This document shows positions 1 through 64,000 of a stretch of 64,000 nucleotides of DNA, in pieces; positions within the stretch are counted from its first letter, which is position 1; the number at the start of each line of letters is the position of its first letter. Location of the stretch: the NCBI GenBank assembly GCA_044463245.1, contig JBIQMO010000002.1:10338-74337 (forward strand), given 5' to 3'. Below the pieces are notes generated by a model. It ran no database searches, was not told where the DNA came from, and saw only the letters and a list, made by a program, of their open reading frames with translations. This DNA is from Gemmatimonas aurantiaca (GTDB taxonomy: Bacteria > Gemmatimonadota > Gemmatimonadetes > Gemmatimonadales > Gemmatimonadaceae). Position numbers and translations under genes: made by a program.

Positions 1-26
1 GGCCGTTTCGTGTGTATCTTATACCC

Positions 27-2450
27 ATGTCACGACCCACCCTTCTACCGCTCGTCCTGGCGCTGGCGCTGGCGAGCGCGTCCGCACGTGCGCAGCAGCC
101 AGAGAGCAGTCCCTGCACCGTCCCCGACTCCGTAGCCATCCACGGCAACGAGCGGGTGCCGCTCTCCACCATTCTCGGTGACATCGGGATCTCGAAGGGC
201 GATACGCTCAACTTCCGCGTGCTCCAGCGCGCGATACGGAACCTCTTCGCCACCGGCCAGTTCGCCGACGTGCAGAGCTCGTGCGCTGTGGATCGCGCCT
301 CGGGGCGCTCCACGGTCGTGTTCACCGTGAAGGAGCGTCCGATTCTCGGCAGCTACACGGTGAAGGGAACCGATGTCGTCTCCGAGGGCTCCGTGCGTGA
401 CAAGATCACCCTCGAGACCGGGCAGCCGTTCGATCCGTCGGCGCTCACATCCTCGATCCAGCGGATCGACTCGCTCTACGAGTCGAAGGGCTACTACCTG
501 GCGAGGGTGCGCCCCGAGACCACGGTGGTCAACGACACGACCCACATTACCTTCGACATCGAAGAAGGGCGCCGCCTGGCGATCTCCGGCGTGGACATCC
601 GGGGCGACACCAACGTGAAAGAGGGGACCATCGTCGGCGCCATGAAGACGAAGCCGGAGGGCTTCTGGTTCTGGCGGAAGGGTGAGTTCGACGAGGACAA
701 GTTCACGGCGGACCTCGGCGAGCGCATTCCGAAGGTGTACCACCAGAAGGGCTTCGTCGACTTCCAGGTTACGCACGACACCATGCTGGTGGACCGCGAG
801 AGTGGGAAGGCGATGCTCCAGATCAACGTCCGCGAAGGGGAGAAGTACCACATCGGCACCTTCGACGTGATCGGCAACCGCCACTTCCCCACCGAAGCCA
901 TCGAGCGCTACTTCCCCTTCCGGCCGACTTCCCCGTCCATCACGGACAAGGTGAAAGGCCTCTTCGGTGGCGGCTCCGACGACGACGGTAACGTCTTCGA
1001 CCAGGACAAGTGGGAGACTGCTACCCAGTCGCTCCAGACCGCTTACGCGAATGAGGGGTATATCTACGCGCAGATCAGGCCGGTGGTGGAACGCACGATT
1101 TCGCCCGTGGACTCCACCCCGATCGTGAACCTGCGCTGGGAGATCGACGAGAAGACCCCGGCCACCATCAATCGTATCGTCATCGCGGGGAACGACTACA
1201 CCAGCGAGACGTGCATCCGCGATGCCTTGGTGATCCTCCCCGGCGACGTCTTCAGCCAGGATCGCGTGGTCCGGAGCTACCAGAACATCCAGAACCTTGG
1301 CTTCTTCGAGTCGCCTCTACCGCCGCCAGAGACCCCGCAGGCCAACGACAAGGGTGACGTGGACCTCGTCTTCCACGTGAAGGAGAAGCGGACGGGGAGC
1401 GTGAACTTCGGCGCCTCGGTGGGAGAGGGGACCGGGGTGGGCGGCTTCATCGGTCTCGATCAGCCGAACCTTTTCGGACGGTGTAAGCGGGCCTCGTTGC
1501 AGTGGCAGTTCGGGCGCTACATCAACGATTTCCAGCTCAGCTACACGGACCCGGCTATCCGGATGTCGCGGACCACTGGGACGGTTACGGCGTATCACAC
1601 GCAGTCCCGCTACATCATTGCCGATCTCGGCCGCAGCACGAGCACGGGTGGGTCGCTGCAGCTCGGCTTCCCTCTGTTCAGCTCCTACTTCACGCGGCTC
1701 TTCGTGTCGTACGGCGCGGAAGCGGCGAAATTCTCGGGAGGGATTGCCAACCGCGATACGACCATCGATACCAACAACCGCTTCCGCTCGATGCTGGGGA
1801 TGACGGTCACGCACGACAACCGGATCGACATGCCCTTCGCTTCCGCCGGCTCGATGCAGACCTTCACCGCCCAGTTCAACGGCGGCCCGCTGGGCGGCTC
1901 GACGAACTTCCAGCGCTACACCACCGAGATGCGGAACTACAGCACGCTCGCGCAGTGGGGCGGCGGCGATCCCGGCTCGGCACCGATGAAGCTCGTTTTC
2001 GGGCTCACGGCGCGAGCGGGAGCGCTCTTCGGTGATGCGGGGCCGTTCTTCTTCTCACAGAAATTCGCGATGGGCGGCACGCAGTACGGCGAGCAGCTGC
2101 GCGGCTACGATGAGTTCTCCATCACGCCGCAGGGCTTCGTGCCGGAAACCAACCAGAACGCCTCGCTGAACTCCTTCGGCAGCGCGTTCTTTTCGGCGAC
2201 GGCGGAGCTCGGAATTCGCTTCAACCAGATGCTCTATGCCGATCTGTTCTACGATGCGGGGAACGTGTACGCGAATCCCCGCGACTTCGACCCCACACGG
2301 CTGTTCCGTGGGGCCGGCATCGGCGTGGCCATCGTGACGCCGCTCGGGCCGCTCGGGCTCGACTGGGCGTACGGCTTCGATCGCGTCGACGAATTGGGGC
2401 GCAAGGACCCCAAATGGCAGCTACACTTCAAGCTCGGGCAACTATTCTAG
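27..2450 (+). CDS. bamA: Outer membrane protein assembly factor BamA (Omp85 family)
   Basis: 812-aa ORF. From ATG 27 it has a signal peptide MSRPTLLPLVLALALASASARAQQ (GTG 12 is only the longest possible start). POTRA-like N half and a C-terminal beta-barrel ending KWQLHFKLGQLF. Followed by skp-lpxD as in the canonical diderm cluster. Confidence 0.9.
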   Translation: MSRPTLLPLVLALALASASARAQQPESSPCTVPDSVAIHGNERVPLSTILGDIGISKGDTLNFRVLQRAIRNLFATGQFADVQSSCAVDRASGRSTVVFTVKERPILGSYTVKGTDVVSEGSVRDKITLETGQPFDPSALTSSIQRIDSLYESKGYYLARVRPETTVVNDTTHITFDIEEGRRLAISGVDIRGDTNVKEGTIVGAMKTKPEGFWFWRKGEFDEDKFTADLGERIPKVYHQKGFVDFQVTHDTMLVDRESGKAMLQINVREGEKYHIGTFDVIGNRHFPTEAIERYFPFRPTSPSITDKVKGLFGGGSDDDGNVFDQDKWETATQSLQTAYANEGYIYAQIRPVVERTISPVDSTPIVNLRWEIDEKTPATINRIVIAGNDYTSETCIRDALVILPGDVFSQDRVVRSYQNIQNLGFFESPLPPPETPQANDKGDVDLVFHVKEKRTGSVNFGASVGEGTGVGGFIGLDQPNLFGRCKRASLQWQFGRYINDFQLSYTDPAIRMSRTTGTVTAYHTQSRYIIADLGRSTSTGGSLQLGFPLFSSYFTRLFVSYGAEAAKFSGGIANRDTTIDTNNRFRSMLGMTVTHDNRIDMPFASAGSMQTFTAQFNGGPLGGSTNFQRYTTEMRNYSTLAQWGGGDPGSAPMKLVFGLTARAGALFGDAGPFFFSQKFAMGGTQYGEQLRGYDEFSITPQGFVPETNQNASLNSFGSAFFSATAELGIRFNQMLYADLFYDAGNVYANPRDFDPTRLFRGAGIGVAIVTPLGPLGLDWAYGFDRVDELGRKDPKWQLHFKLGQLF

Positions 2451-2463
2451 GACTGGAGTCAAC

Positions 2464-3078
2464 ATGCGTTCGCTCTTGAATGCAGCCCTCGGGGCTGCGG
2501 CGTTCACCATCCTCGCGGCGGGCACTGCCGCCGCGCAGGGCGGGATTAAGATCGCCTACGTCAACTCGCAGGAGATCATCGCCGCCGCGCCCGGTCGTGC
2601 CGAGGCCGAGGCGCAGATCCAGAAGGACATGAACTCGTACCGCGCCCAGGTGCAGAAGATGGGCGACTCGCTCAACACGCTCATCGCGTCGTACACGAAG
2701 TCCGAATCCACCCTCAGCGAGGCCTCGCGGACGGCCAAGCAGAAGGAGATCCAGGACAAGGAGCGGGAGTATCAGCAGCGCGTGCAGGGGCTGGAGCAGC
2801 AGGCCCAGCAGCGTCAGGCGGAGCTGATCCGTCCGATCATGGAGAAGATCAACGGCATCATCGAGAAGGTCCGTTCCGAAGAGGGCTACGCGATGGTGCT
2901 CGACGCCGGTAATCAGTCGGGTGTGGTGGTCGCCGCCGACTCCACGCTGGACATCACCGACAAGGTGATCGCGCGGCTCAAGGCATCTGGCGGCTCGGCG
3001 AGCAACACGCCCGCCCCCAAGGGCCCGACTCCGCAGCCCACGGGCGCAACTCGAAAGAATCCGCCAGTCGAACATTGA
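2464..3078 (+). CDS. skp: Periplasmic chaperone Skp/OmpH
   Basis: 204 aa with a signal peptide (AAFTILAAGTAAAQG) and a Gln/Glu/Lys-rich coiled-coil body. GGAG lies upstream of the ATG. Positioned between bamA and lpxD. Confidence 0.8.
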   Translation: MRSLLNAALGAAAFTILAAGTAAAQGGIKIAYVNSQEIIAAAPGRAEAEAQIQKDMNSYRAQVQKMGDSLNTLIASYTKSESTLSEASRTAKQKEIQDKEREYQQRVQGLEQQAQQRQAELIRPIMEKINGIIEKVRSEEGYAMVLDAGNQSGVVVAADSTLDITDKVIARLKASGGSASNTPAPKGPTPQPTGATRKNPPVEH

Positions 3079-4172
3079 CCGGGAACGACTCGGCGTCGCA
3101 CGATGGCCTCGGAGGTGAGGGCCGCAAGACTCTCACCGCCGGGGCCATCGCGCGGATGGTGGGTGGCGAAATAGCGGGCGACGGGAGCGTGACGCTGAAT
3201 GGCGTGGCGCCGCTCGATCGTGCCGGTGCGCACGATCTCACATTCCTCGCGCACGAGCGCTATGTCCCTCTTCTGGCCTCTTCCGGGGCAGGTGCGGTTC
3301 TGATATCTCCCGAGCTCTCGGAGGCCGTCAGCGAGGCTGGAGAGGGCGCTGGGTACGGCGGATGCCGGATCGTGGTGGGGAAGCCGTACGAGGCGATGCT
3401 GGAGGCCATCCCGGCGCTCTACCCGCCGCCCCCCCCGGAGACGGGGATTCACCCCACCGCCGTGATCGGCCGAGGAGTGACGCTCGGTGCGGGCGTCTCG
3501 ATCGGGGCGTACGCGGTGGTGGGGGAGGGGGCGGTGCTCGAGGATGGCGTGCGCGTGGGTCCGCACGGCACCGTCGGACGCGGCGTGCGTGTGGGAGCGG
3601 GGAGCTGGCTCGGAGACGCGGTCACGCTCTATCCGGGGGCGGAGATCGGGAAGCGGGTGCGGCTGCACGCCGGCGTGCGCGTGGCGAGCGACGGCTTCGG
3701 CTACGTGCAGGCGGGCGGCCGGCACGAGAAGATCCCGCACGTGGGGCGCTGCATCGTCGAGGACGATGTGGAGATCGGCGCCAACTCGACGCTCGACAGG
3801 GGGAGCGTGGACGACACGGTGGTGGGTGCGGGAACCAAGATAGACAACCTCGTGCACATAGCTCACAACGTGCGCATCGGGCGGCTCTGCCTGATCATGG
3901 CGCAGGTGGGGATAGCGGGATCGGTGCACATCGGCGACGGCTGCATCCTCGCGGGACAGGTGGGCGTGAGCGGGCATCACAACATCGGCGCCGGGGCGCG
4001 GCTCGCGGCGCAGGCGGGCGTGTTCGGCGACATACCCGCGGGTGAGACGTGGTCGGGGTACCCGGCGCGCCCGCACCGCGAGGCGCTCAGGGCGCACGCG
4101 GCATTCTTCAAGCTGGCGGGACTCATGCGCAGGATGGAGCGGCTCCTCGCGCGCGCGGAGGGGAGCGAGTGA
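3075..4172 (+). CDS. lpxD: UDP-3-O-acylglucosamine N-acyltransferase LpxD
   Basis: Long run of hexapeptide beta-helix repeats ([37 protein letters not shown]...) and an N-terminal [10 protein letters not shown] region. TTG 3075 overlaps the skp stop (TTGA). Confidence 0.88.
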
Positions 4173-5443
4173 GCGAGAGCCGCAATTCGATTCGCGACTC
4201 CATCACGCTAGAGGGAGTGGGGCTTCACCTCGGCAAGCAGTGCCGGCTCACCTTCCGGCCGGCGGAGGCGGAATCGGGAATCGTGTTCCGTCGCCTCGAC
4301 CTGCCGGGGGAGCCGCTCACGCCGGCGCGGGTGGAGAATGCGGTCTCGAGCGAGCGTCGCACGCAGCTCGGCACCGGTGATGGGGCGCTGCACACCGTGG
4401 AGCACGTGCTCGCAGCCGTCGCCGCGCACGAGATAGATGACGTGGTCATCGAGATGGATGGCCCCGAGCCGCCCATCCTCGACGGGAGTGCGCAGCCCTT
4501 CTTCGATGCGCTCTCGCGCGCGGGGCTCTCGCCGCGTCGCGGTGAGGTGCGCTACCTGGAGATCCCCGAGCGACTCACCGTGACCGACGGAGAGTCGGTG
4601 TATGAGGCGGAGCCCGCCAAAGAGCTCGAGCTCAGCGTCACCATCGAGTTCCCCCACCCTCTCATCGGGCGGCAGAGCTGCAAGTTCTCGATCACGCCGG
4701 AGACCTTCGCTCGCGAGCTGGCGCCGGCGCGCACCTTCGGCTTCGTGAAGGAGGTCGAGGCGCTGCGGGCGCGCGGCCTCATTCGCGGCGGGTCCACGGA
4801 CAACGCCATCGTCCTCGACGATGAGGGAGTGGTGGACAACGCGCTCCGCTGGTCCGACGAGTTCGCGCGCCACAAGGCCATGGATTGCGTCGGCGACCTC
4901 GCGCTCGCCGGCTGTCGCGTACGAGCGCGCGTGGCAGCGCTCAAGCCGAGCCACAGAGGCACCATCACCCTCGTCCGGGAGATGCTCACACTCGCCGCGA
5001 AGGAGACACGGATGCTTGGCATCGATGAGATCATGAAGATCATCCCGCACCGCTATCCGTTCCTCCTGGTGGACCGGATCCTCGAGCTCGAGGCGGGGAA
5101 GCGAGTGGTCGGGATCAAGAACGTCACCATCAACGAGCCCTTCTTCCAGGGGCACTTTCCGGGGCATCCGGTGATGCCGGGTGTGCTCGTCGTGGAGGCC
5201 ATGGCGCAGGTCGGCGGCCTGCTACTGCTCGGCGCGGTGCCCGAGCCGGAGCACAAGATCATGTACTTCACCTCCCTCGACAATGTGAAGTGGCGCAGGC
5301 CGGTGAAGCCCGGCGACCAGCTTCGCTTCGAGCTGGAGATGCTCCAGGTGCGCGGGCGGCTCTGCAAGATGCACGGCGTGGCACGCGTCGATGGCGATGT
5401 CGTCTGCGAGGGTGACCTGGGCGCGATGGTCATGGACGTATGA
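4169..5443 (+). CDS. lpxC-fabZ: Bifunctional LpxC deacetylase / FabZ 3-hydroxyacyl-ACP dehydratase fusion
   Basis: The N half is LpxC-like ([34 protein letters not shown]). The C half is a FabZ hot-dog ([32 protein letters not shown]). ORF-track start 4049 lies inside lpxD. GTG 4169 overlaps the lpxD stop (GTGA). Confidence 0.9.
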
Positions 5444-6216
5444 CCTCGACGATTCATCCGACGGCGCTCGTTTCACCGAGCGCGCAGCTCGGCGAGGGCG
5501 TGGAGATCGGACCGTACGCGTTCGTGGGCGACGACTGCGTGGTGGGCGACGGCTGCGTGCTCGCCACCCGCTCGGTACTCGAGCGCAACGTGCGCCTGGG
5601 GTGCGAGGTGAAAGTGGGGATCGGGTCGGTGATCGGCGGGGATCCGCAGGATCTCAAGTTCCAGGGTGAGCTCACATCGGTGGAGATCGGCGACCGCACC
5701 GTGATCCGCGAGTATGCGACGATCAACCGCGGCACCGCCGAGTCGATGAGCACCACTGTCGGCACCGACTGCTTCATCATGACCTACGTGCACCTGGCGC
5801 ACGACTGTCACCTGGGGAACGGCGTCATCATCTCCAACGCCACGCAGCTCGCCGGACACGTTACCGTGGAGGACCACGCGATAATCTCCGGTCTCGTGGC
5901 GGTGCACCAGTTCGTGAACATCGGCGCGTACAGCTTCATCGGTGGCTGCTCGCGGGTGCCGCAGGATGTGCCGCCGTACCTCAAGGCGGTGGGGAATCCG
6001 ATCAAGCTCTACGGGCTCAACAGCGTCGGACTGCAGCGGAACAACTTCTCCCCCGACGTGATTCGCGAGCTGAAGCGTGCTTACCGGCTCTTCTTCCGCT
6101 CGGATCTCAACGTGTCGCAGGCAATGGAGCGCGCGCACCAGGAGCTGGAGATGTGCGCCGAGGTGCGTCACTTCCTCGCTTTCGTGGACAACAGCGGTCG
6201 CGGGGTGGTGCGGTGA
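5440..6216 (+). CDS. lpxA: UDP-N-acetylglucosamine O-acyltransferase LpxA
   Basis: 258-aa hexapeptide-repeat acyltransferase ([16 protein letters not shown]..) with a helical C-terminal domain. The ATG overlaps the fabZ stop (ATGA). Confidence 0.92.
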
Positions 6217-7256
6217 GCGAACCGACACGGATCGGCGTCATCGGAGCGGGGAGTCTCGGGTACCACCACATCCGGCTACTGCGCGACGTCCCGGGGGCCC
6301 GGCTCGAGGGCTTCCACGAGCTGCGCCCCGAGCGCGCGACGCAGGTGGCGAGCGAGCTGGGCGTCACCGCCGTGCGGTCGGTCGACGAGCTGCTCGCGCG
6401 GGTGGACGCGGTTACGGTGGTCGTGCCGACTCCAGCGCACCATTCGGTGGCGCGCCGCGCTCTGGAGCGTGGCGTGCACGTGCTCATAGAGAAGCCGATC
6501 GCATCCACACTCGAGGAGGCCGACGATCTCCTCGACGTGGCCCGGGCGAACGGTGCGCTGGTGCAGACGGGGCACGTGGAGCGCTTCAACCGCGCGATCC
6601 GCGCGGCGCTCCCGTACATCGACACACCGCGCTTCGTCGAGAGCGACCGGCTCGCTCCCTTCAATCCGCGCGGCTCGGACGTGGCTGTCGTCCTCGACCT
6701 CATGATCCACGACATCGACCTCGTGCGCACGCTCGTCGGCGGCCGCGTGACATCGCTCGCCGCCTCGGGAGTGCCTGTACTCACACCCTCGGTGGACATC
6801 GCCAACGCGCGCATCACCTTCGACACGGGTGCGGTGGCGAACATCACCGCCAGCCGCGTCTCACGCGAGCGCTTGCGCAAGCTCCGGATCTTTCAGAGGA
6901 GCGGCTACCTCTCGCTCGACCTGGGCCATGGCACCGGAGAGTTCTACCGTCTGCGGGGCGGCCTCGATGTGGCGGAGATCGCCTCCGCGCCGCGGCAGCT
7001 CGAGGAGTACATGGAGCGCGTGCCGCTCGTCCCCGTCGACGAAAGCGCGGAGCCGTTGCGGCTCGAGCTGGAGAGCTTCATAGCGGCGACACAGGGACGT
7101 GAGCCGGTGATCGTCACGGGTGGCGACGGACGCGAGGCGCTCGCACTGGCGCTGGGCATTATGCTCGAGATCGAACGCTCCCTTCCCGCGCTCGCCGGCG
7201 CGGGTGCGGGAGAGCAGCGCGGCGGAGAGGCGAACCGGGAGAAGCCGGGTGCGTGA
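6213..7256 (+). CDS. Gfo/Idh/MocA family oxidoreductase (in the GnnA-like position)
   Basis: Rossmann N-terminus RIGVIGAGSLGYHH plus HVLIEKPIA. GTG 6213 overlaps the lpxA stop (GTGA). ORF-track start 6153 is inside lpxA. Confidence 0.75.
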   Translation: MSEPTRIGVIGAGSLGYHHIRLLRDVPGARLEGFHELRPERATQVASELGVTAVRSVDELLARVDAVTVVVPTPAHHSVARRALERGVHVLIEKPIASTLEEADDLLDVARANGALVQTGHVERFNRAIRAALPYIDTPRFVESDRLAPFNPRGSDVAVVLDLMIHDIDLVRTLVGGRVTSLAASGVPVLTPSVDIANARITFDTGAVANITASRVSRERLRKLRIFQRSGYLSLDLGHGTGEFYRLRGGLDVAEIASAPRQLEEYMERVPLVPVDESAEPLRLELESFIAATQGREPVIVTGGDGREALALALGIMLEIERSLPALAGAGAGEQRGGEANREKPGA

Positions 7257-7263
7257 GGTTCTC

Positions 7264-8385
7264 ATGGTCGCCGGCGAAGCATCCGGCGACCTGCACGCTG
7301 CGGGAGTGGCGGAGGAGCTTCGCCGCTGTGCACCGGAGCTTTCGCTCGTGGGAATCGGAGGCGCGCGGATGGAGCGCGCGGGGGTGTCGCTCCTCGAGCA
7401 CACGGACCGCCTCGCCGTGATGGGCTTCAGCGAGGTCGTGAAGCACATCCCCAAGCACTACCGGCTCCTGACCGAGCTGCGCGCACGGCTCAGGAGTGGA
7501 CGCGTGGGGCTCGTGATGCTCGTGGACTATCCCGGCTTCAACATGAAGGTGGCGGCAGCCGCGCACGAGGCTGGGGTGCCGGTGCTCTACTACATCACGC
7601 CGCAGGTGTGGGCGTGGGGCGAGGGGCGCCTCGCGAAGATGGAGCGCACGGTGACGAAGGCGGCGGTGATACTTCCCTTCGAGGAGGAGCTGCTCTCCGC
7701 TCACGGGATAGACGCCACCTTCGTGGGACATCCGCTCCTGGACCGCGCGGCCGAGCACATGCCGGAGCGCGCCGCAGCGCGCGCGCAACTCGAGCTGCCG
7801 GACGACGCTCCGGTGCTCGCGCTCTTCCCCGGGAGTCGCGCGCAGGAGATCGCGCGACACCTCGACAGCTTCGTCGCCACCGCGCGCGAGCTGGAGCGGC
7901 GGATGAACGGACTGCGAGTCATCGTGAGCGTCGCGCCGGGAATCGAGGTGGATCAGTCGCGCTGCCCGTACCGGCTGGTGCAGGCCGCGTCGTTCACGGT
8001 GTGGCGTGCGGCAGATGCGGCGCTCTCCAAGAGCGGAACATCCACACTGGAGGCCGCGGTGGCCGGCTGCCCGCTCGTGGTGGCCTATCGCACCGGCGCG
8101 CTGAACTACGCCATCGCGCGACGCGTGGTGCGCATCCCGCGCATAGGTCTCGTGAACGTGGTCGCAGGCCGCGAGGTCGCGCCGGAGTTCATCCAGCACG
8201 AGCTCCGCCCCGAGCGCGTGGCCGACGCTCTCGAGCCGCTGCTCGTGCGGGGGAGCGCGGAGCGAGAGACGATGCTCGCCGGTCTCGCCGAGGTACGCTC
8301 GCGGCTCGGCGAGCCCGGTGCGGCGTCGCGCGTGGCCGAGCTGGTGCTCTCCACAATGCAGCGCTCGGAGCCGGCGGCGAGATGA
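7264..8385 (+). CDS. lpxB: Lipid-A-disaccharide synthase LpxB
   Basis: N-terminus VLMVAGEASGDLHAAGV, with length and operon position typical of LpxB. ATG 7264 is preferred and GTG 7249 is possible. ORF-track start 7120 is inside the previous gene. Confidence 0.87.
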   Translation: MVAGEASGDLHAAGVAEELRRCAPELSLVGIGGARMERAGVSLLEHTDRLAVMGFSEVVKHIPKHYRLLTELRARLRSGRVGLVMLVDYPGFNMKVAAAAHEAGVPVLYYITPQVWAWGEGRLAKMERTVTKAAVILPFEEELLSAHGIDATFVGHPLLDRAAEHMPERAAARAQLELPDDAPVLALFPGSRAQEIARHLDSFVATARELERRMNGLRVIVSVAPGIEVDQSRCPYRLVQAASFTVWRAADAALSKSGTSTLEAAVAGCPLVVAYRTGALNYAIARRVVRIPRIGLVNVVAGREVAPEFIQHELRPERVADALEPLLVRGSAERETMLAGLAEVRSRLGEPGAASRVAELVLSTMQRSEPAAR

Positions 8386-9095
8386 CGAATCCCAGGGGGC
8401 GCCCCGGCGTCGTCACGGGCGAGGACGAGGGCGAGGGCGCAGCGGACGACGAGCGCGCGCGGAGGAAGGCGCGGCGCATCGCCTGGGCGGTTCGCCTCGG
8501 CGTCCCGCTCGTTCGTCTGCTGGCCGCTACCTGGCGGATCCGCGAAGTGAACCGCGCTCCCTCGCAGCGGCTGCGCGATGGAGGGAAGCCCGTGGTCTTC
8601 ACCCTCTGGCATGGCGAGATGCTCGCACTCCTCTGGCATCACCGGAACGAGGGAATCACGGTACTCATAAGCGAGCACGGTGACGGAGAGATCATCGCGC
8701 GGATTGCCGAGGCGCTCGGATTCCGCACGGTGCGCGGGTCCACCTCGCGCGGCGGGGGGCGCGCGCTCCTCGGGATGAGCCGGACGGTGCAGGGGGGCGG
8801 CGATGTGGCCTTCACGCCCGACGGGCCGCGTGGCCCGGCGCGCCGGTTTGCACCCGGCGCGTTGATAGTCGCTCAGCGCACGGGTGCGCCGGTGATCACT
8901 CTGGCGGTTTCTCCGAGCGGGGCGTGGCGGTTGAAGAGCTGGGATCGTTTCATGATCCCGAAGCCATTCTCGCGCATCCGCATCGCTTACGGCGACCCGG
9001 TATATCTCGACGTCTCCTCGCCGCGAGAGGCCGCCGAGCAGTCGGCGCGCTTCGACTCGCTCATGGAGCGCACGGGAGCGGCAGCTCGTGATTGA
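8382..9095 (+). CDS. DUF374 / lysophospholipid-acyltransferase-like protein
   Basis: FTLWHGEML, ISEHGDGEIIA, GFRTVRGSTSRGG and FTPDGPRGP match my recollection of the DUF374 family that accompanies Kdo/lipid A genes. ATG 8382 overlaps the lpxB stop (ATGA). ORF-track start 7608 is spurious. Confidence 0.7.
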   Translation: MTNPRGRPGVVTGEDEGEGAADDERARRKARRIAWAVRLGVPLVRLLAATWRIREVNRAPSQRLRDGGKPVVFTLWHGEMLALLWHHRNEGITVLISEHGDGEIIARIAEALGFRTVRGSTSRGGGRALLGMSRTVQGGGDVAFTPDGPRGPARRFAPGALIVAQRTGAPVITLAVSPSGAWRLKSWDRFMIPKPFSRIRIAYGDPVYLDVSSPREAAEQSARFDSLMERTGAAARD

Positions 9096-10179
9096 GCTGC
9101 ACGGCGTGGAGTGGCTCTGGTACTCGCCCGGGGTCGGAGCGCGGGCTACCCGGCTCCTGCTCGCGCCATTCGAGCTCACGTACGGCGCAGTGATGGCGCT
9201 CCGTGGAAAGCTCTACGACTCGGGCGTGCTCCCCACGCGCGGCGCACCTATCCCCGCGATGAGCGTGGGCAATCTCACCGTTGGGGGCACGGGGAAGACT
9301 CCCATTTCCGCCTGGCTGGCGCGCGAGCTCCTGGATCGCGGAGCGAAGGCCGCCGTCGTGCTGCGCGGCTACGGGAGCGATGAGACCCTCGTGCATCGTC
9401 ATCTCAACGCCGATGCGCGCGTGGTGGCGTCGACCGACCGCGCGGCGGGAATCGAGCAGGCGGCCGAGCGCGGGTGCGATGTGGCGGTGTTGGACGATGC
9501 GTTCCAGCACCGGCGTGCCGGGCGCACCACGGACGTGGTACTGGTGAGTACCGAGAGGTGGAGCGAGCGGAGGCATCTGCTCCCGGCGGGCCCCTGGCGC
9601 GAGCCGCTCTCCGCGCTCCGCCGCGCGTCGCTCGTGATCGTCACGCGAAAATCGGCGTCCGCGGAAGCCGCGCGCCAGGTGGCCGGGAAAGTCGCAAATG
9701 CGGCGGCCAGCGCGCCGATCGCGATCGTCCACCTGGCGCCACGCGAGCTGCGGTCGCTCTCTGGCGAGCCGGATGCACTTCCGCTGAATGCCATCGCAGG
9801 CCGGCGGGTGCTGGCCATTTCCGCGATCGGCGACCCGCGCGCATTCGAGGCGCAGCTCTCCGCGATGGATGCGAAGGTGGAGCCCCGGGCCTTTCCCGAT
9901 CACCACCGCTTTACTGCCGACGAAGTCGCGCGTCTTTCGAGAACTGCCGCCGCATTGGCGCGCGATGGCGGCGACGGCCCGCCCGTCGCGCTTTGCACCC
10001 TGAAGGATGCCGTCAAGCTGGCTCCGCGATGGCCTCGCGAAGCACCGCGCTTGTGGTATGTTTCGCAGCAGCCAGAGGTGGAGAGTGGGCGCTCCGAGCT
10101 GGACGCGCTGATTACACGCACCCTCGCTGCACGTCACCGTCAACCCTCAGCCGGCAGCCGACTGACCGGCATACCCTGA
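9088..10179 (+). CDS. lpxK: Tetraacyldisaccharide 4'-kinase LpxK
   Basis: P-loop [12 protein letters not shown] in a 363-aa ORF. The GTG start overlaps the previous gene by 8 nt. Confidence 0.88.
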
Positions 10180-10181
10180 TA

Positions 10182-11489
10182 ATGAGCACCGATCTCAGAC
10201 TATCCACGGCGAAGATCGTCCGGCCCGACAAGGACCACTTCCTGAACGAAGACAATCCGTTCGACGACATGATGTCTCGCTTCGGCCACGCCGCCGAGCT
10301 GCTGGACCTCGAGCCTGGGCTGTACAAGATCCTGCGAAGTTGCGAGAAGGAAATCACGATCTCGGTACCAATCATGATGGACAACGGCGAGATCGAGGTA
10401 TTCACGGGCTACCGTGTGCTGCACAACACGTCGAGAGGTCCGGCCAAGGGCGGGATCCGCTTCGACGAGCACGTCAGTCTCGACGAAGTGAAGGCGCTCG
10501 CGGCGTGGATGACCTGGAAGTGCGCCGTGGTCAACATTCCCTTCGGCGGAGCCAAGGGCGGCGTGATCTGCGATCCGCTCAAGCTGAGCGTCAACGAGCT
10601 GGAGCGCCTCACCCGCCGCTACACGGCGGGGATCATCAACACGCTCGGCCCCGATTCCGACGTCCCCGCTCCGGACGTGAACACGAACGAGCGTGTGATG
10701 GCGTGGGTCATGGACACCTACTCGATGCACGTCGGCCACACGGTGACGTCCGTCGTCACCGGGAAGCCGATCGAGATGGGCGGTTCGCTCGGCCGGCGCG
10801 AAGCCACCGGACGCGGCGTGATGCTCGTCCTCCTTGCGGCGCTCAAGAAGCAGGGGATGGACGTGCGTGGCACGCGCGTCGCGGTTCAGGGCTTCGGCAA
10901 CGTGGGCTCCGTGGCCGCGCGGCTCCTGCAGGAGCGGGGATGCATCATCACGGCGATCGGCGACCGCTCGGGTGCATTCCACAACGAGAAGGGAGTCGAC
11001 GTCCCCAGAGCGATCGAGTACGTGAAGAAGCACAAGTCGCTCGAGGGCTACACCGAGGGTGACAGTATCACCAACGAGGAGCTCCTCACGCTCGACGTGG
11101 ACGTGCTGGTTCCCGCCGCGCTGGAGAACGTGATCACTCGCAAGAACGCCGCGAAGGTTCGCGCCAGGATCATCTGCGAAGGTGCCAACGGCCCCACCAC
11201 GGCACCCGCCGATGCGATCCTCGACGAACAGGGCGTCTTCGTGATCCCCGACATCCTCGCCAATGCCGGCGGCGTCACGGTCTCCTACTTCGAGTGGGTG
11301 CAGGACCGCAGCGGCTACTTCTGGACGCTCGACACCGTGAACGAGCGACTGCAGCACATCATGCAGTCGAGCTTCCACGATGTTCTCGAGCTCTCCAACA
11401 GCCACAAGGTGAACATGCGTACCGCCGCCTACATGCTCGCCATCTCGCGTGTGGCCACGGTGCATCGCTTGAGAGGGATTTACGCGTGA
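10182..11489 (+). CDS. gdh: Glutamate dehydrogenase (Glu/Leu/Phe/Val dehydrogenase family)
   Basis: [17 protein letters not shown] and Rossmann GFGNVG. The true ATG is at 10182 (residue 237 of the ORF-track ORF, which starts inside lpxK). Confidence 0.9.
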
Positions 11490-11510
11490 GGAGGGGGGAG
11501 GGGACGAGGA

Positions 11511-11762
11511 ACAGTGAACCGCGAGGGTTCAGGAGGCAGGGTTCAGGGTTCAGGAACTACAGTTAGGAGGGAACAGGGAACAGGGAACTGCACACCACTC
11601 GAGTCATCCCCGCGCAAGCGGGGATCCATGTTCAGTCCGGCTAACATGGATTCCCGCTTGCGCGGGAATGACGGTAGCGGTAGACGCAGTTCCTGAACCC
11701 TGAACCCTGCCTCCTGAACCCTGTAGTTCCCGCCCTGCCTCCTGAACCCTGTAGTTCACTGT
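11511..11762. repeat. Nested inverted-repeat (MITE/REP-like foldback) element filling the gdh-rlmH spacer
   Basis: The 35-nt arm at 11524-11558 is the exact reverse complement of 11688-11722. The inner 29-nt arms, 11604-11632 and 11643-11671, have 2 mismatches. The right arm is partly duplicated (11707-11729 and 11735-11757). Confidence 0.8.
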
Positions 11763-11780
11763 TTCCCATTCCCTTTCCCC

Positions 11781-12245
11781 ATGCGCCTCCTTCTCATCTC
11801 GGTCGGGAAGATTCGAGTGAAAGAGATGGGCGCTCTCGTGGGGGAGTACGAGAAGAGGGCAGGGAGGTACTGGCCACTGGAAGTTGTGGAAGTGAGGGAG
11901 GAGTCGGCGCGGTCGCGGACCGCGGTGGAGGTGAAGGCGAGGGAGGGAGAGCGCCTGCTCGAAGCGGCCGAGGGCGCGCTCGTGGTGGCGTGCGACGAGC
12001 GGGGAACGATGCTCCGGTCCGAGGAGTTCGCCGAGTGGTTGCGGGACGAGCGGGAAAAGGCGGTGCGGGATGTAGCGTTCGTGATCGGCGGTGCATACGG
12101 TCTCTCCGAGGAGGTGCTCGGACGCGCCGACAGACGCATGGCTCTGGCGCGCTGGACACTTCCGCACGAGCTGGCGCGCCTGGTTCTCGTCGAGCAACTG
12201 TACAGGGCGGGCACGATCCTTCGCGGAGAGCCATACCACAAGTGA
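11781..12245 (+). CDS. rlmH: 23S rRNA (pseudouridine1915-N3)-methyltransferase RlmH
   Basis: 154-aa SPOUT protein with FVIGGAYGLSEEV and WTLPHELARLVLVEQLYRA..GEPYHK. Confidence 0.9.
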   Translation: MRLLLISVGKIRVKEMGALVGEYEKRAGRYWPLEVVEVREESARSRTAVEVKAREGERLLEAAEGALVVACDERGTMLRSEEFAEWLRDEREKAVRDVAFVIGGAYGLSEEVLGRADRRMALARWTLPHELARLVLVEQLYRAGTILRGEPYHK

Positions 12246-12270
12246 GACGTCGAACCACTTTTCTTTGTCG

Positions 12271-13857
12271 ATGACGGACTTTCGCGTTCTCACGCGGGCG
12301 CTGGGCGCATCCGGCCTCGCGCGACTGGCGCTGAGCGGCGATTCACCAGAGGGTTGGTATCCTGCGGCCCCGTCGAGTGCGGACGAGTGGCGCGCCCGCG
12401 CGGAGTCGGTGCGTCGCGACTTCAGCGGCTCCGGCTGGCTAGCCGGCTTGAGCGATGCGTTTTCCGCTTCTACTGTCGCCGCGGAGCGGCTCGAGAGAGT
12501 CTCCAGGAGCGGCGGCGTGGTCATCACCACGGGGCAGCAACCCGGGCTCTTCGGCGGACCGATCTACACCTTCAGCAAGGCACTGAGCGCGCTCGCGCTC
12601 GCGGATGCTCTCGAGCGCGTCACGGGCATCCCCACCGCGCCCGTGTTCTGGGCGGCCACGTACGACGCCGACTTCGCCGAGTCGAGCGTGACGTACGTGG
12701 CGATCGGAGAGACGGTGGAGCGGCTGCAGATGGCCGCGCCGCCGGTAGCGGATCTCGAGATGTGCGACACCCCGCTCGGCGACGTGAGTGCGCAGGCGCG
12801 CGTCCTCGAGCGAGCGGCCGGCTCGGCTGCCGATCCGGCGGTGATGGAGCTGTTGCGCTCGTCCTATGCGCGTGACGCCACGGTGGGAAGTGCGTTCGTG
12901 GCGCTCCTGCGCGGAGTGCTGGAGCCGCTGGGGATCGCGGTGCTCGATGCCGCGCATCCATCGGTGCGCAGCGCGGAGCGCCCGCTCATGCTGAAGGCAC
13001 TCGAGCGCGCGAAGGTGCTGGATGAATCGCTCGCCGAGCGCGAGAGCGAGCTGCGCGAGCACGGCCACGAGCCGAAGGTGGCGCACGTGGAAGGATTGTC
13101 GCTCGTGTTCGAGGTGAAGGCCGGGGCGCGCGAGCGGATCCCGATCGGCCCGGCGCAGCTCGCGGCGGAGGATTCGTCCTGGGCGACGCTGGAGCCGAAC
13201 GTGCTGCTTCGCCCAGTCGCCGAGCGGGCGATTCTTCCCACGGTCGCGTATGCCGCGGGCCCGGGCGAGCTGGGATACTTCGCGCAGGTGAGCGCGGTTG
13301 CCGATGCGCTCGGTGCGGCGCAGCCGCTGGCGCTGCCTCGCTGGTCCGGCACCATTGTGGAGCCGCACGTGCGGCGCATCCTCGAGCGCAATGGGCTGGA
13401 GGTGGGAGACCTGGCGAACGCCGATGCCACGCTCGGTCGTCTCGCGCGCGAGCTGCTCCCCGATCGCGTCCGCGGCGCGCTGGCGGGCTACCGCGCCGCT
13501 CTCGAGCGAGCCGCCGACGAGCTCGCGGCCGCCGTCGGTGAGGGAGCTGCGCCGCTCGTACCCGATCCGGTACTCACCGGTGCGCGGAACAGCATCGGGC
13601 ACCGCCTCGACCGGCTCGAACGTCGCGTCGTTGCCGCGTCGAAGCGGACGCACGAGCAGCTGGTGCGCGACGTCGAGACGGCGCGAGCATCGCTCTACCC
13701 GCTCGGCCGCCCCCAGGAGCGGATGCTCAATCTCATGCCGCTGCTCGCGCGCCATGGCGAGTTGCTTCTCGAGGCGATGCTCGAGGCTGCGAGGGAGCAC
13801 GCCGCATCGCTGGTGGAAGGAACGCTGGCCGCTACGGGAAGAGCGATCGGGCGGTGA
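12271..13857 (+). CDS. bshC: Bacillithiol biosynthesis cysteine-adding enzyme BshC-like
   Basis: TGQQPGLFGGPIYTFSKALSA motif and ~530 aa length. ATG 12271 is residue 61 of the ORF-track ORF. Confidence 0.72.
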   Translation: MTDFRVLTRALGASGLARLALSGDSPEGWYPAAPSSADEWRARAESVRRDFSGSGWLAGLSDAFSASTVAAERLERVSRSGGVVITTGQQPGLFGGPIYTFSKALSALALADALERVTGIPTAPVFWAATYDADFAESSVTYVAIGETVERLQMAAPPVADLEMCDTPLGDVSAQARVLERAAGSAADPAVMELLRSSYARDATVGSAFVALLRGVLEPLGIAVLDAAHPSVRSAERPLMLKALERAKVLDESLAERESELREHGHEPKVAHVEGLSLVFEVKAGARERIPIGPAQLAAEDSSWATLEPNVLLRPVAERAILPTVAYAAGPGELGYFAQVSAVADALGAAQPLALPRWSGTIVEPHVRRILERNGLEVGDLANADATLGRLARELLPDRVRGALAGYRAALERAADELAAAVGEGAAPLVPDPVLTGARNSIGHRLDRLERRVVAASKRTHEQLVRDVETARASLYPLGRPQERMLNLMPLLARHGELLLEAMLEAAREHAASLVEGTLAATGRAIGR

Positions 13858-15455
13858 CTACCGAGGTGCGCGCTCCGACCCTACCCGCGCGGCGCGCCGA
13901 ACGCACTGGTCGCTTCGCGGTGCTGGTGGCAGCGGGAATCCTGCTCAGCCGCCTCTTCGGGCTGGTGCGCCAGCGCTTCCTCAGTCACTACCTCGGCCTC
14001 GGTCCGGCGGCCGACGCATTCAACGCGGCGTTCAGGATCCCGAACTCGCTGCAGAACCTGTTCGGGGAAGGGGTTCTCTCGGCGTCGTTCATCCCGGTCT
14101 ATGCGCGGCTCCTCGCGCAGGGTGAGGAGAAGGAAGCGACGCGCGTGGCAAACGCGGTGGCGACGCTGCTCGCGCTCACCATGGCGGTGCTCGTTCTCAT
14201 AGGCGTTCTCGCTGCACCGCTGCTCGTGGATGTCATCGTACCGGGCTTCGAAGGCGCGACCCGCGAGCTCACCGTACGGCTGGTACGGATACTCTTTCCA
14301 GGCGTCGGCATCCTCGTTCTCGCGTCGTGGTGCCTCGGAGTGCTCAACAGCCATCGGCGCTTCCTGCTGTCGTACACGGCGCCGGTGGTGTGGAATCTCG
14401 CCATAATCGCTTCGCTGCTCTGGTACGGCGGGCGCGTGGGACAGTTCTCGCTCGCGGTGATCGCGGCCTGGGGCGCCGTGGTCGGGAGCGCACTTCAGCT
14501 CGCGGTGCAGGCGCCCGTTGCGATCCGTTTGCTCTCGGGCTTTCGCCCCGTGCTCGATGTCGCATCGAAGCACGTGCGCACCGTCGTGCGCAACTTCGGG
14601 CCCGTGTTCGTGGGGCGCGGCGTGGTGCAGGTGAGCGGATACGTCGACGTGCTTCTGGCGAGCCTGCTGCCGGTGGGCGCCGCGGCCGGACTCACCACGG
14701 CGCAGACGCTGTACATGCTCCCGGTGAGTCTCTTCGGGATGTCGATCTCGGCAGCCGAGCTTCCCACGATGTCGAGCGCGCATGGCGAGGCGGATGAAGT
14801 AGCCGCCACGCTGCGCACGCGACTCGACGCGGGGCTGCGCCGGATCGCGTTTCTCGTGGTGCCCTCGGCGATGGTGTTCCTCGCGCTCGGCGATGTGCTC
14901 GCCGGCGCGCTCTTCCAGACGGGAGAATTCACGCGCAGCGATTCCGTGTACGTGTGGGCGATTCTCGCCGGCTCCGCCGTGGGGCTCCTCGCCAACACGC
15001 TCGGGCGACTCTACTCGTCCACCTACTACGCACTGCACGACACGCGCACGCCGCTCCGCTTCGCGATCGTTCGCGTAACGCTCACGATGGCGCTCGGCTA
15101 TCTCTTCGCCATTCCGCTTCCGCCGCTCCTCGGGATAGATCCGCGCTGGGGCGTCGCGGGGCTCACCGTCTCGGCCGGGCTGGCTGGGTGGGTGGAGTTC
15201 GCGCTGCTCAGGCGGGGGCTGAATCGGAGGATCGGCCAGACCGGTCTCCGCAGCGGCTTCGTCACGCGGCTCTGGCTCGCCGCTGGCATCTCGGCGGCGG
15301 TGGCATGGGGAGTGAAGCTCGCGATGGGGACGGGTCATCCCATTCTGCTCGCGATCGCAGCTTTCGCGCCGTACGGCATCGCTTACTTCGCCCTCACCGG
15401 CGCGATGGGACTCTCCGAATCGAGGACGATCATTCGCTCCATCCTGCGTCGCTGA
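13854..15455 (+). CDS. murJ: Lipid II flippase MurJ
   Basis: FRIPNSLQNLFGEGVLSASFIPVYA motif in a 533-aa polytopic hydrophobic protein. GTG overlaps the bshC stop (GTGA). Confidence 0.88.
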   Translation: MTTEVRAPTLPARRAERTGRFAVLVAAGILLSRLFGLVRQRFLSHYLGLGPAADAFNAAFRIPNSLQNLFGEGVLSASFIPVYARLLAQGEEKEATRVANAVATLLALTMAVLVLIGVLAAPLLVDVIVPGFEGATRELTVRLVRILFPGVGILVLASWCLGVLNSHRRFLLSYTAPVVWNLAIIASLLWYGGRVGQFSLAVIAAWGAVVGSALQLAVQAPVAIRLLSGFRPVLDVASKHVRTVVRNFGPVFVGRGVVQVSGYVDVLLASLLPVGAAAGLTTAQTLYMLPVSLFGMSISAAELPTMSSAHGEADEVAATLRTRLDAGLRRIAFLVVPSAMVFLALGDVLAGALFQTGEFTRSDSVYVWAILAGSAVGLLANTLGRLYSSTYYALHDTRTPLRFAIVRVTLTMALGYLFAIPLPPLLGIDPRWGVAGLTVSAGLAGWVEFALLRRGLNRRIGQTGLRSGFVTRLWLAAGISAAVAWGVKLAMGTGHPILLAIAAFAPYGIAYFALTGAMGLSESRTIIRSILRR

Positions 15456-15530
15456 GGCCGGGCAGCGCTCCTGAACGGTTATATTTCACAGAGCCGCGCG
15501 ACGCGGTCCGTGAAGCAGTGTTGGAGCGAA

Positions 15531-17531
15531 ATGTCGATGATGGAAGCGCCCGAGCGGGTCGCCAGCAAGATTAGCCACCTCCCCGAATCGCCGGGCGTCT
15601 ACCTCTGGAAGGACGCCGGGGGTGAGGTGCTGTACGTCGGAAAGGCGAAGCGGCTCCGGTCCCGGGTGCGCAGCTATTTCACGGGCGACCATTCGGCGAG
15701 CCCCAAGACGCGCGCGCTCGTGCAGCGGATCGCCGACGTCGAGACCATCGTGGTCCCGTCCGAGGCCCACGCTCTCATCCTCGAGTCCAACCTCATCAAG
15801 GAGCACAGGCCGCGCTTCAACATCGCGCTCCGAGATGACAAGTCGTACCCCTACATCAAGGTCACGGTAAACGAGCCCTTCCCGCGGCTCCTCGTGACGC
15901 GGCGGCTGGAGAACGACGGCGCTCGCTACTTCGGGCCGTACACCGACGTCGGAGCGATGCGTCACGCCCTCAGGGTGGTGAAGCGCGTCTTCACCGTGAG
16001 GTCGTGCAATTACGACATGCCGCGCGAGATGCCGGAGCGCGCCTGCCTCGACTATCACATCGGACGCTGCAAGGCGCCGTGCATACTCGCACAGAGTCAT
16101 GCCGAGTACCGGCAGATGATCGATGAAGTCGTGCTCTTCCTCGAGGGAAGGACCAGTGAGCTCACGCATCGCATTCGCGAGCGGATGGAAGAGGCCGCGG
16201 CGCGGCTCGATTTCGAGGGCGCCGCGGAGCTGCGCGACGTGCTCGCGCATCTCGAGCGGATGCAGAGTCCCACGGTGGTGATGGAAGTGGGCGGGAGCGA
16301 TCGGGATGTGGTCGGTTACGCGCGCGACGGAAGCGAAGCGTGCGCCACGCTTCTGCGCGTGCGCTCGGGCCGCCTCCTCGGACGCGAGCACCAGTTCCTC
16401 GAGAACCTGGACGGTGAGGAGGATTCGGCGGTGCTCGCCGCCTTCCTCGTGCGCGCGTATCTCCCGGCGGAGGAGCACGCGCGCGAGCTGCTCCTCCCCT
16501 TCGAGTTCGACGATCGCGAGCTGATCGAGGAGGCGCTTCCGGAAGTAAGAGTCTGGGTGCCGCAGCGCGGTCCACGCAGGCAGCTCATCGATCTCGCCGA
16601 GCAGAACGCGAGGCATCTCCTCGAGGAGCAGCGGCTCTCCGACATGGTCGCTACCGAGCGCGCCACCGATCCGGTTTACGCTCTGCAGCGCGACCTCGGG
16701 CTCCAGACGCTCCCGCGCTCGCTCGTTTGCTTCGACATCTCCACCGCGCAGGGCACGGACACGGTGGCGTCGTGCGTCTGGTTCGAGAACGGTCGGCCGA
16801 AGCGTGGCGAGTACCGCAAGTTCAGGATCAAGACCGTGGAGGGGACGGACGACTTCGCGTCGATGCACGAGGTGGTGACGCGCTACTTCAAGCGCCGCAT
16901 GGAGGGCGAGAAGCCGCTCCCCGATCTCGTGGTCATCGACGGCGGTAAGGGGCAGCTCTCCTCCGCGCGGGTGGCACTCGAGGAACTGGGGCTCGGCGCG
17001 CTGCAGACTATAAGTCTCGCGAAGCGCGAGGAGGAGATATACTTCCCGGGGCGCTCCGAGCCGCTCCGGCTTCCGCGCCGCTCCGCGGGCCTCCGCCTCC
17101 TGCAGCGCGCGCGCGACGAAGCGCATCGCTTCGCCATCACGTACAACCGCAAGCGGCGCAGCATGCGCACGGTCACGTCGGAGCTGCTCGACATCCCCGG
17201 GATCGGCCCGAAGCGACGCCGCGAGCTGCTGCGCGCGTTCGGGAGCGTGCGCGGAGTCCGCGAGGCGAAGGAGGAAGAGATCGCGAAGCTCCCCGGCTTC
17301 AGCGCGGCGGCCGCGAAGCGCGTACTCGATGTGCTCAACGATCGGCACCCGGAGTCCGCCGCCGAAGAGCTCTCGCCCTCGGGAACCGGCGTCGCCGCTG
17401 CCGAGGGCGAAGCGACGCGGCCAGCCGCGGAAGCGAGCATGGGCCGCGTCGATACCAACCAGCCGGACAATGACGCCGACACCGATGTCGTGCGGCAATC
17501 CCCGACACTCACCACGAATTCATCCACATGA
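15531..17531 (+). CDS. uvrC: Excinuclease ABC subunit UvrC
   Basis: GIY-YIG N-terminus (PGVYLWKD..VLYVGKAKRLRSRV) and a C-terminal helix-hairpin-helix (IPGIGPKRRRELL). The start is one of ATG 15531, 15537 or 15540. Confidence 0.92.
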   Translation: MSMMEAPERVASKISHLPESPGVYLWKDAGGEVLYVGKAKRLRSRVRSYFTGDHSASPKTRALVQRIADVETIVVPSEAHALILESNLIKEHRPRFNIALRDDKSYPYIKVTVNEPFPRLLVTRRLENDGARYFGPYTDVGAMRHALRVVKRVFTVRSCNYDMPREMPERACLDYHIGRCKAPCILAQSHAEYRQMIDEVVLFLEGRTSELTHRIRERMEEAAARLDFEGAAELRDVLAHLERMQSPTVVMEVGGSDRDVVGYARDGSEACATLLRVRSGRLLGREHQFLENLDGEEDSAVLAAFLVRAYLPAEEHARELLLPFEFDDRELIEEALPEVRVWVPQRGPRRQLIDLAEQNARHLLEEQRLSDMVATERATDPVYALQRDLGLQTLPRSLVCFDISTAQGTDTVASCVWFENGRPKRGEYRKFRIKTVEGTDDFASMHEVVTRYFKRRMEGEKPLPDLVVIDGGKGQLSSARVALEELGLGALQTISLAKREEEIYFPGRSEPLRLPRRSAGLRLLQRARDEAHRFAITYNRKRRSMRTVTSELLDIPGIGPKRRRELLRAFGSVRGVREAKEEEIAKLPGFSAAAAKRVLDVLNDRHPESAAEELSPSGTGVAAAEGEATRPAAEASMGRVDTNQPDNDADTDVVRQSPTLTTNSST

Positions 17532-18673
17532 CAGACTGGACTCTCACCTGCTCGGCGTGTGATCACACCGAGCGGGGAGATGCACTGGCCACGGTGTGTC
17601 CCACCTGCGGCCAGCCCTACCTCGTGCGCTACGCGGAGCTTCCGACGTCGCGCGATTCGCTCCTCGACCGCTGCGACATGTGGCGGTACTCGGCGCTTCT
17701 CCCGCTCTGCGACGACGAGGCCCCGGTGTCGCTCGGCGAGGGAGCCACACCGCTGCTGGAGCGGCCGACGCTCGCACGCGCCATCGGCGTTCGCCGGCTC
17801 TGGGTGAAGGATGAGGGGCTGAATCCCACCGGCTCCTTCAAGGCGCGCGGAATGAGCACGGCGGTGACGCGTGCGCGCGCCCTCGGAGTGCCGGGTCTCG
17901 TGGTGCCCACCGCCGGAAACGCCGGCGCTGCGCTCTCCGCGTACGGCGCGGCCGCGGGGCTTCCCGTGAAGGTATTCGCGCCGGCCACCACCCCACGCGG
18001 GATCCTCGGAACGATCAACGCGCTCGGCGCCGACCTGGTGACCGTGCCGGGTCACATAGGCGATGCGGGGCGCGAGGCGCGAGCGTTCGCAAAAGAGAGC
18101 GGCTTCTTCGATGTCTCCACGCTGCGCGAGCCGTACCGCATAGAGGGGAAGAAGACCATGGGGCTCGAGGTCGCCGAGCAGCTGGGATGGCGGCTCCCCG
18201 ACGCGATCGTGTATCCCACCGGCGGGGGCACTGGGCTCATCGGGATGTGGAAGGGCTTCGCCGAGCTGCGCGAGATGGGTTGGCTCGATGCGAGCGCGAA
18301 GCTCCCTCGCATGGTGAGCGCGCAGGCCGCCGGGTGCGCGCCGATCGTGCGCGCGTTCGAGGCGCATGCAACTAGCGCGGAGCCGTGGAAGGATCCAGCT
18401 ACGCATGCGAGCGGCCTGCGCGTGCCTGGTCCACTCGGCGATCGCCTCATTCTGCGGGCGCTCTACGAGAGTGACGGCCTCGCCGGCGCGGCGAGTGAGG
18501 ATGCGATCCGCGCGGCGACGGCGCAGCTCTCGCACGCGAGCGGAATAGACGCCTCGCCCGAGGGCGGCTGTGCCTTCGCGGTGTGCGCGCAACTCGTGGC
18601 CGCCGGGCGGATCGCGAGTGACGCCGAGGTGGTGATCTTCAACACCGGGAGCGGCGTGGGATACCGCGACTGA
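17528..18673 (+). CDS. thrC: Threonine synthase-like PLP enzyme
   Basis: PLP-lysine motif SFKARG and an N-terminal Cys4 ribbon (CSAC...CPTC). The ATG overlaps the uvrC stop (ATGA). Confidence 0.8.
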   Translation: MTDWTLTCSACDHTERGDALATVCPTCGQPYLVRYAELPTSRDSLLDRCDMWRYSALLPLCDDEAPVSLGEGATPLLERPTLARAIGVRRLWVKDEGLNPTGSFKARGMSTAVTRARALGVPGLVVPTAGNAGAALSAYGAAAGLPVKVFAPATTPRGILGTINALGADLVTVPGHIGDAGREARAFAKESGFFDVSTLREPYRIEGKKTMGLEVAEQLGWRLPDAIVYPTGGGTGLIGMWKGFAELREMGWLDASAKLPRMVSAQAAGCAPIVRAFEAHATSAEPWKDPATHASGLRVPGPLGDRLILRALYESDGLAGAASEDAIRAATAQLSHASGIDASPEGGCAFAVCAQLVAAGRIASDAEVVIFNTGSGVGYRD

Positions 18674-18689
18674 TGTGGGACGAGGCTGC

Positions 18690-18712
18690 GGGGCGAGAAG
18701 GTTTCTCGCCCC
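18690..18712. terminator. Hairpin between convergent thrC and the lipoprotein gene
   Basis: GGGGCGAGA-AGGTT-TCTCGCCCC, a 9-bp GC-rich stem starting 17 nt after the thrC stop. No clear U-tract. Confidence 0.5.
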
Positions 18713-18753
18713 GGCTACAGCCATGTTTATGGAGAGTTGCCGATGTCGTGGGC

Positions 18754-19674
18754 TCAGGGAACAGTGAAGTCCGCGAGCATTCCATGCCTGTCGTGTGGCG
18801 CGTCGTCCCCGGCATCTCTTACGCGACACACGACGCTGTAATTCCCGGGCTTCAGCTCGACGGGAATCAGTATCGTCCGACCTGGCTCGATGTCGGTGAT
18901 TCCTCCGTACGGCGTCACCGGCGGTGGTCCGTTCTGCGTGTCGATCCAGGTGATGAAGTCGCGCGACGTCTTGCCCGGTTGGAGGAGCGACAGTATCAGC
19001 TCGTGTCGCTGCGTGCCCGCGTTGGTGACCGCGATGAGGTGCTTGCCGCGCGTTGGCGGCTGCGAAAATTCGAAGCTGTAGTCGCGCAGCGTGACAGTAA
19101 TGTCCGCGGCGGCGAGCGCGGCCGGAGTGGCTTCGGGTGGTGGTGCAGCCGGTGTGACCGTGATGCTCTTGAGCATCCCCTTCATGAAGTGAATGCGGCC
19201 GTCGGGGCTTTTGACGTGGCAGAAGGCGACGTAGCTGCCTGGCTCGAGCATGACGGTGGCGATCGACTCTCCCCCCTTCGGCACGGCGTTCGGTCCGCCC
19301 GCCGCGTGCATCCACGCCGGGTGGGCGCCCCCTGCCTCGAGCGCGGCAAAGGCATCCCGGATGGTCTTTCCCGCATCGAGCCGGTAGAGCATGAGATGGT
19401 GCGGCTCCTTACCCTCGTTGCGGAGCTCGATGGTAGTGAGTCCCGAGGGAATCGTGTCGGGCATCTGGAACGCGTAGTCGCGCGTCACGACAGTGATCAC
19501 GTTGGACGCTTCACGCACGGCTTTGCTCGAAGAGTCCGAGCCCGCCCCGGCCTGGCGAGTCGCCTGCGGCGTTGCATCGGGCGCGCAACCGACAGCCGGG
19601 ATACTCAGCAGCGCGATCGCCAGCGGGACTGTCCACGCGCGCATCGGAGCAGAGGCAGAGAGCAGGAGAGCCAT
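18754..19674 (-). CDS. Lipoprotein with two tandem cupredoxin-like (type-1 copper) domains
   Basis: Lipobox-like LLSIPAVGC. There is an internal duplication, and each half carries a His...Tyr-x-x-x-Cys...His...Gly-Met pattern (YVAFCHVKSPDGRIHFMKGM and YSVVCRVRDAGDDAPHDRHGM). The start may be ATG 19644. Confidence 0.65.
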   Translation of the reverse strand: MALLLSASAPMRAWTVPLAIALLSIPAVGCAPDATPQATRQAGAGSDSSSKAVREASNVITVVTRDYAFQMPDTIPSGLTTIELRNEGKEPHHLMLYRLDAGKTIRDAFAALEAGGAHPAWMHAAGGPNAVPKGGESIATVMLEPGSYVAFCHVKSPDGRIHFMKGMLKSITVTPAAPPPEATPAALAAADITVTLRDYSFEFSQPPTRGKHLIAVTNAGTQRHELILSLLQPGKTSRDFITWIDTQNGPPPVTPYGGITDIEPGRTILIPVELKPGNYSVVCRVRDAGDDAPHDRHGMLADFTVP

Positions 19675-19865
19675 CCGAACCTCCTCGGGTTGTGCGCCGC
19701 GCTCCCGGCGGCAGGACCGGTGGCGGGCGACCCGATACTACCGCTCGACTGGCGCCGTGGCAATCGCGAGCCGGGACCCGGCGCCACAAGGCGCCGGCCC
19801 CAACCACCCGGAGACAGACGCGCGCACTAGCGTCTCGCTTCCTCGCACCGCTAATTTCTCCGGCT

Positions 19866-21047
19866 ATGCCCATCGCCATACTGGACCCTTTCAGCGGGAT
19901 TGCTGGCGACATGACTCTGGGTGCGCTCGTGGATGTCGGACTCGATGCCGACTGGCTGCGCGCGCTCCCGGGTCGTCTGGGCATCGACGGTGTTCAGGTG
20001 CGCATCGACCGCGTCGAGCGCGCGGGGCTCGCGTGCACCAAGGTCGATTTCGAGATCCCGCCGCAGCCCCACTCGCGTGGAATCCGCGAGATCCGGAAGC
20101 TGATCGCCGACGCGAACGTTCCCGATGCCGTTCGCTCACGAGCCGACGCCGCATTCACCGTCCTCGCCGAAGCGGAGGGTGCGATCCATGGCGTGCCGCC
20201 CGAGGACGTGCACCTGCACGAGGTGGGAGCCGTAGATGCGATCCTCGACATCACTGGTTCCGTGTGGGGTTTCGAGCTGCTGGGCGTGCGGCGAGTGTAC
20301 TGTGGCGCGCTCACCGTGGGCGAGGGCACCGTGAGTGCAGCGCACGGAGTGCTTCCGGTCCCGGCACCGGCGACGATGAAGCTTCTCGAGGGACTCGAGG
20401 TACGTCCGGGGCCGCAGGGCTCGGGCGAGCTGGTGACGCCCACCGGTGCCGCGCTCGTACGGACGCTCTCTTCCGGGCTGCCGCCGGCCTCGTATACTCC
20501 GTTGCGCAGCGGCTTCGGCGCGGGGACGAAGAACCCTCGCGAGCGGGCGAACGCGCTGCGCATCATCCTCGCCGAGGAGCGCGCGCGCGATGGCGTGGAG
20601 GTCGACGATCTCCTGACACTCGCGACGGACATCGATGACATGGACGGTGAAGAGCTCGCGGCCGTGGCCGACACCCTGCGCGAGAGCGGCGCACTCGACG
20701 TGGTACTCACGCAGACGATCATGAAGAAGGGAAGACCCGGCACGAGGATCGAGGTGCTCTGTCGGCCCTCTGTTGCCGATGCGCTGGAGCGGGCCCTGTT
20801 TGTGCAGAGCAGCACTATCGGCGTTCGCAGAGCTCGTGTGGAGCGCGCGGCACTCCCGCGGGAGGAGCAAACCATACGTGTTCTGGGTCACGATGTTCGC
20901 GTGAAACTCGTCACGTTGCCATCCGGCGCGCAACGTGTGAAGCCCGGACACGATGATATTTCAGTCGTCGCAGCAGCTACAGGACGCGCATTGCGCGACG
21001 TCGCGGCGATCGCGCGCGCGGAAGCGGAACGGCTGCTCGGTCGCTAG
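19866..21047 (+). CDS. larC: Nickel-pincer cofactor nickel insertion protein LarC (DUF111)
   Basis: N-terminus MPIAILDPFSGIAGDMTLGALVDVG plus HLHEVGAVDAILDI. ATG 19866 is residue 99 of the ORF-track ORF. Confidence 0.85.
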   Translation: MPIAILDPFSGIAGDMTLGALVDVGLDADWLRALPGRLGIDGVQVRIDRVERAGLACTKVDFEIPPQPHSRGIREIRKLIADANVPDAVRSRADAAFTVLAEAEGAIHGVPPEDVHLHEVGAVDAILDITGSVWGFELLGVRRVYCGALTVGEGTVSAAHGVLPVPAPATMKLLEGLEVRPGPQGSGELVTPTGAALVRTLSSGLPPASYTPLRSGFGAGTKNPRERANALRIILAEERARDGVEVDDLLTLATDIDDMDGEELAAVADTLRESGALDVVLTQTIMKKGRPGTRIEVLCRPSVADALERALFVQSSTIGVRRARVERAALPREEQTIRVLGHDVRVKLVTLPSGAQRVKPGHDDISVVAAATGRALRDVAAIARAEAERLLGR

Positions 21048-21107
21048 TGTATTCCCGATTGCGAGCCCGGTTGGCTCGTCACACGTATCCACACCAGGAG
21101 ACCGTAG

Positions 21108-22631
21108 ATGAACGTATGGGGCAGGGCGGCCACGTGGGCACTCGCCCTCGGTGCGCTCACCGCTACAGCGGGGAAGGCGCAGGATAAGAAGGAAGGTGGC
21201 GCAGCCTGCAACGTGCAGGCTGCGAAGTCAGGCGATGTGAAGGACGCCTACAACGCCGTCACGGTGCTGCAGATCGGAAAGAGCAAGCCGGAAGACGCGA
21301 AGAAGAAGCTGGCCGATGCCATAGGCGACCTCACGAAGAAGGACGATTACGGGAAGGACCAGCTCCCGCGTAACTTCGTGCTCGGCTCCGCGCTCGTGAT
21401 GCTGTATGAGCAGCCCGGGCAGGCGCCTGTCGCCCCGGCCGCGTCGCTCGGTTACAAGAGTGGAGGCGGCGCGAGCATCGACCTCCTGAAGGCGGCGGAT
21501 TCGCTCTTCGCTACGGTCGAGACCGCGGATGCCTCGTGCAAGGAACAGACGAGCTACTTCCGCCAGCGGCCGTGGGCGCAGATGATCAACGAGGTCGGTC
21601 CGCTCATCAACGCGAACAACCTCGACTCCGCGCAGGCGCTCCTCGACCGGTCGCTGATCATCTATCGCGATTCGCCCTTCTCGTACTACTTCAAGGGACA
21701 GATCGCGCAGCAGAAGGAAGACTGGAAGACCGCGCAGGACGCGTTCGAAAAGGCAGTCCAGCTCTCCGATACGGCCGCGGCGGCGAAGGACTCGAACGTC
21801 GCGAACGTGAGGGAGTTCAGTGAGTTCGCGAGTGCGTTCTCGGCGTTCCGCGGTGCGCAGGGCCTCTCCGGCGACCAGCAGAAGGCGGCCATGAAGAGCG
21901 CGGCCGACCTGTACCGCCAGTACCTCAAGGATTACCCCAACGGCCCGAATGCCCAGCCGGCGCAGGCGGGTCTCACCGCCGCGCTGCAGACCGCCGGCGA
22001 CACCGAGTCGCTCACGGCCGTCTGGTCGGACATGGCCGCCAATCCCTCCAACTACAAGCCTGAGCAGCTCTACGACGCAGGCGTGCAGGCGTACTCCGCC
22101 GAGAAGTACGACCAGGCGGTGAAGCTCATGGAGCTGGGCGAGCAGGGGAACCCGTATCTGCGGGCCGGGCTCTTCAACCTCGCCAACGCCTACTGGAAGA
22201 ACAACCAGTTCGACAAGATGGTCCCCGTGGCGCGCAAGCTCGTCGAGATAGATCCGGACAACCCGGACAACTACCAGCTCCTGGCGATCGGCTACCAGGG
22301 AATGGGTAAGGCGGCGACCGATGCGAAGGTGCAGAAGCAGTTCTCGGATTCGGTGTCGAAGTACGTGGTGGCCTCCGACAAGCTCCCCGTGAAGGTGACC
22401 ATCGCCAACTTCACCCACGACAGCACCAAGCACACGCTGACCGGCTCGGTCGAGAACCTGGGCACCGCGCCCAAGAACGTCTCGCTCGCCGTGCAGTTCC
22501 TCGACAAGAGCGGTACGGTCGTGGACACCCAGACCGCCACTCTTTCGCTCAAGCCCAGCGCCAGCTCCGAGTTCACCCTCACCGCCAACGGCGAGGGAAT
22601 CGTGGCGTACCGGTACGAGCCAGTGAAGTAA
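21108..22631 (+). CDS. Secreted TPR-repeat protein
   Basis: Signal peptide (WALALGALTATAGKAQ) and TPR-like segments such as AGLFNLANAYWKNNQFDKMVPVARKLVEIDPDNPDNYQLLAIGY. Confidence 0.7.
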   Translation: MNVWGRAATWALALGALTATAGKAQDKKEGGAACNVQAAKSGDVKDAYNAVTVLQIGKSKPEDAKKKLADAIGDLTKKDDYGKDQLPRNFVLGSALVMLYEQPGQAPVAPAASLGYKSGGGASIDLLKAADSLFATVETADASCKEQTSYFRQRPWAQMINEVGPLINANNLDSAQALLDRSLIIYRDSPFSYYFKGQIAQQKEDWKTAQDAFEKAVQLSDTAAAAKDSNVANVREFSEFASAFSAFRGAQGLSGDQQKAAMKSAADLYRQYLKDYPNGPNAQPAQAGLTAALQTAGDTESLTAVWSDMAANPSNYKPEQLYDAGVQAYSAEKYDQAVKLMELGEQGNPYLRAGLFNLANAYWKNNQFDKMVPVARKLVEIDPDNPDNYQLLAIGYQGMGKAATDAKVQKQFSDSVSKYVVASDKLPVKVTIANFTHDSTKHTLTGSVENLGTAPKNVSLAVQFLDKSGTVVDTQTATLSLKPSASSEFTLTANGEGIVAYRYEPVK

Positions 22632-22640
22632 CTGCGGAGA

Positions 22641-22720
22641 GCGACGGGGTCAGGTCTTGACTTAATACATTTTCCAGCGGCCGCTGGAAAATGTATTAAG
22701 TCAAGACCTGACCCCGTCGC
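22641..22720. repeat. Exact 80-bp palindrome (40+40, no spacer)
   Basis: 22641-22680 (GCGACGGGGTCAGGTCTTGACTTAATACATTTTCCAGCGG) is followed immediately by its exact reverse complement at 22681-22720. I checked this base by base. Confidence 0.95.
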
Positions 22721-22893
22721 TTGCCCTCTCCAAGTCCCTCTCTCACCTTGCCTTCACCCACCTCATCTCCTAGGTTACTTCATGCCCTTGCGCCCTCGGG
22801 GGCGGGGGCGTGAGATGCGTAGAAAATAGTGGGGGAAGACCGGATCTCGAGGTCTTCCCCCGCCGCGTACTGAACCCTGGAGTTGCAGCAGCA

Positions 22894-24189
22894 ATGATTC
22901 GCGTCAGCCGGGTGCTCCCGGCGAGCATCGCCGAAGAGATCGGGATCGTTCCCCTCACCGAGCTCCGCTCGGTGAACGGACGCGAGCTCGGCGACTTCCT
23001 CGACTGGGAGTTCCTCACCGCGGACGATGAGCTGGTCATCGAGGCGCGCCTCCCCGACGGCGAGGAGGTGGTCTACGAGATCGAGCGCCCCGAGGGAGAG
23101 TCCCTCGGTGTGGAGCTGGAGCAGCCGCGGGTGCGGCGCTGCGCCAACCGCTGCGAGTTCTGTTTCATCGAGGGACTCCCCACAGGGCTGCGCAAGAACC
23201 TCTACGTACGCGATGACGACTATCGCCTCTCGTTCGCGTATGGCAACTTCGCCACGCTGTCGAACGTGAAGGAGCGGGACATCCAGCGGATCATCGAGTA
23301 CCGCCTCTCCCCGCTCTACGTCTCGGTGCACGCCACGCCGTGGGAGGCGCGCAAGGTCCTCCTCAACAACCCTCGCGTGCCCGACATCGTCGCGCAGCTC
23401 ACGCGCCTCGCGGAGGCTGGGATCCAGTTCCACGGCCAGATGGTCGTGGTGCCGGGGCTCAACGACGGTGATGTGCTCGAGCAGTCGCTCACCGACCTCT
23501 GGAACTTCGGCGACGCAGTCATCTCGGTTGCGGTCGTCCCCGTGGGGCTCACCCAGTTCTCCCACCTCTACACCGGCAAGTCGATGGACACCGAGACTGC
23601 CGGGGCGCTCCTCGCGCACGTGGAGCGGTGGGCGGCGCGCGCGCTGCGCGAGCGCGGCGACCGTTGGGTATACGGGTCCGACGAGCTTTACCTCCTCGCG
23701 CGCCGCGAGCTCCCCGGTGCCGAGCACTATGGCGACTTCCCGCAGATCGAGAACGGCGTGGGTTCCGTCGCGCACCTGCGCCGCAGAGTGGCGGATGCGC
23801 TTGCCTCCTTTCCGCGGCTGGATGGCCGTCGCATCGGTATCGTGACGGGAGCTTCGATGGGCGCGGGGATCATGCAGCGACTGCTCGCCGACATCAGGGA
23901 AGTGACGGGCGCCGACTTCGAGCTCATCGTCCGCGAGAACTCGCTCTTCGGCCCGACCACCACCACGGCGGGACTGCTCGTGGGCGCCGACATCCGCGCC
24001 GCGCTCGCCGATCGGCACGACCTCGACATAGCGCTCATCCCGGCGGAGTCGATCAACGAAGACGGAATCTTCCTCGACGACGTGCAGTTCATCGCGCTGC
24101 GCGAGGAGCTGCCGATGCCGGTGTATCCGTCGTACGACTTCATAGACGTGCTCGAGTCGGAAGGGGCATCTACGGTGGCGCCGCGATGA
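22894..24189 (+). CDS. Radical-SAM-type protein with PDZ-like N-domain and DUF512
   Basis: CX3CX2C cluster motif CANRCEFC. This family commonly sits directly upstream of der. ATG 22894 is residue 29 of the ORF-track ORF. Confidence 0.72.
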   Translation: MIRVSRVLPASIAEEIGIVPLTELRSVNGRELGDFLDWEFLTADDELVIEARLPDGEEVVYEIERPEGESLGVELEQPRVRRCANRCEFCFIEGLPTGLRKNLYVRDDDYRLSFAYGNFATLSNVKERDIQRIIEYRLSPLYVSVHATPWEARKVLLNNPRVPDIVAQLTRLAEAGIQFHGQMVVVPGLNDGDVLEQSLTDLWNFGDAVISVAVVPVGLTQFSHLYTGKSMDTETAGALLAHVERWAARALRERGDRWVYGSDELYLLARRELPGAEHYGDFPQIENGVGSVAHLRRRVADALASFPRLDGRRIGIVTGASMGAGIMQRLLADIREVTGADFELIVRENSLFGPTTTTAGLLVGADIRAALADRHDLDIALIPAESINEDGIFLDDVQFIALREELPMPVYPSYDFIDVLESEGASTVAPR

Positions 24190-25493
24190 ACATCCCGGTA
24201 GTCGCTCTGATCGGCCGACCGAACGTCGGGAAGTCGGCGCTCTTCAACCGGCTCGCTGGCGGCGACGCGGCGATCGTGACATCGCAGGCCGGCACCACGC
24301 GCGACCGCAACTTCGCGCGCGCCGACTGGAACGGTCGCACCTTCTGGCTGGTGGACACGGGCGGGCTCACCGATGACCCCAACGTCCCCATGGATGTCGA
24401 GATCCGCCGCCAGGTGATGCAGGCCATCGCCGAGGCCGACGTGCTCATGTTCGTCGTCGACGCGCAGGCGGGGATCCATCCGCAGGATCAGCGTGTGCTC
24501 GAGATCCTGCGCGAGTCGGGGAAGCCGTGGCTGGTGGTCGCCAACAAGGTGGATGACCCGCGTACCGCGGATTATTTCGAGTTCTACAACCTCGGCGCCG
24601 TGGAGGTGCATCCCGTGTCGGCGAGGAACGGGAAGGGCTCCGGCGATCTCCTCGACGCGCTGGTGGAGCGTTTCCCCGAGGGGATGTCGGAGGAGAGCGA
24701 TGCGCTCCGCGTGGCCGTCGTTGGGCGTCCGAACGTGGGGAAGTCTTCCATCGTCAACCGTCTGATCGGCGAGGAGCGGCTGGTGGTGTCGGCCACCGCG
24801 GGTACCACTCGCGACGCGATCGACACGCCCATGCAGTACCACGGACGTACGCTCGTGTTCATCGACACCGCCGGCCTCAGACGACAGTCCAAGGTGGACG
24901 AGGGGATCGAGTTCTACTCCACGCTCCGCACCCGTCGCGCCATAGAGCGCGCCGACGTGTGCGTGCTGGTGATAGACGCCACCGAAGGACTCGAGAATCA
25001 GGACCTCAGGATCGCGACGATGGCGTGGGAGCGCGGCGCGGGCCTCATCCTGGTCGTCAACAAGTGGGACCTCGTGGAGAAGGGGGACAAGACGGCCGAC
25101 GTCTTCAGGAAGAACGCCGGCGAGAAGGCGCCGTTCCTGCGCTACGTTCCGTTCCTTTTCACATCCGCGCTCACCGGCCAGCGCGTGATGAAGCTGCTCG
25201 ATACGATCATCGCGGTGCAGGGCGAGCGCGAGCGGCGCATTGCCACCGCGCGAGTGAACGAGCGGCTCGGCGAGCTGACCGCTCGCCTGCAGCCGCCGCA
25301 GGCGGCCGGGCACGAGGTGAAGCTGAACTACGCCACGCAGGTGGAGATCGAGCCGCCCACCTTCGCGATCTTCGGCAACCACCCCGAGCTAGTGGCGGAG
25401 AACTACCTTCGCTACCTGCAGAACGGCTTCCGCGAATCATGGGGCTTCATCGGGAGCCCGCTGCGCATCGTGCTCCGACGCAAGGCCGCCTGA
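24186..25493 (+). CDS. der: Ribosome-associated GTPase Der (EngA)
   Basis: Two GTPase domains: GRPNVGKS twice, DTGG and DTAG, NKVD and NKWD. ATG 24186 overlaps the upstream stop (ATGA). Confidence 0.93.
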   Translation: MNIPVVALIGRPNVGKSALFNRLAGGDAAIVTSQAGTTRDRNFARADWNGRTFWLVDTGGLTDDPNVPMDVEIRRQVMQAIAEADVLMFVVDAQAGIHPQDQRVLEILRESGKPWLVVANKVDDPRTADYFEFYNLGAVEVHPVSARNGKGSGDLLDALVERFPEGMSEESDALRVAVVGRPNVGKSSIVNRLIGEERLVVSATAGTTRDAIDTPMQYHGRTLVFIDTAGLRRQSKVDEGIEFYSTLRTRRAIERADVCVLVIDATEGLENQDLRIATMAWERGAGLILVVNKWDLVEKGDKTADVFRKNAGEKAPFLRYVPFLFTSALTGQRVMKLLDTIIAVQGERERRIATARVNERLGELTARLQPPQAAGHEVKLNYATQVEIEPPTFAIFGNHPELVAENYLRYLQNGFRESWGFIGSPLRIVLRRKAA

Positions 25494-26108
25494 ATGCCGC
25501 CGGTCGTCGGCATCCTCATCGCCTACCTGCTGGGCGGAATCCCGGCGGCGTACCTGGCCGGGCGCCTAGTCAAGGGGATCGATCTGCGGCGGCACGGCTC
25601 TGGGAATCTCGGTGCGACCAACGTCTACCGCGTGCTGGGAGCGAAGGCCGCGGTCCCCGTCTTCCTCTTCGACATCGCCAAGGGCGCCGCCGCGGTGGCG
25701 CTCCTCCCACGGCTCACGGGCTCGCCGCACGCCGCGATCTGGGCTCTGGCGTACGGACTCGCTGCGATCGCCGGCCACATACGCTCGCCGTATCTCGGAT
25801 GGAGCTCGGGCGGGAAGGGCGTCGCCACCGCGCTCGGCGTATTCGTCGCACTCGTTCCATGGGCAACGCTGACCGCACTCGCCGCCTGGCTCGCGGTGTT
25901 CGCCCTCTCGCGAATCGTCTCGCTCGCTTCGCTCGCATCCGCGGTTGTGCTGCCGATAGCGATCGTCGCATTCGACGGCGTGCGTTCACCCGTCTTTCTT
26001 CTCAGCGTGGTGGTGAGTCTCGTCGTGATCTGGCTGCACCGCGCCAACATCGATCGTCTCCGACACGGGCAGGAGCACCGCGTTGGCCAGGGGAGGACGG
26101 CCGTCTGA
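25494..26108 (+). CDS. plsY: Glycerol-3-phosphate acyltransferase PlsY
   Basis: HGSGNLGATNVYRVLG motif in a 204-aa polytopic membrane protein. The ATG abuts the der stop. Confidence 0.9.
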   Translation: MPPVVGILIAYLLGGIPAAYLAGRLVKGIDLRRHGSGNLGATNVYRVLGAKAAVPVFLFDIAKGAAAVALLPRLTGSPHAAIWALAYGLAAIAGHIRSPYLGWSSGGKGVATALGVFVALVPWATLTALAAWLAVFALSRIVSLASLASAVVLPIAIVAFDGVRSPVFLLSVVVSLVVIWLHRANIDRLRHGQEHRVGQGRTAV

Positions 26109-27103
26109 TGCGCTGCGCGGTGATAGGAGCGGGAGCGTGGGGAACTGCGCTCGCCGATCTCCTGGCGCGGAATGGGCACGACGTGCTGCTCTGGGCGTAC
26201 GAGCCCGATGTAGCGCACGCCATCAACACACGCCACTCCAACCCCCGCTTCCTTCCCGGCGCGTCGCTGGCGCGCTCGCTCCGCTGCACTTCGTCGCTGG
26301 AGGAGTCGCTGGACGGTGCGGAGATGGTCACTTACGTGACGCCTTCGCACGTGCTGCGTGCAGTCTCTCGCGGAGCGGCGCCGCATACGAGCACGGAGGC
26401 TACGCTGGTGGTAGCCAGCAAGGGGATCGAGCGCGAGACGCTGCGCATGATGAGCGAGGTGGTGCGCGAGGAGACCGGTGCCGCCGCCGTCGTCGCGCTC
26501 TCGGGCCCGAGCTTCGCCGCCGAGGTGGCACAACGCCAGCCCACCGCGGTGGTCGCGGCGTCGACCGATCACGAGCGCGCCGTGGGCGTGCAGCTCGCCT
26601 TCAGCAACCAGTCGTTTCGCGTATACACGCACGACGATGAGCTCGGGGTCGAGCTGGGCGGCGCGCTCAAGAACGTGATGGCGATCGCGACGGGGCTGGC
26701 GGAAGGACTGGGACTGGGACACAATCCGCGAGCCGCGCTCATCACTCGCGGCCTCGCCGAGATAGCCCGCCTCGGAGACGCACTGGGCGCCGACCCCCGC
26801 ACCCTCGCCGGGCTCGCGGGACTGGGAGACCTGGTTCTCACGTGTACGGGCGCGCTGAGTCGCAACAGGGCGCTGGGGATGGAGATCGGGAAGGGAGCGA
26901 CGCTGGAAGAAGCGCTCGCCACGCGCGAGACGGTGGCAGAGGGAGTATTCACCACGCAGAGCGCCCACGCGCTCGCGGCACGGGAGGGAGTGGAGATGCC
27001 GATAGTATCGGCGGTGCACCGCATTCTTTTCGAGCAGCAGCCGCCGCGCGATGCCATGGATGATCTGATGTCGCGCGAGCTGCGAGCGGAGAGCGACAGA
27101 TGA
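26108..27103 (+). CDS. gpsA: NAD(P)H-dependent glycerol-3-phosphate dehydrogenase GpsA
   Basis: MRCAVIGAGAWGTALA N-terminus and NPRAALITRGLAEI. ATG 26108 is residue 384 of the ORF-track ORF and overlaps the plsY stop by 1 nt. Confidence 0.92.
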   Translation: MRCAVIGAGAWGTALADLLARNGHDVLLWAYEPDVAHAINTRHSNPRFLPGASLARSLRCTSSLEESLDGAEMVTYVTPSHVLRAVSRGAAPHTSTEATLVVASKGIERETLRMMSEVVREETGAAAVVALSGPSFAAEVAQRQPTAVVAASTDHERAVGVQLAFSNQSFRVYTHDDELGVELGGALKNVMAIATGLAEGLGLGHNPRAALITRGLAEIARLGDALGADPRTLAGLAGLGDLVLTCTGALSRNRALGMEIGKGATLEEALATRETVAEGVFTTQSAHALAAREGVEMPIVSAVHRILFEQQPPRDAMDDLMSRELRAESDR

Positions 27104-27465
27104 CCGACAACGAGCCCGTTCAGGAGTTCTACTCGATCGGCGAGGTGTGCGAGCTCACCGGCCTCAAGCCGCACGTCCTGCGCTACTGGGAGAGCCAGTT
27201 CCGTTTCCTCAACCCCGCCAAGAATCGCTCGGGAAACCGCGTGTATCAGCGCCGCGAGATCGAGCTGATCACGCTCGTCAAGCACCTGCTCTACACCGAG
27301 AAGTACACCATCGAGGGCGCCCGGCACAAAGTGGATCAGCACCGGAAGAAGGGCGACGTCCGCCCCGCCGCGCGCGCCGCGCTCGACCTCGAGACGATCG
27401 ATATGCTGGAGTCGGAGCTGAAGGAGCTCTACGCATTCCTCGGCGGAGGGAACGAAAGCGAGTGA
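27100..27465 (+). CDS. MerR family transcriptional regulator
   Basis: HTH segment YSIGEVCELTGLKPHVLRYWESQF in a 121-aa ORF. ATGA overlap with gpsA. Confidence 0.8.
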   Translation: MTDNEPVQEFYSIGEVCELTGLKPHVLRYWESQFRFLNPAKNRSGNRVYQRREIELITLVKHLLYTEKYTIEGARHKVDQHRKKGDVRPAARAALDLETIDMLESELKELYAFLGGGNESE

Positions 27466-28136
27466 TGGACTCCGTGGCGTGCGTGATCCCCGCGCTCGAT
27501 GCGGAGGAGACGCTGGGCTCGGTCGCGGGCCGCCTGCGCGTCGTGCTTCCGAAGGCCGTCCTCGTGGTGGTGGACGATGGCTCCGCCGATGCCACGAGGA
27601 GCGTGGCGCGCGAGTGTTGCGATGTGCTGGTGCGCTTTCCGTCGAACCGCGGGAAGGGCGTCGCGCTGCGCGCCGGTATCACCGCGGCGTTGAAGCGCGG
27701 CGCGGACGTTGTACTGACGATCGATGCCGATGGGCAGCACCCGCCGGAGGCGGCGCCTTCGCTCATCGCGGCACTCGAGCGCGCCGACATCGCCATAGGA
27801 ACTCGCTCGCGCGACGCGCGGGAAATGCCGCTCGGGCGGCGGATGACCAACGCGCTCGCGAGCGCGGCCGTAGGTGCCATCATCGGCCGAGAGGTCGCGG
27901 ATTCCCAGTCCGGCTTCCGTGCCATTCGCCGTGCCGTGCTCGAGGCGGTGTCCGCGCGCGGCGACCGCTTCGAGTACGAGACCGACTTCCTCATTAGGGC
28001 GGGCCGCGCCGGCTTTCGCATCGCGCCGGTTCCGATCGCCACTCTGTACGGCGTTCCGAGCCACTTCAGGACGCTCCGCGATTCGACACTCGTGGTACGC
28101 ACCATCTGGCGCCACCGCGGCGGAGCGTTCGGCTGA
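27465..28136 (+). CDS. Family 2 glycosyltransferase
   Basis: VIPALDAEETLG, VVVDDGSADAT and IDADGQH (DxD-type). ATG 27465 is residue 107 of the ORF-track ORF. Confidence 0.8.
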   Translation: MDSVACVIPALDAEETLGSVAGRLRVVLPKAVLVVVDDGSADATRSVARECCDVLVRFPSNRGKGVALRAGITAALKRGADVVLTIDADGQHPPEAAPSLIAALERADIAIGTRSRDAREMPLGRRMTNALASAAVGAIIGREVADSQSGFRAIRRAVLEAVSARGDRFEYETDFLIRAGRAGFRIAPVPIATLYGVPSHFRTLRDSTLVVRTIWRHRGGAFG

Positions 28137-28137
28137 G

Positions 28138-28902
28138 ATGCGCCTTCTGTGCACGAACGATGATGGGATCCTCGCGCACGGGCTCGACTGCCTCGTACGC
28201 GCGGTCACACCGCTCGGCGAGGTGACGGTCGTCGCCCCCGATCGCGAACAGAGCGCGACGAGCCATTCGCTCACGCTGCACCATCCGATACGGCCGGTCG
28301 CGCGCGGCGAGCGGCGCTACCAGGTGGACGGCACCCCCACTGACTGCGTCATGGTGGCGGTGGAGGCACTGATGCCCGAGCGCCCCGACTTCGTCCTCAG
28401 CGGCGTGAACCACGGTCAGAACATGGGCGAGGACGTCCTCTATTCCGGCACCGTGGCCGCGGCGATGGAGGGAGTCACGCTCGGCATTCCTTCCATAGCT
28501 ATCTCCTTCGCTGGCGGCGAGCTGCGCGCACAACCGGAGATCCTCACGGCGCAGCTCGATGTCATATCGCGGCTGCTCGCTCACCTCACATCGCTCGGCA
28601 ACATGCCGCGCGACACGTTGCTCAACGTCAACCTGCCCCCCCTCGAGCCGGAGCGGATAAAGGGCGTGCGTCTCACGCGGCTGGGTCGGCGCGTCTATTC
28701 CGATTCGCTGGTCCGGATGCGCGATCCACGCGGGCGCGAGATCTACTGGATCGGCGGTGGCTCCGCCGAATGGAGCGGCGCCGCCGATTCCGACTTCCGC
28801 GCGGTGGACGAGGGTTACATTTCCGTCACGCCCCTCTCACTCGACCTCACGCACACTCGAATGCTGGCGGACGCGGACACTTGGTGGATGGAGCTGCCTT
28901 GA
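28138..28902 (+). CDS. surE: 5'/3'-nucleotidase SurE
   Basis: MRLLCTNDDGI N-terminus and GVNHGQNMGEDVLYSGTVAAAMEG. Confidence 0.92.
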   Translation: MRLLCTNDDGILAHGLDCLVRAVTPLGEVTVVAPDREQSATSHSLTLHHPIRPVARGERRYQVDGTPTDCVMVAVEALMPERPDFVLSGVNHGQNMGEDVLYSGTVAAAMEGVTLGIPSIAISFAGGELRAQPEILTAQLDVISRLLAHLTSLGNMPRDTLLNVNLPPLEPERIKGVRLTRLGRRVYSDSLVRMRDPRGREIYWIGGGSAEWSGAADSDFRAVDEGYISVTPLSLDLTHTRMLADADTWWMELP

Positions 28903-29549
28903 ACAACGTCCCTGGACTTCGCGGCGCGCGACGTCGCCTCGTGGAAGCGCTCCAGGCGGGTGGCATCCGCGACCTCTCGGTGCTCCGCGCATTCGACGAG
29001 GTGCCGCGCCACCTCTTCGTCCCGACCGGGATGCGCCACCGCGCGTACGAGGACAGCGCGCTCCCCATCGGGCAGGGGCAGACCATCTCGCAGCCCTCCA
29101 CGCACGCGCGCTACCTCGAGCTCCTGCAGCTCACCGGGCACGAGAAGGTGCTGGAGATCGGCACCGGCTCTGGCTACCAGACCGCGCTGCTCGCGCACCT
29201 CGCATCGCAGGTCTTCTCGATAGAGCGCGTCGCGCCGCTTCTGGAGCGAGCGCGCGATGCGATCCGGCAGACGGGCGCGCGCAACGTATCCGTTCTCGTC
29301 GGCGACGGCACGCTCGGCTGGCGCGATTACGGTCCGTACGACGCAATTCTTGTAACCGCGGGCGCGCCGGACATCCCCCGGCCGCTCGCCGAGCAGCTCG
29401 CCGAGGGCGGCCGGATGCTCATCCCCCTGGGCGGGCGCGAGGAGCAGTTGCTCACCCTTGTAACAAGACGTGGCGACTCGCTCCAGCGCCGTGACATCGG
29501 CCCCGCGAGATTCGTCCCGCTGGTAGGAACTTTCGGCTGGGCCGGGTAG
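28899..29549 (+). CDS. pcm: Protein-L-isoaspartate O-methyltransferase
   Basis: QTISQPS and VLEIGTGSGYQTALLA. The start is uncertain: TTG 28899 (TTGA overlap with surE), GTG 28884 or TTG 28881. Confidence 0.87.
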   Translation: MNNVPGLRGARRRLVEALQAGGIRDLSVLRAFDEVPRHLFVPTGMRHRAYEDSALPIGQGQTISQPSTHARYLELLQLTGHEKVLEIGTGSGYQTALLAHLASQVFSIERVAPLLERARDAIRQTGARNVSVLVGDGTLGWRDYGPYDAILVTAGAPDIPRPLAEQLAEGGRMLIPLGGREEQLLTLVTRRGDSLQRRDIGPARFVPLVGTFGWAG

Positions 29550-29681
29550 CCCCGCGTCGCCGACAGCGCCGCTCTGGCGCCGCCGGGCGCGGGGCTCTTC
29601 CCAGAAGGGCCGCCCGGGCCCAGTATTCCAGACCCTGTTTTCGAAGCGCTCCCGCGACGCAGCGGGTGCAGTGGAGAGTCG

Positions 29682-31313
29682 ATGCCCGACCAGCCCGACG
29701 ACGCCCCCAAGCGGCAGCAGCGCGGCGTCTTTCCTCCCTTCTTCGCGCCCCGCAACGGAAGCCGCCCCGACGGCTCGCCGATGCATCCCAGCGGCTCCTG
29801 GCGGCGCGTCTCGCGCCTTTTCACCCCTCCCGAGGGTACGAGGCAGCGTCGCACACCTGCGGTCCCGCAGGCGCCGTATACGCCGCCCCTGAGCTCGGCG
29901 GAACCGGTCGTGCCGGCGGAGCCTCCGACGCCCGCACCCGAGATCGAGGAACTTTCGACCCCTCCTTCTCTCGAGGCGCCCGAGGCGATGGTCCAGGCGG
30001 GCGATGCGACCGAAGCACTGGAGACCCCCGCGGCCTCACTCGAGCTCGAGCACGCTGTCTCGGAGGAGATGGCGACGGAGGTTGACGCAGCGGCGCAGAA
30101 GGGCGACACGGGCGGCGTCGGCGAGGACGTCCAGACCTTCTACGCTTCCTCGCTGGAGCCCGGGGGCGACTCGCTCGATGCAATGGCCGGACTGGCCTTC
30201 GCCCCCGGCGTGGATGACTTCGTGGTCGAGTCGCTCGAGCCCCAGCCGATCTCGCTCGATCCATCCGATGCTGCGGGGATGGACGTGGCCGTCGAGTCGA
30301 TGGACGGGCTCCTCGCGCAGAGCGCCGCGGAAACGGCCGCCGAGCCCCTCGCCCCCGGCGTGACTTACGACGAGATGTTCTCCCCAGCGTCGTACGAGGG
30401 TGGGGGGAGCGTAGAGTCCACGCCGACGAACGAAGAGCTCGAGAGCGTGGAGCGGTACCTGGAGGACGAACCCGCGTTCACGAACGATCAGGTCGGAGTC
30501 GCCGCTCGGGGTGAGGAGGCGATCGCCGAGTACGAGCGCGAGTCGCTGGTCGAAGAGGACCACCCGGCAGCGGCGATCTCGGATGGCGAGCCGATCGTCG
30601 CTGGCGATTCGATCGGGAACGAGGCGGCCGAGATCGATCCGTGGGCCGGAACCGAGCTCCCGGAGCCCGCGTTCGGCAGCATAGGCTGGCCACCCAGTGA
30701 CGCCGGCGCGCCGGTATCCGATTCGGTGGTGGACGAGGTGGACGAGATGAGCGCGGCTCTCGCGTGGAGCGCTGACGATCACGACGTGAGCACGCCCGGG
30801 CACCGCGATCGTGCGAGCCACGACGACGCGAGTGGCACGGACGACGACGCGCTCTCCGCCATGGTGGGCGAGCTGCGCGACAGCTCGTCCGCGTGGAAGA
30901 GCGAGAGCGATTCGATCGTGGACGAGAAGGCGGACGTCGCGGCGCGCGCACACTTCTACGCCGCCCCCGAACCGATCGATCCGGCGGATGAGCTCGTGGC
31001 GGCCCTGGAGGAGGATGCGTACTCCATCGATCACCCGGATGGGAGCGTGGGCGCCAGCGCCGAAGCAGCCGCCGAGGCGGTCGCGGAGCCTGTGCTGGAC
31101 GCCGCGACTGAAGCGGTGGCGGACGTCTCCGGCGCCGACGCGGGCCATGACGCGGGCGACGACGCGGGCGCGGCTATTGCGGACGCTCTCGCCCGCGTGG
31201 CGGCCAGGATTCGCTCCGGCGAAGTCGAGCTTCCGTCGGAGGCCGCCGGCACGAGCGACGAGAGTGCGCTGGCCGCCGCGCTCGCGGCGCTACTGAGGGG
31301 TCCGCGGCGCTGA
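29682..31313 (+). CDS. Acidic Ala/Glu/Asp/Pro-rich low-complexity protein
   Basis: 543-aa ORF with a basic, Pro-rich N-terminus and then a long acidic low-complexity body. No recognisable domain. Support comes from length and from the junk-like composition of the opposite-strand ORFs. Confidence 0.5.
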   Translation: MPDQPDDAPKRQQRGVFPPFFAPRNGSRPDGSPMHPSGSWRRVSRLFTPPEGTRQRRTPAVPQAPYTPPLSSAEPVVPAEPPTPAPEIEELSTPPSLEAPEAMVQAGDATEALETPAASLELEHAVSEEMATEVDAAAQKGDTGGVGEDVQTFYASSLEPGGDSLDAMAGLAFAPGVDDFVVESLEPQPISLDPSDAAGMDVAVESMDGLLAQSAAETAAEPLAPGVTYDEMFSPASYEGGGSVESTPTNEELESVERYLEDEPAFTNDQVGVAARGEEAIAEYERESLVEEDHPAAAISDGEPIVAGDSIGNEAAEIDPWAGTELPEPAFGSIGWPPSDAGAPVSDSVVDEVDEMSAALAWSADDHDVSTPGHRDRASHDDASGTDDDALSAMVGELRDSSSAWKSESDSIVDEKADVAARAHFYAAPEPIDPADELVAALEEDAYSIDHPDGSVGASAEAAAEAVAEPVLDAATEAVADVSGADAGHDAGDDAGAAIADALARVAARIRSGEVELPSEAAGTSDESALAAALAALLRGPRR

Positions 31314-31316
31314 CCG

Positions 31317-31601
31317 GTGATGTCGCGCTATCGGCTGCGAGTGACGGGAGTGGTGCAGGGGGTCGGCTTCAGGTGGTTCACCATGCGTGCGGCGCGGCGG
31401 CTCGAGCTGGCGGGGTGGGTACGCAACGCCGCTGATGGAAGCGTGGAGGTCCTCGTGGAGGGGAGCGAAGGGGCAGTGGATCGACTGGTGGAGGAGCTCC
31501 GGAGGGGGCCGGACGGCGCGTCCGTAGCGGCTGTGAGCCGCGCCGCCGAGGCGGGTGGAGAGCGCCTCCCTGCGCCCTTCGAGATCGTGAGGCGAGGGTG
31601 A
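31317..31601 (+). CDS. acyP: Acylphosphatase
   Basis: VTGVVQGVGFRWF and GWVRNAADGSVEVLVEG in a 94-aa ORF. Confidence 0.88.
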   Translation: MMSRYRLRVTGVVQGVGFRWFTMRAARRLELAGWVRNAADGSVEVLVEGSEGAVDRLVEELRRGPDGASVAAVSRAAEAGGERLPAPFEIVRRG

Positions 31602-32164
31602 CGGTGCGAGCCGGCAGTGCCGATCAGCGGCTCCCGCGCCGCGAGCTGGAGGAGGCGCTGCGCCACACTATCCGCGACATTCCCGACTTTCCCAGAGCGG
31701 GGATCGTGTTCAAGGACATCACCCCGGTCCTGCTCGACGCCACGCTCTTCCGCGAGGCGCTGCGCGCGATGGCCGAGCCCTTCGCTGGCGATGGGATAAC
31801 CCATGTGGCGGGGATCGAGAGCCGCGGCTTCATACTCGGTGCTCCGATCGCGCTGGCGCTTGGCGCCGCCTTCGTTCCAGTGCGCAAGCCGGGGAAGCTC
31901 CCCGCGCTGGTGGAGCGGGTGGACTATGCCCTGGAGTACGGGGTGGATGCGCTGGAGGTGCACCGCGACGCGCTCGGGGGAGGGCACAGGGTTCTTCTCG
32001 TGGACGACGTACTGGCGACCGGTGGGACGGCGGCGGCGGCCTGCGAGGTGATCGAGCGGCTCGGCGCGGCGGTGGTGGGCTGCAGTTTGTTGATGGTACT
32101 CTCCTTCCTCGACGGGGCGAAGCGTCTCGCAGGGCGCCGGGTCAGCACGCTGCTAACGTACTAG
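31598..32164 (+). CDS. apt: Adenine phosphoribosyltransferase
   Basis: PRPP-binding motif VLLVDDVLATGGTA. GTGA overlap with acyP. Confidence 0.92.
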   Translation: MTVRAGSADQRLPRRELEEALRHTIRDIPDFPRAGIVFKDITPVLLDATLFREALRAMAEPFAGDGITHVAGIESRGFILGAPIALALGAAFVPVRKPGKLPALVERVDYALEYGVDALEVHRDALGGGHRVLLVDDVLATGGTAAAACEVIERLGAAVVGCSLLMVLSFLDGAKRLAGRRVSTLLTY

Positions 32165-32200
32165 GGGAAGTGGCGGGGATCGAGCTCTGCCGCGCGCCAG

Positions 32201-32292
32201 GCCAGTTATGTCAAACTAGTGTACTTCCTGGCTGATGCTCGTTCGGGGCGTGGTGCGGGCAGGCCGGCCCGGAAGCGCCAGTTATGTCAAAC
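32201..32292. repeat. Two direct copies of GCCAGTTATGTCAAAC
   Basis: Identical 16-mers at 32201-32216 and 32277-32292, each followed by (C)TAGT, in the 520-bp apt-to-kinase spacer. Confidence 0.85.
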
Positions 32293-32402
32293 CTAGTCCG
32301 CGCCAGTGCCCGCTCACTCCTCCTCGAACCCACCTTATCATGATATGATCATCTACATGATCAAATGCTAGCTAAGCTCCTATATGCCACAAATTTGCAG
32401 TT

Positions 32403-32442
32403 CACTGTCGCAGAACTGTTGACTGTCGTGATACTGTTGTCG
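32403..32442. promoter_or_regulatory. Iterated ACTGTYG motifs (operator- or iteron-like)
   Basis: cACTGTCGcagaACTGTTGACTGTCGtgatACTGTTGtcgg gives four iterations in 40 nt. It lies downstream of an AT-rich block with TCATGA/TGATCA palindromes (32335-32365). Function unknown. Confidence 0.3.
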
Positions 32443-32684
32443 GGCCTCGGTCGTCTATCCTCGCGGGAAGCCGGCTTCAACCGCTGGTCGCTAGCCGCAA
32501 ATGCCTTCGCGTCGAGAAGGGGCGGAAGCCGGATGAGACGGCGCGGCGCTGGTGCCGCTCGACGCCGTTCTTGATTACGAACTCTGCCGTAACTACTCTT
32601 GCGAAGTCCCGTCCGTGCACGATTGCGGGTGCCGTCGCGGACCTCACACCACTACTCGCCATCCAAGGCGCATCCAAAGTGCTG

Positions 32685-34550
32685 ATGAAGGTTTCCGCTG
32701 CTCCCTGGAACTCGCTCGACCGCAAGCTTCCCGTCCTCATCGCCGCCGCCATAATCGCCACTGTCGTGGTCCTATCCGCCGGCGCATACCACCTGGTCCA
32801 GCGGGTACTCCTCGATGCCGCCGGCGAGCGCTTGCTCGGCGTCTCCGCTCCGATCGCCCTCTCCCTGCAGGAGAGCGCGCGAAGGCAGCGCACCCGCTAC
32901 GCCAACATTGCTCGAGATCCGGCCATAAGCCGCTTCCTCCGCACGGGCGGTGATCGGGATGCTGCCTTCCGGGCGCTCACTCGTGCCTACGAGGCGGAAG
33001 CGACTCCGCGGCCACCCGCCAGGATCGAGCTGAGAAATGCCGCCGGCGCTGTGGTGCTGGATACCATCGTGCCGGGCGCCCCTGCATCACTGGCCTGGGC
33101 CGAGCGGATGATCGCCAGCGACACCGCACGAGCGGGGCAAACTCTGGTCGCTCCACTCTTCGCGGAGGGCGACGCGGTCGTCAGTGGCTCGATCGTCGCC
33201 GTTCCGGCGCCGGAAGCCGTCGGCGCCGCCAGCGACGGCACGGGTGAGCCGGCGGTGATCGGCTATATCATCGACTCGCGGGCCGTATCGGGGACGGGAG
33301 TAAGGGCGATCCGCGACCTCGTGGGGAAGGGGGCCACTTTCGTGGTTGGGTCTCCGGACGAGGGGATATGGACGGATCTGGAGGGCTTGGCCGCGCCCCC
33401 CCCACGCACCGTCAAGGCCGGCGCGGCGCTCGCGTTCGACTCCTCGGCTCACGGGCCGGGGGTCGGGGCCGCGACCGCTATCGCCGGCACACCCTGGATG
33501 CTCTGGGTGCAGCAGCCGGAAGACGTAGTGCTCGCTCCCATGCACGACCTGAGCCGCAGGTTGGCGCTCCCCTCCATCCTCATCGTGGTCCTCGCCGCAC
33601 TCGGTGCCTGGATGCTGAGTCGGCAGGTCACCGGCCCGATCGTAGCCCTGGCAGATGCCGCCGATCGCGTTGCCGCGGACGCGGGCGCCGCGTCACTCGG
33701 TAGGCCACAGCGTGATGAGATAGCCCGCCTGCGCGACGCCTTCGCGAGGATGTCCACACGCGTCAGAGAGACCACCGAGCAGCTCGAAGGGCTGGTCGCC
33801 GAGAGAACCGCTCGCCTGGAGGTCGCGCTGGACGACCTCGAGATCGCTCAGCAGGAGCTGGTCAAGAAGGAGCGACTCGCAATGCTCGGCCAGCTCGCGA
33901 GTGCCGTCGGGCACGAGCTGCGGAATCCTCTCGGAGTCATGACCAACGCTCTCTACGTCATTGAGCAGTCCAGCCTGGATGGCCCGCCGATGGTGCGCGA
34001 ATACGTCGATCTGGTCCGCGGCCAGATCGCGGCCTCCGAGCGGATCGTCGGCGACCTGCTCGATACCGCACGCGTGCGCGCGCCGGAACCGGAGTCGATC
34101 GACCTCCATGAGGTGGTCGACGCTCAGGTGCGACACCTCGGGCCACTGGCGGAGGTCGCCATCGATGCGCAGCTGCCGGACGATCTCCCGCGGGTGTGCA
34201 TGGACCCGCTCCAGGTTTCGCAGATCATCTTCAATCTCATGACCAACGCCATTCAAGCCATGCCCGATGGGGGCAGGTTGACGATTGCCGCGCAGGCGGA
34301 TGAGTCCGCGGCGCGCGTGAAGCTGTCCATCAACGATACCGGCGCCGGCATCGCGCCCGATGCCATGGAGCGCATCTTCGAACCTCTCTTCACGACCAAA
34401 GCGCGCGGCCTTGGCCTCGGCCTCTGGGTCTCGCAGAATCTCGCCAATGCCAACGGCGCGGTCATCCGGGCCGCGAGCCGAAGCGGCGAAGGTGCCACCT
34501 TCACCCTCGACATGCCGGTGATGGTAGATGCAGCGAGCGTAGTCTCGTGA
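32685..34550 (+). CDS. Sensor histidine kinase (periplasmic sensor, HAMP-like linker)
   Basis: H-box LASAVGHELRNPLG, N-box IFNLMTNAIQA, and G-boxes INDTGAGI and GLGLGLW. ATG 32685 precedes the first TM segment. Confidence 0.85.
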   Translation: MKVSAAPWNSLDRKLPVLIAAAIIATVVVLSAGAYHLVQRVLLDAAGERLLGVSAPIALSLQESARRQRTRYANIARDPAISRFLRTGGDRDAAFRALTRAYEAEATPRPPARIELRNAAGAVVLDTIVPGAPASLAWAERMIASDTARAGQTLVAPLFAEGDAVVSGSIVAVPAPEAVGAASDGTGEPAVIGYIIDSRAVSGTGVRAIRDLVGKGATFVVGSPDEGIWTDLEGLAAPPPRTVKAGAALAFDSSAHGPGVGAATAIAGTPWMLWVQQPEDVVLAPMHDLSRRLALPSILIVVLAALGAWMLSRQVTGPIVALADAADRVAADAGAASLGRPQRDEIARLRDAFARMSTRVRETTEQLEGLVAERTARLEVALDDLEIAQQELVKKERLAMLGQLASAVGHELRNPLGVMTNALYVIEQSSLDGPPMVREYVDLVRGQIAASERIVGDLLDTARVRAPEPESIDLHEVVDAQVRHLGPLAEVAIDAQLPDDLPRVCMDPLQVSQIIFNLMTNAIQAMPDGGRLTIAAQADESAARVKLSINDTGAGIAPDAMERIFEPLFTTKARGLGLGLWVSQNLANANGAVIRAASRSGEGATFTLDMPVMVDAASVVS

Positions 34551-35275
34551 ACGCGCACGGACGGCTGCTCGTGGTGGACGACGACCGCGGGATGGTACGC
34601 TCGCTCTGCGATGTTCTCCGCATCTCCGGATGGGAGCCCGTCGGTGCACACAGCGGGGAAGAGGCCCTCAGGGAAGTCGATCGCGCACGCTTCAGCGCAG
34701 TCATCATGGACGTGCGCATGACGGGAATCTCGGGCGTGGAAGCGTTGGGTGCGATGCGGCAAAGGCATCCGACGCTGCCCGTCATCCTGATGACGGCCTA
34801 CGCCAGCGACGATCTTCTCGAGCAGGCGCGTGGTTCGGGAGCTGCCCGCATCCTGCACAAGCCAGTCGCGGTACCCGGCCTGCTGAAGCAGCTCGAGATG
34901 CTGAGCAGTATGCGCCGAGCCATTCTCGTCGTGGACGACGATCCCGCCTTCCTGGCATCCCTCTCGACGCTTCTCACCAAGCGCGAGTACACGGTATTCC
35001 AGGCGACTTCGCTCGACGAGGCGACGGCCCAGCTCCGCCTGCACGCTCCCCCGCTCGTCCTCCTGGACCTGCGGCTCGCCGATGTAGATCCGGCGACCGT
35101 GGTGGCCAGTGCTCAGCGCGCCAACGCCACCACCGCGATCATTCTCTGCAGCGGCTACCACGGACTGCTCGACAAAATGGCCGAGGAGACCCTCGGTCCC
35201 CGCGTGGTGGGAACGATGCGCAAGCCTTTCGAGATCGACCAGCTCACAGGGATGCTCGATGAACTCCTCTACTGA
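34547..35275 (+). CDS. Response regulator with two receiver domains and no output domain
   Basis: Two receiver-like segments: LLVVDDDRGM..VIMDVRMTGISG and ILVVDDDPAF..LVLLDLRLAD. GTGA overlap with the kinase. Confidence 0.8.
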   Translation: MNAHGRLLVVDDDRGMVRSLCDVLRISGWEPVGAHSGEEALREVDRARFSAVIMDVRMTGISGVEALGAMRQRHPTLPVILMTAYASDDLLEQARGSGAARILHKPVAVPGLLKQLEMLSSMRRAILVVDDDPAFLASLSTLLTKREYTVFQATSLDEATAQLRLHAPPLVLLDLRLADVDPATVVASAQRANATTAIILCSGYHGLLDKMAEETLGPRVVGTMRKPFEIDQLTGMLDELLY

Positions 35276-37196
35276 GCCGCTGCGCGTTCTGGTCATCGAC
35301 GACGATCCGGCGCTCCTCCGGACCACCGCGGACGTGCTGCGACTGCGCGGCTTCCGCGCCGAGGTGGCACAGAGCGGCGGCCGCGCCCTCTCTCTGGCTT
35401 CGGCGCTGCTTCCGGCTGTCGCACTCGTGGACCTCCGTCTGCCCGACATGGACGGGCTCGATCTGGTCACGCGGTTGCACGAGGTGAGCGCGCCGACCGA
35501 GATCGTGGTGCTCACGGGCAACGCGTCGATCAACAGCGCCGTGCGTGCGCTGCGCGAACAGATCTTCGACTACCTCGTCAAGCCCATCGCGCCCGACCAA
35601 CTCGCGAGTACGCTCGATCGCGCGGGTGAGCGCTGGCGCAGGCGCAAGGCGGAGCTCGCGCTTGCATCCAGTCAGCGGCGATTCCGCTCTCTGATCGAGA
35701 ACGCGAGCGACCTCATCACGATCCTCGCGGATGGCGATACGATCGAGTACGCCAGTCCGGCGTACGAGCGTGCCACCGGCTCGAGCGCGGACTCGATGAT
35801 CGGCACGAGCATACTCGAGCGCGTTCACGGCGACGACGTGGATGCTCTCCGGCGGGCGATCGGCGAGTGCGCGAGATCCGGGGCGGTGGGGAAGCCGGTC
35901 AAACTCAGACTCATGGGAGAGGACGGAGCGTGGCATGCCTACATGGGTACCGTTCGGGATTTTCGGAACGATCCGTCGATCGGCGGCGTGGTGCTCAATG
36001 CCCATGACGTCACCGAACGCGAAGCGCTCGAGGCGCAGCTGCGCCGCGCGCAGAAGATGGAGGCCGTGGGGCAGCTCGCCGGCGGTATCGCGCACGACTT
36101 CAACAATCTCCTCACGGTCATCACCAGCTACAGCGGCATGCTCCTCTCCGAGCCCGGCCACGACGAGGCACTCCGTGCCGACATCGCCGAGATCGAGCTC
36201 GCCGCGGTGCGGGCCGCGGCTCTCACGCGGCAACTCCTGGCGTTCAGCCGCCGCCAGGTGCTGCAGCCTCAGTATCTCGATCTGAATCAGGTCGTTCAGA
36301 ACCTGGAGAAGCTGCTGCGGCGGCTCATCCGCGAGGACATCGATCTCATCACCACGCTCACGTCGGAGCCCACGCAGGTCCACGCTGATCTCGGACAGCT
36401 GGAGCAGGTGATAGTGAACCTCGTCGTGAACGCGCGGGATGCCATGTCGGAAGGCGGGCGGATCGAGATCGAGACGTCGACGATCGAGCTCGACGATGGC
36501 TTCACCGTAAACGACGCTCCCATCACGCCCGGCCCCCACGTCATGCTCACGGTCAGTGACGACGGCTGCGGGATGGACGATGCGACGCTGGCGCGGGTGT
36601 ACGAGCCATTCTTCACGACGAAGACTGGCGGTCGTGGTACTGGACTCGGACTGGCCACCGTGAGGTCGATCATCCAGCGTTCTGACGGCCACATCTGGTG
36701 TTACAGCGAGCCGGGTCGCGGAACCAGCTTCAAGATCTACCTGCCTTCAACGGCGGAGGCGCCCGCCGCGGTTCGCGCGGACGAGGGCCCCATGAAGCCT
36801 CTCTCCGGAACCGAGATGATCCTGCTCGTGGAGGACGAGGATCATGTCCGGACCGTAGCGAGCCGTATACTCCGTCGCAACGGCTACACGGTGCTCGAAG
36901 CCAGGACGGGCCCGGAGGCACTGCGGCTCTGGCGCGAGCATCCCGGCGAGATCGATCTGGTCGTGACGGACATGGTCATGCCCGACATGGGCGGGCGTGC
37001 GCTTTCCGACCGCGTCCGTTCCGAGCGGCCCGACACGCCGATCGTTTTCATGTCGGGGTACACCGAGGATGGCGCGTTCCAGCGCGGCGTGCTGGAGTCG
37101 GGAGAGAGCTACCTCGAGAAGCCGTTCGGTGAGGAGAGGCTTACCAGGGTGGTGCGACGTGCACTCTCGCGCGAGCGGCAAGTCGGCCATACTTGA
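35259..37196 (+). CDS. Hybrid histidine kinase (REC-PAS-HisKA-HATPase-REC)
   Basis: [44 protein letters not shown] and [25 protein letters not shown] 35259 is residue 51 of the ORF-track ORF. Confidence 0.88.
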
Positions 37197-37254
37197 GTGG
37201 CGTCGTCGCAAGCTGTAGCTTTTGTTACGCTACGCAGCCGCGGCCCGACGATTT

Positions 37255-37296
37255 GCCCCTGTAGCTCAGGTGGATAGAGCAGCGGTTTCCTAAACC
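37255..37296 (+). pseudogene. Truncated tRNA-Arg(CCU): 5' fragment only (acceptor 5' strand, D-arm, anticodon loop)
   Basis: GCCCCTG-TA-GCTC-AGGTGGATA-GAGC-A-GCGGT-TTCCTAA-ACC. Only 3 nt of the 3' anticodon stem are present, and there is no T-arm or 3' acceptor strand downstream. Confidence 0.7.
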
Positions 37297-37500
37297 CATA
37301 CCCTACCGAAGCGTCTGGTAGGGTATCTTGTTATGTGGCAATGTGTTGCCGTGGTGCTACCCCAGACTTAACCGTTGGCCTTGGGGTCAAACCTTGGGTA
37401 GCGTCCCCTCTTGGTTCCCGGTCGGGGGCGCCCCGCTAGCGCCGCACGCTCCGCCACGAGCGAGCTCGCCTGGGATGGCTCACCGCGTCCGCATCGCTTC

Positions 37501-37875
37501 GTGGTCATCCCTATTCCTGCGCCTGGGCGCCGGCTTGGTGGTCGGCCGGTGAACACTGGGGAGCTGACGGGCCTTGCCTGGCGTTCCACGCTGGGGCTGG
37601 CTCACGCTCACGGTGCGATGCTCGCCGACCCGATGCTGGCCACGCCGGAAGAGCCAACGCGGCTCGCAGCCACACTCGGGGCAGCGGTCTCCAGGCTGCC
37701 GCGACGCAGTGTGAGCGACTGGTTCGACGTGATGGCGCGCGTTCGCGCGGTAGGTCGTATCCTGCGGCCAGAGGACTACCGGTCAACGAGGGAGAGTTCC
37801 CTCGAAGAACTCACTGTGTGGATAGCGGAAAGTAGGAGGTTCGTAGTTGAGCAGCGCAGTCCGCGAACTCCCTAG
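37501..37875 (+). CDS. Hypothetical 124-aa protein, copy 1 of a duplicated gene
   Basis: Aligns end to end with ORF 45133-45507, with about 85 of 124 residues identical by hand alignment. GTG 37501 is the start equivalent to the copy-2 start. Confidence 0.5.
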   Translation: MVIPIPAPGRRLGGRPVNTGELTGLAWRSTLGLAHAHGAMLADPMLATPEEPTRLAATLGAAVSRLPRRSVSDWFDVMARVRAVGRILRPEDYRSTRESSLEELTVWIAESRRFVVEQRSPRTP

Positions 37876-37941
37876 AGGCGGCGGCGCCGTCTGATTCCGG
37901 CGGCTTAGAGAGCAAAGACACTGCTTTAGAAAAATAGACTC

Positions 37942-40900
37942 CTAACGGCCTGCGCGCAGAGCGTGGAGTGCGGCGAGCGCGATGCGCTCGACATGATCGT
38001 CCGCTAGCGAGTCGAGCAACTGCTGCAGGGCGGTGCGAAGGTGAGAGCGCGTGGGTTCGTCGGCAGGTTGGGATCTCGACCCATCGGTGAGTTCGCGGTA
38101 TACCCGCCCGGCCCCTTCCGCCACGCCCATCCGCACCTCAGGTGACGAGGCGCGTGCGCTCGAAGCCAACTGGTTCAGTATGCACGCGCGTTCCTCCTCG
38201 CCGGCCACCGGAAGCAGTGTCGAGAGCCAGCCTATCGCGTAACGCTGGAGTCCGTCGGGCGTATGCCCTATCACCCTAACGCCGCTGGCGAGGGGGGATG
38301 CGAAATCGTCAAACCCGCCCATAGGGTGCAGTTCGCCACGCGCCGCAGTCTGAAGTGCGGAGATGGCATCCCGGAGTAGCGACGGCGTATCCTGCGCCAG
38401 AAGCGCAATGAACGGAATCCACATCCTGCGTTCCGTGAGCAAGTGCCCCGGCGTGAGCAGGAATTCGATCGCCGAAGCGAGGGCGCGCCGCCGGACTGGT
38501 TCGCTAGCACGGCTCGCGGCCCATCGGGTCATCGGCAACACATCACGGGCGCCCCCGCCGTATGACCCACTGCCAGCCTGTGCGCACAGGGCCTCGAGCA
38601 AGTCGGCTTGACTGTTGAGGTAGTGATCCGCGACCTCGCTCGGGACGTCAATGCCAGCGGCGAGCGCGCGCTCCACCTGGAGCCATTCCGCGACCGACCC
38701 GCCGTCCGGCTGGGCGCGTGCGGTGAGTTGTCCCCTCAGCCGCTCGCGCGCGGCACCGGTCGCACGAAGCGAGAGCATCGCGACCGCACCGACCCACTGC
38801 GGCTCCGCCCCTGCCGATTTCGCACGCTCCTCCTGCACCATCAGTGCGTCAGCGAGTGCAGCGCCGCCGTCTACCGGGGGCGGAGCGTTCGCTGCAGCGA
38901 CTGCGAAGGCGTTCAACACATCGTCGAGCTCTGTCGCAGGTGCAGAGGGAAGCAGGAGAACCACGGCATCGCGTACGTCTGCCGCCCCCTCTCCCTCGAG
39001 AGGCGGGTCGAGCTCAAGGATCAGGTCGATCGCCGCACCGGCGCCGTTGAGTTCCCGGCGCCTCGCCCACCCGAGGCCTAGGCCAGCAACGACCAAGTTG
39101 GCGATATGTCTGTCTCGGTCGGCGAACCGCCATCGGCTCGCGAGTAGGTTGGCGAAACGCAGAGCGCCGACGGTCGCCTCGGGAGAGTCAAGGTTGTCTG
39201 ACAACGCCTCCCAGAGCTTGGCAGTGAAGGCACCCGTCATCCGTTCGGCGATAACTGTGACAAACGCACTTACAGCACTCGAGTCGACGTCCTCTACGAG
39301 CGCGTAGGTGCGCGCCGTCTCGCGAATCGCAACCAGCATCGCGTCATCGAGAGGGGCCTCTACCACCGCGGCGCGCCATATCGCAGCGAGTAGGATCGTC
39401 GCCTCCTCGTGCGCGGCATGATCCGCGTCTTGGCCACTGAGCGCGAGGGCAGTCCGGGCGGCAACGTACGCCTCGTGTAATCGCCTTCGCCCGAGCAATT
39501 CGCGCGCACGACGCATCAGCCGTTCGTGCGTCGTTCGTTGCTTGATCGTGGCTTCCACGAGTGGCTCTAGCCCCGCCGCGAGCTTGCCGGGTCGGCGATC
39601 GCTGAGATCGATGAGGCCTGCTCGAACATCTGCCCGCTCCGCGTTTCGAAACGCGCGAAGAGCCGTGTAGAGGTCACCGTGCTCGAGAGCGTTCGTACCA
39701 GCCGCTCGAAATTGCTGGCCGGCTTCGCCATGGGCGCCAGAGGCGGTCTGGAGCCACGCCACCACGAGAGCGCGATCGGCATACATATGCTCCGGCACCG
39801 GCAGCTGTTGCGCAGCTGTAATGGCGCCGGCCGTATCGTCGTGCAGACCTGAATGCAATAGAGCCCGCAAGCGCGCGCATAGCACAGTCTCCACATCGCC
39901 GGCTCCCGCGCTGACGATCATGTCGGCGAGAGCGCTGTACGATTGTGCAGCGATAAGGTGGTCCTCAGCCACAGTGGCGGCCAATGCATTTAGCCGATGG
40001 GCCTCGAGTCTCAGAATGGGTGCGGCGTGCGCGTCCGCCGTGGCCGCTCGTTCGGCTAGGCGCGGCGCGAGCTCAGTCGCCTTCCTGGAGAACCCGGCCA
40101 GCGCTTCCGCCTCGGCTTCCAGCGCCTCCAGCGCCAATCTCGTGGCGTCTGGCAGGTCTTCGGTCCACAGACGCCGCTCCTCCGGGCGATCAGGGGCGCG
40201 CGACATACTGAGAGTCACCCTCGCCTTGTCACCATCGCGGAGCTCGTGAAGTATCCACTCGAGCACCTCCGCTAGTCGTTCTCCAGCCTTCGCCCGTTGG
40301 TTGCCGCGCACAAGCGCGCGAACCGCGATCTGGCCCGCCTCGGCGGCCTCATAGGGGAATCCTTCGGCGCGGAGTGATTGCGAGAGTTCCCACGCGCGGT
40401 CGCCCGCAACAGCATGGTCATTTTCTGTCCGAGCAGCGGTGATCGCCTCGTACATCGCCGCCTGCTCACGGGCAAGCGCATCCGGCAACGCGAGCCTTGC
40501 AGCGAGTGAAGGCGGAGCGGGAGTCGCGATGGCAGCGATTGCATCCGCAGCGCTTGCATCGAGTCGTTGGCTTGCCGGAACAGGAATCTTATAAGACTGC
40601 TCCGTCTCCTCGAACTCGCCTGAGCTCACTAGGGCCCAGAATGCCTGGCCGGTCTCAGGGTCGACGAGAGTAAGAACCACCGGCACGGCGTACTGGCGCC
40701 AATAGTGGACGGTTCGCTTGTCGATATAGACATTCCATCCACCGTCATAGCGATTGTGAAAGAAGGTGGCCCCGGCCTTGATCTGTACGCCGATAATACG
40801 GCCCGTACCCTCGCCAGAAGTCTGGTCAATTATTTCCAGGTGACCGTCGATGCCGATGTCGGCATACGGTTGCGGCCGGAAGACGAAGCCAAGTCCGCCG

Positions 40901-40986
40901 TCTATCCGCGGCCTGGCGACGATCGCGGTTGTCATTCCGACGCCGAAGAGTTCCGTACGAGAGTTGCCGATGTTCGGCAGTGTCAT
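37942..40986 (-). CDS. DUF4365-type (PD-(D/E)xK-like) nuclease domain fused to an ~850-aa HEAT/TPR-like alpha-solenoid
   Basis: N-terminus YADIGIDGHLEI...GRIIGVQIKAG (40777-40860). The remainder is Ala/Leu/Arg-rich helical repeats. I found no Walker A motif. Confidence 0.75.
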   Translation of the reverse strand: MTLPNIGNSRTELFGVGMTTAIVARPRIDGGLGFVFRPQPYADIGIDGHLEIIDQTSGEGTGRIIGVQIKAGATFFHNRYDGGWNVYIDKRTVHYWRQYAVPVVLTLVDPETGQAFWALVSSGEFEETEQSYKIPVPASQRLDASAADAIAAIATPAPPSLAARLALPDALAREQAAMYEAITAARTENDHAVAGDRAWELSQSLRAEGFPYEAAEAGQIAVRALVRGNQRAKAGERLAEVLEWILHELRDGDKARVTLSMSRAPDRPEERRLWTEDLPDATRLALEALEAEAEALAGFSRKATELAPRLAERAATADAHAAPILRLEAHRLNALAATVAEDHLIAAQSYSALADMIVSAGAGDVETVLCARLRALLHSGLHDDTAGAITAAQQLPVPEHMYADRALVVAWLQTASGAHGEAGQQFRAAGTNALEHGDLYTALRAFRNAERADVRAGLIDLSDRRPGKLAAGLEPLVEATIKQRTTHERLMRRARELLGRRRLHEAYVAARTALALSGQDADHAAHEEATILLAAIWRAAVVEAPLDDAMLVAIRETARTYALVEDVDSSAVSAFVTVIAERMTGAFTAKLWEALSDNLDSPEATVGALRFANLLASRWRFADRDRHIANLVVAGLGLGWARRRELNGAGAAIDLILELDPPLEGEGAADVRDAVVLLLPSAPATELDDVLNAFAVAAANAPPPVDGGAALADALMVQEERAKSAGAEPQWVGAVAMLSLRATGAARERLRGQLTARAQPDGGSVAEWLQVERALAAGIDVPSEVADHYLNSQADLLEALCAQAGSGSYGGGARDVLPMTRWAASRASEPVRRRALASAIEFLLTPGHLLTERRMWIPFIALLAQDTPSLLRDAISALQTAARGELHPMGGFDDFASPLASGVRVIGHTPDGLQRYAIGWLSTLLPVAGEEERACILNQLASSARASSPEVRMGVAEGAGRVYRELTDGSRSQPADEPTRSHLRTALQQLLDSLADDHVERIALAALHALRAGR

Positions 40987-41435
40987 TTCGCGGTTGGCTA
41001 GAGAGTCGCAGCAAACTACGTGTCATGTGTGACCGGCGGACCACCTTGTCGTTCCTATGCTGGGCCTCGAGTAGCAGCTCGTCTTCGGGCGCCAGGATCC
41101 TGGCCTTCGGCACCATCAGTCGCTTGATCATGCCTACGGCATGTCCTTACGATTCTTGCCTCGCAGGCCGTAAATCCACTCCTACTTGGGAGGCAGCGCC
41201 ATGCAGAGCAGGCTATCACGCTCGCTACTTCTGCCCACCATGGCAGCCCGCTAGCCGGCGACAGAGCAGCACCAGCCGGAAGCCGCATTACTCTGGCGGG
41301 CCTGGTAGCCGGGAGGTGGTCCCGGCTAGCGGAGCGCGCAGACAGTGCGCTTCGTCGCTGCCTGATATGCAACGTATGGCTGAGCAAGAGGCGCTGGCGC
41401 GCCTGCAGCGAGGTAGCGGGCGAGAATCGATGCAA

Positions 41436-42848
41436 TCACGTTTTGTGACCGTCTGCTACCGCGAGCATCAATTCTTCTCGCATCGCCCGCATTGCCAACC
41501 AGCGAAGTCGGGCGAGGTCCGCTTCTTCTGCCAGTGTGAGCCGGCTCTTTCCTCTGTGGACGATCTTCGAGCGAGTATCATAGATGCGACGAAAATCACG
41601 AAGGATATCCCTTCGTTGCTGTGCACTTTCCCCGACGAGGTACGCACATCGGTTGGCCAGGAGCTCCCCGAGGCCAACGATATCAGACAGCGCCTTGTCA
41701 CCGAGCAGAATCTCCAGTGCAATCGTCGCTTGGACGAACGCTATGAGCCGGTTCGGAACGACGAAGCTATCAAAGAGCCATTGGGCCGCGCCAAGAAAGC
41801 GAGTGCGATCCGTACTGCTGAAAGCCGAGCGTGTGTGAGCAAGATGGTCGCCTACTACGGCTCGTTGTACCGGGGGATCGAGCTCCATGAACGCCTCTTC
41901 ACAGCCGACGGATGCGATCTTGGTCGCGAGCAATGGCTCTAAGGAATGCCCGTATTCGGGGTGCCAGCGACTCGAGTCGCGACGATATATCATGACTTCT
42001 CTACCTTTCGGCGCGAAGAAGGTATGTCTGTCACTGCGTGCCACTCGGTGGGCAATCGCCAAACCGTGGTAGGATCGTATGGCGAGTATGAAGTCTTCTA
42101 ACGGCCGCGACATCCCCCACAGCCCTATGTACCCATCCACATCCGCGCTGAAATAGACGGCGTTGGCATCGAGTGGTCGCGGATCGGCCCCCGTGAGCAG
42201 AGTTCCACGGCGTGGGGTGGGTGGGAAGTGGGAGACGGTCGCGCCCAGCGTAACCAGGCGCGTCCGACTGTCAAACCAATACTCGGAGCCGCCCATCGCG
42301 TCACCCAACACTCTCCCGATCTCTTGGTCGACCGGCAGAAATAGCGTGTATTGCCAGGGCAACGACGCGAAATGCGTTATGAGCTCTTCAGCGGCTACTT
42401 CGGGCTTGCTATACTGCTCCACACTTGACAGTGGCGCATCATCGCTTGAGGCATCGAACTCTCTGGAGAAGAGGCTGCGCGAGATTTCCTCAAATACGAA
42501 CATCGATGCTGGCTTCTCACCGACATATGACTCGAGTTGCTGGCGAAGCGCGGTCTGCGGACCGGGCAGTATGTCGTCCAGGCGCGCCAAGCCCTGCGAC
42601 GATGCCACATCGATGAATCGACCGTTATTTACGCGAATGTTGCCCAACTCCTCAGCGAGACACCCTATCAGGCGACGGCGGGCTTCAACATGTAGTTCTA
42701 GGGGCATTACCAGATCGGAGTGCTCTCCTGCAGTGTAAGGAGCGTGGCGTACGCACGCGAGAAAACTTCCATTCTTCGCTAGGCTAAGATGCAGGTCGTG
42801 GCCGGAAGTCGCTAGGCAACCACTTCGTTGTCCTAGTTGGTACCGCAT
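41436..42848 (-). CDS. HEPN-domain protein (C-terminal Rx4H RNase-type motif) with unassigned N-terminal domain
   Basis: The C-terminal helical domain reads ALEILLGDK...RRIYDTRSKIVHRG (RSKIVH at 41556-41573). The start is ATG 42848 or ATG 42707. ORF-track start 43124 overlaps the divergent gene. Confidence 0.68.
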   Translation of the reverse strand: MRYQLGQRSGCLATSGHDLHLSLAKNGSFLACVRHAPYTAGEHSDLVMPLELHVEARRRLIGCLAEELGNIRVNNGRFIDVASSQGLARLDDILPGPQTALRQQLESYVGEKPASMFVFEEISRSLFSREFDASSDDAPLSSVEQYSKPEVAAEELITHFASLPWQYTLFLPVDQEIGRVLGDAMGGSEYWFDSRTRLVTLGATVSHFPPTPRRGTLLTGADPRPLDANAVYFSADVDGYIGLWGMSRPLEDFILAIRSYHGLAIAHRVARSDRHTFFAPKGREVMIYRRDSSRWHPEYGHSLEPLLATKIASVGCEEAFMELDPPVQRAVVGDHLAHTRSAFSSTDRTRFLGAAQWLFDSFVVPNRLIAFVQATIALEILLGDKALSDIVGLGELLANRCAYLVGESAQQRRDILRDFRRIYDTRSKIVHRGKSRLTLAEEADLARLRWLAMRAMREELMLAVADGHKT

Positions 42849-42857
42849 GGAGGGAGC

Positions 42858-44105
42858 ATGTTGAGATCTACCCGCAACCGCATGGCACTTACTCTGACAA
42901 TCACCACGCTCGCCTTGGCGCTTCCCTGCCGCTCCCGCGCTCAAGAGCGCTTCCGCGAGGTCGGCCGCCTCATCGCGGGAGGCGGGGCGATCGTCGTTCG
43001 CGCAAGTGGCTCTGGGTTCGTGGAGCTGCTCATGGCCTCTGGTCTCGCCGCGGCCGGAATCCGTGTCGATCCCGACTCCCTGGACTGGTGGCGCGACTCG
43101 GTCACAGTCATAGCGAAGCTGCAAGCGCCGCGCGAGCGCGGTCTAGAAGTGCAGTACGACGGTCCGGAGGTCCGGGGCATCAATCACTTCACGTCGCACG
43201 AGTCAGGGCGCCTCGGGTTCTTTCGCGTTGCCGGGGGAACATCGCCGGGGATGATCGTGAGCGTTCGCGAGATCGGCGGCTATCCCAGAGCCCACCTGAC
43301 AGTCACGTCACCACAGCTCGCGACGCTCACCAGATTGCTCGAGCAGGCGGCTCGCGTTACTCGTGACATGACACCAGCCCCAGTGCGGACAAGAGCGCCC
43401 GCACACAACGAGGGTATGTCGCGCGTATCCGCACCGTTGGAGATCGCCTCTACGGTTCCCCCGAACGAGCCCGCAGCCGGAGGGATCGTCGTGCGTACGG
43501 ATGGGGTGGACTTCCCATTCCCGGGCTACCTGGAAAATGTGGTGCGCCAGCTCGCTCTACGCTTCCTGCCGCCTGACAAGTCCACCGCGCGTCCCGAGGT
43601 GATGTTCCTCGTGCACCGCGACGGGTCCGTGTCCGATGTGCGTTTCCTCGTCCGCTCCGGTAGCATGGCGTTCGACCTCGAGGCGGAAGGTGCAGTCGAA
43701 CAGGCGGCCCAGGTGAAGGCCTTTGGCCCGCTCCCCGCCGGCTTCGCGGATGACGTGTTGCCTGTCGTTGCGACGCTCGGACATGGTGAGCGCGCCGAGG
43801 GGCCCACGTACTTCGAGTTTCAGGTGGACGTGCCCGCGCGTGCGGACCCAAGCAATCCCACCGTCCCGTACCCCGAGGTTCTCAGGCGCAACCGTGTCGA
43901 GGGTGACGTGCTGGCCCAATTCGTGGTCGATACGTCTGGGCGTGCAGAGATAGCGAGCTTCAAGGTGCTGAAGTCGACCGACGAGCTTTTTTCGGAAGCG
44001 CTCCTGCGCGCGCTCCCCTCGCTTCGCTTCATCGCGGCCGAGAAGGATGGCAGGAAGGTGCGACAGGTGGTGCAGATGCCCTATAGCTGGACGTTGCCGC
44101 GGTAG
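42858..44105 (+). CDS. Secreted protein with two TonB-C-terminal-like domains
   Basis: Signal peptide MLRSTRNRMALTLTITTLALALPCRSRAQ. Two TonB_C-like segments: PEVMFLVHRDGSVSDVRFL... and YPEVLRRNRVEGDVLAQFVVDTSGR... Confidence 0.6.
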   Translation: MLRSTRNRMALTLTITTLALALPCRSRAQERFREVGRLIAGGGAIVVRASGSGFVELLMASGLAAAGIRVDPDSLDWWRDSVTVIAKLQAPRERGLEVQYDGPEVRGINHFTSHESGRLGFFRVAGGTSPGMIVSVREIGGYPRAHLTVTSPQLATLTRLLEQAARVTRDMTPAPVRTRAPAHNEGMSRVSAPLEIASTVPPNEPAAGGIVVRTDGVDFPFPGYLENVVRQLALRFLPPDKSTARPEVMFLVHRDGSVSDVRFLVRSGSMAFDLEAEGAVEQAAQVKAFGPLPAGFADDVLPVVATLGHGERAEGPTYFEFQVDVPARADPSNPTVPYPEVLRRNRVEGDVLAQFVVDTSGRAEIASFKVLKSTDELFSEALLRALPSLRFIAAEKDGRKVRQVVQMPYSWTLPR

Positions 44106-44178
44106 CAGACCCGCCGGGTTAGCGCAGGTTTGGGCGATACCGGCCAGCGCGCCAGCCCGCGCTGTACGACCCGAGAGG

Positions 44179-44955
44179 CTAGCCTGGTCGCGTCGGCGAG
44201 CCGTGGCATCGCTTGTACTTCTTCCCGCTGCCGCACGGACAGGGATCGTTGCGCCCGAAGTGTTGTGGCGGGGGAAGCGCTGGTGGCGCGGCACCCTGTA
44301 TAACGGTCATGCCTGCGATGAACATTCCGGCTTGGCGTTCTACCCGCTTCGAGTAATCAGGTAGAAGCGTTATCAACGCCTCGTGAGCGATCTGGCGTAC
44401 GGCGGCTTTATCAGCTCCGCTCAGTGGTGTCTCCACGGTTCCGTCAGAATAGACCCACCCAAGCGAGTTCTGTCGAGAGAGTCTCGTATACGCCTCGTCC
44501 AAGCTCGGGTCTACGTGTGCGCCACCGTCCTGATTGGCGATGGCAAGAACCAAGTCGCGTCGCGAAAAGGGAGTTTTCCTGTCGTCAACGAAGACGGGTT
44601 CGGTCCACCACTTCGGAAATGGCATCCATCGCTTGTGGGGAACATCATCGAGCGAAGCTACGTACTCTGCACCACGATCCGAGAGGATTATGGTAGCGAG
44701 GCCCACATGGCCGTGCACCTCAGACCCATCAAGCGGGCTAGCTGTCGACAGGAATTGGCCGCCGAGGCGACCGAGCTGGCCGAGAAGGGAATGCGAGCTT
44801 CTCGTGTCGTGAAACAATACTCGCAGTGAGACGGCTAGGCGCTTGGCCTCACCGGTCTTGCCTGAATCAAACGCGTCCCCAGAGTCTCTGAGGAACTGAA
44901 TATGGTCAGCGAGGTGCGCCTCAAGGTCATCTTGTGACTGACTTATCCTAGCCAT
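44179..44955 (-). CDS. SEC-C motif-containing protein
   Basis: C-terminal [17 protein letters not shown]. The N-terminal ~220 aa are unassigned. Confidence 0.68.
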
Positions 44956-45132
44956 GGTGTATAGCCCGTTCCGTGGTGGCCTGTATGCCTGGAGGGATCT
45001 TCAGTGGGGAATTGCGGTGAGCTGCAGCTTGAGCAGTGTGGAGCCTATTCGTAGGGTGTGCAAGTGGCGTCTCCCGTCCGTACCGGCTATCGGCTACATT
45101 CGCGTAATGACTAGTCGCACCGGTAGCTCTAC

Positions 45133-45507
45133 GTGGTCATCCTGATTCCTGCACCAGGCCGACGTCCTGATGGCCGGCCGTTGAACACGAGAGAACTGAC
45201 GGATCTCGCGTGGCGTTCTACGTTGGGCCTGGCTCGAGGTCGCGGTGCGACGCTCGCTGACCCGATGCTAGCCACGCCGGAAGAGGCGACGCAGCTAGCA
45301 GCGGCACTCGGGTCAGCGATCCCCGGATTACCCGTCCGGAGTGTGAGCGAATGGATCGACGGGATGGCGCGCGCTCGCGCTGCCGGCCGTACGCCGCGGT
45401 CGGAAGACTACTGGTCCACGAGGGAGAGCACCCTCGAAGAGCTCGCGGAATGGATAGCAGAGAGCGAAGGGTTCACCGTAGAACTCCGCGGTCGGCGCGC
45501 CTCCTAG
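45133..45507 (+). CDS. Hypothetical 124-aa protein, copy 2 of the duplicated gene
   Basis: Paralogue of 37501-37875, with a GTG start. Confidence 0.5.
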   Translation: MVILIPAPGRRPDGRPLNTRELTDLAWRSTLGLARGRGATLADPMLATPEEATQLAAALGSAIPGLPVRSVSEWIDGMARARAAGRTPRSEDYWSTRESTLEELAEWIAESEGFTVELRGRRAS

Positions 45508-45544
45508 AAGCGACGCCGCCCTGTGTCGGCCCGTGGCTTGCCGA

Positions 45545-45889
45545 TCAGCGCACTAATGGCAACAAGATCGCAATAGCGAACGTGCGAACTCTGCTAGGCT
45601 GATCGCTCGCGAGAAGCGCGGTCACGTCTTCGGGAGTGAGCACGACTCCCGCGGTTAGCTTGTCCCAGTCCGGCACGCGCCACTCGCGGTCACTGCGAAC
45701 CACGTCGACGTACACGGCGATCGCCAGCCGCGTGCGCGCGGTCGGCTCACTGCCATCCGCTATCCGCCAGCGGGTTAGGAACAGAATATCGTCCGCGAGC
45801 CCCGAGGTCGCGAACGACACCTCTTGGTCTGCGAAGAGGACGGGCCTCGGGGGGCCGTAGAAGACGCCCAGCCGGCTTTCAGGCGGCAT
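45545..45889 (-). CDS. Hypothetical protein
   Basis: 114-aa ORF convergent with copy 2. No recognisable motif. Support is ORF length and composition only. Confidence 0.35.
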   Translation of the reverse strand: MPPESRLGVFYGPPRPVLFADQEVSFATSGLADDILFLTRWRIADGSEPTARTRLAIAVYVDVVRSDREWRVPDWDKLTAGVVLTPEDVTALLASDQPSRVRTFAIAILLPLVR

Positions 45890-46158
45890 CCGCGAAAGCT
45901 AGCGACCTGCCGCCTGCAGATCACATCGAGTAAGACAGCAACGGTACCCCGAAGAGCGCCGTTGCTCGAGACCTCGTGGGCCGGCCTGCGAGGGGGGTGC
46001 TACAGTGGTAACTCGGGTACCGTCGCTCCATCGCGCGCTTGGCGGAAACTCACCGAGCGACCGAAGACTCTAGCGGGAAGGGGAGGCTTCATGCGATTGC
46101 CTCTGCCAGTCGCCATTGACGACACCATACGCACGGTGCGGGGCTACCAACAAGGCCT

Positions 46159-46180
46159 CCGGGATCCCTGTCGGGGATCC
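46159..46180 (+). repeat. GGGATCCCTGTCGGGG-family repeat copy (hairpin form GGATCCC-TGTC-GGGGATCC)
   Basis: Core at 46161-46176, in the spacer just downstream of the 46200-46664 gene. Confidence 0.85.
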
Positions 46181-46199
46181 GCCCGCACCGCGCTCCGTG

Positions 46200-46664
46200 T
46201 CACCACCACTCAGGGAGCCAACGGCCGGAGCACTCCATCCACAATCGCCGTTCCGCACCGCCGCGGTGCTCTCCAACGAGCTCGCCCAGGCGCACAATAC
46301 ACCTGGCGCAGTGCGTGCGTGAACGCGGGCGGCCATTCTCGACTGGTGGCACGCTCGCCGCGCACGCCTCGCAGATCTCGGCGCTCTCCCGCGTGGCGTC
46401 AGCCGCCACTCGATAGACGCGACCGACGCCCGAGTGGGGCGCGAGAGATATCACGAGCCGCGCCGCTTTCTGCCTCACATCGATGACGCTGACTCCCGGA
46501 GACTCGGCGACAGCACTGTACACCATTCGTAAGAGACCCCACCAACCCGGCCCGATGGCGGACAGCGCCCTGCCGAGGTGCCAGGGCGTGCCGTCGGGAT
46601 GGCGCAGCTCGAGCGTCTCATCCAGCGTGCTGTAGCGGTGACTCATGACGAAATTGTACCCCAT
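46200..46664 (-). CDS. Hypothetical protein with C-terminal Cys cluster
   Basis: 154 aa with GWWGLL..VIDVRQKAARLVISL and CEAC..HCARC. This resembles small phage/plasmid-borne proteins of unknown function. Confidence 0.45.
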   Translation of the reverse strand: MGYNFVMSHRYSTLDETLELRHPDGTPWHLGRALSAIGPGWWGLLRMVYSAVAESPGVSVIDVRQKAARLVISLAPHSGVGRVYRVAADATRESAEICEACAASVPPVENGRPRSRTHCARCIVRLGELVGEHRGGAERRLWMECSGRWLPEWW

Positions 46665-46697
46665 CCTGACCGCTCACCGCGCCGCCTTCGCCGACCA

Positions 46698-46745
46698 AGT
46701 GGGAATCATTCGGTGGCTTCGTTCCCGCCGCCACTAACAATACCC
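46698..46745 (+). repeat. Direct repeat S1 (partner S2 at 49518-49567)
   Basis: AGTGGGAATCATTCGGTGGCTTCGTTCCCGCCGCCACTAACAATACCCC against AGTGGAATCTTTCGCTGGCTTCGTTCCCGGCCGGCTCAAACAATACACCC. Hand alignment gives about 80-85 percent identity with small indels. Confidence 0.8.
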
Positions 46746-46933
46746 CACACCCCACGAGCTTACGGTCGCTTCGGCGTGTACTGCCAGCGTGCGCGTCGTG
46801 CGGTTGGCAGCGGGCCCTTGACGAATCAAGGTCCAGTCCGCATCGTTTCCGGGTCCTCGCTTCCGGCCCTCGGCGCAATTCAGCGTCGGCGCACGGTACC
46901 GTAGGACGTCACAGGCAGCTTGCCATTGCGGCT

Positions 46934-48136
46934 TTGCTTGCCAAGGAGATTGACGATATGCAAGAGCTTCGCCTTCCGGCGCAGCAGTTCCGCGCCATGC
47001 CAGCGCCCAACGGTAAGTCCCGTGTGGGCCTTTTTTACGTTCCAGTTGCTCAGGTACCCGCTGACCTGGCCAATTGGCGGGACGTAAATCCGCGCGAAGT
47101 GAACTCCCGGAGTTCCACGTACAAGTCCATCGTGGAGACGCTGACGGACGAACCGGAACGGTTTCACGAACGCAACCGTGGGATTACTGTCGTCGCCCAG
47201 GAGTTCGCCTACGACGACAAGAGGAAAGAGGTGGTGCTAGGACTTTCCGACAAGTCTCAGCACGGTGTGGTGGACGGATCACACACTCTGCACGCCATCC
47301 TCGCGACTCAGGCGTCACTGCCTGAGAGTGGCTGGCCCGCCCATGTGTTCGTGATTGCGAAGACTGGCATCGATCCGGAACAGATCGCGGAAGTCGCGGG
47401 TGGACTCAACACTAGCCAGCAGGTTGACCTGAAGAGCCTGGAGAACCTCCGGGATCACTTCGCCACCTTGCAGAAGGTGATTGCAGACCAGCCGTACGCG
47501 GACAAGATCGCGTACAAGATGAACGAGGCGAAACCTATCGATGTCCGCGAGGTGTTGTACTACCTGGCCGTGTTCGATGCTGAGGCGTACAACGGCAATC
47601 GACATCCCGTCGCGCTGTTCGGTCGCAAGGAAGGTATTGTTCGCGAGTTCGCCCGCCAGGCGGATGGTACGTCCTCGTCGAAGTCCTTCAAGATTCTTAC
47701 GTCCCGGACAGCGGACATCCTTCGTCTGCGCGACTTGATAGAGAAGAAGGCATTGGCCCTCAATGTCGGTCGGTACAAGGCAGGCAAGAAGGCACGCGTT
47801 CGCAGCGAGAGTAACCGCGAGAGCATGCTGTACTTCATCGATGAAAAGGTGAATGGCAAGATCCCTCTGGGGTGGATCATGCCGATGCTAGCGGCCTTCA
47901 GGGCAAACGTCGAGTGGAACAAGCCCAGGGGAACGTTCTCCTGGTCCGTGCCCACCGACGAGCTTCTGGAGCGCTCGATCGAACGCCTCGTAGCGGGGAT
48001 ACTGGAAGTTCATGACCAGGAGAACAGCCGCCCAGAGTTCGTAGGCCGGAATTCGATCGCGTGGCGTATGAGTTACGCTACTGTGTCGCAAGCCATCCTG
48101 GAGATGCAGCTGAGTAAGGAGCGTAGGCGCCACTAG
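46934..48136 (+). CDS. AIPR-like (abortive infection phage resistance family) protein
   Basis: FHERNRGITVVA ... HGVVDGSHTLHAI resembles the NNGIT / NGxQT core I recall for Pfam AIPR. 400 aa, TTG start, low-GC gene. Confidence 0.5.
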   Translation: MLAKEIDDMQELRLPAQQFRAMPAPNGKSRVGLFYVPVAQVPADLANWRDVNPREVNSRSSTYKSIVETLTDEPERFHERNRGITVVAQEFAYDDKRKEVVLGLSDKSQHGVVDGSHTLHAILATQASLPESGWPAHVFVIAKTGIDPEQIAEVAGGLNTSQQVDLKSLENLRDHFATLQKVIADQPYADKIAYKMNEAKPIDVREVLYYLAVFDAEAYNGNRHPVALFGRKEGIVREFARQADGTSSSKSFKILTSRTADILRLRDLIEKKALALNVGRYKAGKKARVRSESNRESMLYFIDEKVNGKIPLGWIMPMLAAFRANVEWNKPRGTFSWSVPTDELLERSIERLVAGILEVHDQENSRPEFVGRNSIAWRMSYATVSQAILEMQLSKERRRH

Positions 48137-48323
48137 TAGTGGTCGGTGTGAGGAGCGGCGCTAGCCTAATCGGCGCTGGCGCCGCTTCTGCACCTATGAA
48201 TTCGCGAGCGTGGTGGGCCGCATCCTGGCCGGGGCAATTCTCCTCGTCCGCTCCCTCAAATACCATCGCGTGCGCAACGCCAGGACTGACCTACTGGCCG
48301 AGGGTCAATCGCTCATCCGCGCC

Positions 48324-48653
48324 TTACCCATGCTTCGAGGTTTCAACAATCACGGGAGTCGGTGGCGGATATACGTAACCATCACCCGTGGTTGAGGTGA
48401 CGGCGAAGGTGAGATACACAGTGCGTGGGAGCAGATAGGTCTCGAGCTGATCCCTGAATCCCCGGAGTGTGATCTCGCCAGCCATAACCGTCGCTGCGTG
48501 AATCGTTGGCAACTCCACGCGAGCGTCGGCTCCTTCGCCGGACTTGATATCCAGCAGCACGCCGACCAGAGGGCGTGCACGGTTAGCATTCCGTCCGGTG
48601 ATCTGTAGCCGGACCGGCTGGCCGCGTGCGATCGAGTTAGATGCGAAACTCAC
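48324..48653 (-). CDS. Hypothetical protein
   Basis: 109-aa ORF with beta-rich composition, directly abutting the permease relic junction. Confidence 0.35.
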   Translation of the reverse strand: MSFASNSIARGQPVRLQITGRNANRARPLVGVLLDIKSGEGADARVELPTIHAATVMAGEITLRGFRDQLETYLLPRTVYLTFAVTSTTGDGYVYPPPTPVIVETSKHG

Positions 48654-48700
48654 GGAAGGTACGTCGATCAGTTCGTCGGACTTACCTTCTGCCTTGATTC

Positions 48701-49430
48701 CTACACCGTCCGGATACCAATCTCGCGCGTCCGACGCGCCACGCTCGCGGCGGTGACACTGAAGACCCCGACGACGGCCAGGACCACACCGAAGGCAGCG
48801 CCGACGCTCAGGAGGAACGCCACCGTTCGCAGCGGGTCAAGCGACTCATCCACGACATCCTCGACGGTGCGGATGGAGTACGCCGGCACGGTCGGGTCGA
48901 CGCTAGCTACAGCCTGCCGGACAGCCTGAACGAACTGGCCGTTGCGCACCGGACTACGAACGACGAAAGCGCATCGAGCGCGGCGGGTCGATGTACGTCG
49001 GCAGGTAGAACTGCCGAGCCACTCCCGCGAACCGTCGAGGGGGCGGCCGCGCACCGTGCGAACGACGCCGATGATCGTATACGCGCTGTCCCACGTCCGT
49101 CACCTTGATCTGCTGTCCCACGGCATCTTCTACCCGGCCGAGTCGGCGTGCCAGTTTCTCGTCCACGACCATCACCGGAGCTCCGTTCGCCACATCCGCC
49201 TCAGTGAAGCTGCGTCCGGCGAGTACCGGGATGCGAAGCGCATTGAAGTAGCCGGGGGATATCGCGAAGAACTGGGCGATCGGTGGGTTCGCCTGATTCG
49301 ACTGCTTCGGCCTGCCGACCACGTCGAACGTGAGCCCCGTTTGAGAGTGCGTGCGGTGGCGGTGCGTGCCAATCGCTCCGCGCTCGAACCCTGAGTTCTC
49401 ACTCCACGACGCAGCGACAATTGGGGCGCT
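48701..49430 (-). pseudogene. Relic of a MacB/FtsX-type (ADOP-like) ABC permease, frameshifted and truncated
   Basis: The MacB periplasmic-domain-like segment FFAISPGYFNALRIPVLAGRSFTEAD is in one frame. FLLSVGAAFGVVLAVVGVFSVTAASVARRTREIGIR is in another frame and ends abruptly at 48701, where FtsX domains normally continue with two more TM helices. Confidence 0.7.
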
Positions 49431-49517
49431 CTGTGCGCAGGAACGATCGTCGACAGCGCTGTGCATCCCCTCACGTTCGCTGTTGGGGAGTCGTGCATCA
49501 CGCTCGCCACCGGCCGG

Positions 49518-49567
49518 AGTGGAATCTTTCGCTGGCTTCGTTCCCGGCCGGCTCAAACAATACACCC
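49518..49567 (+). repeat. Direct repeat S2 (partner S1 at 46698-46745)
   Basis: See S1. It ends 20 nt before the integrase stop codon. Confidence 0.8.
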
Positions 49568-49586
49568 GTGTTCTACGAGAGTAGAC

Positions 49587-50531
49587 TTATGCAGCGGTCC
49601 CCACACGCTCGCGGCGATATACCAACGTCTGATCGACGCTCGCGTGGCGCATGTGGGCCATGACATCGATCGCCGGCACACCTGCCTCGAGAGCCGTGGT
49701 AGCGTAGGTGGCTCGCAGTGAGTGGCCAGAGAAGAGCTCTGGCTCGCATCCGGCACGCACTGCAGCAGCGCGGACGATATCGTCCACCGCGTCGGCGCTG
49801 AGGCTCGGGCGAAGCGTCCTGCCGCCCTTGTGAAGCCCGCGGAACACCGGCCCCTCCTTGATGTTCGCTGACTCGAGCCAGGCCGTCAGCAGGGTGGCTG
49901 GATTGATTCTCGGCGCCCAGGGGGCCACTCGCGCCACCTGCCACACGCCGATCCCGGTCTTATCGGCCTTCGAGCGCCGCACTAGCGCGCGCACGCTATC
50001 ACTGCCGATTCGCAGGTCTTCCACCATCAGTCCCACTACCTCGCTCTCGCGGAAAGCGCCGGCGAAGAGAAGGGAGAGCAGGGCTGCGTCACGCAGCCCT
50101 GCAAGCGTGTTCAGCGGGAGAGTGAGAATGGCGCGCGTGAGCTGCTCGCTGGTGAAGGCCTCGGCCTGGCGCTGGCCGCGTCCCACCGCCACGAGACGAC
50201 CGGCGCCGGCGGCGGTGTCCGCGGTCGCACTGTCTTCGAACGGGTCGATGCCAACCTCGCGGCGGAGCAGGCGCTTCACCGCGGCGCGGCGGACGGCGAG
50301 GGTCGCGCGTGCACACCCGGTGCCGATGTGGGCGGCGAGAAAGTCACGCACGACCTCACGCGCGCTGTCCTGATCACCCGGCAAGGGATCCCGACTGCCG
50401 GCAGCACACCAGTCAAGGTAGGCTCGCTCGGCGATGCCATACGCGCGCTTGGTGTTCGCTGCGAGCGCGGCGTCTGCAGCGTCTTGCGCGCTGGTAGTTG
50501 GAGTTGTAGGGAGGCTGATGCGCCGACTCAT
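49587..50531 (-). CDS. Tyrosine recombinase / phage-type integrase
   Basis: Catalytic C-terminal region AGAFRESEV (Arg), HSLRATYATTA (HxxR), MAHMRHAS and TLVYRRE (Tyr). 314 aa. Confidence 0.9.
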   Translation of the reverse strand: MSRRISLPTTPTTSAQDAADAALAANTKRAYGIAERAYLDWCAAGSRDPLPGDQDSAREVVRDFLAAHIGTGCARATLAVRRAAVKRLLRREVGIDPFEDSATADTAAGAGRLVAVGRGQRQAEAFTSEQLTRAILTLPLNTLAGLRDAALLSLLFAGAFRESEVVGLMVEDLRIGSDSVRALVRRSKADKTGIGVWQVARVAPWAPRINPATLLTAWLESANIKEGPVFRGLHKGGRTLRPSLSADAVDDIVRAAAVRAGCEPELFSGHSLRATYATTALEAGVPAIDVMAHMRHASVDQTLVYRRERVGTAA

Positions 50532-50669
50532 GGATTAGACCAGTGAAGGGGAGTTATCAGGAGTGATTACTAAGAGAGTACGGGGCAGCGAGCGTAGGGC
50601 CGACTACACGGGCTTCGACGGCGTGGAGTGGCTTAGGGTGCGATGGCGCGGCCGAGGGTACGCACCCTT

Positions 50670-50689
50670 CCCGGGATCCCTGTCGGGGG
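50670..50689 (+). repeat. GGGATCCCTGTCGGGG-family repeat copy (left arm of an 18-bp inverted pair)
   Basis: CCCGGGATCCCTGTCGGGGG. It is followed by CGACAG, which gives a local CTGTCG-GGGG-CGACAG hairpin. Confidence 0.9.
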
Positions 50690-51057
50690 CGACAGCGGAG
50701 CGAGGGCTACGGCGTCGGCCATGGCGCAGCGCACGCGATCGTGTGGTGTGCGTGGTGAGCGATTACCTTCCTCTTTCGGCAGTTGTTCGGGTGTCCACCA
50801 CGCCGAAGTCGATGGTACCGGCTACAGCAATCCCATGCGTCGCACCCGCTCAGTGCGTTCGCGCGCTCCGAGTGTGCGTGCGTCTGTCGGGGTCGCTTGA
50901 GGGTGCGGCTCGAAGATCGGCTCGATCTGGGGAATCGTTCGAGCCACGGTGTGGCGCTGGGCGGGAAGGTGCCGGAGGGCCGGCTGGTCGCTCGTGCTCT
51001 GGCAAGGTGTCAGAAAGTCGGTGGAGACTGGGGCGGATGGGGGTGTCGGGGTGGCTA

Positions 51058-51076
51058 CCCGACAGGGATCCCGGGG
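51058..51076 (-). repeat. GGGATCCCTGTCGGGG-family repeat copy (right arm of the inverted pair)
   Basis: CCCGACAGGGATCCCGGGG, preceded by GCTACC. It lies about 50 nt upstream of the methylase ATG. Confidence 0.9.
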
Positions 51077-51124
51077 CTGTGTGTGTGGCCGGGTACGCTA
51101 AGCGCGTTATCTTCCGGAGTGAAA

Positions 51125-52162
51125 ATGAGCGATTCGTATACCCATCCATCGCAGCTTCTGAACGCGCATCCCAAGGGGGTGCGGTGCGTCCACACAACGG
51201 AGCTCGGCGCCATCTATCAAGGCGACTGCCTGGCGTGGCTGCGCGCGCTTCCCGACGACTCCGTGGACCTGGTTTTCGCCGATCCGCCGTTCAACTTGAA
51301 CAAGGACTACGGGAAGGGCGTGTCGGACAAGATGAAGGACGACGAGTACCTCGCCTGGTCCTTCGGATGGCTGGACGAGTGCGTGCGAATTCTCGCTCCG
51401 GGCGGCGCGCTGATGGTATTCAATCTGCCGCGGTGGTGCATTGACTACGGAGCGCACTTGGGCGGCGCCGGACTGCTCTTCCGCCACTGGATCGCGTGCC
51501 GGATGCCCAAGAGCATGCCGATCCCGAAGCGCATGTCGCCGTCGCATTATGGGCTTCTGTACTACACGAAGGGCAAGCCGAAGACGTTCAACGTCGTGCG
51601 GCACCCCGTGCAGACGTGCCGCCATTGTGGTGGCGAGGTAAAGGACTACGGCGGGCACCGCGACAAGCTCAACCCTGCAGGGCTGAGGTTGCAGGACGTC
51701 TTCGACGCGCCAGACGAAGTGTGGGAGGACGCGCCGGACGCCCTGCCGCCCGGTGAAGCGTGGTCCAGACTCGACGAGATCTGGGACGACGTCCCGCCAG
51801 TGCGTCACGCACGATACAAGCACCGCGACGCTAACGCCCTCGCGCCGATCCTGCTGGAGCGCTGTATCGCTATGACGACCAACCCTGGCGACCTCGTACT
51901 TGATCCGTTCTGCGGCACCGGCACGACCGCCTACGCGGCGGAGCTGCTCGAGCGGCGCTGGCTCACAATCGAGCTAGGAGATACGACGCCGGCAATACAG
52001 CGTCTCACCGATTACGCCAACGGGGATCACCCCAAGTGGGAGACGGCGCGCGGCAAGGCGCGGGTGAACGGGGCGTCGCTGGATAGGCGCAAGCGGAAGA
52101 ACGGCCGGCGGGCCACCGATATCGAGCCAGAGCTGCCACTCGGAATCGAGGGGCGTGCATAG
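51125..52162 (+). CDS. Beta-class amino (N4-C/N6-A) DNA methyltransferase, M.BamHI-like
   Basis: [10 protein letters not shown] (motif IV) near the N-terminus and [10 protein letters not shown] (motif I) near the C-terminus. Convergent partner of a BamHI-like endonuclease. ATG 51125 is residue 115 of the ORF-track ORF. Confidence 0.85.
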
Positions 52163-52180
52163 GCGCAGACGCGCGCTAGG

Positions 52181-52792
52181 CTATCTCAGCGCGCGTCCGT
52201 CCGTGCCCTTCTTGATCCGCGGGACATCCATGCTGGTGTCGTCGTGCTCCACTACGAAAAGGCCGAGCACACCCTCCGCATCGACCGCACCGCGCCAGAA
52301 CGGGAGGAAGGGCGTGATCTCCTCGAAGTTGCCGACGCGATCGGTGAGGTAGCGATACAGGGCCCTCGTGGGTAGGATGACCGCGCCACCGGCCAGCCGC
52401 CCCTCTTTCATACCGAGGGAGATTTTGTTCAGCGAGCGATGCGTACTCGAGACGTTGCCAGTCTCCCACTCCAACGCGAAATAAGTGCTGCCGATTCCGT
52501 CCACCGTGATCGGCCGTAGCGCGTCGATCGGCCCCGTGCCCTTGCCGTAGCCGATTTTGTACCGCGCTTCAAGCTGCCAGCCGTACAGGTCTCGGAGTGT
52601 GGCCATGCAGGCCTGCTTGATCGGCACCACCCCATTCGCTTTAGGTTCAGGATAGATCGCGAACCTATCGTTACCCGGCGGCCACACCACGCGCGAGATG
52701 GCGTCCGCGATCTCGCCATACATGTCCTTCCACAAGTCGGACTCGGATAGCGCGCCCCTGCATATCAGTAGTTCCACGTGTACGAGTTTCAT
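52181..52792 (-). CDS. Type II restriction endonuclease, BamHI family
   Basis: 203 aa. NGVVPIK, GPIDAL, FALEWETGNVSSTHRSLNKISLGMK, YRYLTDRVGNFEEITPF and IKKGTDG run colinear with BamHI as I recall it (NGVVPIK, GPIDV, GMEFETGNISSAHRSMNKLLLGLK, YYLTDRVTNFEELEPYF, IPKGSDG). The catalytic Asp and Glu-x-Glu positions are kept. Confidence 0.87.
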   Translation of the reverse strand: MKLVHVELLICRGALSESDLWKDMYGEIADAISRVVWPPGNDRFAIYPEPKANGVVPIKQACMATLRDLYGWQLEARYKIGYGKGTGPIDALRPITVDGIGSTYFALEWETGNVSSTHRSLNKISLGMKEGRLAGGAVILPTRALYRYLTDRVGNFEEITPFLPFWRGAVDAEGVLGLFVVEHDDTSMDVPRIKKGTDGRALR

Positions 52793-52837
52793 GGGGCGAT
52801 GATGACATCAGGCGATCTCATCCGGAAGCCCACCCAC

Positions 52838-52851
52838 GGGATCCCTGTCGG
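52838..52851 (+). repeat. GGGATCCCTGTCGG repeat copy
   Basis: Lies in the spacer between the endonuclease start and the next gene. Shares an extended ~55-nt context with the 56972 copy. Confidence 0.85.
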
Positions 52852-52950
52852 TGGGACGTGGCACGGCAGAACGGCGTCAGAGATAGGGGAAGGCACCAGC
52901 GGAGACGGGAGGGAGAGTGACCGGAGCAAGCGCCAACCCGTCTCGCATGT

Positions 52951-53415
52951 ATGGAGCATCTTCGAGAGTTCTTTCGTCGGCACACGACGTTCACGGTTCG
53001 CGCGGCGCTCATCGCAATCGCGGTAGCCATCTTCGGTTGGCCGTACCTGCCGAGAGGATCCGCGCGAGAGAGGCTTGCAGGAACGGCGTGGATCCAGTTC
53101 CCCATTCCGATGGTCGCGGAGAAGCTGGTTTTGCGCAGCGATGGAACCGCCGAACACTCCTACCGTGAGCTCGAAGGGCAGGAGCGCTACCGCGCCCAGT
53201 CTGGGCTATGGTACCTCGCTCGTGGGGACAGTGTGCTCTGCTTTCAGCCCGTCTCCGACAGCGCCCTTCCAGACGGACTGGCGAAGTGTCGCGCATTTTG
53301 GTTCGATTCAGACGACAACGAAGAAGCGATGCACTGGGGGATCGGCGATACGTTGTCGTACATGGGCTTCGAGCGCGACTCCTACCGGGAGCACCGGGAT
53401 ACGACGGTGTACTGA
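52951..53415 (+). CDS. Hypothetical membrane-anchored protein
   Basis: 154 aa with an N-terminal hydrophobic segment AALIAIAVAIFGWPYL. Confidence 0.42.
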   Translation: MEHLREFFRRHTTFTVRAALIAIAVAIFGWPYLPRGSARERLAGTAWIQFPIPMVAEKLVLRSDGTAEHSYRELEGQERYRAQSGLWYLARGDSVLCFQPVSDSALPDGLAKCRAFWFDSDDNEEAMHWGIGDTLSYMGFERDSYREHRDTTVY

Positions 53416-53450
53416 GCGCGTTTCGCGCCCGATCCTCGTCATCTAACCTC

Positions 53451-53882
53451 ATGAATAAACCAGACCCGGGACCCGGTGGATGGGGGAGAGATTGGCGTGA
53501 CGCCAAGCCTCCGGAGAAGGACCCTCAGCTAGCCCGTATGGACGGCGCTTTGGGCGCAGGCTGCGTGATGATCGCGCTCGGGTTGCTTGCGACGTGCGGC
53601 ACACTGGTGTCGTCCGGATCCGGAGACAGCGCATCGCCGGAAGGTGCTCTAGCAGGCCTCATTTTCCTGGGAGGCGGCTTCCTGGCGTGGCGCTGGGCCG
53701 ACCGTATCGCCAAGCAGAGAGCTCGTGAGGAGCAAGCGGGTCGGCAGGCCGCGTTGGACGCGATTGACGGAGAAACGGAGGCCAGGCTGAAGCAGGTACG
53801 CGAGAGGGATTACCCACCGCGGCCATTCCCCTACAGGGCCCCTCAGCGACCGGAATCCAAACCGCCGTCCGAATCGGAATGA
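53451..53882 (+). CDS. Hypothetical membrane protein
   Basis: 143 aa from ATG 53451. Two hydrophobic segments (GAGCVMIALGLLATCG and LAGLIFLGGGFLAW) followed by a charged tail. Confidence 0.42.
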   Translation: MNKPDPGPGGWGRDWRDAKPPEKDPQLARMDGALGAGCVMIALGLLATCGTLVSSGSGDSASPEGALAGLIFLGGGFLAWRWADRIAKQRAREEQAGRQAALDAIDGETEARLKQVRERDYPPRPFPYRAPQRPESKPPSESE

Positions 53883-53937
53883 CGTTCCGCTGACGCGCCC
53901 CGGTATTGTGCGCCTCCGCCCTAACAGAGAGGATCAC

Positions 53938-54213
53938 ATGCCGAAGCCAGCACGCGCGCCGATCGTCGGTGAATCCGTCCATTTTTATGAGCACCGGCTC
54001 TCCGGCGAGTTCGGCCCGCTGGCAGCGCTCGTCACCTACGTTTCGCCAAGTGAGTGGCGCGTCAACCACGAAGGTTCGGTGCACCTCGCAGTGATAGGCG
54101 AGGCCACGGTGCGGCATATACCTGACGTGCCGTTCGACGATGGCGGTGCGTACGCCGGATGTTGGTGGCGGTGGCCCGAGGCGGTGGAGCGCGTCCACCA
54201 GAGCGGGTTGTAG
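53938..54213 (+). CDS. Hypothetical small protein
   Basis: 91 aa from ATG 53938, with AGAGGA upstream. Confidence 0.38.
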   Translation: MPKPARAPIVGESVHFYEHRLSGEFGPLAALVTYVSPSEWRVNHEGSVHLAVIGEATVRHIPDVPFDDGGAYAGCWWRWPEAVERVHQSGL

Positions 54214-54313
54214 CTCGGGATCTCTTTCGGCGAGCAGGGTCGGGCATGTCGTGCGGGCAGACAGGCGCAACACCCTTGCAGCCGGTACAGTGTCGGATGT
54301 GACACACTCAACG

Positions 54314-54832
54314 ATGCGGTCGCGACCGAGACGCCGGGATTCCGGCCGTCGTGCGTGTGAAGTATGCGGCCGCGACGGCGCACGAGTGAGTGCGGAGCTC
54401 GCGGGTTGGGCGCGTGTGCTTTGCACGTACCACGCATGGGAGCTCGCGACCCACCCCGGCAGTCGGACCGGGTGGACGGCCTGGGCGAGAGGGCGGTACA
54501 TAGCGCTGCTCAACTCCGGCCACCGCGAGCTGTCCGCGATTATCGATTGCGCCGCGACAGGGAGCGCGTGCCCGCCCTCGGTCATGTGCGCGGTGCTTCG
54601 CTGCATTCCGCCGCAGTGGTTAGAGGCGGCCACCCCCGGCGAGGTAGAAATCAACCGCCTCGAGGCGATGTGGCTGGTCGAGGGGCCGCGGTTGTACGCG
54701 CTTCGGCACTTGGCAACGCGAGAGTCGCTGTCCAAGTGCTCGATGGGCGACCTCGAACCATCCCTGCGTTCTGCGAGCCCGCTAGTGCGCGAGGCGGCTC
54801 TCCGAGCGTTGGCGCTGCTACCACGGGCGTAG
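54314..54832 (+). CDS. Hypothetical protein with N-terminal Cys/His cluster
   Basis: About 172 aa with ACEVCGRDG...LCTYHAW. Start uncertain. The stop TAG lies inside the conserved CGTAGTCT that precedes the next repeat. Confidence 0.38.
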   Translation: MRSRPRRRDSGRRACEVCGRDGARVSAELAGWARVLCTYHAWELATHPGSRTGWTAWARGRYIALLNSGHRELSAIIDCAATGSACPPSVMCAVLRCIPPQWLEAATPGEVEINRLEAMWLVEGPRLYALRHLATRESLSKCSMGDLEPSLRSASPLVREAALRALALLPRA

Positions 54833-54845
54833 TCTGGTGTGCCCG

Positions 54846-54864
54846 CCCGGGATCCCTGTCGGGG
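54846..54864 (+). repeat. GGGATCCCTGTCGGGG repeat copy
   Basis: CCCGGGATCCCTGTCGGGG, 14 nt after the stop at 54832, between convergent ORFs. Confidence 0.9.
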
Positions 54865-54883
54865 AGGGACCGGCCGAAACGGA

Positions 54884-55633
54884 CTAGGGGCAGCCCGAAA
54901 CGTCGCATCCGGAGCCGACCCTACTTCGAGCTACCAGGCAACCTCGAGGTCGCAGGTGCGCGAGAGGATCATGTGAGTGCTCATGCTTGAAGTATAGCGC
55001 GTTATGCTGCGTCGTCGAGCATATTCGCGTCCTCGTCGGCGTCCTCAGTACGCCGAGCGATGAGTCGTCCATCAGGCACTCGGGCGGGGCACACACGTCG
55101 TCACCGAGGTCGCATCCCAGGTCGACCGTATCGGTATCCCGCGCTGCCCAGTGACGCGGCACCCGGTTGACCTTACCGCCGACAGGGGAACCCGTGGGAG
55201 CGAAGTGTGCGGCCCCTGTGCTCTCACGACGAACTGCGTGCATTCTTCGTGTTGAGTACCGCGCCAGGGTCGGTATTGCTGTCGTCCTGAGTCTTCCGGC
55301 CGACGGCAGAGCGATGACGGCTACGGCCACGCGCACTCGAGTCGGGTGGAAGCCCGATGCACACCAATCGAGCGCCGAGTCGGAAGGTGGTGGATGCGGA
55401 AGGTGGACACGCTCTGCAGCCACTTCGACCGGGGGGAAGAGCCGGATCGACTCGATGAGGTCTGCGATAGCGCCTCGGACGTCGGCGACGCGCTCACGTA
55501 GCAGCGCCACCCGTGGGAGCGAGCTCCGATTTTCGCTAACGTGCCGGCCGATAGCACAGGTCAGAAGCCGCCTTGAGCGGCGAGACTCGCGCGCCTGTGT
55601 GGCGAAGGAGAAGGGACGACTGGCGCATCGCAT
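54884..55633 (-). CDS. Hypothetical protein (weak call)
   Basis: A frame with GC-rich third positions over at least part of its length (for example VALLRERVADVRGAIADLIESIR). However, it contains a degenerate repeat copy at 55179-55198, so coding status is doubtful. Confidence 0.28.
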   Translation of the reverse strand: MRCASRPFSFATQARESRRSRRLLTCAIGRHVSENRSSLPRVALLRERVADVRGAIADLIESIRLFPPVEVAAERVHLPHPPPSDSALDWCASGFHPTRVRVAVAVIALPSAGRLRTTAIPTLARYSTRRMHAVRRESTGAAHFAPTGSPVGGKVNRVPRHWAARDTDTVDLGCDLGDDVCAPPECLMDDSSLGVLRTPTRTRICSTTQHNALYFKHEHSHDPLAHLRPRGCLVARSRVGSGCDVSGCP

Positions 55634-55788
55634 AGTCCGGCGGCGTGCGACCGCGCGACCACGCGGCCGGCTGCACCACGGGCGCAGCGTAACGCGAACG
55701 CCCCGAAGAGAGTCAGATGGGCGAGGCATTTTCGACGTCGCAATCGACATCGGCGTCGACGTTTACGCCATCCAAGACCATCGCTCCA

Positions 55789-56652
55789 ATGCAAACGCCA
55801 CTTCATGCGTCGGCTCGGCGCCAGCTGCGCGGCTCCACTGTGCGGTGCAGTGCGCGCATCGCTCTCGTACTCCTTGGCCTCTCCTTCATCGCGTCGTTCG
55901 GAGCAGCATCGGCCGCCGTTGCACAGGACAGCACGGAGCGCACGCATCCGAAGGAGCTCCAGAACACGACGTGGAAGAGTGGAGATGAGGCGGTCGGCAC
56001 CATTACGCTGAGCCTCGCCGCGGACGGCCGCGCGCTCTGGACGACGGTGAAGTTCAGGAGAACCGTCACCGGCCCCGTGCTCGACGTGGAGGGCATACGG
56101 CACATGCTGGGGATGTGGTGGGTGCAAGACGGCAATGTGCTCATGTTCGAGGAGGTTGGGGCCGAACCGGGGAGAATCCCCTTCGGCGCCGGTACGGAGG
56201 CGCGGCTCGAGGGCCGGACGCTTACCTGGGAGATGCTCACCTGGACCCGGACGGACTTCATCGAGGTACCGAAATCCGGTACGCGGGATTGGGAAGAGCG
56301 GTTCTCGCGCGACCAGGCTCCCATGTTCGACTCGCATCCAAGCCCGCTCCAGAACACGGCCTGGCGTACCGGGAGCAAGGAGTACGGCGTGCTGACCGTG
56401 ATTTTCGCGGCCGACGGTAGCGCGCGGATGACGCTCGTGAAGCCAACGAAGACTCTCACCGGCCCGGAGCTCGACCCGAAGTCGCGCTCGGAGCAGGTCG
56501 GGATCTGGTGGGTGCAGGATGCCGTGGTGCTCTGTTTTCGTGCGACCGGGGATGGGATGACCGAAAAGCTCCCCGCCACGTGCGGCGAGGCGTTGATTAC
56601 CGGGAAGACGCTCAGCTGGCAGAACCTGGAGTGGAAGAAGCGCAAGTTCTAG
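55789..56652 (+). CDS. Secreted protein made of two homologous ~110-aa domains
   Basis: Signal peptide (IALVLLGLSFIASFGAASAAVAQ). Internal duplication: HPKELQNTTWKSGDE..GMWWVQDGNVLMF..GRTLTWEMLTW against HPSPLQNTAWRTGSK..GIWWVQDAVVLCF..GKTLSWQNLEW. Confidence 0.6.
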   Translation: MQTPLHASARRQLRGSTVRCSARIALVLLGLSFIASFGAASAAVAQDSTERTHPKELQNTTWKSGDEAVGTITLSLAADGRALWTTVKFRRTVTGPVLDVEGIRHMLGMWWVQDGNVLMFEEVGAEPGRIPFGAGTEARLEGRTLTWEMLTWTRTDFIEVPKSGTRDWEERFSRDQAPMFDSHPSPLQNTAWRTGSKEYGVLTVIFAADGSARMTLVKPTKTLTGPELDPKSRSEQVGIWWVQDAVVLCFRATGDGMTEKLPATCGEALITGKTLSWQNLEWKKRKF

Positions 56653-56971
56653 GCTGCCGCCGACCGCGGTACGCCCAGAGCGGGATCGAGTGCCCTGATA
56701 GCTGAGCGTAGCCGCCTGCGCTCGCTGATGCCTCCCGCGATGTTCGCCACCCCCGCTGCGAGGCGTCCCATCTGCCCTGAGTACGCTACCCCTGCCGTAC
56801 CTGCTGGCTGGCGCGGGCCAAGGAGCTACGCGATGACTCCTTCTAGTCGTTGGCGAACGTGTGTCGACGCGGCCACGGTATTCACGCGGCTATCGCTGCA
56901 TACCGGTACACTACGCCACGCGCGTCTTCGCAAAGGGGTTGGGGAATCGTAGTCTCATCAGGTCCACCACC

Positions 56972-56987
56972 GTGATCCCTGTCGGGG
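56972..56987 (+). repeat. Degenerate repeat copy GTGATCCCTGTCGGGG (GGATCC site lost)
   Basis: Same extended context as the 52838 copy (TCTCATC.GG..CCACC...GGACGTGG). Confidence 0.8.
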
Positions 56988-57243
56988 ACGTGGACGCGGG
57001 CGAAGACGAGGACGGGCCGATAGCCGAGCGAGTCCGCGCCTCATCGGCGCGATTCCCAGCACGCGAACCGGGCGAAGCGGATACACCCGGTACAGTGGCG
57101 GCCATGACGACCGTTGCTCTTATCGTGGTAGTCTACTTCGCTATCACACGTGCATCACGCATCGCTGCGCTCATCTTCCGACTCATTCTCGCGACACTGC
57201 TAGCCGTGGCGCTGTTCGGTGTCCATTGGTAAGGTGCCACAAC

Positions 57244-57306
57244 CACGGGATCCCTGTCGTCTGCTACCCCAGACTCTGGGCGGCACCCCGACAGGGATCC
57301 CGGGTG
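57244..57306. repeat. Hairpin built from two inverted repeat copies
   Basis: GGGATCCCTGTCG (57247-57259) and CGACAGGGATCCC (57289-57301) form a 13-bp perfect stem. The 29-nt loop contains TGCTACCCCAGACT. It sits between convergent genes. Confidence 0.9.
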
Positions 57307-57332
57307 ATGGGTAGGGGCGCCAGGGTGGAGGG

Positions 57333-57602
57333 CTACAAGTCTAAGATGATCTCTTCGCCCATCTCGAGCGCGTCGATTGCAGACTGCATGTCCTCGATGC
57401 TCAGCAGCCGGCAGAGCGTCGACGCTGTGCGCGCGCGACGGTTGGGCCAGTGTGAGCTATCCAGCAGTGAGTCGAGCTCGCGAGCGAGGCGGTACGCGCG
57501 CCCCCCCGTATCACCGCGGCGTGCGGAGCGACGAAAAATCCTCGGGTTGGTCGCGGTCTCGTTGACTCTCTCGGGCGCGTTGCCGTGGACGTTACTGCTC
57601 AT
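57333..57602 (-). CDS. Hypothetical small protein
   Basis: 89 aa from ATG 57602 (MSSNVHGNAPERV...EMGEEIILDL). No confident family. Confidence 0.33.
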   Translation of the reverse strand: MSSNVHGNAPERVNETATNPRIFRRSARRGDTGGRAYRLARELDSLLDSSHWPNRRARTASTLCRLLSIEDMQSAIDALEMGEEIILDL

Positions 57603-58288
57603 CGTTCGAACCTCAGATTGTGGGTGTATAGTGTGACATCGTTCAGAATCGTACGATTGCGATCTGGCATGACTCCCTAACCGTGCCAATGTGCTTGGTC
57701 GCGCAGTGGCTACGGTTTACTGTTTCGCGCACTCGGCGGGTCTCGTGGCCGCGGCACGCATCGACAGCGTACGAGAGGCGTGTTGCGCGCGGCAAGCCAT
57801 ACGGTCTGGTGCACCGCCTTGTCGGGCCGCCCTCGCTCTTGGGAGGCCAGCTCGCGGAGTCCCCGTGGCGACGGTTGCAGCGTTGCCACGCGTTAGGAAC
57901 CTCTCACCGGGCCGGCGCTGCATAGTGCTGCGTGGCATGGCTGCTGACGTCGTCGCTACATCGGGTTCATCGAAGTGCGAACCATCGGGTGCAGTTTCGC
58001 GTACCTCAGCGTCCTCCACCTCGTCAGCTACATCTAGATCCGGGGAGTCCGCGACGGTGGGAATCGGCGACATGACATATGGCACGAAGTGCCGACCCGC
58101 CGGTTGCTGTCGCTACTCATCGGTCGCAGTGTGTCGCGTGCGAACGGTTTGGTCTCCCGACGCTGGCACGCGCTCCGCACGCACGCATGTGGGAGTCAGC
58201 CGAAGTCGCCGCCAACGGCTCGAACGTCGCTCATCAAGTAGCGTTACGGCTGGCGACGGACCCACTCTCTGTTTCGTCCGTTCGCGAA

Positions 58289-58732
58289 CTACGGTTGGCT
58301 CGCCGCAGCTCTACGAGTTAGACCAGCTCCCCACGTTCCGTGCTCCTGGACGTGGCACGGCCGACAGAGCCACGTCACATCGTCAGGGCGTGAGTAATCC
58401 TCGTGGTGACGATCGACGCCATCTGTGCTACCACAGCGCTCGCACGGTTGCGTATACGGATGCGTTCGTCGCGCCCGAGCTCGTGCCAGCACGCGGAGGC
58501 GATATTCTGGGTCGTCGCGGTATTTCGCGTTGACTTGCGCCTTGATCCTTTCGGAGTTTCGCGAGTAGTGGGACCCGGGTAACCTGCCGCGCGGTACACC
58601 GACTCCGCGCGGGGCACCGAGGTTGCTGCAACGTCGGGAGCAGTATCGAGAGTCTGCTGTGTTGGGAACGTACTCAACGCTGCAATACTCACATGGTCGC
58701 GGCGGTCGCATGGGGGCACTTGGTGGGGGCAA
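58289..58732 (-). CDS. HNH/zinc-finger-like small protein
   Basis: CEYC...YCSRRC, then CERCGSTDGVDRHHEDY....WLCRPCHVQEH. This is the typical pattern of a mobile-element HNH-type protein. Confidence 0.52.
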   Translation of the reverse strand: MPPPSAPMRPPRPCEYCSVEYVPNTADSRYCSRRCSNLGAPRGVGVPRGRLPGSHYSRNSERIKAQVNAKYRDDPEYRLRVLARARARRTHPYTQPCERCGSTDGVDRHHEDYSRPDDVTWLCRPCHVQEHGTWGAGLTRRAAASQP

Positions 58733-58964
58733 CGACGAGAGTGCGCCTGACGAACGTCAGCGAGCGAAGTCGAAGGGCTGGCGCCACCGCAGGCATGAGG
58801 CTGATACAGCCTTGCGCGTCCTACCTGACTCCCGTCAACCGCGCTGGTATCCCTTGCCGCGATTCGCACCTCGTGAACCGGGAGCGCCTACGCGCCACGC
58901 GATTGCATTCACCAGTTGCACTCCACCACCGGCGCCGAGTCATGGTACGCTCCCACCAAGGCGG

Positions 58965-60473
58965 CTAGTGCCTGAGTCTCAGTACTCGAGCCGCGCCTCC
59001 CCCTCGGTAGCTCCTCGCGCGGCGCGCTTGCCAACCTGGGATGATCCCGGCCAGATACGCGCGCACGGCTTCTGCGCCGCCCGTCTCCGCGAGAAAGAGC
59101 ACTACCGCTGGCGCGCCTTGGGTATCACAGAGAGCCCACCACTCCTCGCACGTGAACGTGTGGATTGTCGCGCTTGCTGACCTAGAGGTAGTCGGCTGGT
59201 CGGTGACATGCAGCAGCGCTTTCAAGCCTCGGCTCCAGTGCACGGGCTGTTGATTCAGGGTTGCCTCCTCATACTCGTGCCAGAGCGCCAAGTCGCGTTC
59301 CCGCTCGTCGTTCGCGACTCCGTCCCCATCGCAAACCGGCGCCGCGGCCGCATCGCGCAGAATGTCCCAGGGGGTGCGGCCACTGATTCCGCTGCCATTG
59401 GCCTCGTGTGCATGCGCGGGGTTCTCGTATGCCGGTGCTTGGATGTGTACACATGCCCTCTGGTCTGTTGCGTGGTGAACGCGCGGCCCACGGGTGTCCC
59501 CGACGGGGTTGGCCAGGTGTGCCACGTAGTACGCTACTTGGCGGAGGTCACGCACTGGCTCGAGCTGGATGCCGTGGCGGTATGAGGGTGCGCGTTCCGT
59601 CCAGGCCGCGACGCGCATCCCAGCGCGTGGTCTCTTGCCCGCGATGGACCGCGCCCATCGCACATAGAGGCGCCGCCGCAAGCGCGTGAGCTCGTTGGCG
59701 CAGAGCGTTCCGGCGACGCAGACGACCGCGTGGATATGCGGGTGCCAGCCAGCATTTCCATATGTGATGTCCAGGCAGCGGATGTGGCCGAGCAGCCTAT
59801 AGCGCTCTCGGTCGCTCGCAGCAGCTGCGCCACGAAACAGCTTGCCGTAGCCATCGGTGAGCCGGCGCACGAGCTCCTTCAGCGCGTCCGCTCGGCAGTG
59901 GGGAATCGTCAAGGTCAGGAGGAAGGCGCTTCCCGCTGTTGCTCGACCGCTCCCATCCACCGGGCAGGACCGCGCATCTGCGGGCCCTTCGCCCCAGTGA
60001 ATCGTCGTTGAATGCAGAAATCGCAGTCCCTCCATGATTTCGCGCGCTTTCTCCTGGAGGTGTCGCTGCGTGCAGTAAGGGCATGCCCAGGCGGAGCCGC
60101 AAGACTGTACGCCGAAGTATTGCGCCCTGCCGCCGCTCAACTGCACGCTGGGCTCCTTACCTGGGATGCGCCTACGGCGACATGCACACACTCGGTCGTT
60201 ATGGGAGTGTTGCCAGAGAAACTGGAGCAACGCCCAACGAGTGGCACGCTTGGAATCCCATGTAAGTCGTTGTGCTGCAACACGCGACCGTTCCTCCGTA
60301 GTAGTGCCAAGGTCGGAGGGTGTTTCACGCGCCCAGGCGCGCGACTCGAGAGCGGGGCGTGCCTCGTCGAGAGTGGTCGGGCGTGGCGCCAAGCGGCGCG
60401 TGCGCTTGTTGGTGGCGAAGCGTGCGCGGAGACGCTCAAGTCGAGCGCCCGCCCTTTTGCGAGGGTGAGACAT
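58965..60473 (-). CDS. Rolling-circle replication initiator (HUH Rep, plasmid/AICE type)
   Basis: SCGSAWACPYC zinc-type motif, TLTIPH (motif 1-like) and GWHPHIHAVVCV (HUH motif). 502 aa. Confidence 0.72.
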   Translation of the reverse strand: MSHPRKRAGARLERLRARFATNKRTRRLAPRPTTLDEARPALESRAWARETPSDLGTTTEERSRVAAQRLTWDSKRATRWALLQFLWQHSHNDRVCACRRRRIPGKEPSVQLSGGRAQYFGVQSCGSAWACPYCTQRHLQEKAREIMEGLRFLHSTTIHWGEGPADARSCPVDGSGRATAGSAFLLTLTIPHCRADALKELVRRLTDGYGKLFRGAAAASDRERYRLLGHIRCLDITYGNAGWHPHIHAVVCVAGTLCANELTRLRRRLYVRWARSIAGKRPRAGMRVAAWTERAPSYRHGIQLEPVRDLRQVAYYVAHLANPVGDTRGPRVHHATDQRACVHIQAPAYENPAHAHEANGSGISGRTPWDILRDAAAAPVCDGDGVANDERERDLALWHEYEEATLNQQPVHWSRGLKALLHVTDQPTTSRSASATIHTFTCEEWWALCDTQGAPAVVLFLAETGGAEAVRAYLAGIIPGWQARRARSYRGGGAARVLRLRH

Positions 60474-61112
60474 TGGATGGCTGGCTCATTGCGGGAGGGC
60501 CGCCGCTGGAGTGCCCAGGTTCGGCGGGGAGCGCCCGTGGCGGGGCGTCCGGGCACAGGGAGGAGGAGTTGCCGGTGTGGTGGCAAGCCCCCTCGAGACA
60601 CGAATGGCAGCGCTTGCGCGCTGCCACCGTGTGCCACAGCAATGAATTCCAGCTCAGCTGGAGTGGCCGAGGTCACCCGTCGCTGATGTAGGGCGGTGCT
60701 GCCGCCCTACAGCCAGCAGGTTAGAGGACTGGCGATGCCAGTGACAATGCACCGGTGTAGACAGTAGCGGCTTCGCGGTAAATGCTCCTCAGACCTATGA
60801 GCCCGCACAACCAGTTGTCAACAACACCGGGAGGGAAGTGGCTCCTCCGCGAGTTTGGTGATGCGGCGCAACTCTGTAGCCGACCGCGTGGCGTGACGAG
60901 TGAAATCGTAACGCCGAGGGAGCAACTCGCCAGGACAGACCGTGCTCTATACAGCGCGCTCGGAGATTTCGAGTAGACCTCCTTGACGTCGAAGAGTTCG
61001 AGCTCCTGATTAGTCGTCGGCACGGAACGCTTTCACGCTTCCACGGAGCGTGAAACGCCAGCCGCCCCGGCCGGCTGGCCAGCAGCAATCGACCGGCACT
61101 CACACACGAGAG

Positions 61113-62234
61113 ATGACCATAGCGCACAAGGTCAACGTTACGACTACTTCCAGCATCGATGGCTGGGAAATCGAAGCATATCTCGGCCCGGTGATTGTGC
61201 ACCGCGTAGCGGGAACCGGCATCATCAGCGACTTCTTCGCGAGCTTCAGCGACGTCTTCGGCGGCCGCTCGGGAAGCTACCGTAACCAGCTCACGTCCCT
61301 CTCGGATGAGGTGATCGTCGCACTCCAACACGAGGCGTCCGCCCTGAACGCGAATTGGGTGGTCGGCCTGACGATGGACATGGACGAAGTCGCCGGGAAG
61401 GGGATGCAGATGTTCATGGTTACCGGCATGGGGACAGCCGTCCGCGCCCGCTACATGCGGTCGACGGAGGACGATACCCCACGGTCGTCCCTTGCTGCCG
61501 GCCAGGTGAGCGCCGAGCAGCTTGAGGTCGCTCGGGAGCGCGCACGTCTCCTTAAAATGCTTGAGTCGGAGACGATGAGCTTCACCGATGAAATCTGGAC
61601 GTCGCTCATCGAGTTGCGTTTCGCCGAGGCCCTGCCTGCCATCACGCGGACGCTCGCTCATCTCGAGAAGACGGGGCATAGCAAACTCCCGTGGTTCCGT
61701 GAGCGCGCCATGGCGTTCGTGGACCGCATCGATCCCGCTGAAGCGTCCGCGGCGCTGCACCCGCTCGTGGGTGAGAAGGAGTGGACGTCGCGCGCGGCCG
61801 TCGCGCTCATATCACATGCCAAGTTGCGCGATCTCCACACCCTCCGATGCATGCTCGAGAGTGGCGATCCTGCGCGCCGTTGCCGACAACTCCAGCTCTT
61901 CGCGGCGGGCCAGCGAATCTATTCCGTCGACGATGTCGAGCACCTGCGAGCAATCGCCGGGGTCTGTAATGAGGCACACTTCCCTCGCATTGTCACGGTG
62001 ATGCCTGCCAAGAAGACAGGGTTCATCTTCACGCACGAGATGCTCCGGTGTGAGTGCGGTGACGAGCGCGCTATCGAGGAGCGCTATTGCTTCAACCCGC
62101 AGTGTCGGCGGGACGCGTACGGGTTCAGGCCGGACGAGGTCACCTTCGAGTCGGTACGGGCCGAGGCTCTTGGACTTGCCAGCATTCTGGAAGACGTTCT
62201 TGGTGCGGGTGCGACGGTGACGGCTCACCAGTAG
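61113..62234 (+). CDS. YbjQ (UPF0145) domain fused to a helical region and C-terminal zinc ribbon
   Basis: N-terminus VTTTSSIDGWEIEAYLGPV...DFFASFSDVFGGRSGSYRNQL...ANWVVGLTMDMDEV...MFMVTGMGTAV matches YbjQ-family proteins. The C-terminal CECGDE...CFNPQCRRD looks like a zinc ribbon. ATG 61113. Confidence 0.68.
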   Translation: MTIAHKVNVTTTSSIDGWEIEAYLGPVIVHRVAGTGIISDFFASFSDVFGGRSGSYRNQLTSLSDEVIVALQHEASALNANWVVGLTMDMDEVAGKGMQMFMVTGMGTAVRARYMRSTEDDTPRSSLAAGQVSAEQLEVARERARLLKMLESETMSFTDEIWTSLIELRFAEALPAITRTLAHLEKTGHSKLPWFRERAMAFVDRIDPAEASAALHPLVGEKEWTSRAAVALISHAKLRDLHTLRCMLESGDPARRCRQLQLFAAGQRIYSVDDVEHLRAIAGVCNEAHFPRIVTVMPAKKTGFIFTHEMLRCECGDERAIEERYCFNPQCRRDAYGFRPDEVTFESVRAEALGLASILEDVLGAGATVTAHQ

Positions 62235-62548
62235 CACCCTCTTCCCGGAAGAGTGGACCAGGAGAGATAGAGAGGGGCCTACGCGGGGTGGGCGGATACC
62301 GGTGGGTGACTGGATGCCGCCGCGCCTCGTCGATGAAGCAGCGGAGCTGCCCTCCGCGGCCAGGTGAGGTTCCAGCCGGACCACCGTGCACCCTCTCTGC
62401 AATGCTCACAACATCCAGCTTCCTCCCATCCGCAGCGTTCGTGCTCGCGGTGCTTGGAGCCATCGCGCAGACAACTACTCCTTCCCCGGTGCGGACGATT
62501 GCGAGGATTGCGACCGTGACGCCTCGCGGTCGAAGGAGATAGCGTACC

Positions 62549-64000
62549 GTGTCTCGCAAGAATGCCGGTGACCTCATCGCCGTACTGGGTGGACCGGTGG
62601 CGGTCTTGGTCACTGCCCAATTCGTGGTGTACTCGCGTGGCGATTCAGCATTGTACGCCCTCATTGCCATCAGCCTGGCGCTCGGCGCCGCAAGCAACTG
62701 GTGGCGCTACGAACGGGATGGAAAGCAGCCCACGGCGCGGAATGTCAGGAACGGCGCGTGGCTTGGCACGATTGTGCTGCCACCGCTCCTGGCCCTCCTT
62801 CAAGGCGCCTCTACCTACTCCTTCGGGGAGGTTCTCGGCCGTGCGCTGGTGGTAGGCCTCTTCGCCGGTTATGTGGTCGGCGTCATCTATAAGACACGTG
62901 TAGAAGAGAAGCATGGAGCGAAGCCCGTTCGTGACAACGTGCCCCAATCCGCCGCGCGACACTCGAGCCACGCTGCACCCACGTCTTACATCCGGAAGTG
63001 CGATCGCATCGAGGTGGAGTGCCCTTACTGCGCTGAACTGATCCTCGCCAAGGCGCGATTCTGCAAGCACTGCCATAGAGATGTGGAGCCGCAGCTGCCG
63101 CAAGCAGCGCCGACGGCGCCGTCCCTCGATTCCGGATCGAGAGCTGGGTGCGCTGGAAGTGCACCCGCACCAGCGCCGCTGCCGGGCACTTCGACGCCGT
63201 CGCGGGGCAACGATGCAGCCGACGCGAAAGCCGAGCGTTCGCAGGCACATGGTGAGGCGGTATCGGCGGAGGAGAGTGGCATCCGAGGGTGGCTCGCGCT
63301 GTTCGTGGCACTCCAGGTGCTGGCCGCCGCGGTGCTCCTCTGCGCTGCCCCGATCTCCCTCTACGTGGTGTCGCTGGCCGGGCGAGGAACTGCCCACGTC
63401 GATGGCAGCCTTGCATCGAAACTGGCCTACATGGCAGCCGTAGAGCTCGCGTTGGGGGTGGCGATAGGGGTGGGCCTCCGCTGGACATGGAAGCGCGATG
63501 CACGTGCACCGAAGTTCTGGTCGTTCTTTCTCCTTCTGATCGTCCCGATCTGGACGTTGATGCTGTATCTCGCCGCGGCGATAGTGTTCCGCCTGGAGTC
63601 GCCCGGTGAGCACGCGGCCACGTTGGAGAGGTACGTGAAGGAGGTACTCTGGCTGTCTGCGATCGCTGCGATATGGCTCGGTTACTGGATGCGCTCGCGG
63701 CGCGTTCTCGCGACCTTCGGCACGGTGGGCTTTCGCGCTCCGGCGGCCCACACGCGCGATCAGTCACGCAGGCCGGAGCTCATGTCTGTTGTTGGATCCA
63801 GCGCGCTCGTTCTTGGTGCATGGGTAGTGCTGATCGGTGCGGTGAGATGGAGCCTCTCACGTGAAGGCGCCCTGGCGCCCGAGCGCCAGCCATCGAAGGC
63901 CGTGGATCCATTCGCCGGCATGACGCCGCTCTATCCGGACAGTTCAATGGACGGCTCGAGCGACAGTTCGACCAACCCCTTCGCCTTTCTGGGGAGTACC
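62549..64000 (+). CDS. Polytopic membrane protein with cytoplasmic zinc ribbon (partial, continues past the window end)
   Basis: The frame is open for 484 codons, from GTG 62549 (GGAG 10 nt upstream, in-frame TAG at 62540) to position 64000. It is absent from the ORF track because it has no stop. Hydrophobic helices plus CPYCAELILAKARFCKHC. The overlapping minus-strand ORFs are Arg-rich junk. Confidence 0.55.
   Translation, partial: MSRKNAGDLIAVLGGPVAVLVTAQFVVYSRGDSALYALIAISLALGAASNWWRYERDGKQPTARNVRNGAWLGTIVLPPLLALLQGASTYSFGEVLGRALVVGLFAGYVVGVIYKTRVEEKHGAKPVRDNVPQSAARHSSHAAPTSYIRKCDRIEVECPYCAELILAKARFCKHCHRDVEPQLPQAAPTAPSLDSGSRAGCAGSAPAPAPLPGTSTPSRGNDAADAKAERSQAHGEAVSAEESGIRGWLALFVALQVLAAAVLLCAAPISLYVVSLAGRGTAHVDGSLASKLAYMAAVELALGVAIGVGLRWTWKRDARAPKFWSFFLLLIVPIWTLMLYLAAAIVFRLESPGEHAATLERYVKEVLWLSAIAAIWLGYWMRSRRVLATFGTVGFRAPAAHTRDQSRRPELMSVVGSSALVLGAWVVLIGAVRWSLSREGALAPERQPSKAVDPFAGMTPLYPDSSMDGSSDSSTNPFAFLGST

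Follow-up and report, generated by a model that had tools for sequence, protein, structure and literature searches.

Organization of the integrative element

The whole accessory half of the window (the 64,000-nt stretch of DNA that was analysed) is occupied by one 34.9-kb integrative element, with the 5' half of tRNA-Arg(CCT) present as a direct repeat at either end. The left repeat (att; 37253..37296, + strand) reads GCCCCTGTAGCTCAGGTGGATAGAGCAGCGGTTTCCTAAACCC, and ARAGORN called no tRNA at this position; the truncated 5' half ends where a tRNA break had been placed in the original prediction, about 115 nt before 37412. The right repeat was found at the opposite end of Logan contig SRR28167097_13387 (window-equivalent ~72131-72163), which maps to window 37267-72163. 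The window and this contig are identical, and no rearranged isoform was seen in them.

Eleven copies of a short extragenic repeat, hereafter referred to as sites, are present in both orientations and divide about 23-23.5 kb of the element into modules that range from 23 bp to 11 kb. One module, with sites 3 and 4 in opposite orientations at its ends, contains a BamHI-type restriction-modification system (51125..52792), which comprises a methyltransferase (51125-52162, + strand; Pfam N6_N4_Mtase, E=1.1e-35; PADLOC MTase_II, E=3e-92) and a BamHI-like endonuclease (52181-52792, - strand; Pfam BamHI, E=1.6e-51; PADLOC REase_II, E=3.5e-58). Another consists of an AIPR (abortive-infection-type) gene and an Xer-like recombinase gene, and yet another of a 131-aa gene with its terminator. 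A backbone block shared with a related element (56988..60661) carries a small ORF, an 89-aa ORF and a rolling-circle Rep_1 gene (58965-60146, - strand; Pfam Rep_1), whose product is a distant relative of small-plasmid Rep proteins.

The Xer-like tyrosine recombinase (314 aa; 49587..50531, - strand; Pfam Phage_integrase, E=6.6e-14) had been taken for the integrase that anchors the island. It is actually a second, internal recombinase: the element's own integrase, a protein of 425 aa, is encoded beyond the window. The best NCBIfam matches of the 314-aa protein are XerC, XerD and XerA, all far below the cut-offs, and its database homologs are at most 36% identical. In an alignment to XerD (1a0p), the R, K, HxxR, H and Y catalytic positions read as present, and we therefore read the enzyme as catalytically complete. 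It ends 9 residues past the catalytic tyrosine and therefore has no Rci-type C-terminal domain. Sites of the kind described here were not found near its distant homologs, and the related element, which has the same sites, showed no homolog in its visible 18.8 kb. We consider this recombinase as only a candidate for the enzyme that acts on the sites, and not as the element's tRNA integrase.

A repeat family found in the element but not in its chromosomal flank

The motif GGGATCCCTGTCGGGG has 13 matches with up to three mismatches in the window, against 1.44 expected (sd 1.23), a number reached in none of 100 shuffles. The predicted family is thus real, with eight solid copies in the window, all within 1-3 nt of where they had been placed; it does not end at 57306, the right limit originally given, since three further copies lie on the same contig just past the right end of the window (window-equivalent 68660(+), 68880(-) and 69619(+)). 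When 72 kb were scanned with a weight matrix trained on 14 sites, 11 sites scored 27.7-36.1 bits and the next best match 14.6 bits. All 11 lie in 46161-69634, with none in the 37-kb chromosomal flank (window 1-37250), and the palindrome GGGATCCC occurs eight times in the accessory half and not once in positions 1-37300, in agreement with the motif not having been noticed by eye in the core half.

Site 1 (46161..46176, + strand; 28.4 bits) matches GGGATCCCTGTCGGGG exactly; an iteron-like sequence, GGCTACCAACA, lies 18 nt to its left (GCTACC at -18). Site 2 (50673..50688, + strand; 29.4 bits) and site 3 (51057..51072, - strand; 36.1 bits) are the left and right halves of an 18-bp perfect inverted pair enclosing a 368-bp non-coding segment between the divergent recombinase and methyltransferase genes: site 2 is 142 nt upstream of the recombinase start codon, and site 3 is 53 nt upstream of that of the methyltransferase (51125). 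Site 4 (GGGATCCCTGTCGGTG; 52838..52853, + strand; 34.7 bits) is 46 nt upstream of the start codon of the BamHI-like gene. Site 5 (54849..54864, + strand; 32.4 bits) is again an exact match, and site 6 (GTGATCCCTGTCGGGG; 56972..56987, + strand) marks precisely the left boundary of the 3.69-kb block that the related element also carries. Sites 7 (57247-57262, + strand; 27.7 bits) and 8 (57286-57301, - strand; 30.2 bits) make up an inverted pair, 23 nt apart, that is kept in the related element. The spacings originally given for the same-orientation copies to the right of the recombinase, 2165, 2011 and 2123 bp, are correct.

Three copies had been described as degenerate. The one at 56972 is site 6, as recognized by the weight matrix, whereas those at 37412..37427 (+ strand; TGGTTCCCGGTCGGGG) and 55179 reach less than 12 bits, as shuffled sequence does, and are not retained as members of the family; the former has three mismatches at otherwise invariant positions.

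All copies share an invariant 15-nt core, CGGGATCCCTGTCGG (positions -1 to +14), preceded by a variable arm in which C or A predominates at positions -8 to -2, and position -1 is C in every copy; the C/A-rich run noted earlier is real. As also noted, CGTAGTCT precedes both site 5 and site 6. Sites 4 and 6 do share their context, over about 45-50 nt rather than the ~55 nt first estimated. The coincidence with the BamHI recognition sequence holds as well: 10 of the 11 sites embed GGATCC (the exception, at 56972, reads GTGATCC), and a BamHI-family endonuclease is encoded in one of the modules. Outside the repeat, GGATCC is neither enriched nor avoided (12 occurrences in the core half and seven in the accessory half), its density of ~0.3 per kb being the frequency calculated from base composition.

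The orientation of the sites relative to flanking genes is not constant. There is no covariation between arms (5.57 of 9 positions pair within a site, compared to 5.21 when arms are taken from different sites), and although some local hairpin can be folded at each copy, these hairpins differ between copies. No hairpin-plus-T-tract was found at any site, and none of the sites overlaps a predicted terminator or sigma-70 promoter. The variable orientation, the lack of covariation and the lack of overlap with terminators or promoters support the view that the sites act at the DNA level.

Taken as a whole, the repeat is best read, with somewhat more confidence than doubt, as a target of site-specific recombination, about 26-31 bp long and built in three parts. 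The left part would be the poorly conserved C/A-rich arm, the centre an invariant stretch holding GGGATCCC, and the right arm the invariant CCTGTCGG followed by G G R G.

Homology breaks between related elements coincide with sites

Two independent related sequences, both from other metagenomes, were available for comparison: R (= L125/L131/L163/L164) and L174. Aligned to these two relatives, the element displays four sharp breaks of homology or identity, each exactly on a site; since there are only two independent relatives, the breakpoint statistics rest on these four junctions.

At 56972, homology to L164/L125/L131 begins inside the site: identity to L164 is 36% (i.e. unrelated sequence) leftward and 98.5% rightward, which places the break at or to the left of G[T/G]GATC. 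The block that follows (56988..60661) is 95.7% identical overall to L164/L125, from 98.5% by site 6 down to 82-85% at its far end after a gradual decay. The breaks at 68880(-) and 69619(+) separate a segment of 98.4-98.6% identity from sequences of 52.7% identity on the left and 75.7% on the right. L174 provides a third context: the same module is only 70% identical at the DNA level, yet it is flanked by two perfect 15-nt cores. Past one of these cores the sequence is unrelated to both other elements, and the site that holds this core is inverted relative to the module. The sites are thus strongly conserved in the midst of diverged flanks.

Block boundaries in relatives had been expected to fall on the repeats. 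This is the case for the four breaks above but not for three other inter-element junctions, which are devoid of a site (60661, where identity decays gradually, 68013 and 70324).

A probable recombination site for exchanging modules

The presence of the repeat exactly at the boundaries of blocks swapped between related elements, the BamHI-type system among them, makes it most likely a recombinase target for shuffling cargo. The original proposal of recombination sites bounding multi-gene modules therefore stands in kind, given the four breaks on sites, but not in its integron version. In our preferred reading, which we hold with moderate confidence, the repeats are asymmetric sites for a tyrosine recombinase, with the build of shufflon sfx sites, and delimit exchangeable modules in the way that pdif sites delimit the dif modules of Acinetobacter.

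A tyrosine recombinase would bind specifically to the conserved right arm and only loosely to the left one, cleave within or beside the central GGATCC, and exchange strands between any two sites; the palindromic centre means that sites could pair in either alignment. Exchange between sites of a single element would invert or delete modules, while cointegration of two co-resident elements at one site and resolution at another would swap a module. The acting enzyme may be the element-encoded 314-aa recombinase (49587-50531), whose gene is 142 nt from the perfect inverted pair, or a host recombinase. Passive crossover by short homology, at the only conserved sequence, could also produce such junctions.

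This passive route is part of a possible, though rather unlikely, alternative: that the sites are operator- or centromere-like targets of a DNA-binding protein of the element or host (either a global repressor or a protein of the ParB/KorB type, with scattered palindromic operators), the breaks falling on them only because the sole sequence conserved between diverged elements funnels rare short-homology crossovers. IncP-1 plasmids, with their 12 dispersed KorB operators, offer a precedent, and several features fit: the palindromic 8-bp centre, the strong conservation against 70%-identical flanks, and the position of a site 46-142 nt upstream of the start of four confidently coding genes (recombinase, methyltransferase, BamHI-like and 131-aa), the arm turned towards the gene being the same in every case. 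In addition, five of 12 sites have a further short element, GCTACC, 18-56 nt to their C/A-arm side, where ~0.3 would be expected (an estimate from the island-wide density of GGTAGC). However, the sites at 46161, 54849 and 57247/57286 lie between convergent gene ends or far from start codons, and the genes common to the elements revealed no HTH, ParB or RHH domain. Identity over 15-16 bp makes for inefficient crossover, yet four junctions fall on sites, one of them between wholly unrelated flanks. Moreover, orientation differs at homologous positions, which fits recombination better than a fixed operator.

We find it doubtful that the family represents a selfish repeat of the REP/REPIN or MITE type, or a set of terminator hairpins, spread within the island, as the original prediction had put forward as its alternative. 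The copies are extragenic and can each form some local hairpin, the close doublet 57247/57286 resembles a REPIN (a REP doublet forming a hairpin), and 50673-51072 could pass for a 400-bp unit with 18-bp perfect terminal inverted repeats; but the hairpins vary, the arms do not covary, and neither T-tracts nor terminator predictions were found at the sites. The 37-kb chromosomal flank has no copy, against 11 in 23.5 kb of the element, and Pfam scans of the ORFs tested revealed no Y1-transposase/RAYT domain. The copies have no internal sequence in common, and no target-site duplication was seen. Finally, elements with an identity of only 70% carry sites at homologous positions; these sites are therefore ancestral and conserved, not recent insertions. 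A tie to the BamHI-type system is still less probable, whether GGATCC cuts and rejoining made the junctions or the 50673/51057 pair is an inverton that switches the methyltransferase or the recombinase by phase variation, the other copies being incidental. Besides the embedded GGATCC, one can invoke the endonuclease and N6_N4 methyltransferase genes that fill one module, the 56972 junction, which is compatible with a break after position 2, the BamHI cut point (G^GATCC), and the 368-bp segment separating divergent genes. Yet cutting and rejoining requires GGATCC alone, whereas nine more flanking positions are invariant; GGATCC outside the repeat is no more frequent than calculated; the related element has the same sites and no restriction-modification genes in its visible part; and a switch accounts for only two of the 11 sites. 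Least probable is a chromosomal integron or CALIN (an attC cluster lacking the integron integrase), with attC sites and cassette blocks, even though a tyrosine recombinase diverges from a mostly same-orientation array with a spacing of ~2 kb. The recombinase scores 21 bits on the integron-integrase model TIGR02249 (cut-off 265), the sites have neither R''/L''-L'/R' boxes nor a GTTRRRY core and conserve sequence rather than fold, the blocks are multi-gene and found in both orientations, and the recombinase gene has sites to its left and right, with others 18 kb away in the backbone of the element. Membership is thereby refuted.

Comparison with known systems

Like REP/REPIN sequences mobilized by RAYT, the repeat is short, conserved and extragenic and includes one inverted doublet; by contrast, it is confined, in the sequence scanned, to a mobile element in which no RAYT gene was found, has no conserved hairpin and occupies homologous positions in diverged relatives. 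With integron cassettes (IntI/attC) the element shares a site-bounded cargo platform beside a divergently oriented tyrosine recombinase, but not an IntI-type integrase, an attC fold or an attC core sequence; its units comprise several genes in both orientations, and sites are also present in its backbone.

In the sfx sites of shufflons, a 12-bp left arm that varies is followed by a 7-bp core and a 12-bp right arm, both of them conserved (PMC11852207). The resemblance to the sfx/Rci system of IncI plasmids (PMC11852207) is close in this respect, with a highly variable left arm and invariant positions only in the centre and right arm, and extends to the many copies in both orientations within a few kb and to the adjoining tyrosine recombinase gene. 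Shufflon segments, however, are alternative 3' ends of one gene (pilV) and only invert, whereas the modules described here are whole genes or operons moved between elements, and the 314-aa recombinase, unlike Rci, has no Rci-type C-terminal domain.

On Acinetobacter plasmids, dif modules are bounded by pdif (XerC/XerD) sites (PMC13141974, PMC6449649, PMC5790767). These are Rep_3 plasmids, whereas the carrier here, known from its sequence, is a tRNA-integrated element with a rolling-circle Rep, from an uncultured high-GC Gram-negative lineage, that encodes its own Xer-like candidate recombinase beside a site pair. The dif consensus is AT-rich, while the site of this element is GC-rich, has a palindromic centre and does not strictly alternate in orientation. 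As with pdif modules, the accessory part of a mobile replicon is interspersed with short asymmetric sites. These enclose separate modules that hold one or several genes; either arm of the bounding sites can face inward, or the two sites can be in direct orientation ('C', 'D' and 'CD' modules). A given module is likewise encountered in different neighbourhoods with junctions inside the sites, and the central region is identical in all sites, which would let any pair recombine.

An invariant 15-nt core defines a family of sites

Searching the window for GGGATCCCTGTCGGGG with up to three mismatches yielded 13 matches against 1.44 expected, a number reached by none of 100 shuffled sequences. Eight solid sites lie in the accessory half, at 46161(+), 50673(+), 51057(-), 52838(+), 54849(+), 56972(+), 57247(+) and 57286(-); GGGATCCC likewise occurs eight times in this half and is absent from positions 1-37300. 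The repeat family put forward in the original prediction is thereby confirmed, and the spacings, the CGTAGTCT detail and the context shared by the 52838 and 56972 copies all hold, as does the absence of the motif from the core half. The family does not end at 57306, as had been proposed, since three further sites lie past the end of the window, at 68660(+), 68880(-) and 69619(+) (window-equivalent coordinates, i.e. continued beyond the window).

An alignment of 12 distinct copies shows little or no variation from position -1 to +14 (CGGGATCCCTGTCGG), partial conservation from +15 to +18 (G G R G) and only a C/A bias from -8 to -2; accordingly, the information content is high from -1 to +14 and low from -24 to -2. 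A weight matrix built on 14 sites and scanned over 72 kb scored 11 sites at 27.7-36.1 bits, the next best match (14.6 bits) scoring like shuffled sequence. Two of the copies that had been listed as degenerate, 37413 and 55179, stay below 12 bits and are unsupported as members of the family. The orientations of the 11 sites read + + - + + + + - + - +, inversely oriented flanking sites being found only at 50673/51057, 51057/52838, 57247/57286 and 68880/69619, while the remaining intervals are direct. Site 69619 is a near-symmetric variant, CCCGACA-ccgcc-GGGATCCC-TGTCGGTG.

Short motifs accompany several sites. GCTACC is found 18-56 nt away on the C/A-arm side in 5 of the 12 sites (about 0.3 expected by our estimate), and three to four iteron-like units (GCGACC-N4-6-TGTTGGTAGCC) border site 68880 on its G-rich arm in each of the three contexts (window-equivalent 68690-68880, or L165 ~17580-17768, in the contig that continues the window; L164 ~7865-8050 and L174 2095-2260 in the relatives described below). 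A similar GGCTACCAACA stands 18 nt from site 46161. They may represent an origin, or else bind an accessory protein.

The sites lie in an integrative element with defence cargo

The left 37 kb of the window is ordinary chromosome of a Gram-negative organism (~67% G+C), perhaps a Gemmatimonadota-like one, with genes for BamA, an LpxC-FabZ fusion, MurJ and UvrC. From 37.3 kb to window-equivalent 72.2 kb, the DNA is a single integrative element, since an independently assembled contig runs from one copy to the other of a direct repeat made of the 5' half of tRNA-Arg(CCT) (37253-37296, where ARAGORN makes no call, and L165 21023-21051, i.e. window-equivalent ~72131-72163). This 34,897-nt contig, from the Logan assembly of SRR28167097, is identical to the window, starts within the tRNA-Arg fragment and finishes in another copy of that tRNA's 5' half. 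Note that the assembly breaks exactly at the tRNA-Arg repeats, that these repeats correspond to the tRNA 5' half, where the 3' part is usual, and that the left fragment is truncated and followed by a hairpin with a 10-bp stem. The 13-mer GCTACCCCAGACT (37356 and 57263) was rejected as the island att, since such a match is no more than chance would give in 64 kb, and the repeat that truly flanks the element is the 5' half of tRNA-Arg. A tRNA origin of the motif itself, as a tRNA-derived att, was also rejected, for it matches neither a T-arm nor an acceptor.

The element encodes its own tyrosine integrase of 425 aa at the far end (window-equivalent 70681-71958). Its cargo is largely defence-related: a BamHI-family endonuclease with an N6_N4 methyltransferase, an AIPR protein (abortive-infection-type), a DUF4365 nuclease-like protein of 1014 aa and a PDC-S11 candidate of 376 aa recognized by PADLOC (L165 13654-14784, window-equivalent 64766-65896; E=1.7e-129). 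The PDC-S11 gene, which lies past the end of the window, falls within 7.3 kb (window-equivalent 60661-68013) for which the related element described below has no equivalent. The cargo region also contains a 300-nt direct repeat (37475-37774 and 45107-45406; 76% identity, 7.6 kb apart) that encodes paralogous small proteins of unknown function with 67% amino-acid identity. Four gene calls in the public contig annotation, at 54884-55633(-), 57865-58533(+), 54251-54832(+) and 50643-50900(+), are probably not real, as their translations are rich in Arg, Ser and Cys and their codon scores are poor; some of the DNA separating the sites may therefore be non-coding or wrongly annotated. Rfam gave no known RNA family in the window.

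Comparison with two relatives places four module junctions on sites

An 18-mer scan of metagenome contigs returned 28 loci, most of them chance matches in coding sequence; only L125 and L131 are true relatives, and L126, despite a 37-nt extended match, was rejected because the match lies inside a long ORF. Both true relatives belong to one related element, Ga0182741_1002018 (L125/L164), represented also by an identical ENA contig (L163) and, in L131, by a short JGI contig. A scan of genome contigs with CGGGATCCCTGTCGGG gave at least 119 single unrelated matches, none of which, among the matches listed, has the context seen in the window. Searches for the motif among viruses and plasmids found nothing, and no related report was found in the literature for the motif sequence string.

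The related element carries six sites and adjoins a 3' fragment of tRNA-Leu(CAA) (L164 4605-4665); its 440-aa integrase is unrelated to that of the element studied here. The same backbone and sites with different integrases point to different tRNA targets acquired via swapped int/xis modules, the int/xis junction lying at window-equivalent 70324, where there is no site.

Only two stretches are common to the two elements. One of them, window 56971-60661, starts inside site 56972: to the left of this site the sequences are unrelated (36% identity in a forced alignment), to the right they are 98.5% identical, the switch falling at G[T/G]GATC or to its left. Its far end shows a gradual decay, from 98% to 96% to 82% identity and then to unrelated sequence, without a site. 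In the other stretch, window-equivalent 68013-70324, identity is 52.7% directly left of site 68880, 98.4-98.6% over the 723 bp between 68880(-) and 69619(+), and 75.7% directly right of 69619. The contrast between the inner and the outer identities indicates, at the level of sequence comparison, that this small module, with its 131-aa gene and conserved terminator hairpin, was recently swapped between two elements that are otherwise diverged, and that sites mark both of its ends. None of the junctions at 60661, 68013 and 70324 carries a site.

The same 131-aa module was found in a third context, L174, from another metagenome, at only 70% DNA identity. Both flanking sites nevertheless have a perfect 15-nt core, whereas the chance of a single 15-nt stretch remaining perfect at 70% identity is ~0.005 by our own calculation. 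One of these sites is flipped relative to the module, and the sequence beyond it is unrelated to both other elements. In all, the junctions that fall on sites are 56972, 68880, 69619 and L174:1316; the evidence for module exchange is thus comparative and comes from two relatives. As a separate observation, the module contains a hairpin with a 14-bp stem, AAAGTGATCACACGC...GCGTGTGATCACTTT, flanked by A and T runs (window-equivalent 68990-69060, L165 ~17880-17950; L174 1915-1975), which looks like a bidirectional terminator and has remained perfect even at a module identity of only 70%.

An internal Xer-like recombinase is a candidate for acting on the sites

The integrase at 49587-50531, which the original prediction used as a point of reference, turned out to be a second, internal recombinase of 314 aa. 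It is Xer-like, with XerD as its best match among solved structures, and in an alignment to XerD the R, K, HxxR, H and Y positions read as present. It falls far below every NCBIfam cut-off; with the integron integrase model TIGR02249, for instance, it scores 21 bits for a cut-off of 265, over the C-terminal 70 residues only. Its gene lies 142 nt from the site pair 50673(+)/51057(-), a perfect inverted repeat of 18 bp that encloses 368 bp and borders the methyltransferase gene on the other side. Such an inverted pair around a short stretch beside a recombinase gene is a hallmark of invertons, which occur in both orientations within a population; the two assemblies compared here, the window and the Logan contig, are identical and show one and the same form. 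Directly downstream of the recombinase gene, two short ORFs (48701-49565(-)) match only fragments of a MacB-type permease (MacB_PCD, FtsX) and look like a broken captured gene.

The 314-aa protein is the obvious candidate enzyme for the sites in this element. A host enzyme is equally possible, since no homolog of the 314-aa protein was found in the visible 18.8 kb of the related element. The motif was not found near distant homologs of the recombinase, nor near those of Rep_1, so that its being a general companion of either protein was rejected. The nearest other Rep_1 homolog (44% identical) lies on L170 (JGI Ga0372944_0001074), a 12.2-kb contig whose ends overlap by 126 nt (1-126 = 12014-12139), and which is therefore circular, a plasmid or virus-like element of ~12 kb. 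Laminin_G_3 and F5_F8_type_C proteins are encoded on it, and it lacks the motif.

Alternative explanations for the sites

Several classes of repeat that could account for the family were rejected or are disfavoured. A REP/RAYT origin, which had been considered as an alternative and would entail a genome-wide extragenic distribution, fits poorly with 11 copies in the element versus none in the 37.2-kb chromosomal flank and with the sites' homologous positions in diverged relatives, and Y1_Tnp was not found in any ORF scanned. Every copy can fold, but the pairings differ among copies, which speaks against a hairpin or covariation model; indeed, the arms of a site pair no better with each other (5.57/9) than with arms of different sites (5.21/9). 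None of the nine terminator-like predictions in 45500-58500 overlaps a site, and no sigma-70 promoter is predicted at any site.

The strongest rival, which retains some probability, is that the sites are an operator for a regulator or a partition protein, at which crossovers occur passively through short homology. In four genes the start codon is indeed preceded by a site, at a distance of 46-142 nt, and the GCTACC enrichment beside the C/A arm would fit such an operator as well. The presence of GGATCC in the sites could alternatively tie them to the BamHI-type restriction-modification system, through cutting and rejoining. As a pattern this is real: GGATCC, which had been noted in every intact copy, is present in 10 of the 11 sites, and the BamHI-type pair is itself one of the modules. 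Cutting and rejoining, however, leaves nine further invariant positions unexplained, and the related element has sites without the restriction-modification pair in its visible part. Outside the repeat, GGATCC is neither avoided nor enriched.

We favor site-specific recombination over these explanations: the shufflon-like anatomy of the sites and the dif-module-like behavior of the modules lead us to infer that a tyrosine recombinase acts on the sites, strands being exchanged in or beside the invariant GGGATCC(C) and cleavage being predicted on either side of GGATCC. Such a palindromic center should abolish the intrinsic directionality of the sites, which would fit the flipped L174 site and the near-symmetric 69619 variant. 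A broader proposal, which we regard as improbable in its entirety, is that the sites and an element-encoded Xer-like recombinase make up a self-contained platform for shuffling cargo in integrative elements of an uncultured high-GC lineage. With sfx-like sites and a palindromic crossover region, whole-gene modules, including many defence genes (the BamHI-type pair, AIPR, PDC-S11 and the DUF4365 nuclease), could invert, be excised or be captured irrespective of site orientation, and could be traded between elements at different tRNA genes. As the GGATCC of the crossover would be the target of a restriction-modification pair that is itself a module, N4-cytosine methylation could gate recombination. 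Being short and sharply delimited, the site lends itself to searches, and the GGATCC at its center makes a link between methylation and recombination directly testable.

Comparison with known module-exchange systems

The proposal that the modules are bounded by recombination sites is partly supported: the system is integron- or dif-like in function, with junctions on sites, but belongs to neither family. Integron assignment is contradicted by the lack of an IntI-type integrase (TIGR02249, 21 bits versus a cut-off of 265) and of attC features, neither an R''-L''/L'-R' architecture nor GTTRRRY or RYYYAAC being present. Whereas attC is conserved as a fold, the sites are conserved as a 15-nt sequence, and the modules, unlike integron cassettes, hold several genes in both orientations.

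Recombination of dif modules is catalysed by the host XerC/XerD, and the canonical dif consensus is AT-rich and unlike the sites, although the host's own dif may differ. In pdif sites, which resemble the chromosomal dif of the host, a 6-bp spacer separates the arms for XerC and XerD; the sites described here are asymmetric, with a conserved center and one conserved arm. Like a dif module, a given module is found here in different replicons or neighborhoods, flanked by inverse or direct sites, with junctions inside sites (56972, 68880, 69619 and L174:1316); the alternation of C and D modules between inverse sites is not reproduced, only some intervals here being flanked in this way. Movement of dif modules has been proposed to proceed via a cointegrate at one site and resolution at another, and requires an identical spacer (PMC13141974).

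The sfx sites of shufflons have a variable left arm, a conserved core and a conserved right arm, the latter bound specifically by Rci, which binds the left arm non-specifically (PMC11852207). The sites share this anatomy, with a variable left arm and an invariant center and right arm. Shufflon segments are, however, alternative ends of one gene, whereas the modules are whole, unrelated genes, and Rci has an extra C-terminal domain, whereas the 314-aa recombinase ends 9 residues past its catalytic Tyr. Most documented cases of module exchange at bounding sites come from integrons and from pdif modules on Acinetobacter plasmids. If they do serve such exchange, the sites described here would be a third, unrelated family doing the same job, in a chromosomal integrative element of a different lineage and with defence cargo, and would suggest small recombination-site 'connectors' as a general route by which mobile elements assemble and rearrange defence islands.

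Follow-up and report, generated by a model that had tools for sequence, protein, structure and literature searches.

The 64,000-nucleotide window, meaning the whole stretch of DNA analysed here, holds two adjacent minus-strand genes, A and B, and the locus raises the question of whether they work together as one defence module, as the initial annotation proposed, or separately. We regard it as probable that they are two independent single-gene candidate abortive-infection systems, A a sensor-effector and B a HEPN-type RNase with a sensor domain, which would then be chance neighbours in a horizontally acquired island. The features, in window coordinates, are as follows.

37255..37297, plus strand: truncated tRNA-like 5' fragment (~43 nt) bordering the island, non-functional as a tRNA gene (sequence reading)
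37942..40986, minus strand: gene A, DUF4365 nuclease plus alpha-solenoid, stand-alone candidate defence protein (intact 1014-aa ORF, translation)
37945..40494, minus strand: ~850-aa alpha-solenoid (HEAT/ARM-like), A residues 165-1014, presumed sensor and oligomerisation region (AF2, Foldseek)
40531..40893, minus strand: DUF4365/DREN PD-(D/E)xK domain, A residues 32-152 (Pfam PF14280)
40777..40860, minus strand: catalytic core of A, DIGIDGHLEI...GVQIK (D43, D47, E51, Q68, K70; translation)
40987..41435, no strand: spacer between B and A, 449 bp (from sequence)
41436..42707, minus strand: gene B, N-terminal alpha/beta plus C-terminal HEPN-like, stand-alone candidate defence/toxin protein (NCBI start)
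41439..41876, minus strand: C-terminal helical HEPN-like domain, B residues 278-423 (AF2, conservation)
41556..41573, minus strand: Rx4H motif RSKIVH of B, R379-H384 (translation)
41883..42707, minus strand: N-terminal alpha/beta domain, B residues 1-275, presumed sensor (AF2 secondary structure)

GC content is 0.59-0.63 over 40-49 kb of the window versus 0.66-0.71 elsewhere, and GC3 is 0.70 in A and 0.62 in B, compared to 0.79-0.91 in core genes. The defence-type genes nearby are an AIPR gene and an R-M pair (N6_N4 methylase, BamHI-family endonuclease), and an integrase gene is also present, in keeping with the low-GC island containing AIPR-like and R-M genes that had been described. The tRNA part of that description needs correction. 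ARAGORN and Rfam found no intact tRNA gene in the window, the T-loop motif is absent across its entire length, and only the short 5' fragment is present. The spacer, whose size agrees with the gap of about 450 bp given previously, contains no ORF backed by composition and no convincing terminator or promoter.

Translation of gene A returned an intact protein with the peptides quoted in the initial annotation. An identical protein is recorded as P0001 (NCBI/Logan), and relatives align over the full length at 32-57% identity. The assignment of the N-terminus to the DUF4365 PD-(D/E)xK nucleases was borne out: Pfam DUF4365 matches with an E-value of 9.9e-25 (87.7 bits, cut-off 24.3 bits), the PADLOC Aga_REase model matches at E 2.2e-23 through its N-terminal part only, and solved DUF4365/DREN-APAZ chains are related to this head (9qbp/9qbq, E 4e-8; 9jsb, E 9e-4). 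D43, D47, Q68 and K70 are invariant across 19/19 DUF4365-type relatives, and the catalytic residues have as counterparts D41/Q60/K62 of the NbaSPARDA DREN domain, which are required there (PMC12205087). AF2 modelled the nuclease domain poorly (pLDDT <50 over residues 1-81) because the alignment had six sequences only. The remainder of A proved helical and repeat-like, as had been proposed, with residues ~165-1014 all-helical in the AF2 model at a pLDDT of ~90. Foldseek returned generic HEAT/ARM proteins only, the best being CAND1, beta-catenin, condensin and importins (E ~1e-6). The reported lack of a Walker A motif was confirmed in A and extends to every full-length relative, even with a relaxed pattern; A has no STAND match in Pfam, and no PADLOC v2 model matches its solenoid.

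An exhaustive HMMER search with a profile of this solenoid retrieved 63 cluster representatives among 1.84 billion. The heads of the 32 full-length members are DUF4365 (17), SIR2 (14) and a Ser/Thr kinase (1). SIR2_2 was supported by Pfam in 8/8 SIR2-type relatives tested (E 1e-19 to 1e-23), TTNYD and His are invariant in the SIR2-type relatives, and the kinase-type relative matched Pkinase at E 5e-21. A tree of the solenoids nests the SIR2-type members among DUF4365 lineages, and the kinase-type member inside the SIR2 clade. The presence of DUF4365, SIR2 and kinase heads on the same solenoid implies at least two effector swaps. A kinase is no obvious suicide effector, and this head counts against reading A as a suicide protein.

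The design of A is that of DSR2 from Bacillus subtilis, a single ~1000-aa polypeptide with an N-terminal suicide effector, a long alpha-solenoid and no NTPase. In DSR2, capture of a phage tail-tube protein by the HEAT-like solenoid switches on the effector inside an oligomer (PMC11850899). The head of DSR2 is SIR2, whereas that of A is a DUF4365 nuclease, although the 14 sister proteins with a SIR2 head on the A-type solenoid are DSR2-like in this respect as well. No sequence similarity between the A solenoid and DSR2 was detectable, and in the SIR2-type relatives the matches to PADLOC Dsr1/Dsr2 models and to DSR2 PDB chains are confined to the SIR2 domain. Since no structure matches the solenoid specifically and its best 50 Foldseek matches do not include DSR2, the analogy is architectural only. 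The head itself is shared with SPARDA DREN-APAZ, down to the same D...QxK residues. In SPARDA the DREN domain has no activity as a monomer and gains it on tetramerisation (PMC12205087), and by analogy A likely acts through a similar oligomerisation-dependent, collateral nuclease activity. Unlike SPARDA, A has no APAZ (the PADLOC Aga model covers positions 26-149 of 429 only) and no Argonaute gene near it; SPARDA senses by guide RNA and target DNA, whereas A would use a protein solenoid. Avs/STAND-type pattern-recognition proteins resemble A in placing a swappable N-terminal effector (nuclease, SIR2 or others) on a large repeat sensor that recognises phage proteins (PMC12803255), but carry an NTPase domain that A lacks.

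The most likely start of gene B is 42707 (MPLELH..., 423 aa) and not 42848 (470 aa), judging from the NCBI call (P0007, 423 aa) and from 103 aligned homologues that share the position. The initial annotation was right that both ORFs exist and right on DUF4365 and low GC, most likely wrong on this start, and wrong on the tRNA. At least 129 homologues of ~410-450 aa were found, and the AF2 model of B has a pLDDT of 94.7. For the ~300-aa domain that had been left unassigned, here residues 1-275, Foldseek against PDB and BFVD gave nothing significant, and Pfam, PADLOC, NCBIfam and PHROG gave no match; a conserved LPWxY motif lies at residues 116-120. The C-terminal end reads as previously quoted (...ALEILLGDK...RRIYDTRSKIVHRG) and belongs to the best-conserved region, a domain of predicted helices at 278-297, 301-316, 320-335, 346-358, 362-385 and 392-422. 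E332, R353, R365, R379 and H384 are invariant and N352 nearly so (at least 90%); for R379 and H384 this holds in 104 B-family sequences whose overall identity is only ~30%. RSKIVH falls where a helix ends on its C-terminal side, with a loop and then a long helix after it, as described for helix-3 and helix-4 of HEPN domains (PMC3710099).

NCBI names homologues of B 'HEPN domain-containing'. No HEPN profile reached significance (E 0.08-0.19 at most, in two relatives), Pfam HEPN_Apea was sub-threshold in two relatives, and Foldseek gave weak HEPN matches only (2hsb and RnlA, E >2). The HEPN signature claimed previously thus stands as an Rx4H motif within a predicted topology, the two features on which we call B a putative HEPN protein, and finds no significant profile. 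The nearest design is that of ApeA, a single-protein HEPN anticodon nuclease that causes abortive infection through tRNA cleavage (bioRxiv 10.64898/2026.01.26.701840). Each is encoded by a lone gene that lacks a conserved partner, and each has a C-terminal HEPN domain bearing Rx4H (predicted in B) and an N-terminal sensor region of no detectable homology (presumed in B). ApeA is ~580 aa, predominantly helical and arranged as N, Mid and split-HEPN, whereas B has 423 aa and a mixed alpha/beta N-terminal domain. The earlier statement that the locus resembles nothing named was therefore too strong: no PADLOC-DB v2 model matches B or any part of A beyond its nuclease head, but A copies the DSR2 design and B that of ApeA.

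Homologues of B adjoin the portal gene of P2-like prophages in L060 and in a second, distinct prophage, L139 (L138 is the same prophage as L060, with genes 100% identical). This portal-adjacent site is a published P2 defence hotspot. Further homologues occur on 15 IMG/VR viral contigs, a Klebsiella phage-plasmid and integrase-bearing islands.

That A and B form one obligate system, with a DNase, a solenoid sensor and a HEPN RNase acting jointly, has some features of the locus in its favour: the genes are adjacent on the same strand with nothing convincing encoded between them, a 300-nt direct repeat brackets the low-GC segment containing both, and the arrangement would fit the two-nuclease combinations that are common among defence systems. 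The relatives examined, however, lie apart. No B relative was found in any of 8 distinct A-family contexts (5 DUF4365-type, 2 SIR2-type and 1 kinase-type, several on short contigs; 13 loci, L001-L009, L152, L153, L155 and L156), which have no common neighbour bar local synteny between two close relatives. A six-frame search of flanks up to 10 kb found no A-family, DUF4365 or solenoid match at any of 70 B-family loci (50 genomes, 15 viral contigs, prophage loci L060-L061 and L062-L063, and the phage-plasmid), and no gene at all is conserved next to the B family. Upstream of the closest A homologue (57% identity, L001) lies an unrelated 409-aa gene, and the 449-bp gap and unlike GC3 (0.70 vs 0.62) point to separate origins. 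A conserved two-gene module is thus not supported and an obligate one is very improbable, although adjacency could allow functional cross-talk in this genome.

It is unlikely that A is a non-immune protein, namely a scaffold or nuclease that a mobile element or the host uses, for instance in DNA processing, repair or addiction, with SIR2 and kinase relatives serving signalling or regulation from a shared solenoid that binds proteins. Solenoids of the HEAT/ARM type serve generically as scaffolds for protein binding, no defence model matches this one, one relative has the Ser/Thr kinase head, and one SIR2-type relative is set among ECF-sigma, FecR and TonB-receptor genes. Against this, members of the family are extremely rare, are patchily distributed and lack conserved neighbours, and the swapped heads (DREN-type nuclease, ThsA/DSR-type SIR2, catalytic residues intact) are classic defence suicide effectors. 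Its varied contexts are mobile or conflict-related (IS1595 transposase, HTH-M78, HigB, YhaV/PrlF and resolvase, with toxin-antitoxin modules among them, besides the R-M/AIPR genes here). We give a similarly low probability to B being, instead of a host defence gene, a toxin or a phage-encoded factor for superinfection exclusion or inter-phage competition, or a protein whose C-terminus is a non-catalytic mimic of the HEPN motif. Its frequency in prophages, viral contigs and a phage-plasmid, the non-significant HEPN profiles and the missing structural matches would suit these possibilities. Prophage hotspot cargo is usually anti-phage (PMC9122126), however, so a phage factor would do largely the same job, viewed from the standpoint of the phage; and the invariant R379 and H384, their position at the canonical helix-3 end and the invariant Glu upstream argue for catalysis by B.

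The analysis shows the domain identities, the intact catalytic residues, the effector swapping on the A solenoid, the lack of co-occurrence and the mobile or defence-type contexts. Under two independent systems, the ligands, oligomerisation, substrates and protective phenotypes that we infer would be these. A would be a one-polypeptide sensor-effector with no NTPase, whose solenoid would bind a macromolecule specific to infection; by analogy with DSR2, a phage protein is the most likely one. Binding would cause a conformational or oligomeric change that brings the N-terminal DUF4365/DREN domains together, and the assembled nuclease would cleave nucleic acids indiscriminately, leading to cell death or arrest. 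B would be a separate single-protein HEPN-type RNase, in which the N-terminal domain of ~275 aa may detect infection and then set the RNase free, as in ApeA. The main new result is the effector swapping on the A solenoid. This solenoid defines a rare, undescribed family, in which killing domains that cut DNA, destroy NAD or act as a kinase are interchangeable on one giant helical "sensor".

The sequence features of two adjacent minus-strand genes, A and B, are real, and reading each of them, taken singly, as a defence candidate is reasonable. The evidence does not support a two-gene module composed of A and B. Of greatest interest is the rare solenoid family to which the A protein belongs, whose members carry nuclease, SIR2 or kinase heads in a sensor-effector design of the DSR2 type.

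Gene A is an intact ORF of 1014 aa, as initially annotated, and contains the peptides quoted in that annotation. Gene B had been started at a methionine at 42848 (470 aa); the MPLELH start (41436-42707, 423 aa) was used instead, based upon NCBI's version of the protein (P0007) and 103 aligned homologues. The earliest possible start codon of the B ORF would extend it to 41436-43124 (minus strand). Between the two genes lies a spacer of 449 bp, in which no ORF has compositional support and neither a promoter nor a terminator was convincing. GC content is 0.59-0.63 at 40-49 kb versus 0.66-0.71 elsewhere in the window. GC3 values are 0.70 (A) and 0.62 (B), against 0.79-0.91 for the core genes to the left (two-component and others), so that A and B are also unlike each other in composition. 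Judged by this low GC and by GC3 values below those of the core genes, the A/B region is foreign DNA. The initial description of the remaining neighbourhood holds and is borne out by the precomputed annotation of this contig. The genes concerned are as follows:

37942-40986, minus strand: gene A, predicted DUF4365 nuclease head followed by an ~850-aa alpha-solenoid
41436-42707, minus strand: gene B, alpha/beta N-terminal domain and HEPN-like C-terminus
42837-44105, plus strand: TonB_C protein of 422 aa with two TonB C-terminal-type domains, inside the foreign segment
44179-44955, minus strand: SEC-C-motif protein of 258 aa, likewise inside the foreign segment, with the SEC-C zinc motif at its C-terminus and an N-terminal region without assignment
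46934-48136: AIPR
48954-50531: MacB fragment and tyrosine integrase
50783-52792: N6_N4 methylase and BamHI-family endonuclease
58965-60473: Rep_1 protein

The island had been described as tRNA-proximal, but ARAGORN and Rfam give no tRNA in the window. Only a 5' fragment is present, and the reading as an intact tRNA integration site was therefore rejected. The fragment (~43 nt, 37255-37297, plus strand) lies at the left edge of the foreign DNA; it runs through acceptor stem, D arm and CCU anticodon loop and then stops abruptly, and no T-loop motif occurs anywhere in the window. It is evidently what had been taken for a tRNA, and may be the leftover of an integration or deletion event. A 300-nt direct repeat (37475-37774 and 45107-45406, plus strand, 76% identity) flanks a 7.6-kb segment with A, B, the TonB_C gene and the SEC-C gene. 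Its copies lie inside paralogous small ORFs (37411-37875 and 45133-45507, 70% amino acid identity), one of which has a faint DUF7739 match, and the repeat may be a sign of tandem modules or the scar of a recombination event. Farther right, at 49587-52792, a minus-strand tyrosine integrase adjoins a truncated MacB periplasmic-domain ORF and is followed by the N6_N4 DNA methylase and the convergent BamHI-family restriction endonuclease, likely a type II restriction-modification pair on an integrative element. The 14-nt motif GGGATCCCTGTCGG has eight sites at 46161-57301 of the window, in both orientations and with at most one mismatch, where 0.08 would be expected by chance. Its copies are confined to 46.1-57.3 kb and are mostly intergenic, with a conserved stretch of only ~16-18 nt. 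The motif includes a BamHI site (GGATCC) and shares its region with the BamHI-family endonuclease gene. It could serve as an operator or a site of recombination, or could be a short palindromic repeat.

Residues 32-152 of A match PF14280 (DUF4365) with an E-value of 9.9e-25 (87.7 bits against a cut-off of 24.3), and the PADLOC Argonaute-associated REase model hits this stretch and no other part of A. The same head is matched by SPARDA chains of known structure (DUF4365 and DREN-APAZ; E 4e-8 and 9e-4). D43, D47, Q68 and K70 are invariant across all 19 DUF4365-type relatives; D41, Q60 and K62 are the counterparts in NbaSPARDA, where mutation abolishes or impairs nuclease activity (PMC12205087). 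By homology, the N-terminus of A is a DUF4365/DREN PD-(D/E)xK domain with intact predicted catalytic residues. The head itself was poorly modelled by AF2, owing to an alignment of only six sequences. Residues ~165-1014 form a continuous alpha-solenoid in the AF2 model (pLDDT ~90), for which Foldseek gave generic HEAT/ARM solenoids (CAND1, beta-catenin, condensin and importins; E ~1e-6, TM ~0.2) and no specific structural relative. The Walker A motif ([AG]xxxxGK[ST]) is absent from A and from every full-length relative, A has no NTPase match in Pfam, and PHROGs gave no match for A.

A word-indexed search returned six full-length relatives of A and no more. An exhaustive HMMER search with a profile of the solenoid alone found 63 proteins among 1.84 billion cluster representatives, 40 of them at E <=1e-30. 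Full-length members fall into two classes, one of ~1000 aa in which the solenoid starts near residue 165 and one of ~1100-1260 aa in which it starts at residue 290-500. Each of the eight tested members of the larger class has Pfam SIR2_2 at its N-terminus (E 1e-19 to 1e-23). When the heads of the 32 full-length members were assigned with a family-specific HMM, 17 were DUF4365, 14 were SIR2, with an invariant TTNYD motif and one invariant His, and a single protein was neither. This protein (P0149, locus L153, 2143-5685) has an N-terminal Ser/Thr protein kinase domain (E 5e-21); upstream of its gene lies a 467-aa gene of no assigned function. A neighbour-joining tree built from 853 solenoid positions places the SIR2 clade among DUF4365 lineages and the kinase protein within the SIR2 clade. 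This nesting implies that the solenoid was inherited vertically while its head was exchanged at least twice. Swapping of suicide effectors while the sensor is conserved is a recognised hallmark of immune proteins, established for Avs, CBASS effectors, Argonaute partners and others.

No relative of the A solenoid was found in the plasmid collection searched, and a metagenome scan for A using DUF4365 patterns yielded mostly unrelated DUF4365 proteins on short contigs. Positions 358-419 of the solenoid profile (A ~517-578) match the small mycobacterial proteins 4nss and 4zy7 (MSMEG_5817) over ~60 residues (E ~1e-5 to 5e-6), which may be an effect of Ala-rich composition. Two related A homologues, P0004 and P0005, have the same divergent upstream pair (L002, 5291-7146; L004, 6649-8507), 87-93% identical between contigs, consisting of a 242/243-aa protein of no assigned function and an HTH_31-Peptidase_M78 protein. 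The pair is probably ordinary synteny of close relatives, although it could be a regulator of that sub-lineage.

Three known designs bear on the reading of A. A STAND or Avs protein would have a P-loop NTPase between effector and sensor; A has none, and this reading is ruled out. SPARDA shares the nuclease, and A and B were considered as its DREN-APAZ protein and short pAgo, respectively, a reading that was rejected. Where SPARDA has an APAZ domain after the nuclease, A has an all-alpha solenoid in the AF2 model, and of the 429 positions of the PADLOC Aga_REase-PNTD model only 26-149 align. The adjacent short Argonaute (MID-PIWI) gene of SPARDA is also missing, in that B, the TonB_C protein and the SEC-C protein have no Piwi match and no PADLOC pAgo match. 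In DSR2, a SIR2 head and a middle domain precede a C-terminal HEAT-like solenoid; by capturing the phage tail-tube protein, this solenoid activates the NADase in a tetramer (PMC11850899). A resembles DSR2 in the C-terminal solenoid at the level of fold class only (AF2 pLDDT ~90, HEAT/ARM Foldseek matches) and carries DUF4365 in place of the N-terminal SIR2 NADase, which 14 solenoid relatives do have. PADLOC gave no Dsr2 match for A, and the solenoid profile found no DSR2 chain in the PDB, so that homology to the DSR2 MID-CTD was not detected. The PADLOC matches of the SIR2-type relatives (ThsA, PDC-S25, weak Dsr1/Dsr2) are confined to the SIR2 domain, as are their matches to DSR2 chains of the PDB. 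With no homology outside SIR2, the solenoid family is therefore not DSR1 or DSR2, though it shares the design of DSR2.

For A, the identities of the domains, the intact active-site residues, the lack of an NTPase and the effector swapping on its solenoid are established, whereas ligand, assembly and phenotype are taken from DSR2 and SPARDA. By this analogy, the solenoid of A would bind an infection-specific protein. Binding would change the oligomeric state or conformation of A and juxtapose its DREN domains, which would then cleave nucleic acids collaterally and abort the infection. The isolated DREN of NbaSPARDA is a monomer with undetectable nuclease activity, and tetramerisation switches DREN on (PMC12205087).

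At least 129 proteins of ~410-450 aa belong to the B family, and they are by far best conserved in the C-terminal ~130 aa. Invariant residues include E332, R353, R365, R379 and H384, and N352 is nearly invariant; within the RSKIVH (Rx4H) motif, all 104 sequences keep R379 and H384, and at least 90% keep S380. In the AF2 model of B (pLDDT 94.7), residues 1-275 are mixed alpha/beta and the C-terminal domain is helical. The Rx4H motif sits at the C-terminal end of helix 362-385, which is followed by a loop (386-391) and a long helix (392-422), while the invariant E332 ends helix 320-335 and is followed by an inserted helix (346-358). HEPN domains, as described by Anantharaman et al. (PMC3710099), have a four-helix core in which the motif closes helix-3 ahead of the loop to helix-4, helix-2 carries an acidic residue, and an insert separates helices 2 and 3. 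The predicted arrangement of the B C-terminus fits this description, as judged by secondary structure rather than superposition.

Pfam, PADLOC, NCBIfam and PHROG gave no meaningful match to B (a single, insignificant PHROG hit at E 0.32), and Pfam HEPN_Apea appeared in only two relatives, at sub-threshold E-values of 0.19 and 0.081. Sequence and Foldseek searches of the PDB, and a search of BFVD, returned nothing significant for B; the HEPN proteins 2hsb and RnlA were listed by Foldseek with E >2 each. Several B homologues are labelled 'HEPN domain-containing' or 'Apea-like HEPN' in NCBI and UniRef, and no NCBIfam model matches these homologues. With motif and topology set against sub-threshold profile and Foldseek matches, a HEPN C-terminus is likely, though not proven. 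No structural relative of the N-terminal domain came up in the PDB or BFVD. A search for effector swapping with this domain alone, using a word index of limited recall, found seven proteins, all of the same architecture.

Copies of B occur in several mobile settings. In Cupriavidus oxalaticus, a B homologue adjoins the portal gene of a P2-like prophage. The cos-proximal gpA-gpQ site of P2-like prophages is a reservoir of anti-phage systems (Rousset et al., PMC9122126), and the Cupriavidus copy occupies this hotspot. B is also directly beside the portal gene in a second P2-like prophage (L139), the portal of which is 60% identical. The Cupriavidus hotspot (L060) has a 517-aa protein (9415-10968) with a faint CorA-like C-terminal match after the B homologue; this protein may be a further hotspot cargo gene and is not a conserved partner of B, because it is absent from L139. 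A Klebsiella phage-plasmid carries B as an oppositely oriented insert, and further copies lie on an integrase-bearing element and near RHS, AAA_13 and HNH genes. A tblastn search of the phage collection gave no B relative.

ApeA is the proposed model for the action of B. A single protein, it combines a C-terminal HEPN with an N-terminal region free of homology; it oligomerises, binds an infection-derived small molecule in an interdomain pocket and cuts tRNA anticodon loops (bioRxiv 10.64898/2026.01.26.701840). Like ApeA, B is a single gene without a conserved partner (50 genome loci, L010-L059, and the window). ApeA is ~580 aa with a helical N/Mid/split-HEPN organization, whereas B has 423 aa and an alpha/beta N-terminal domain, and no PADLOC model, including those for ApeA, matches B at E up to 1. 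Being smaller, with a different N-terminal fold and without a match to the PADLOC models, B is therefore at most ApeA-like in action and not a member of ApeA. By analogy, it would follow an ApeA-like scheme, and it is probably a new family in the known class of single-protein HEPN defence genes.

The proposal that A and B form one system was examined from both sides. The A-family contexts comprised five distinct DUF4365-type contexts (L001-L009), two of the SIR2 type (L152 and L155/L156) and that of the kinase type (L153). None of these eight contexts contains a B relative, and an all-against-all comparison of the neighbours found nothing in common except the HTH-M78 gene and the 242-aa gene on two close contigs. 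The closest A homologue (57% identity) has a 409-aa gene upstream, which was considered as a cryptic analogue of B and rejected, as it has no similarity to B and no Pfam match. The B family was represented by 70 loci, drawn from 50 genomes (flanks of up to 10 kb), 15 IMG/VR contigs, long-contig loci and a plasmid. Six-frame HMM searches of these loci with the whole A family, the DUF4365 head and the solenoid gave zero matches (0/70). When B neighbours within 5 kb were clustered for the 50 genome loci and the window, there was no conserved partner of any kind. From the absent co-occurrence and the lack of conserved neighbours, we conclude that the A and B families are independent, each behaving as a single-gene unit. 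For genome scanning, the case is a caution that two adjacent defence-like genes in an island are not evidence of a system.

A broader reading, which we offer tentatively and consider slightly likelier to fail than to hold, is that the A solenoid represents an undescribed, NTPase-independent family of bacterial pattern-recognition receptors, and that P2-like prophage hotspots spread B as a new HEPN defence family whose sensor fold is also new. The ~850-aa HEAT/ARM-like sensor would then have at least three couplings (DREN nuclease, SIR2 NADase and Ser/Thr kinase) and would amount to the DSR2 design having arisen a second time, independently, with a phage trigger of its own. B would widen the ApeA-type class in which one protein combines its own sensor with a HEPN RNase, adding a confidently predicted N-terminal fold without structural relative, and, being found in P2 hotspots, it is a candidate that is easy to test. 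Should A protect against phages, it would be a new sensor family among the few NTPase-free 'solenoid plus effector' immune proteins, of which DSR2 is the sole well-understood example. In that case, the natural nuclease, NADase and kinase variants would provide a system for studying how a solenoid relays ligand binding to unrelated effectors, and A would tell whether induced oligomerisation generally activates DREN nucleases outside Argonaute systems.
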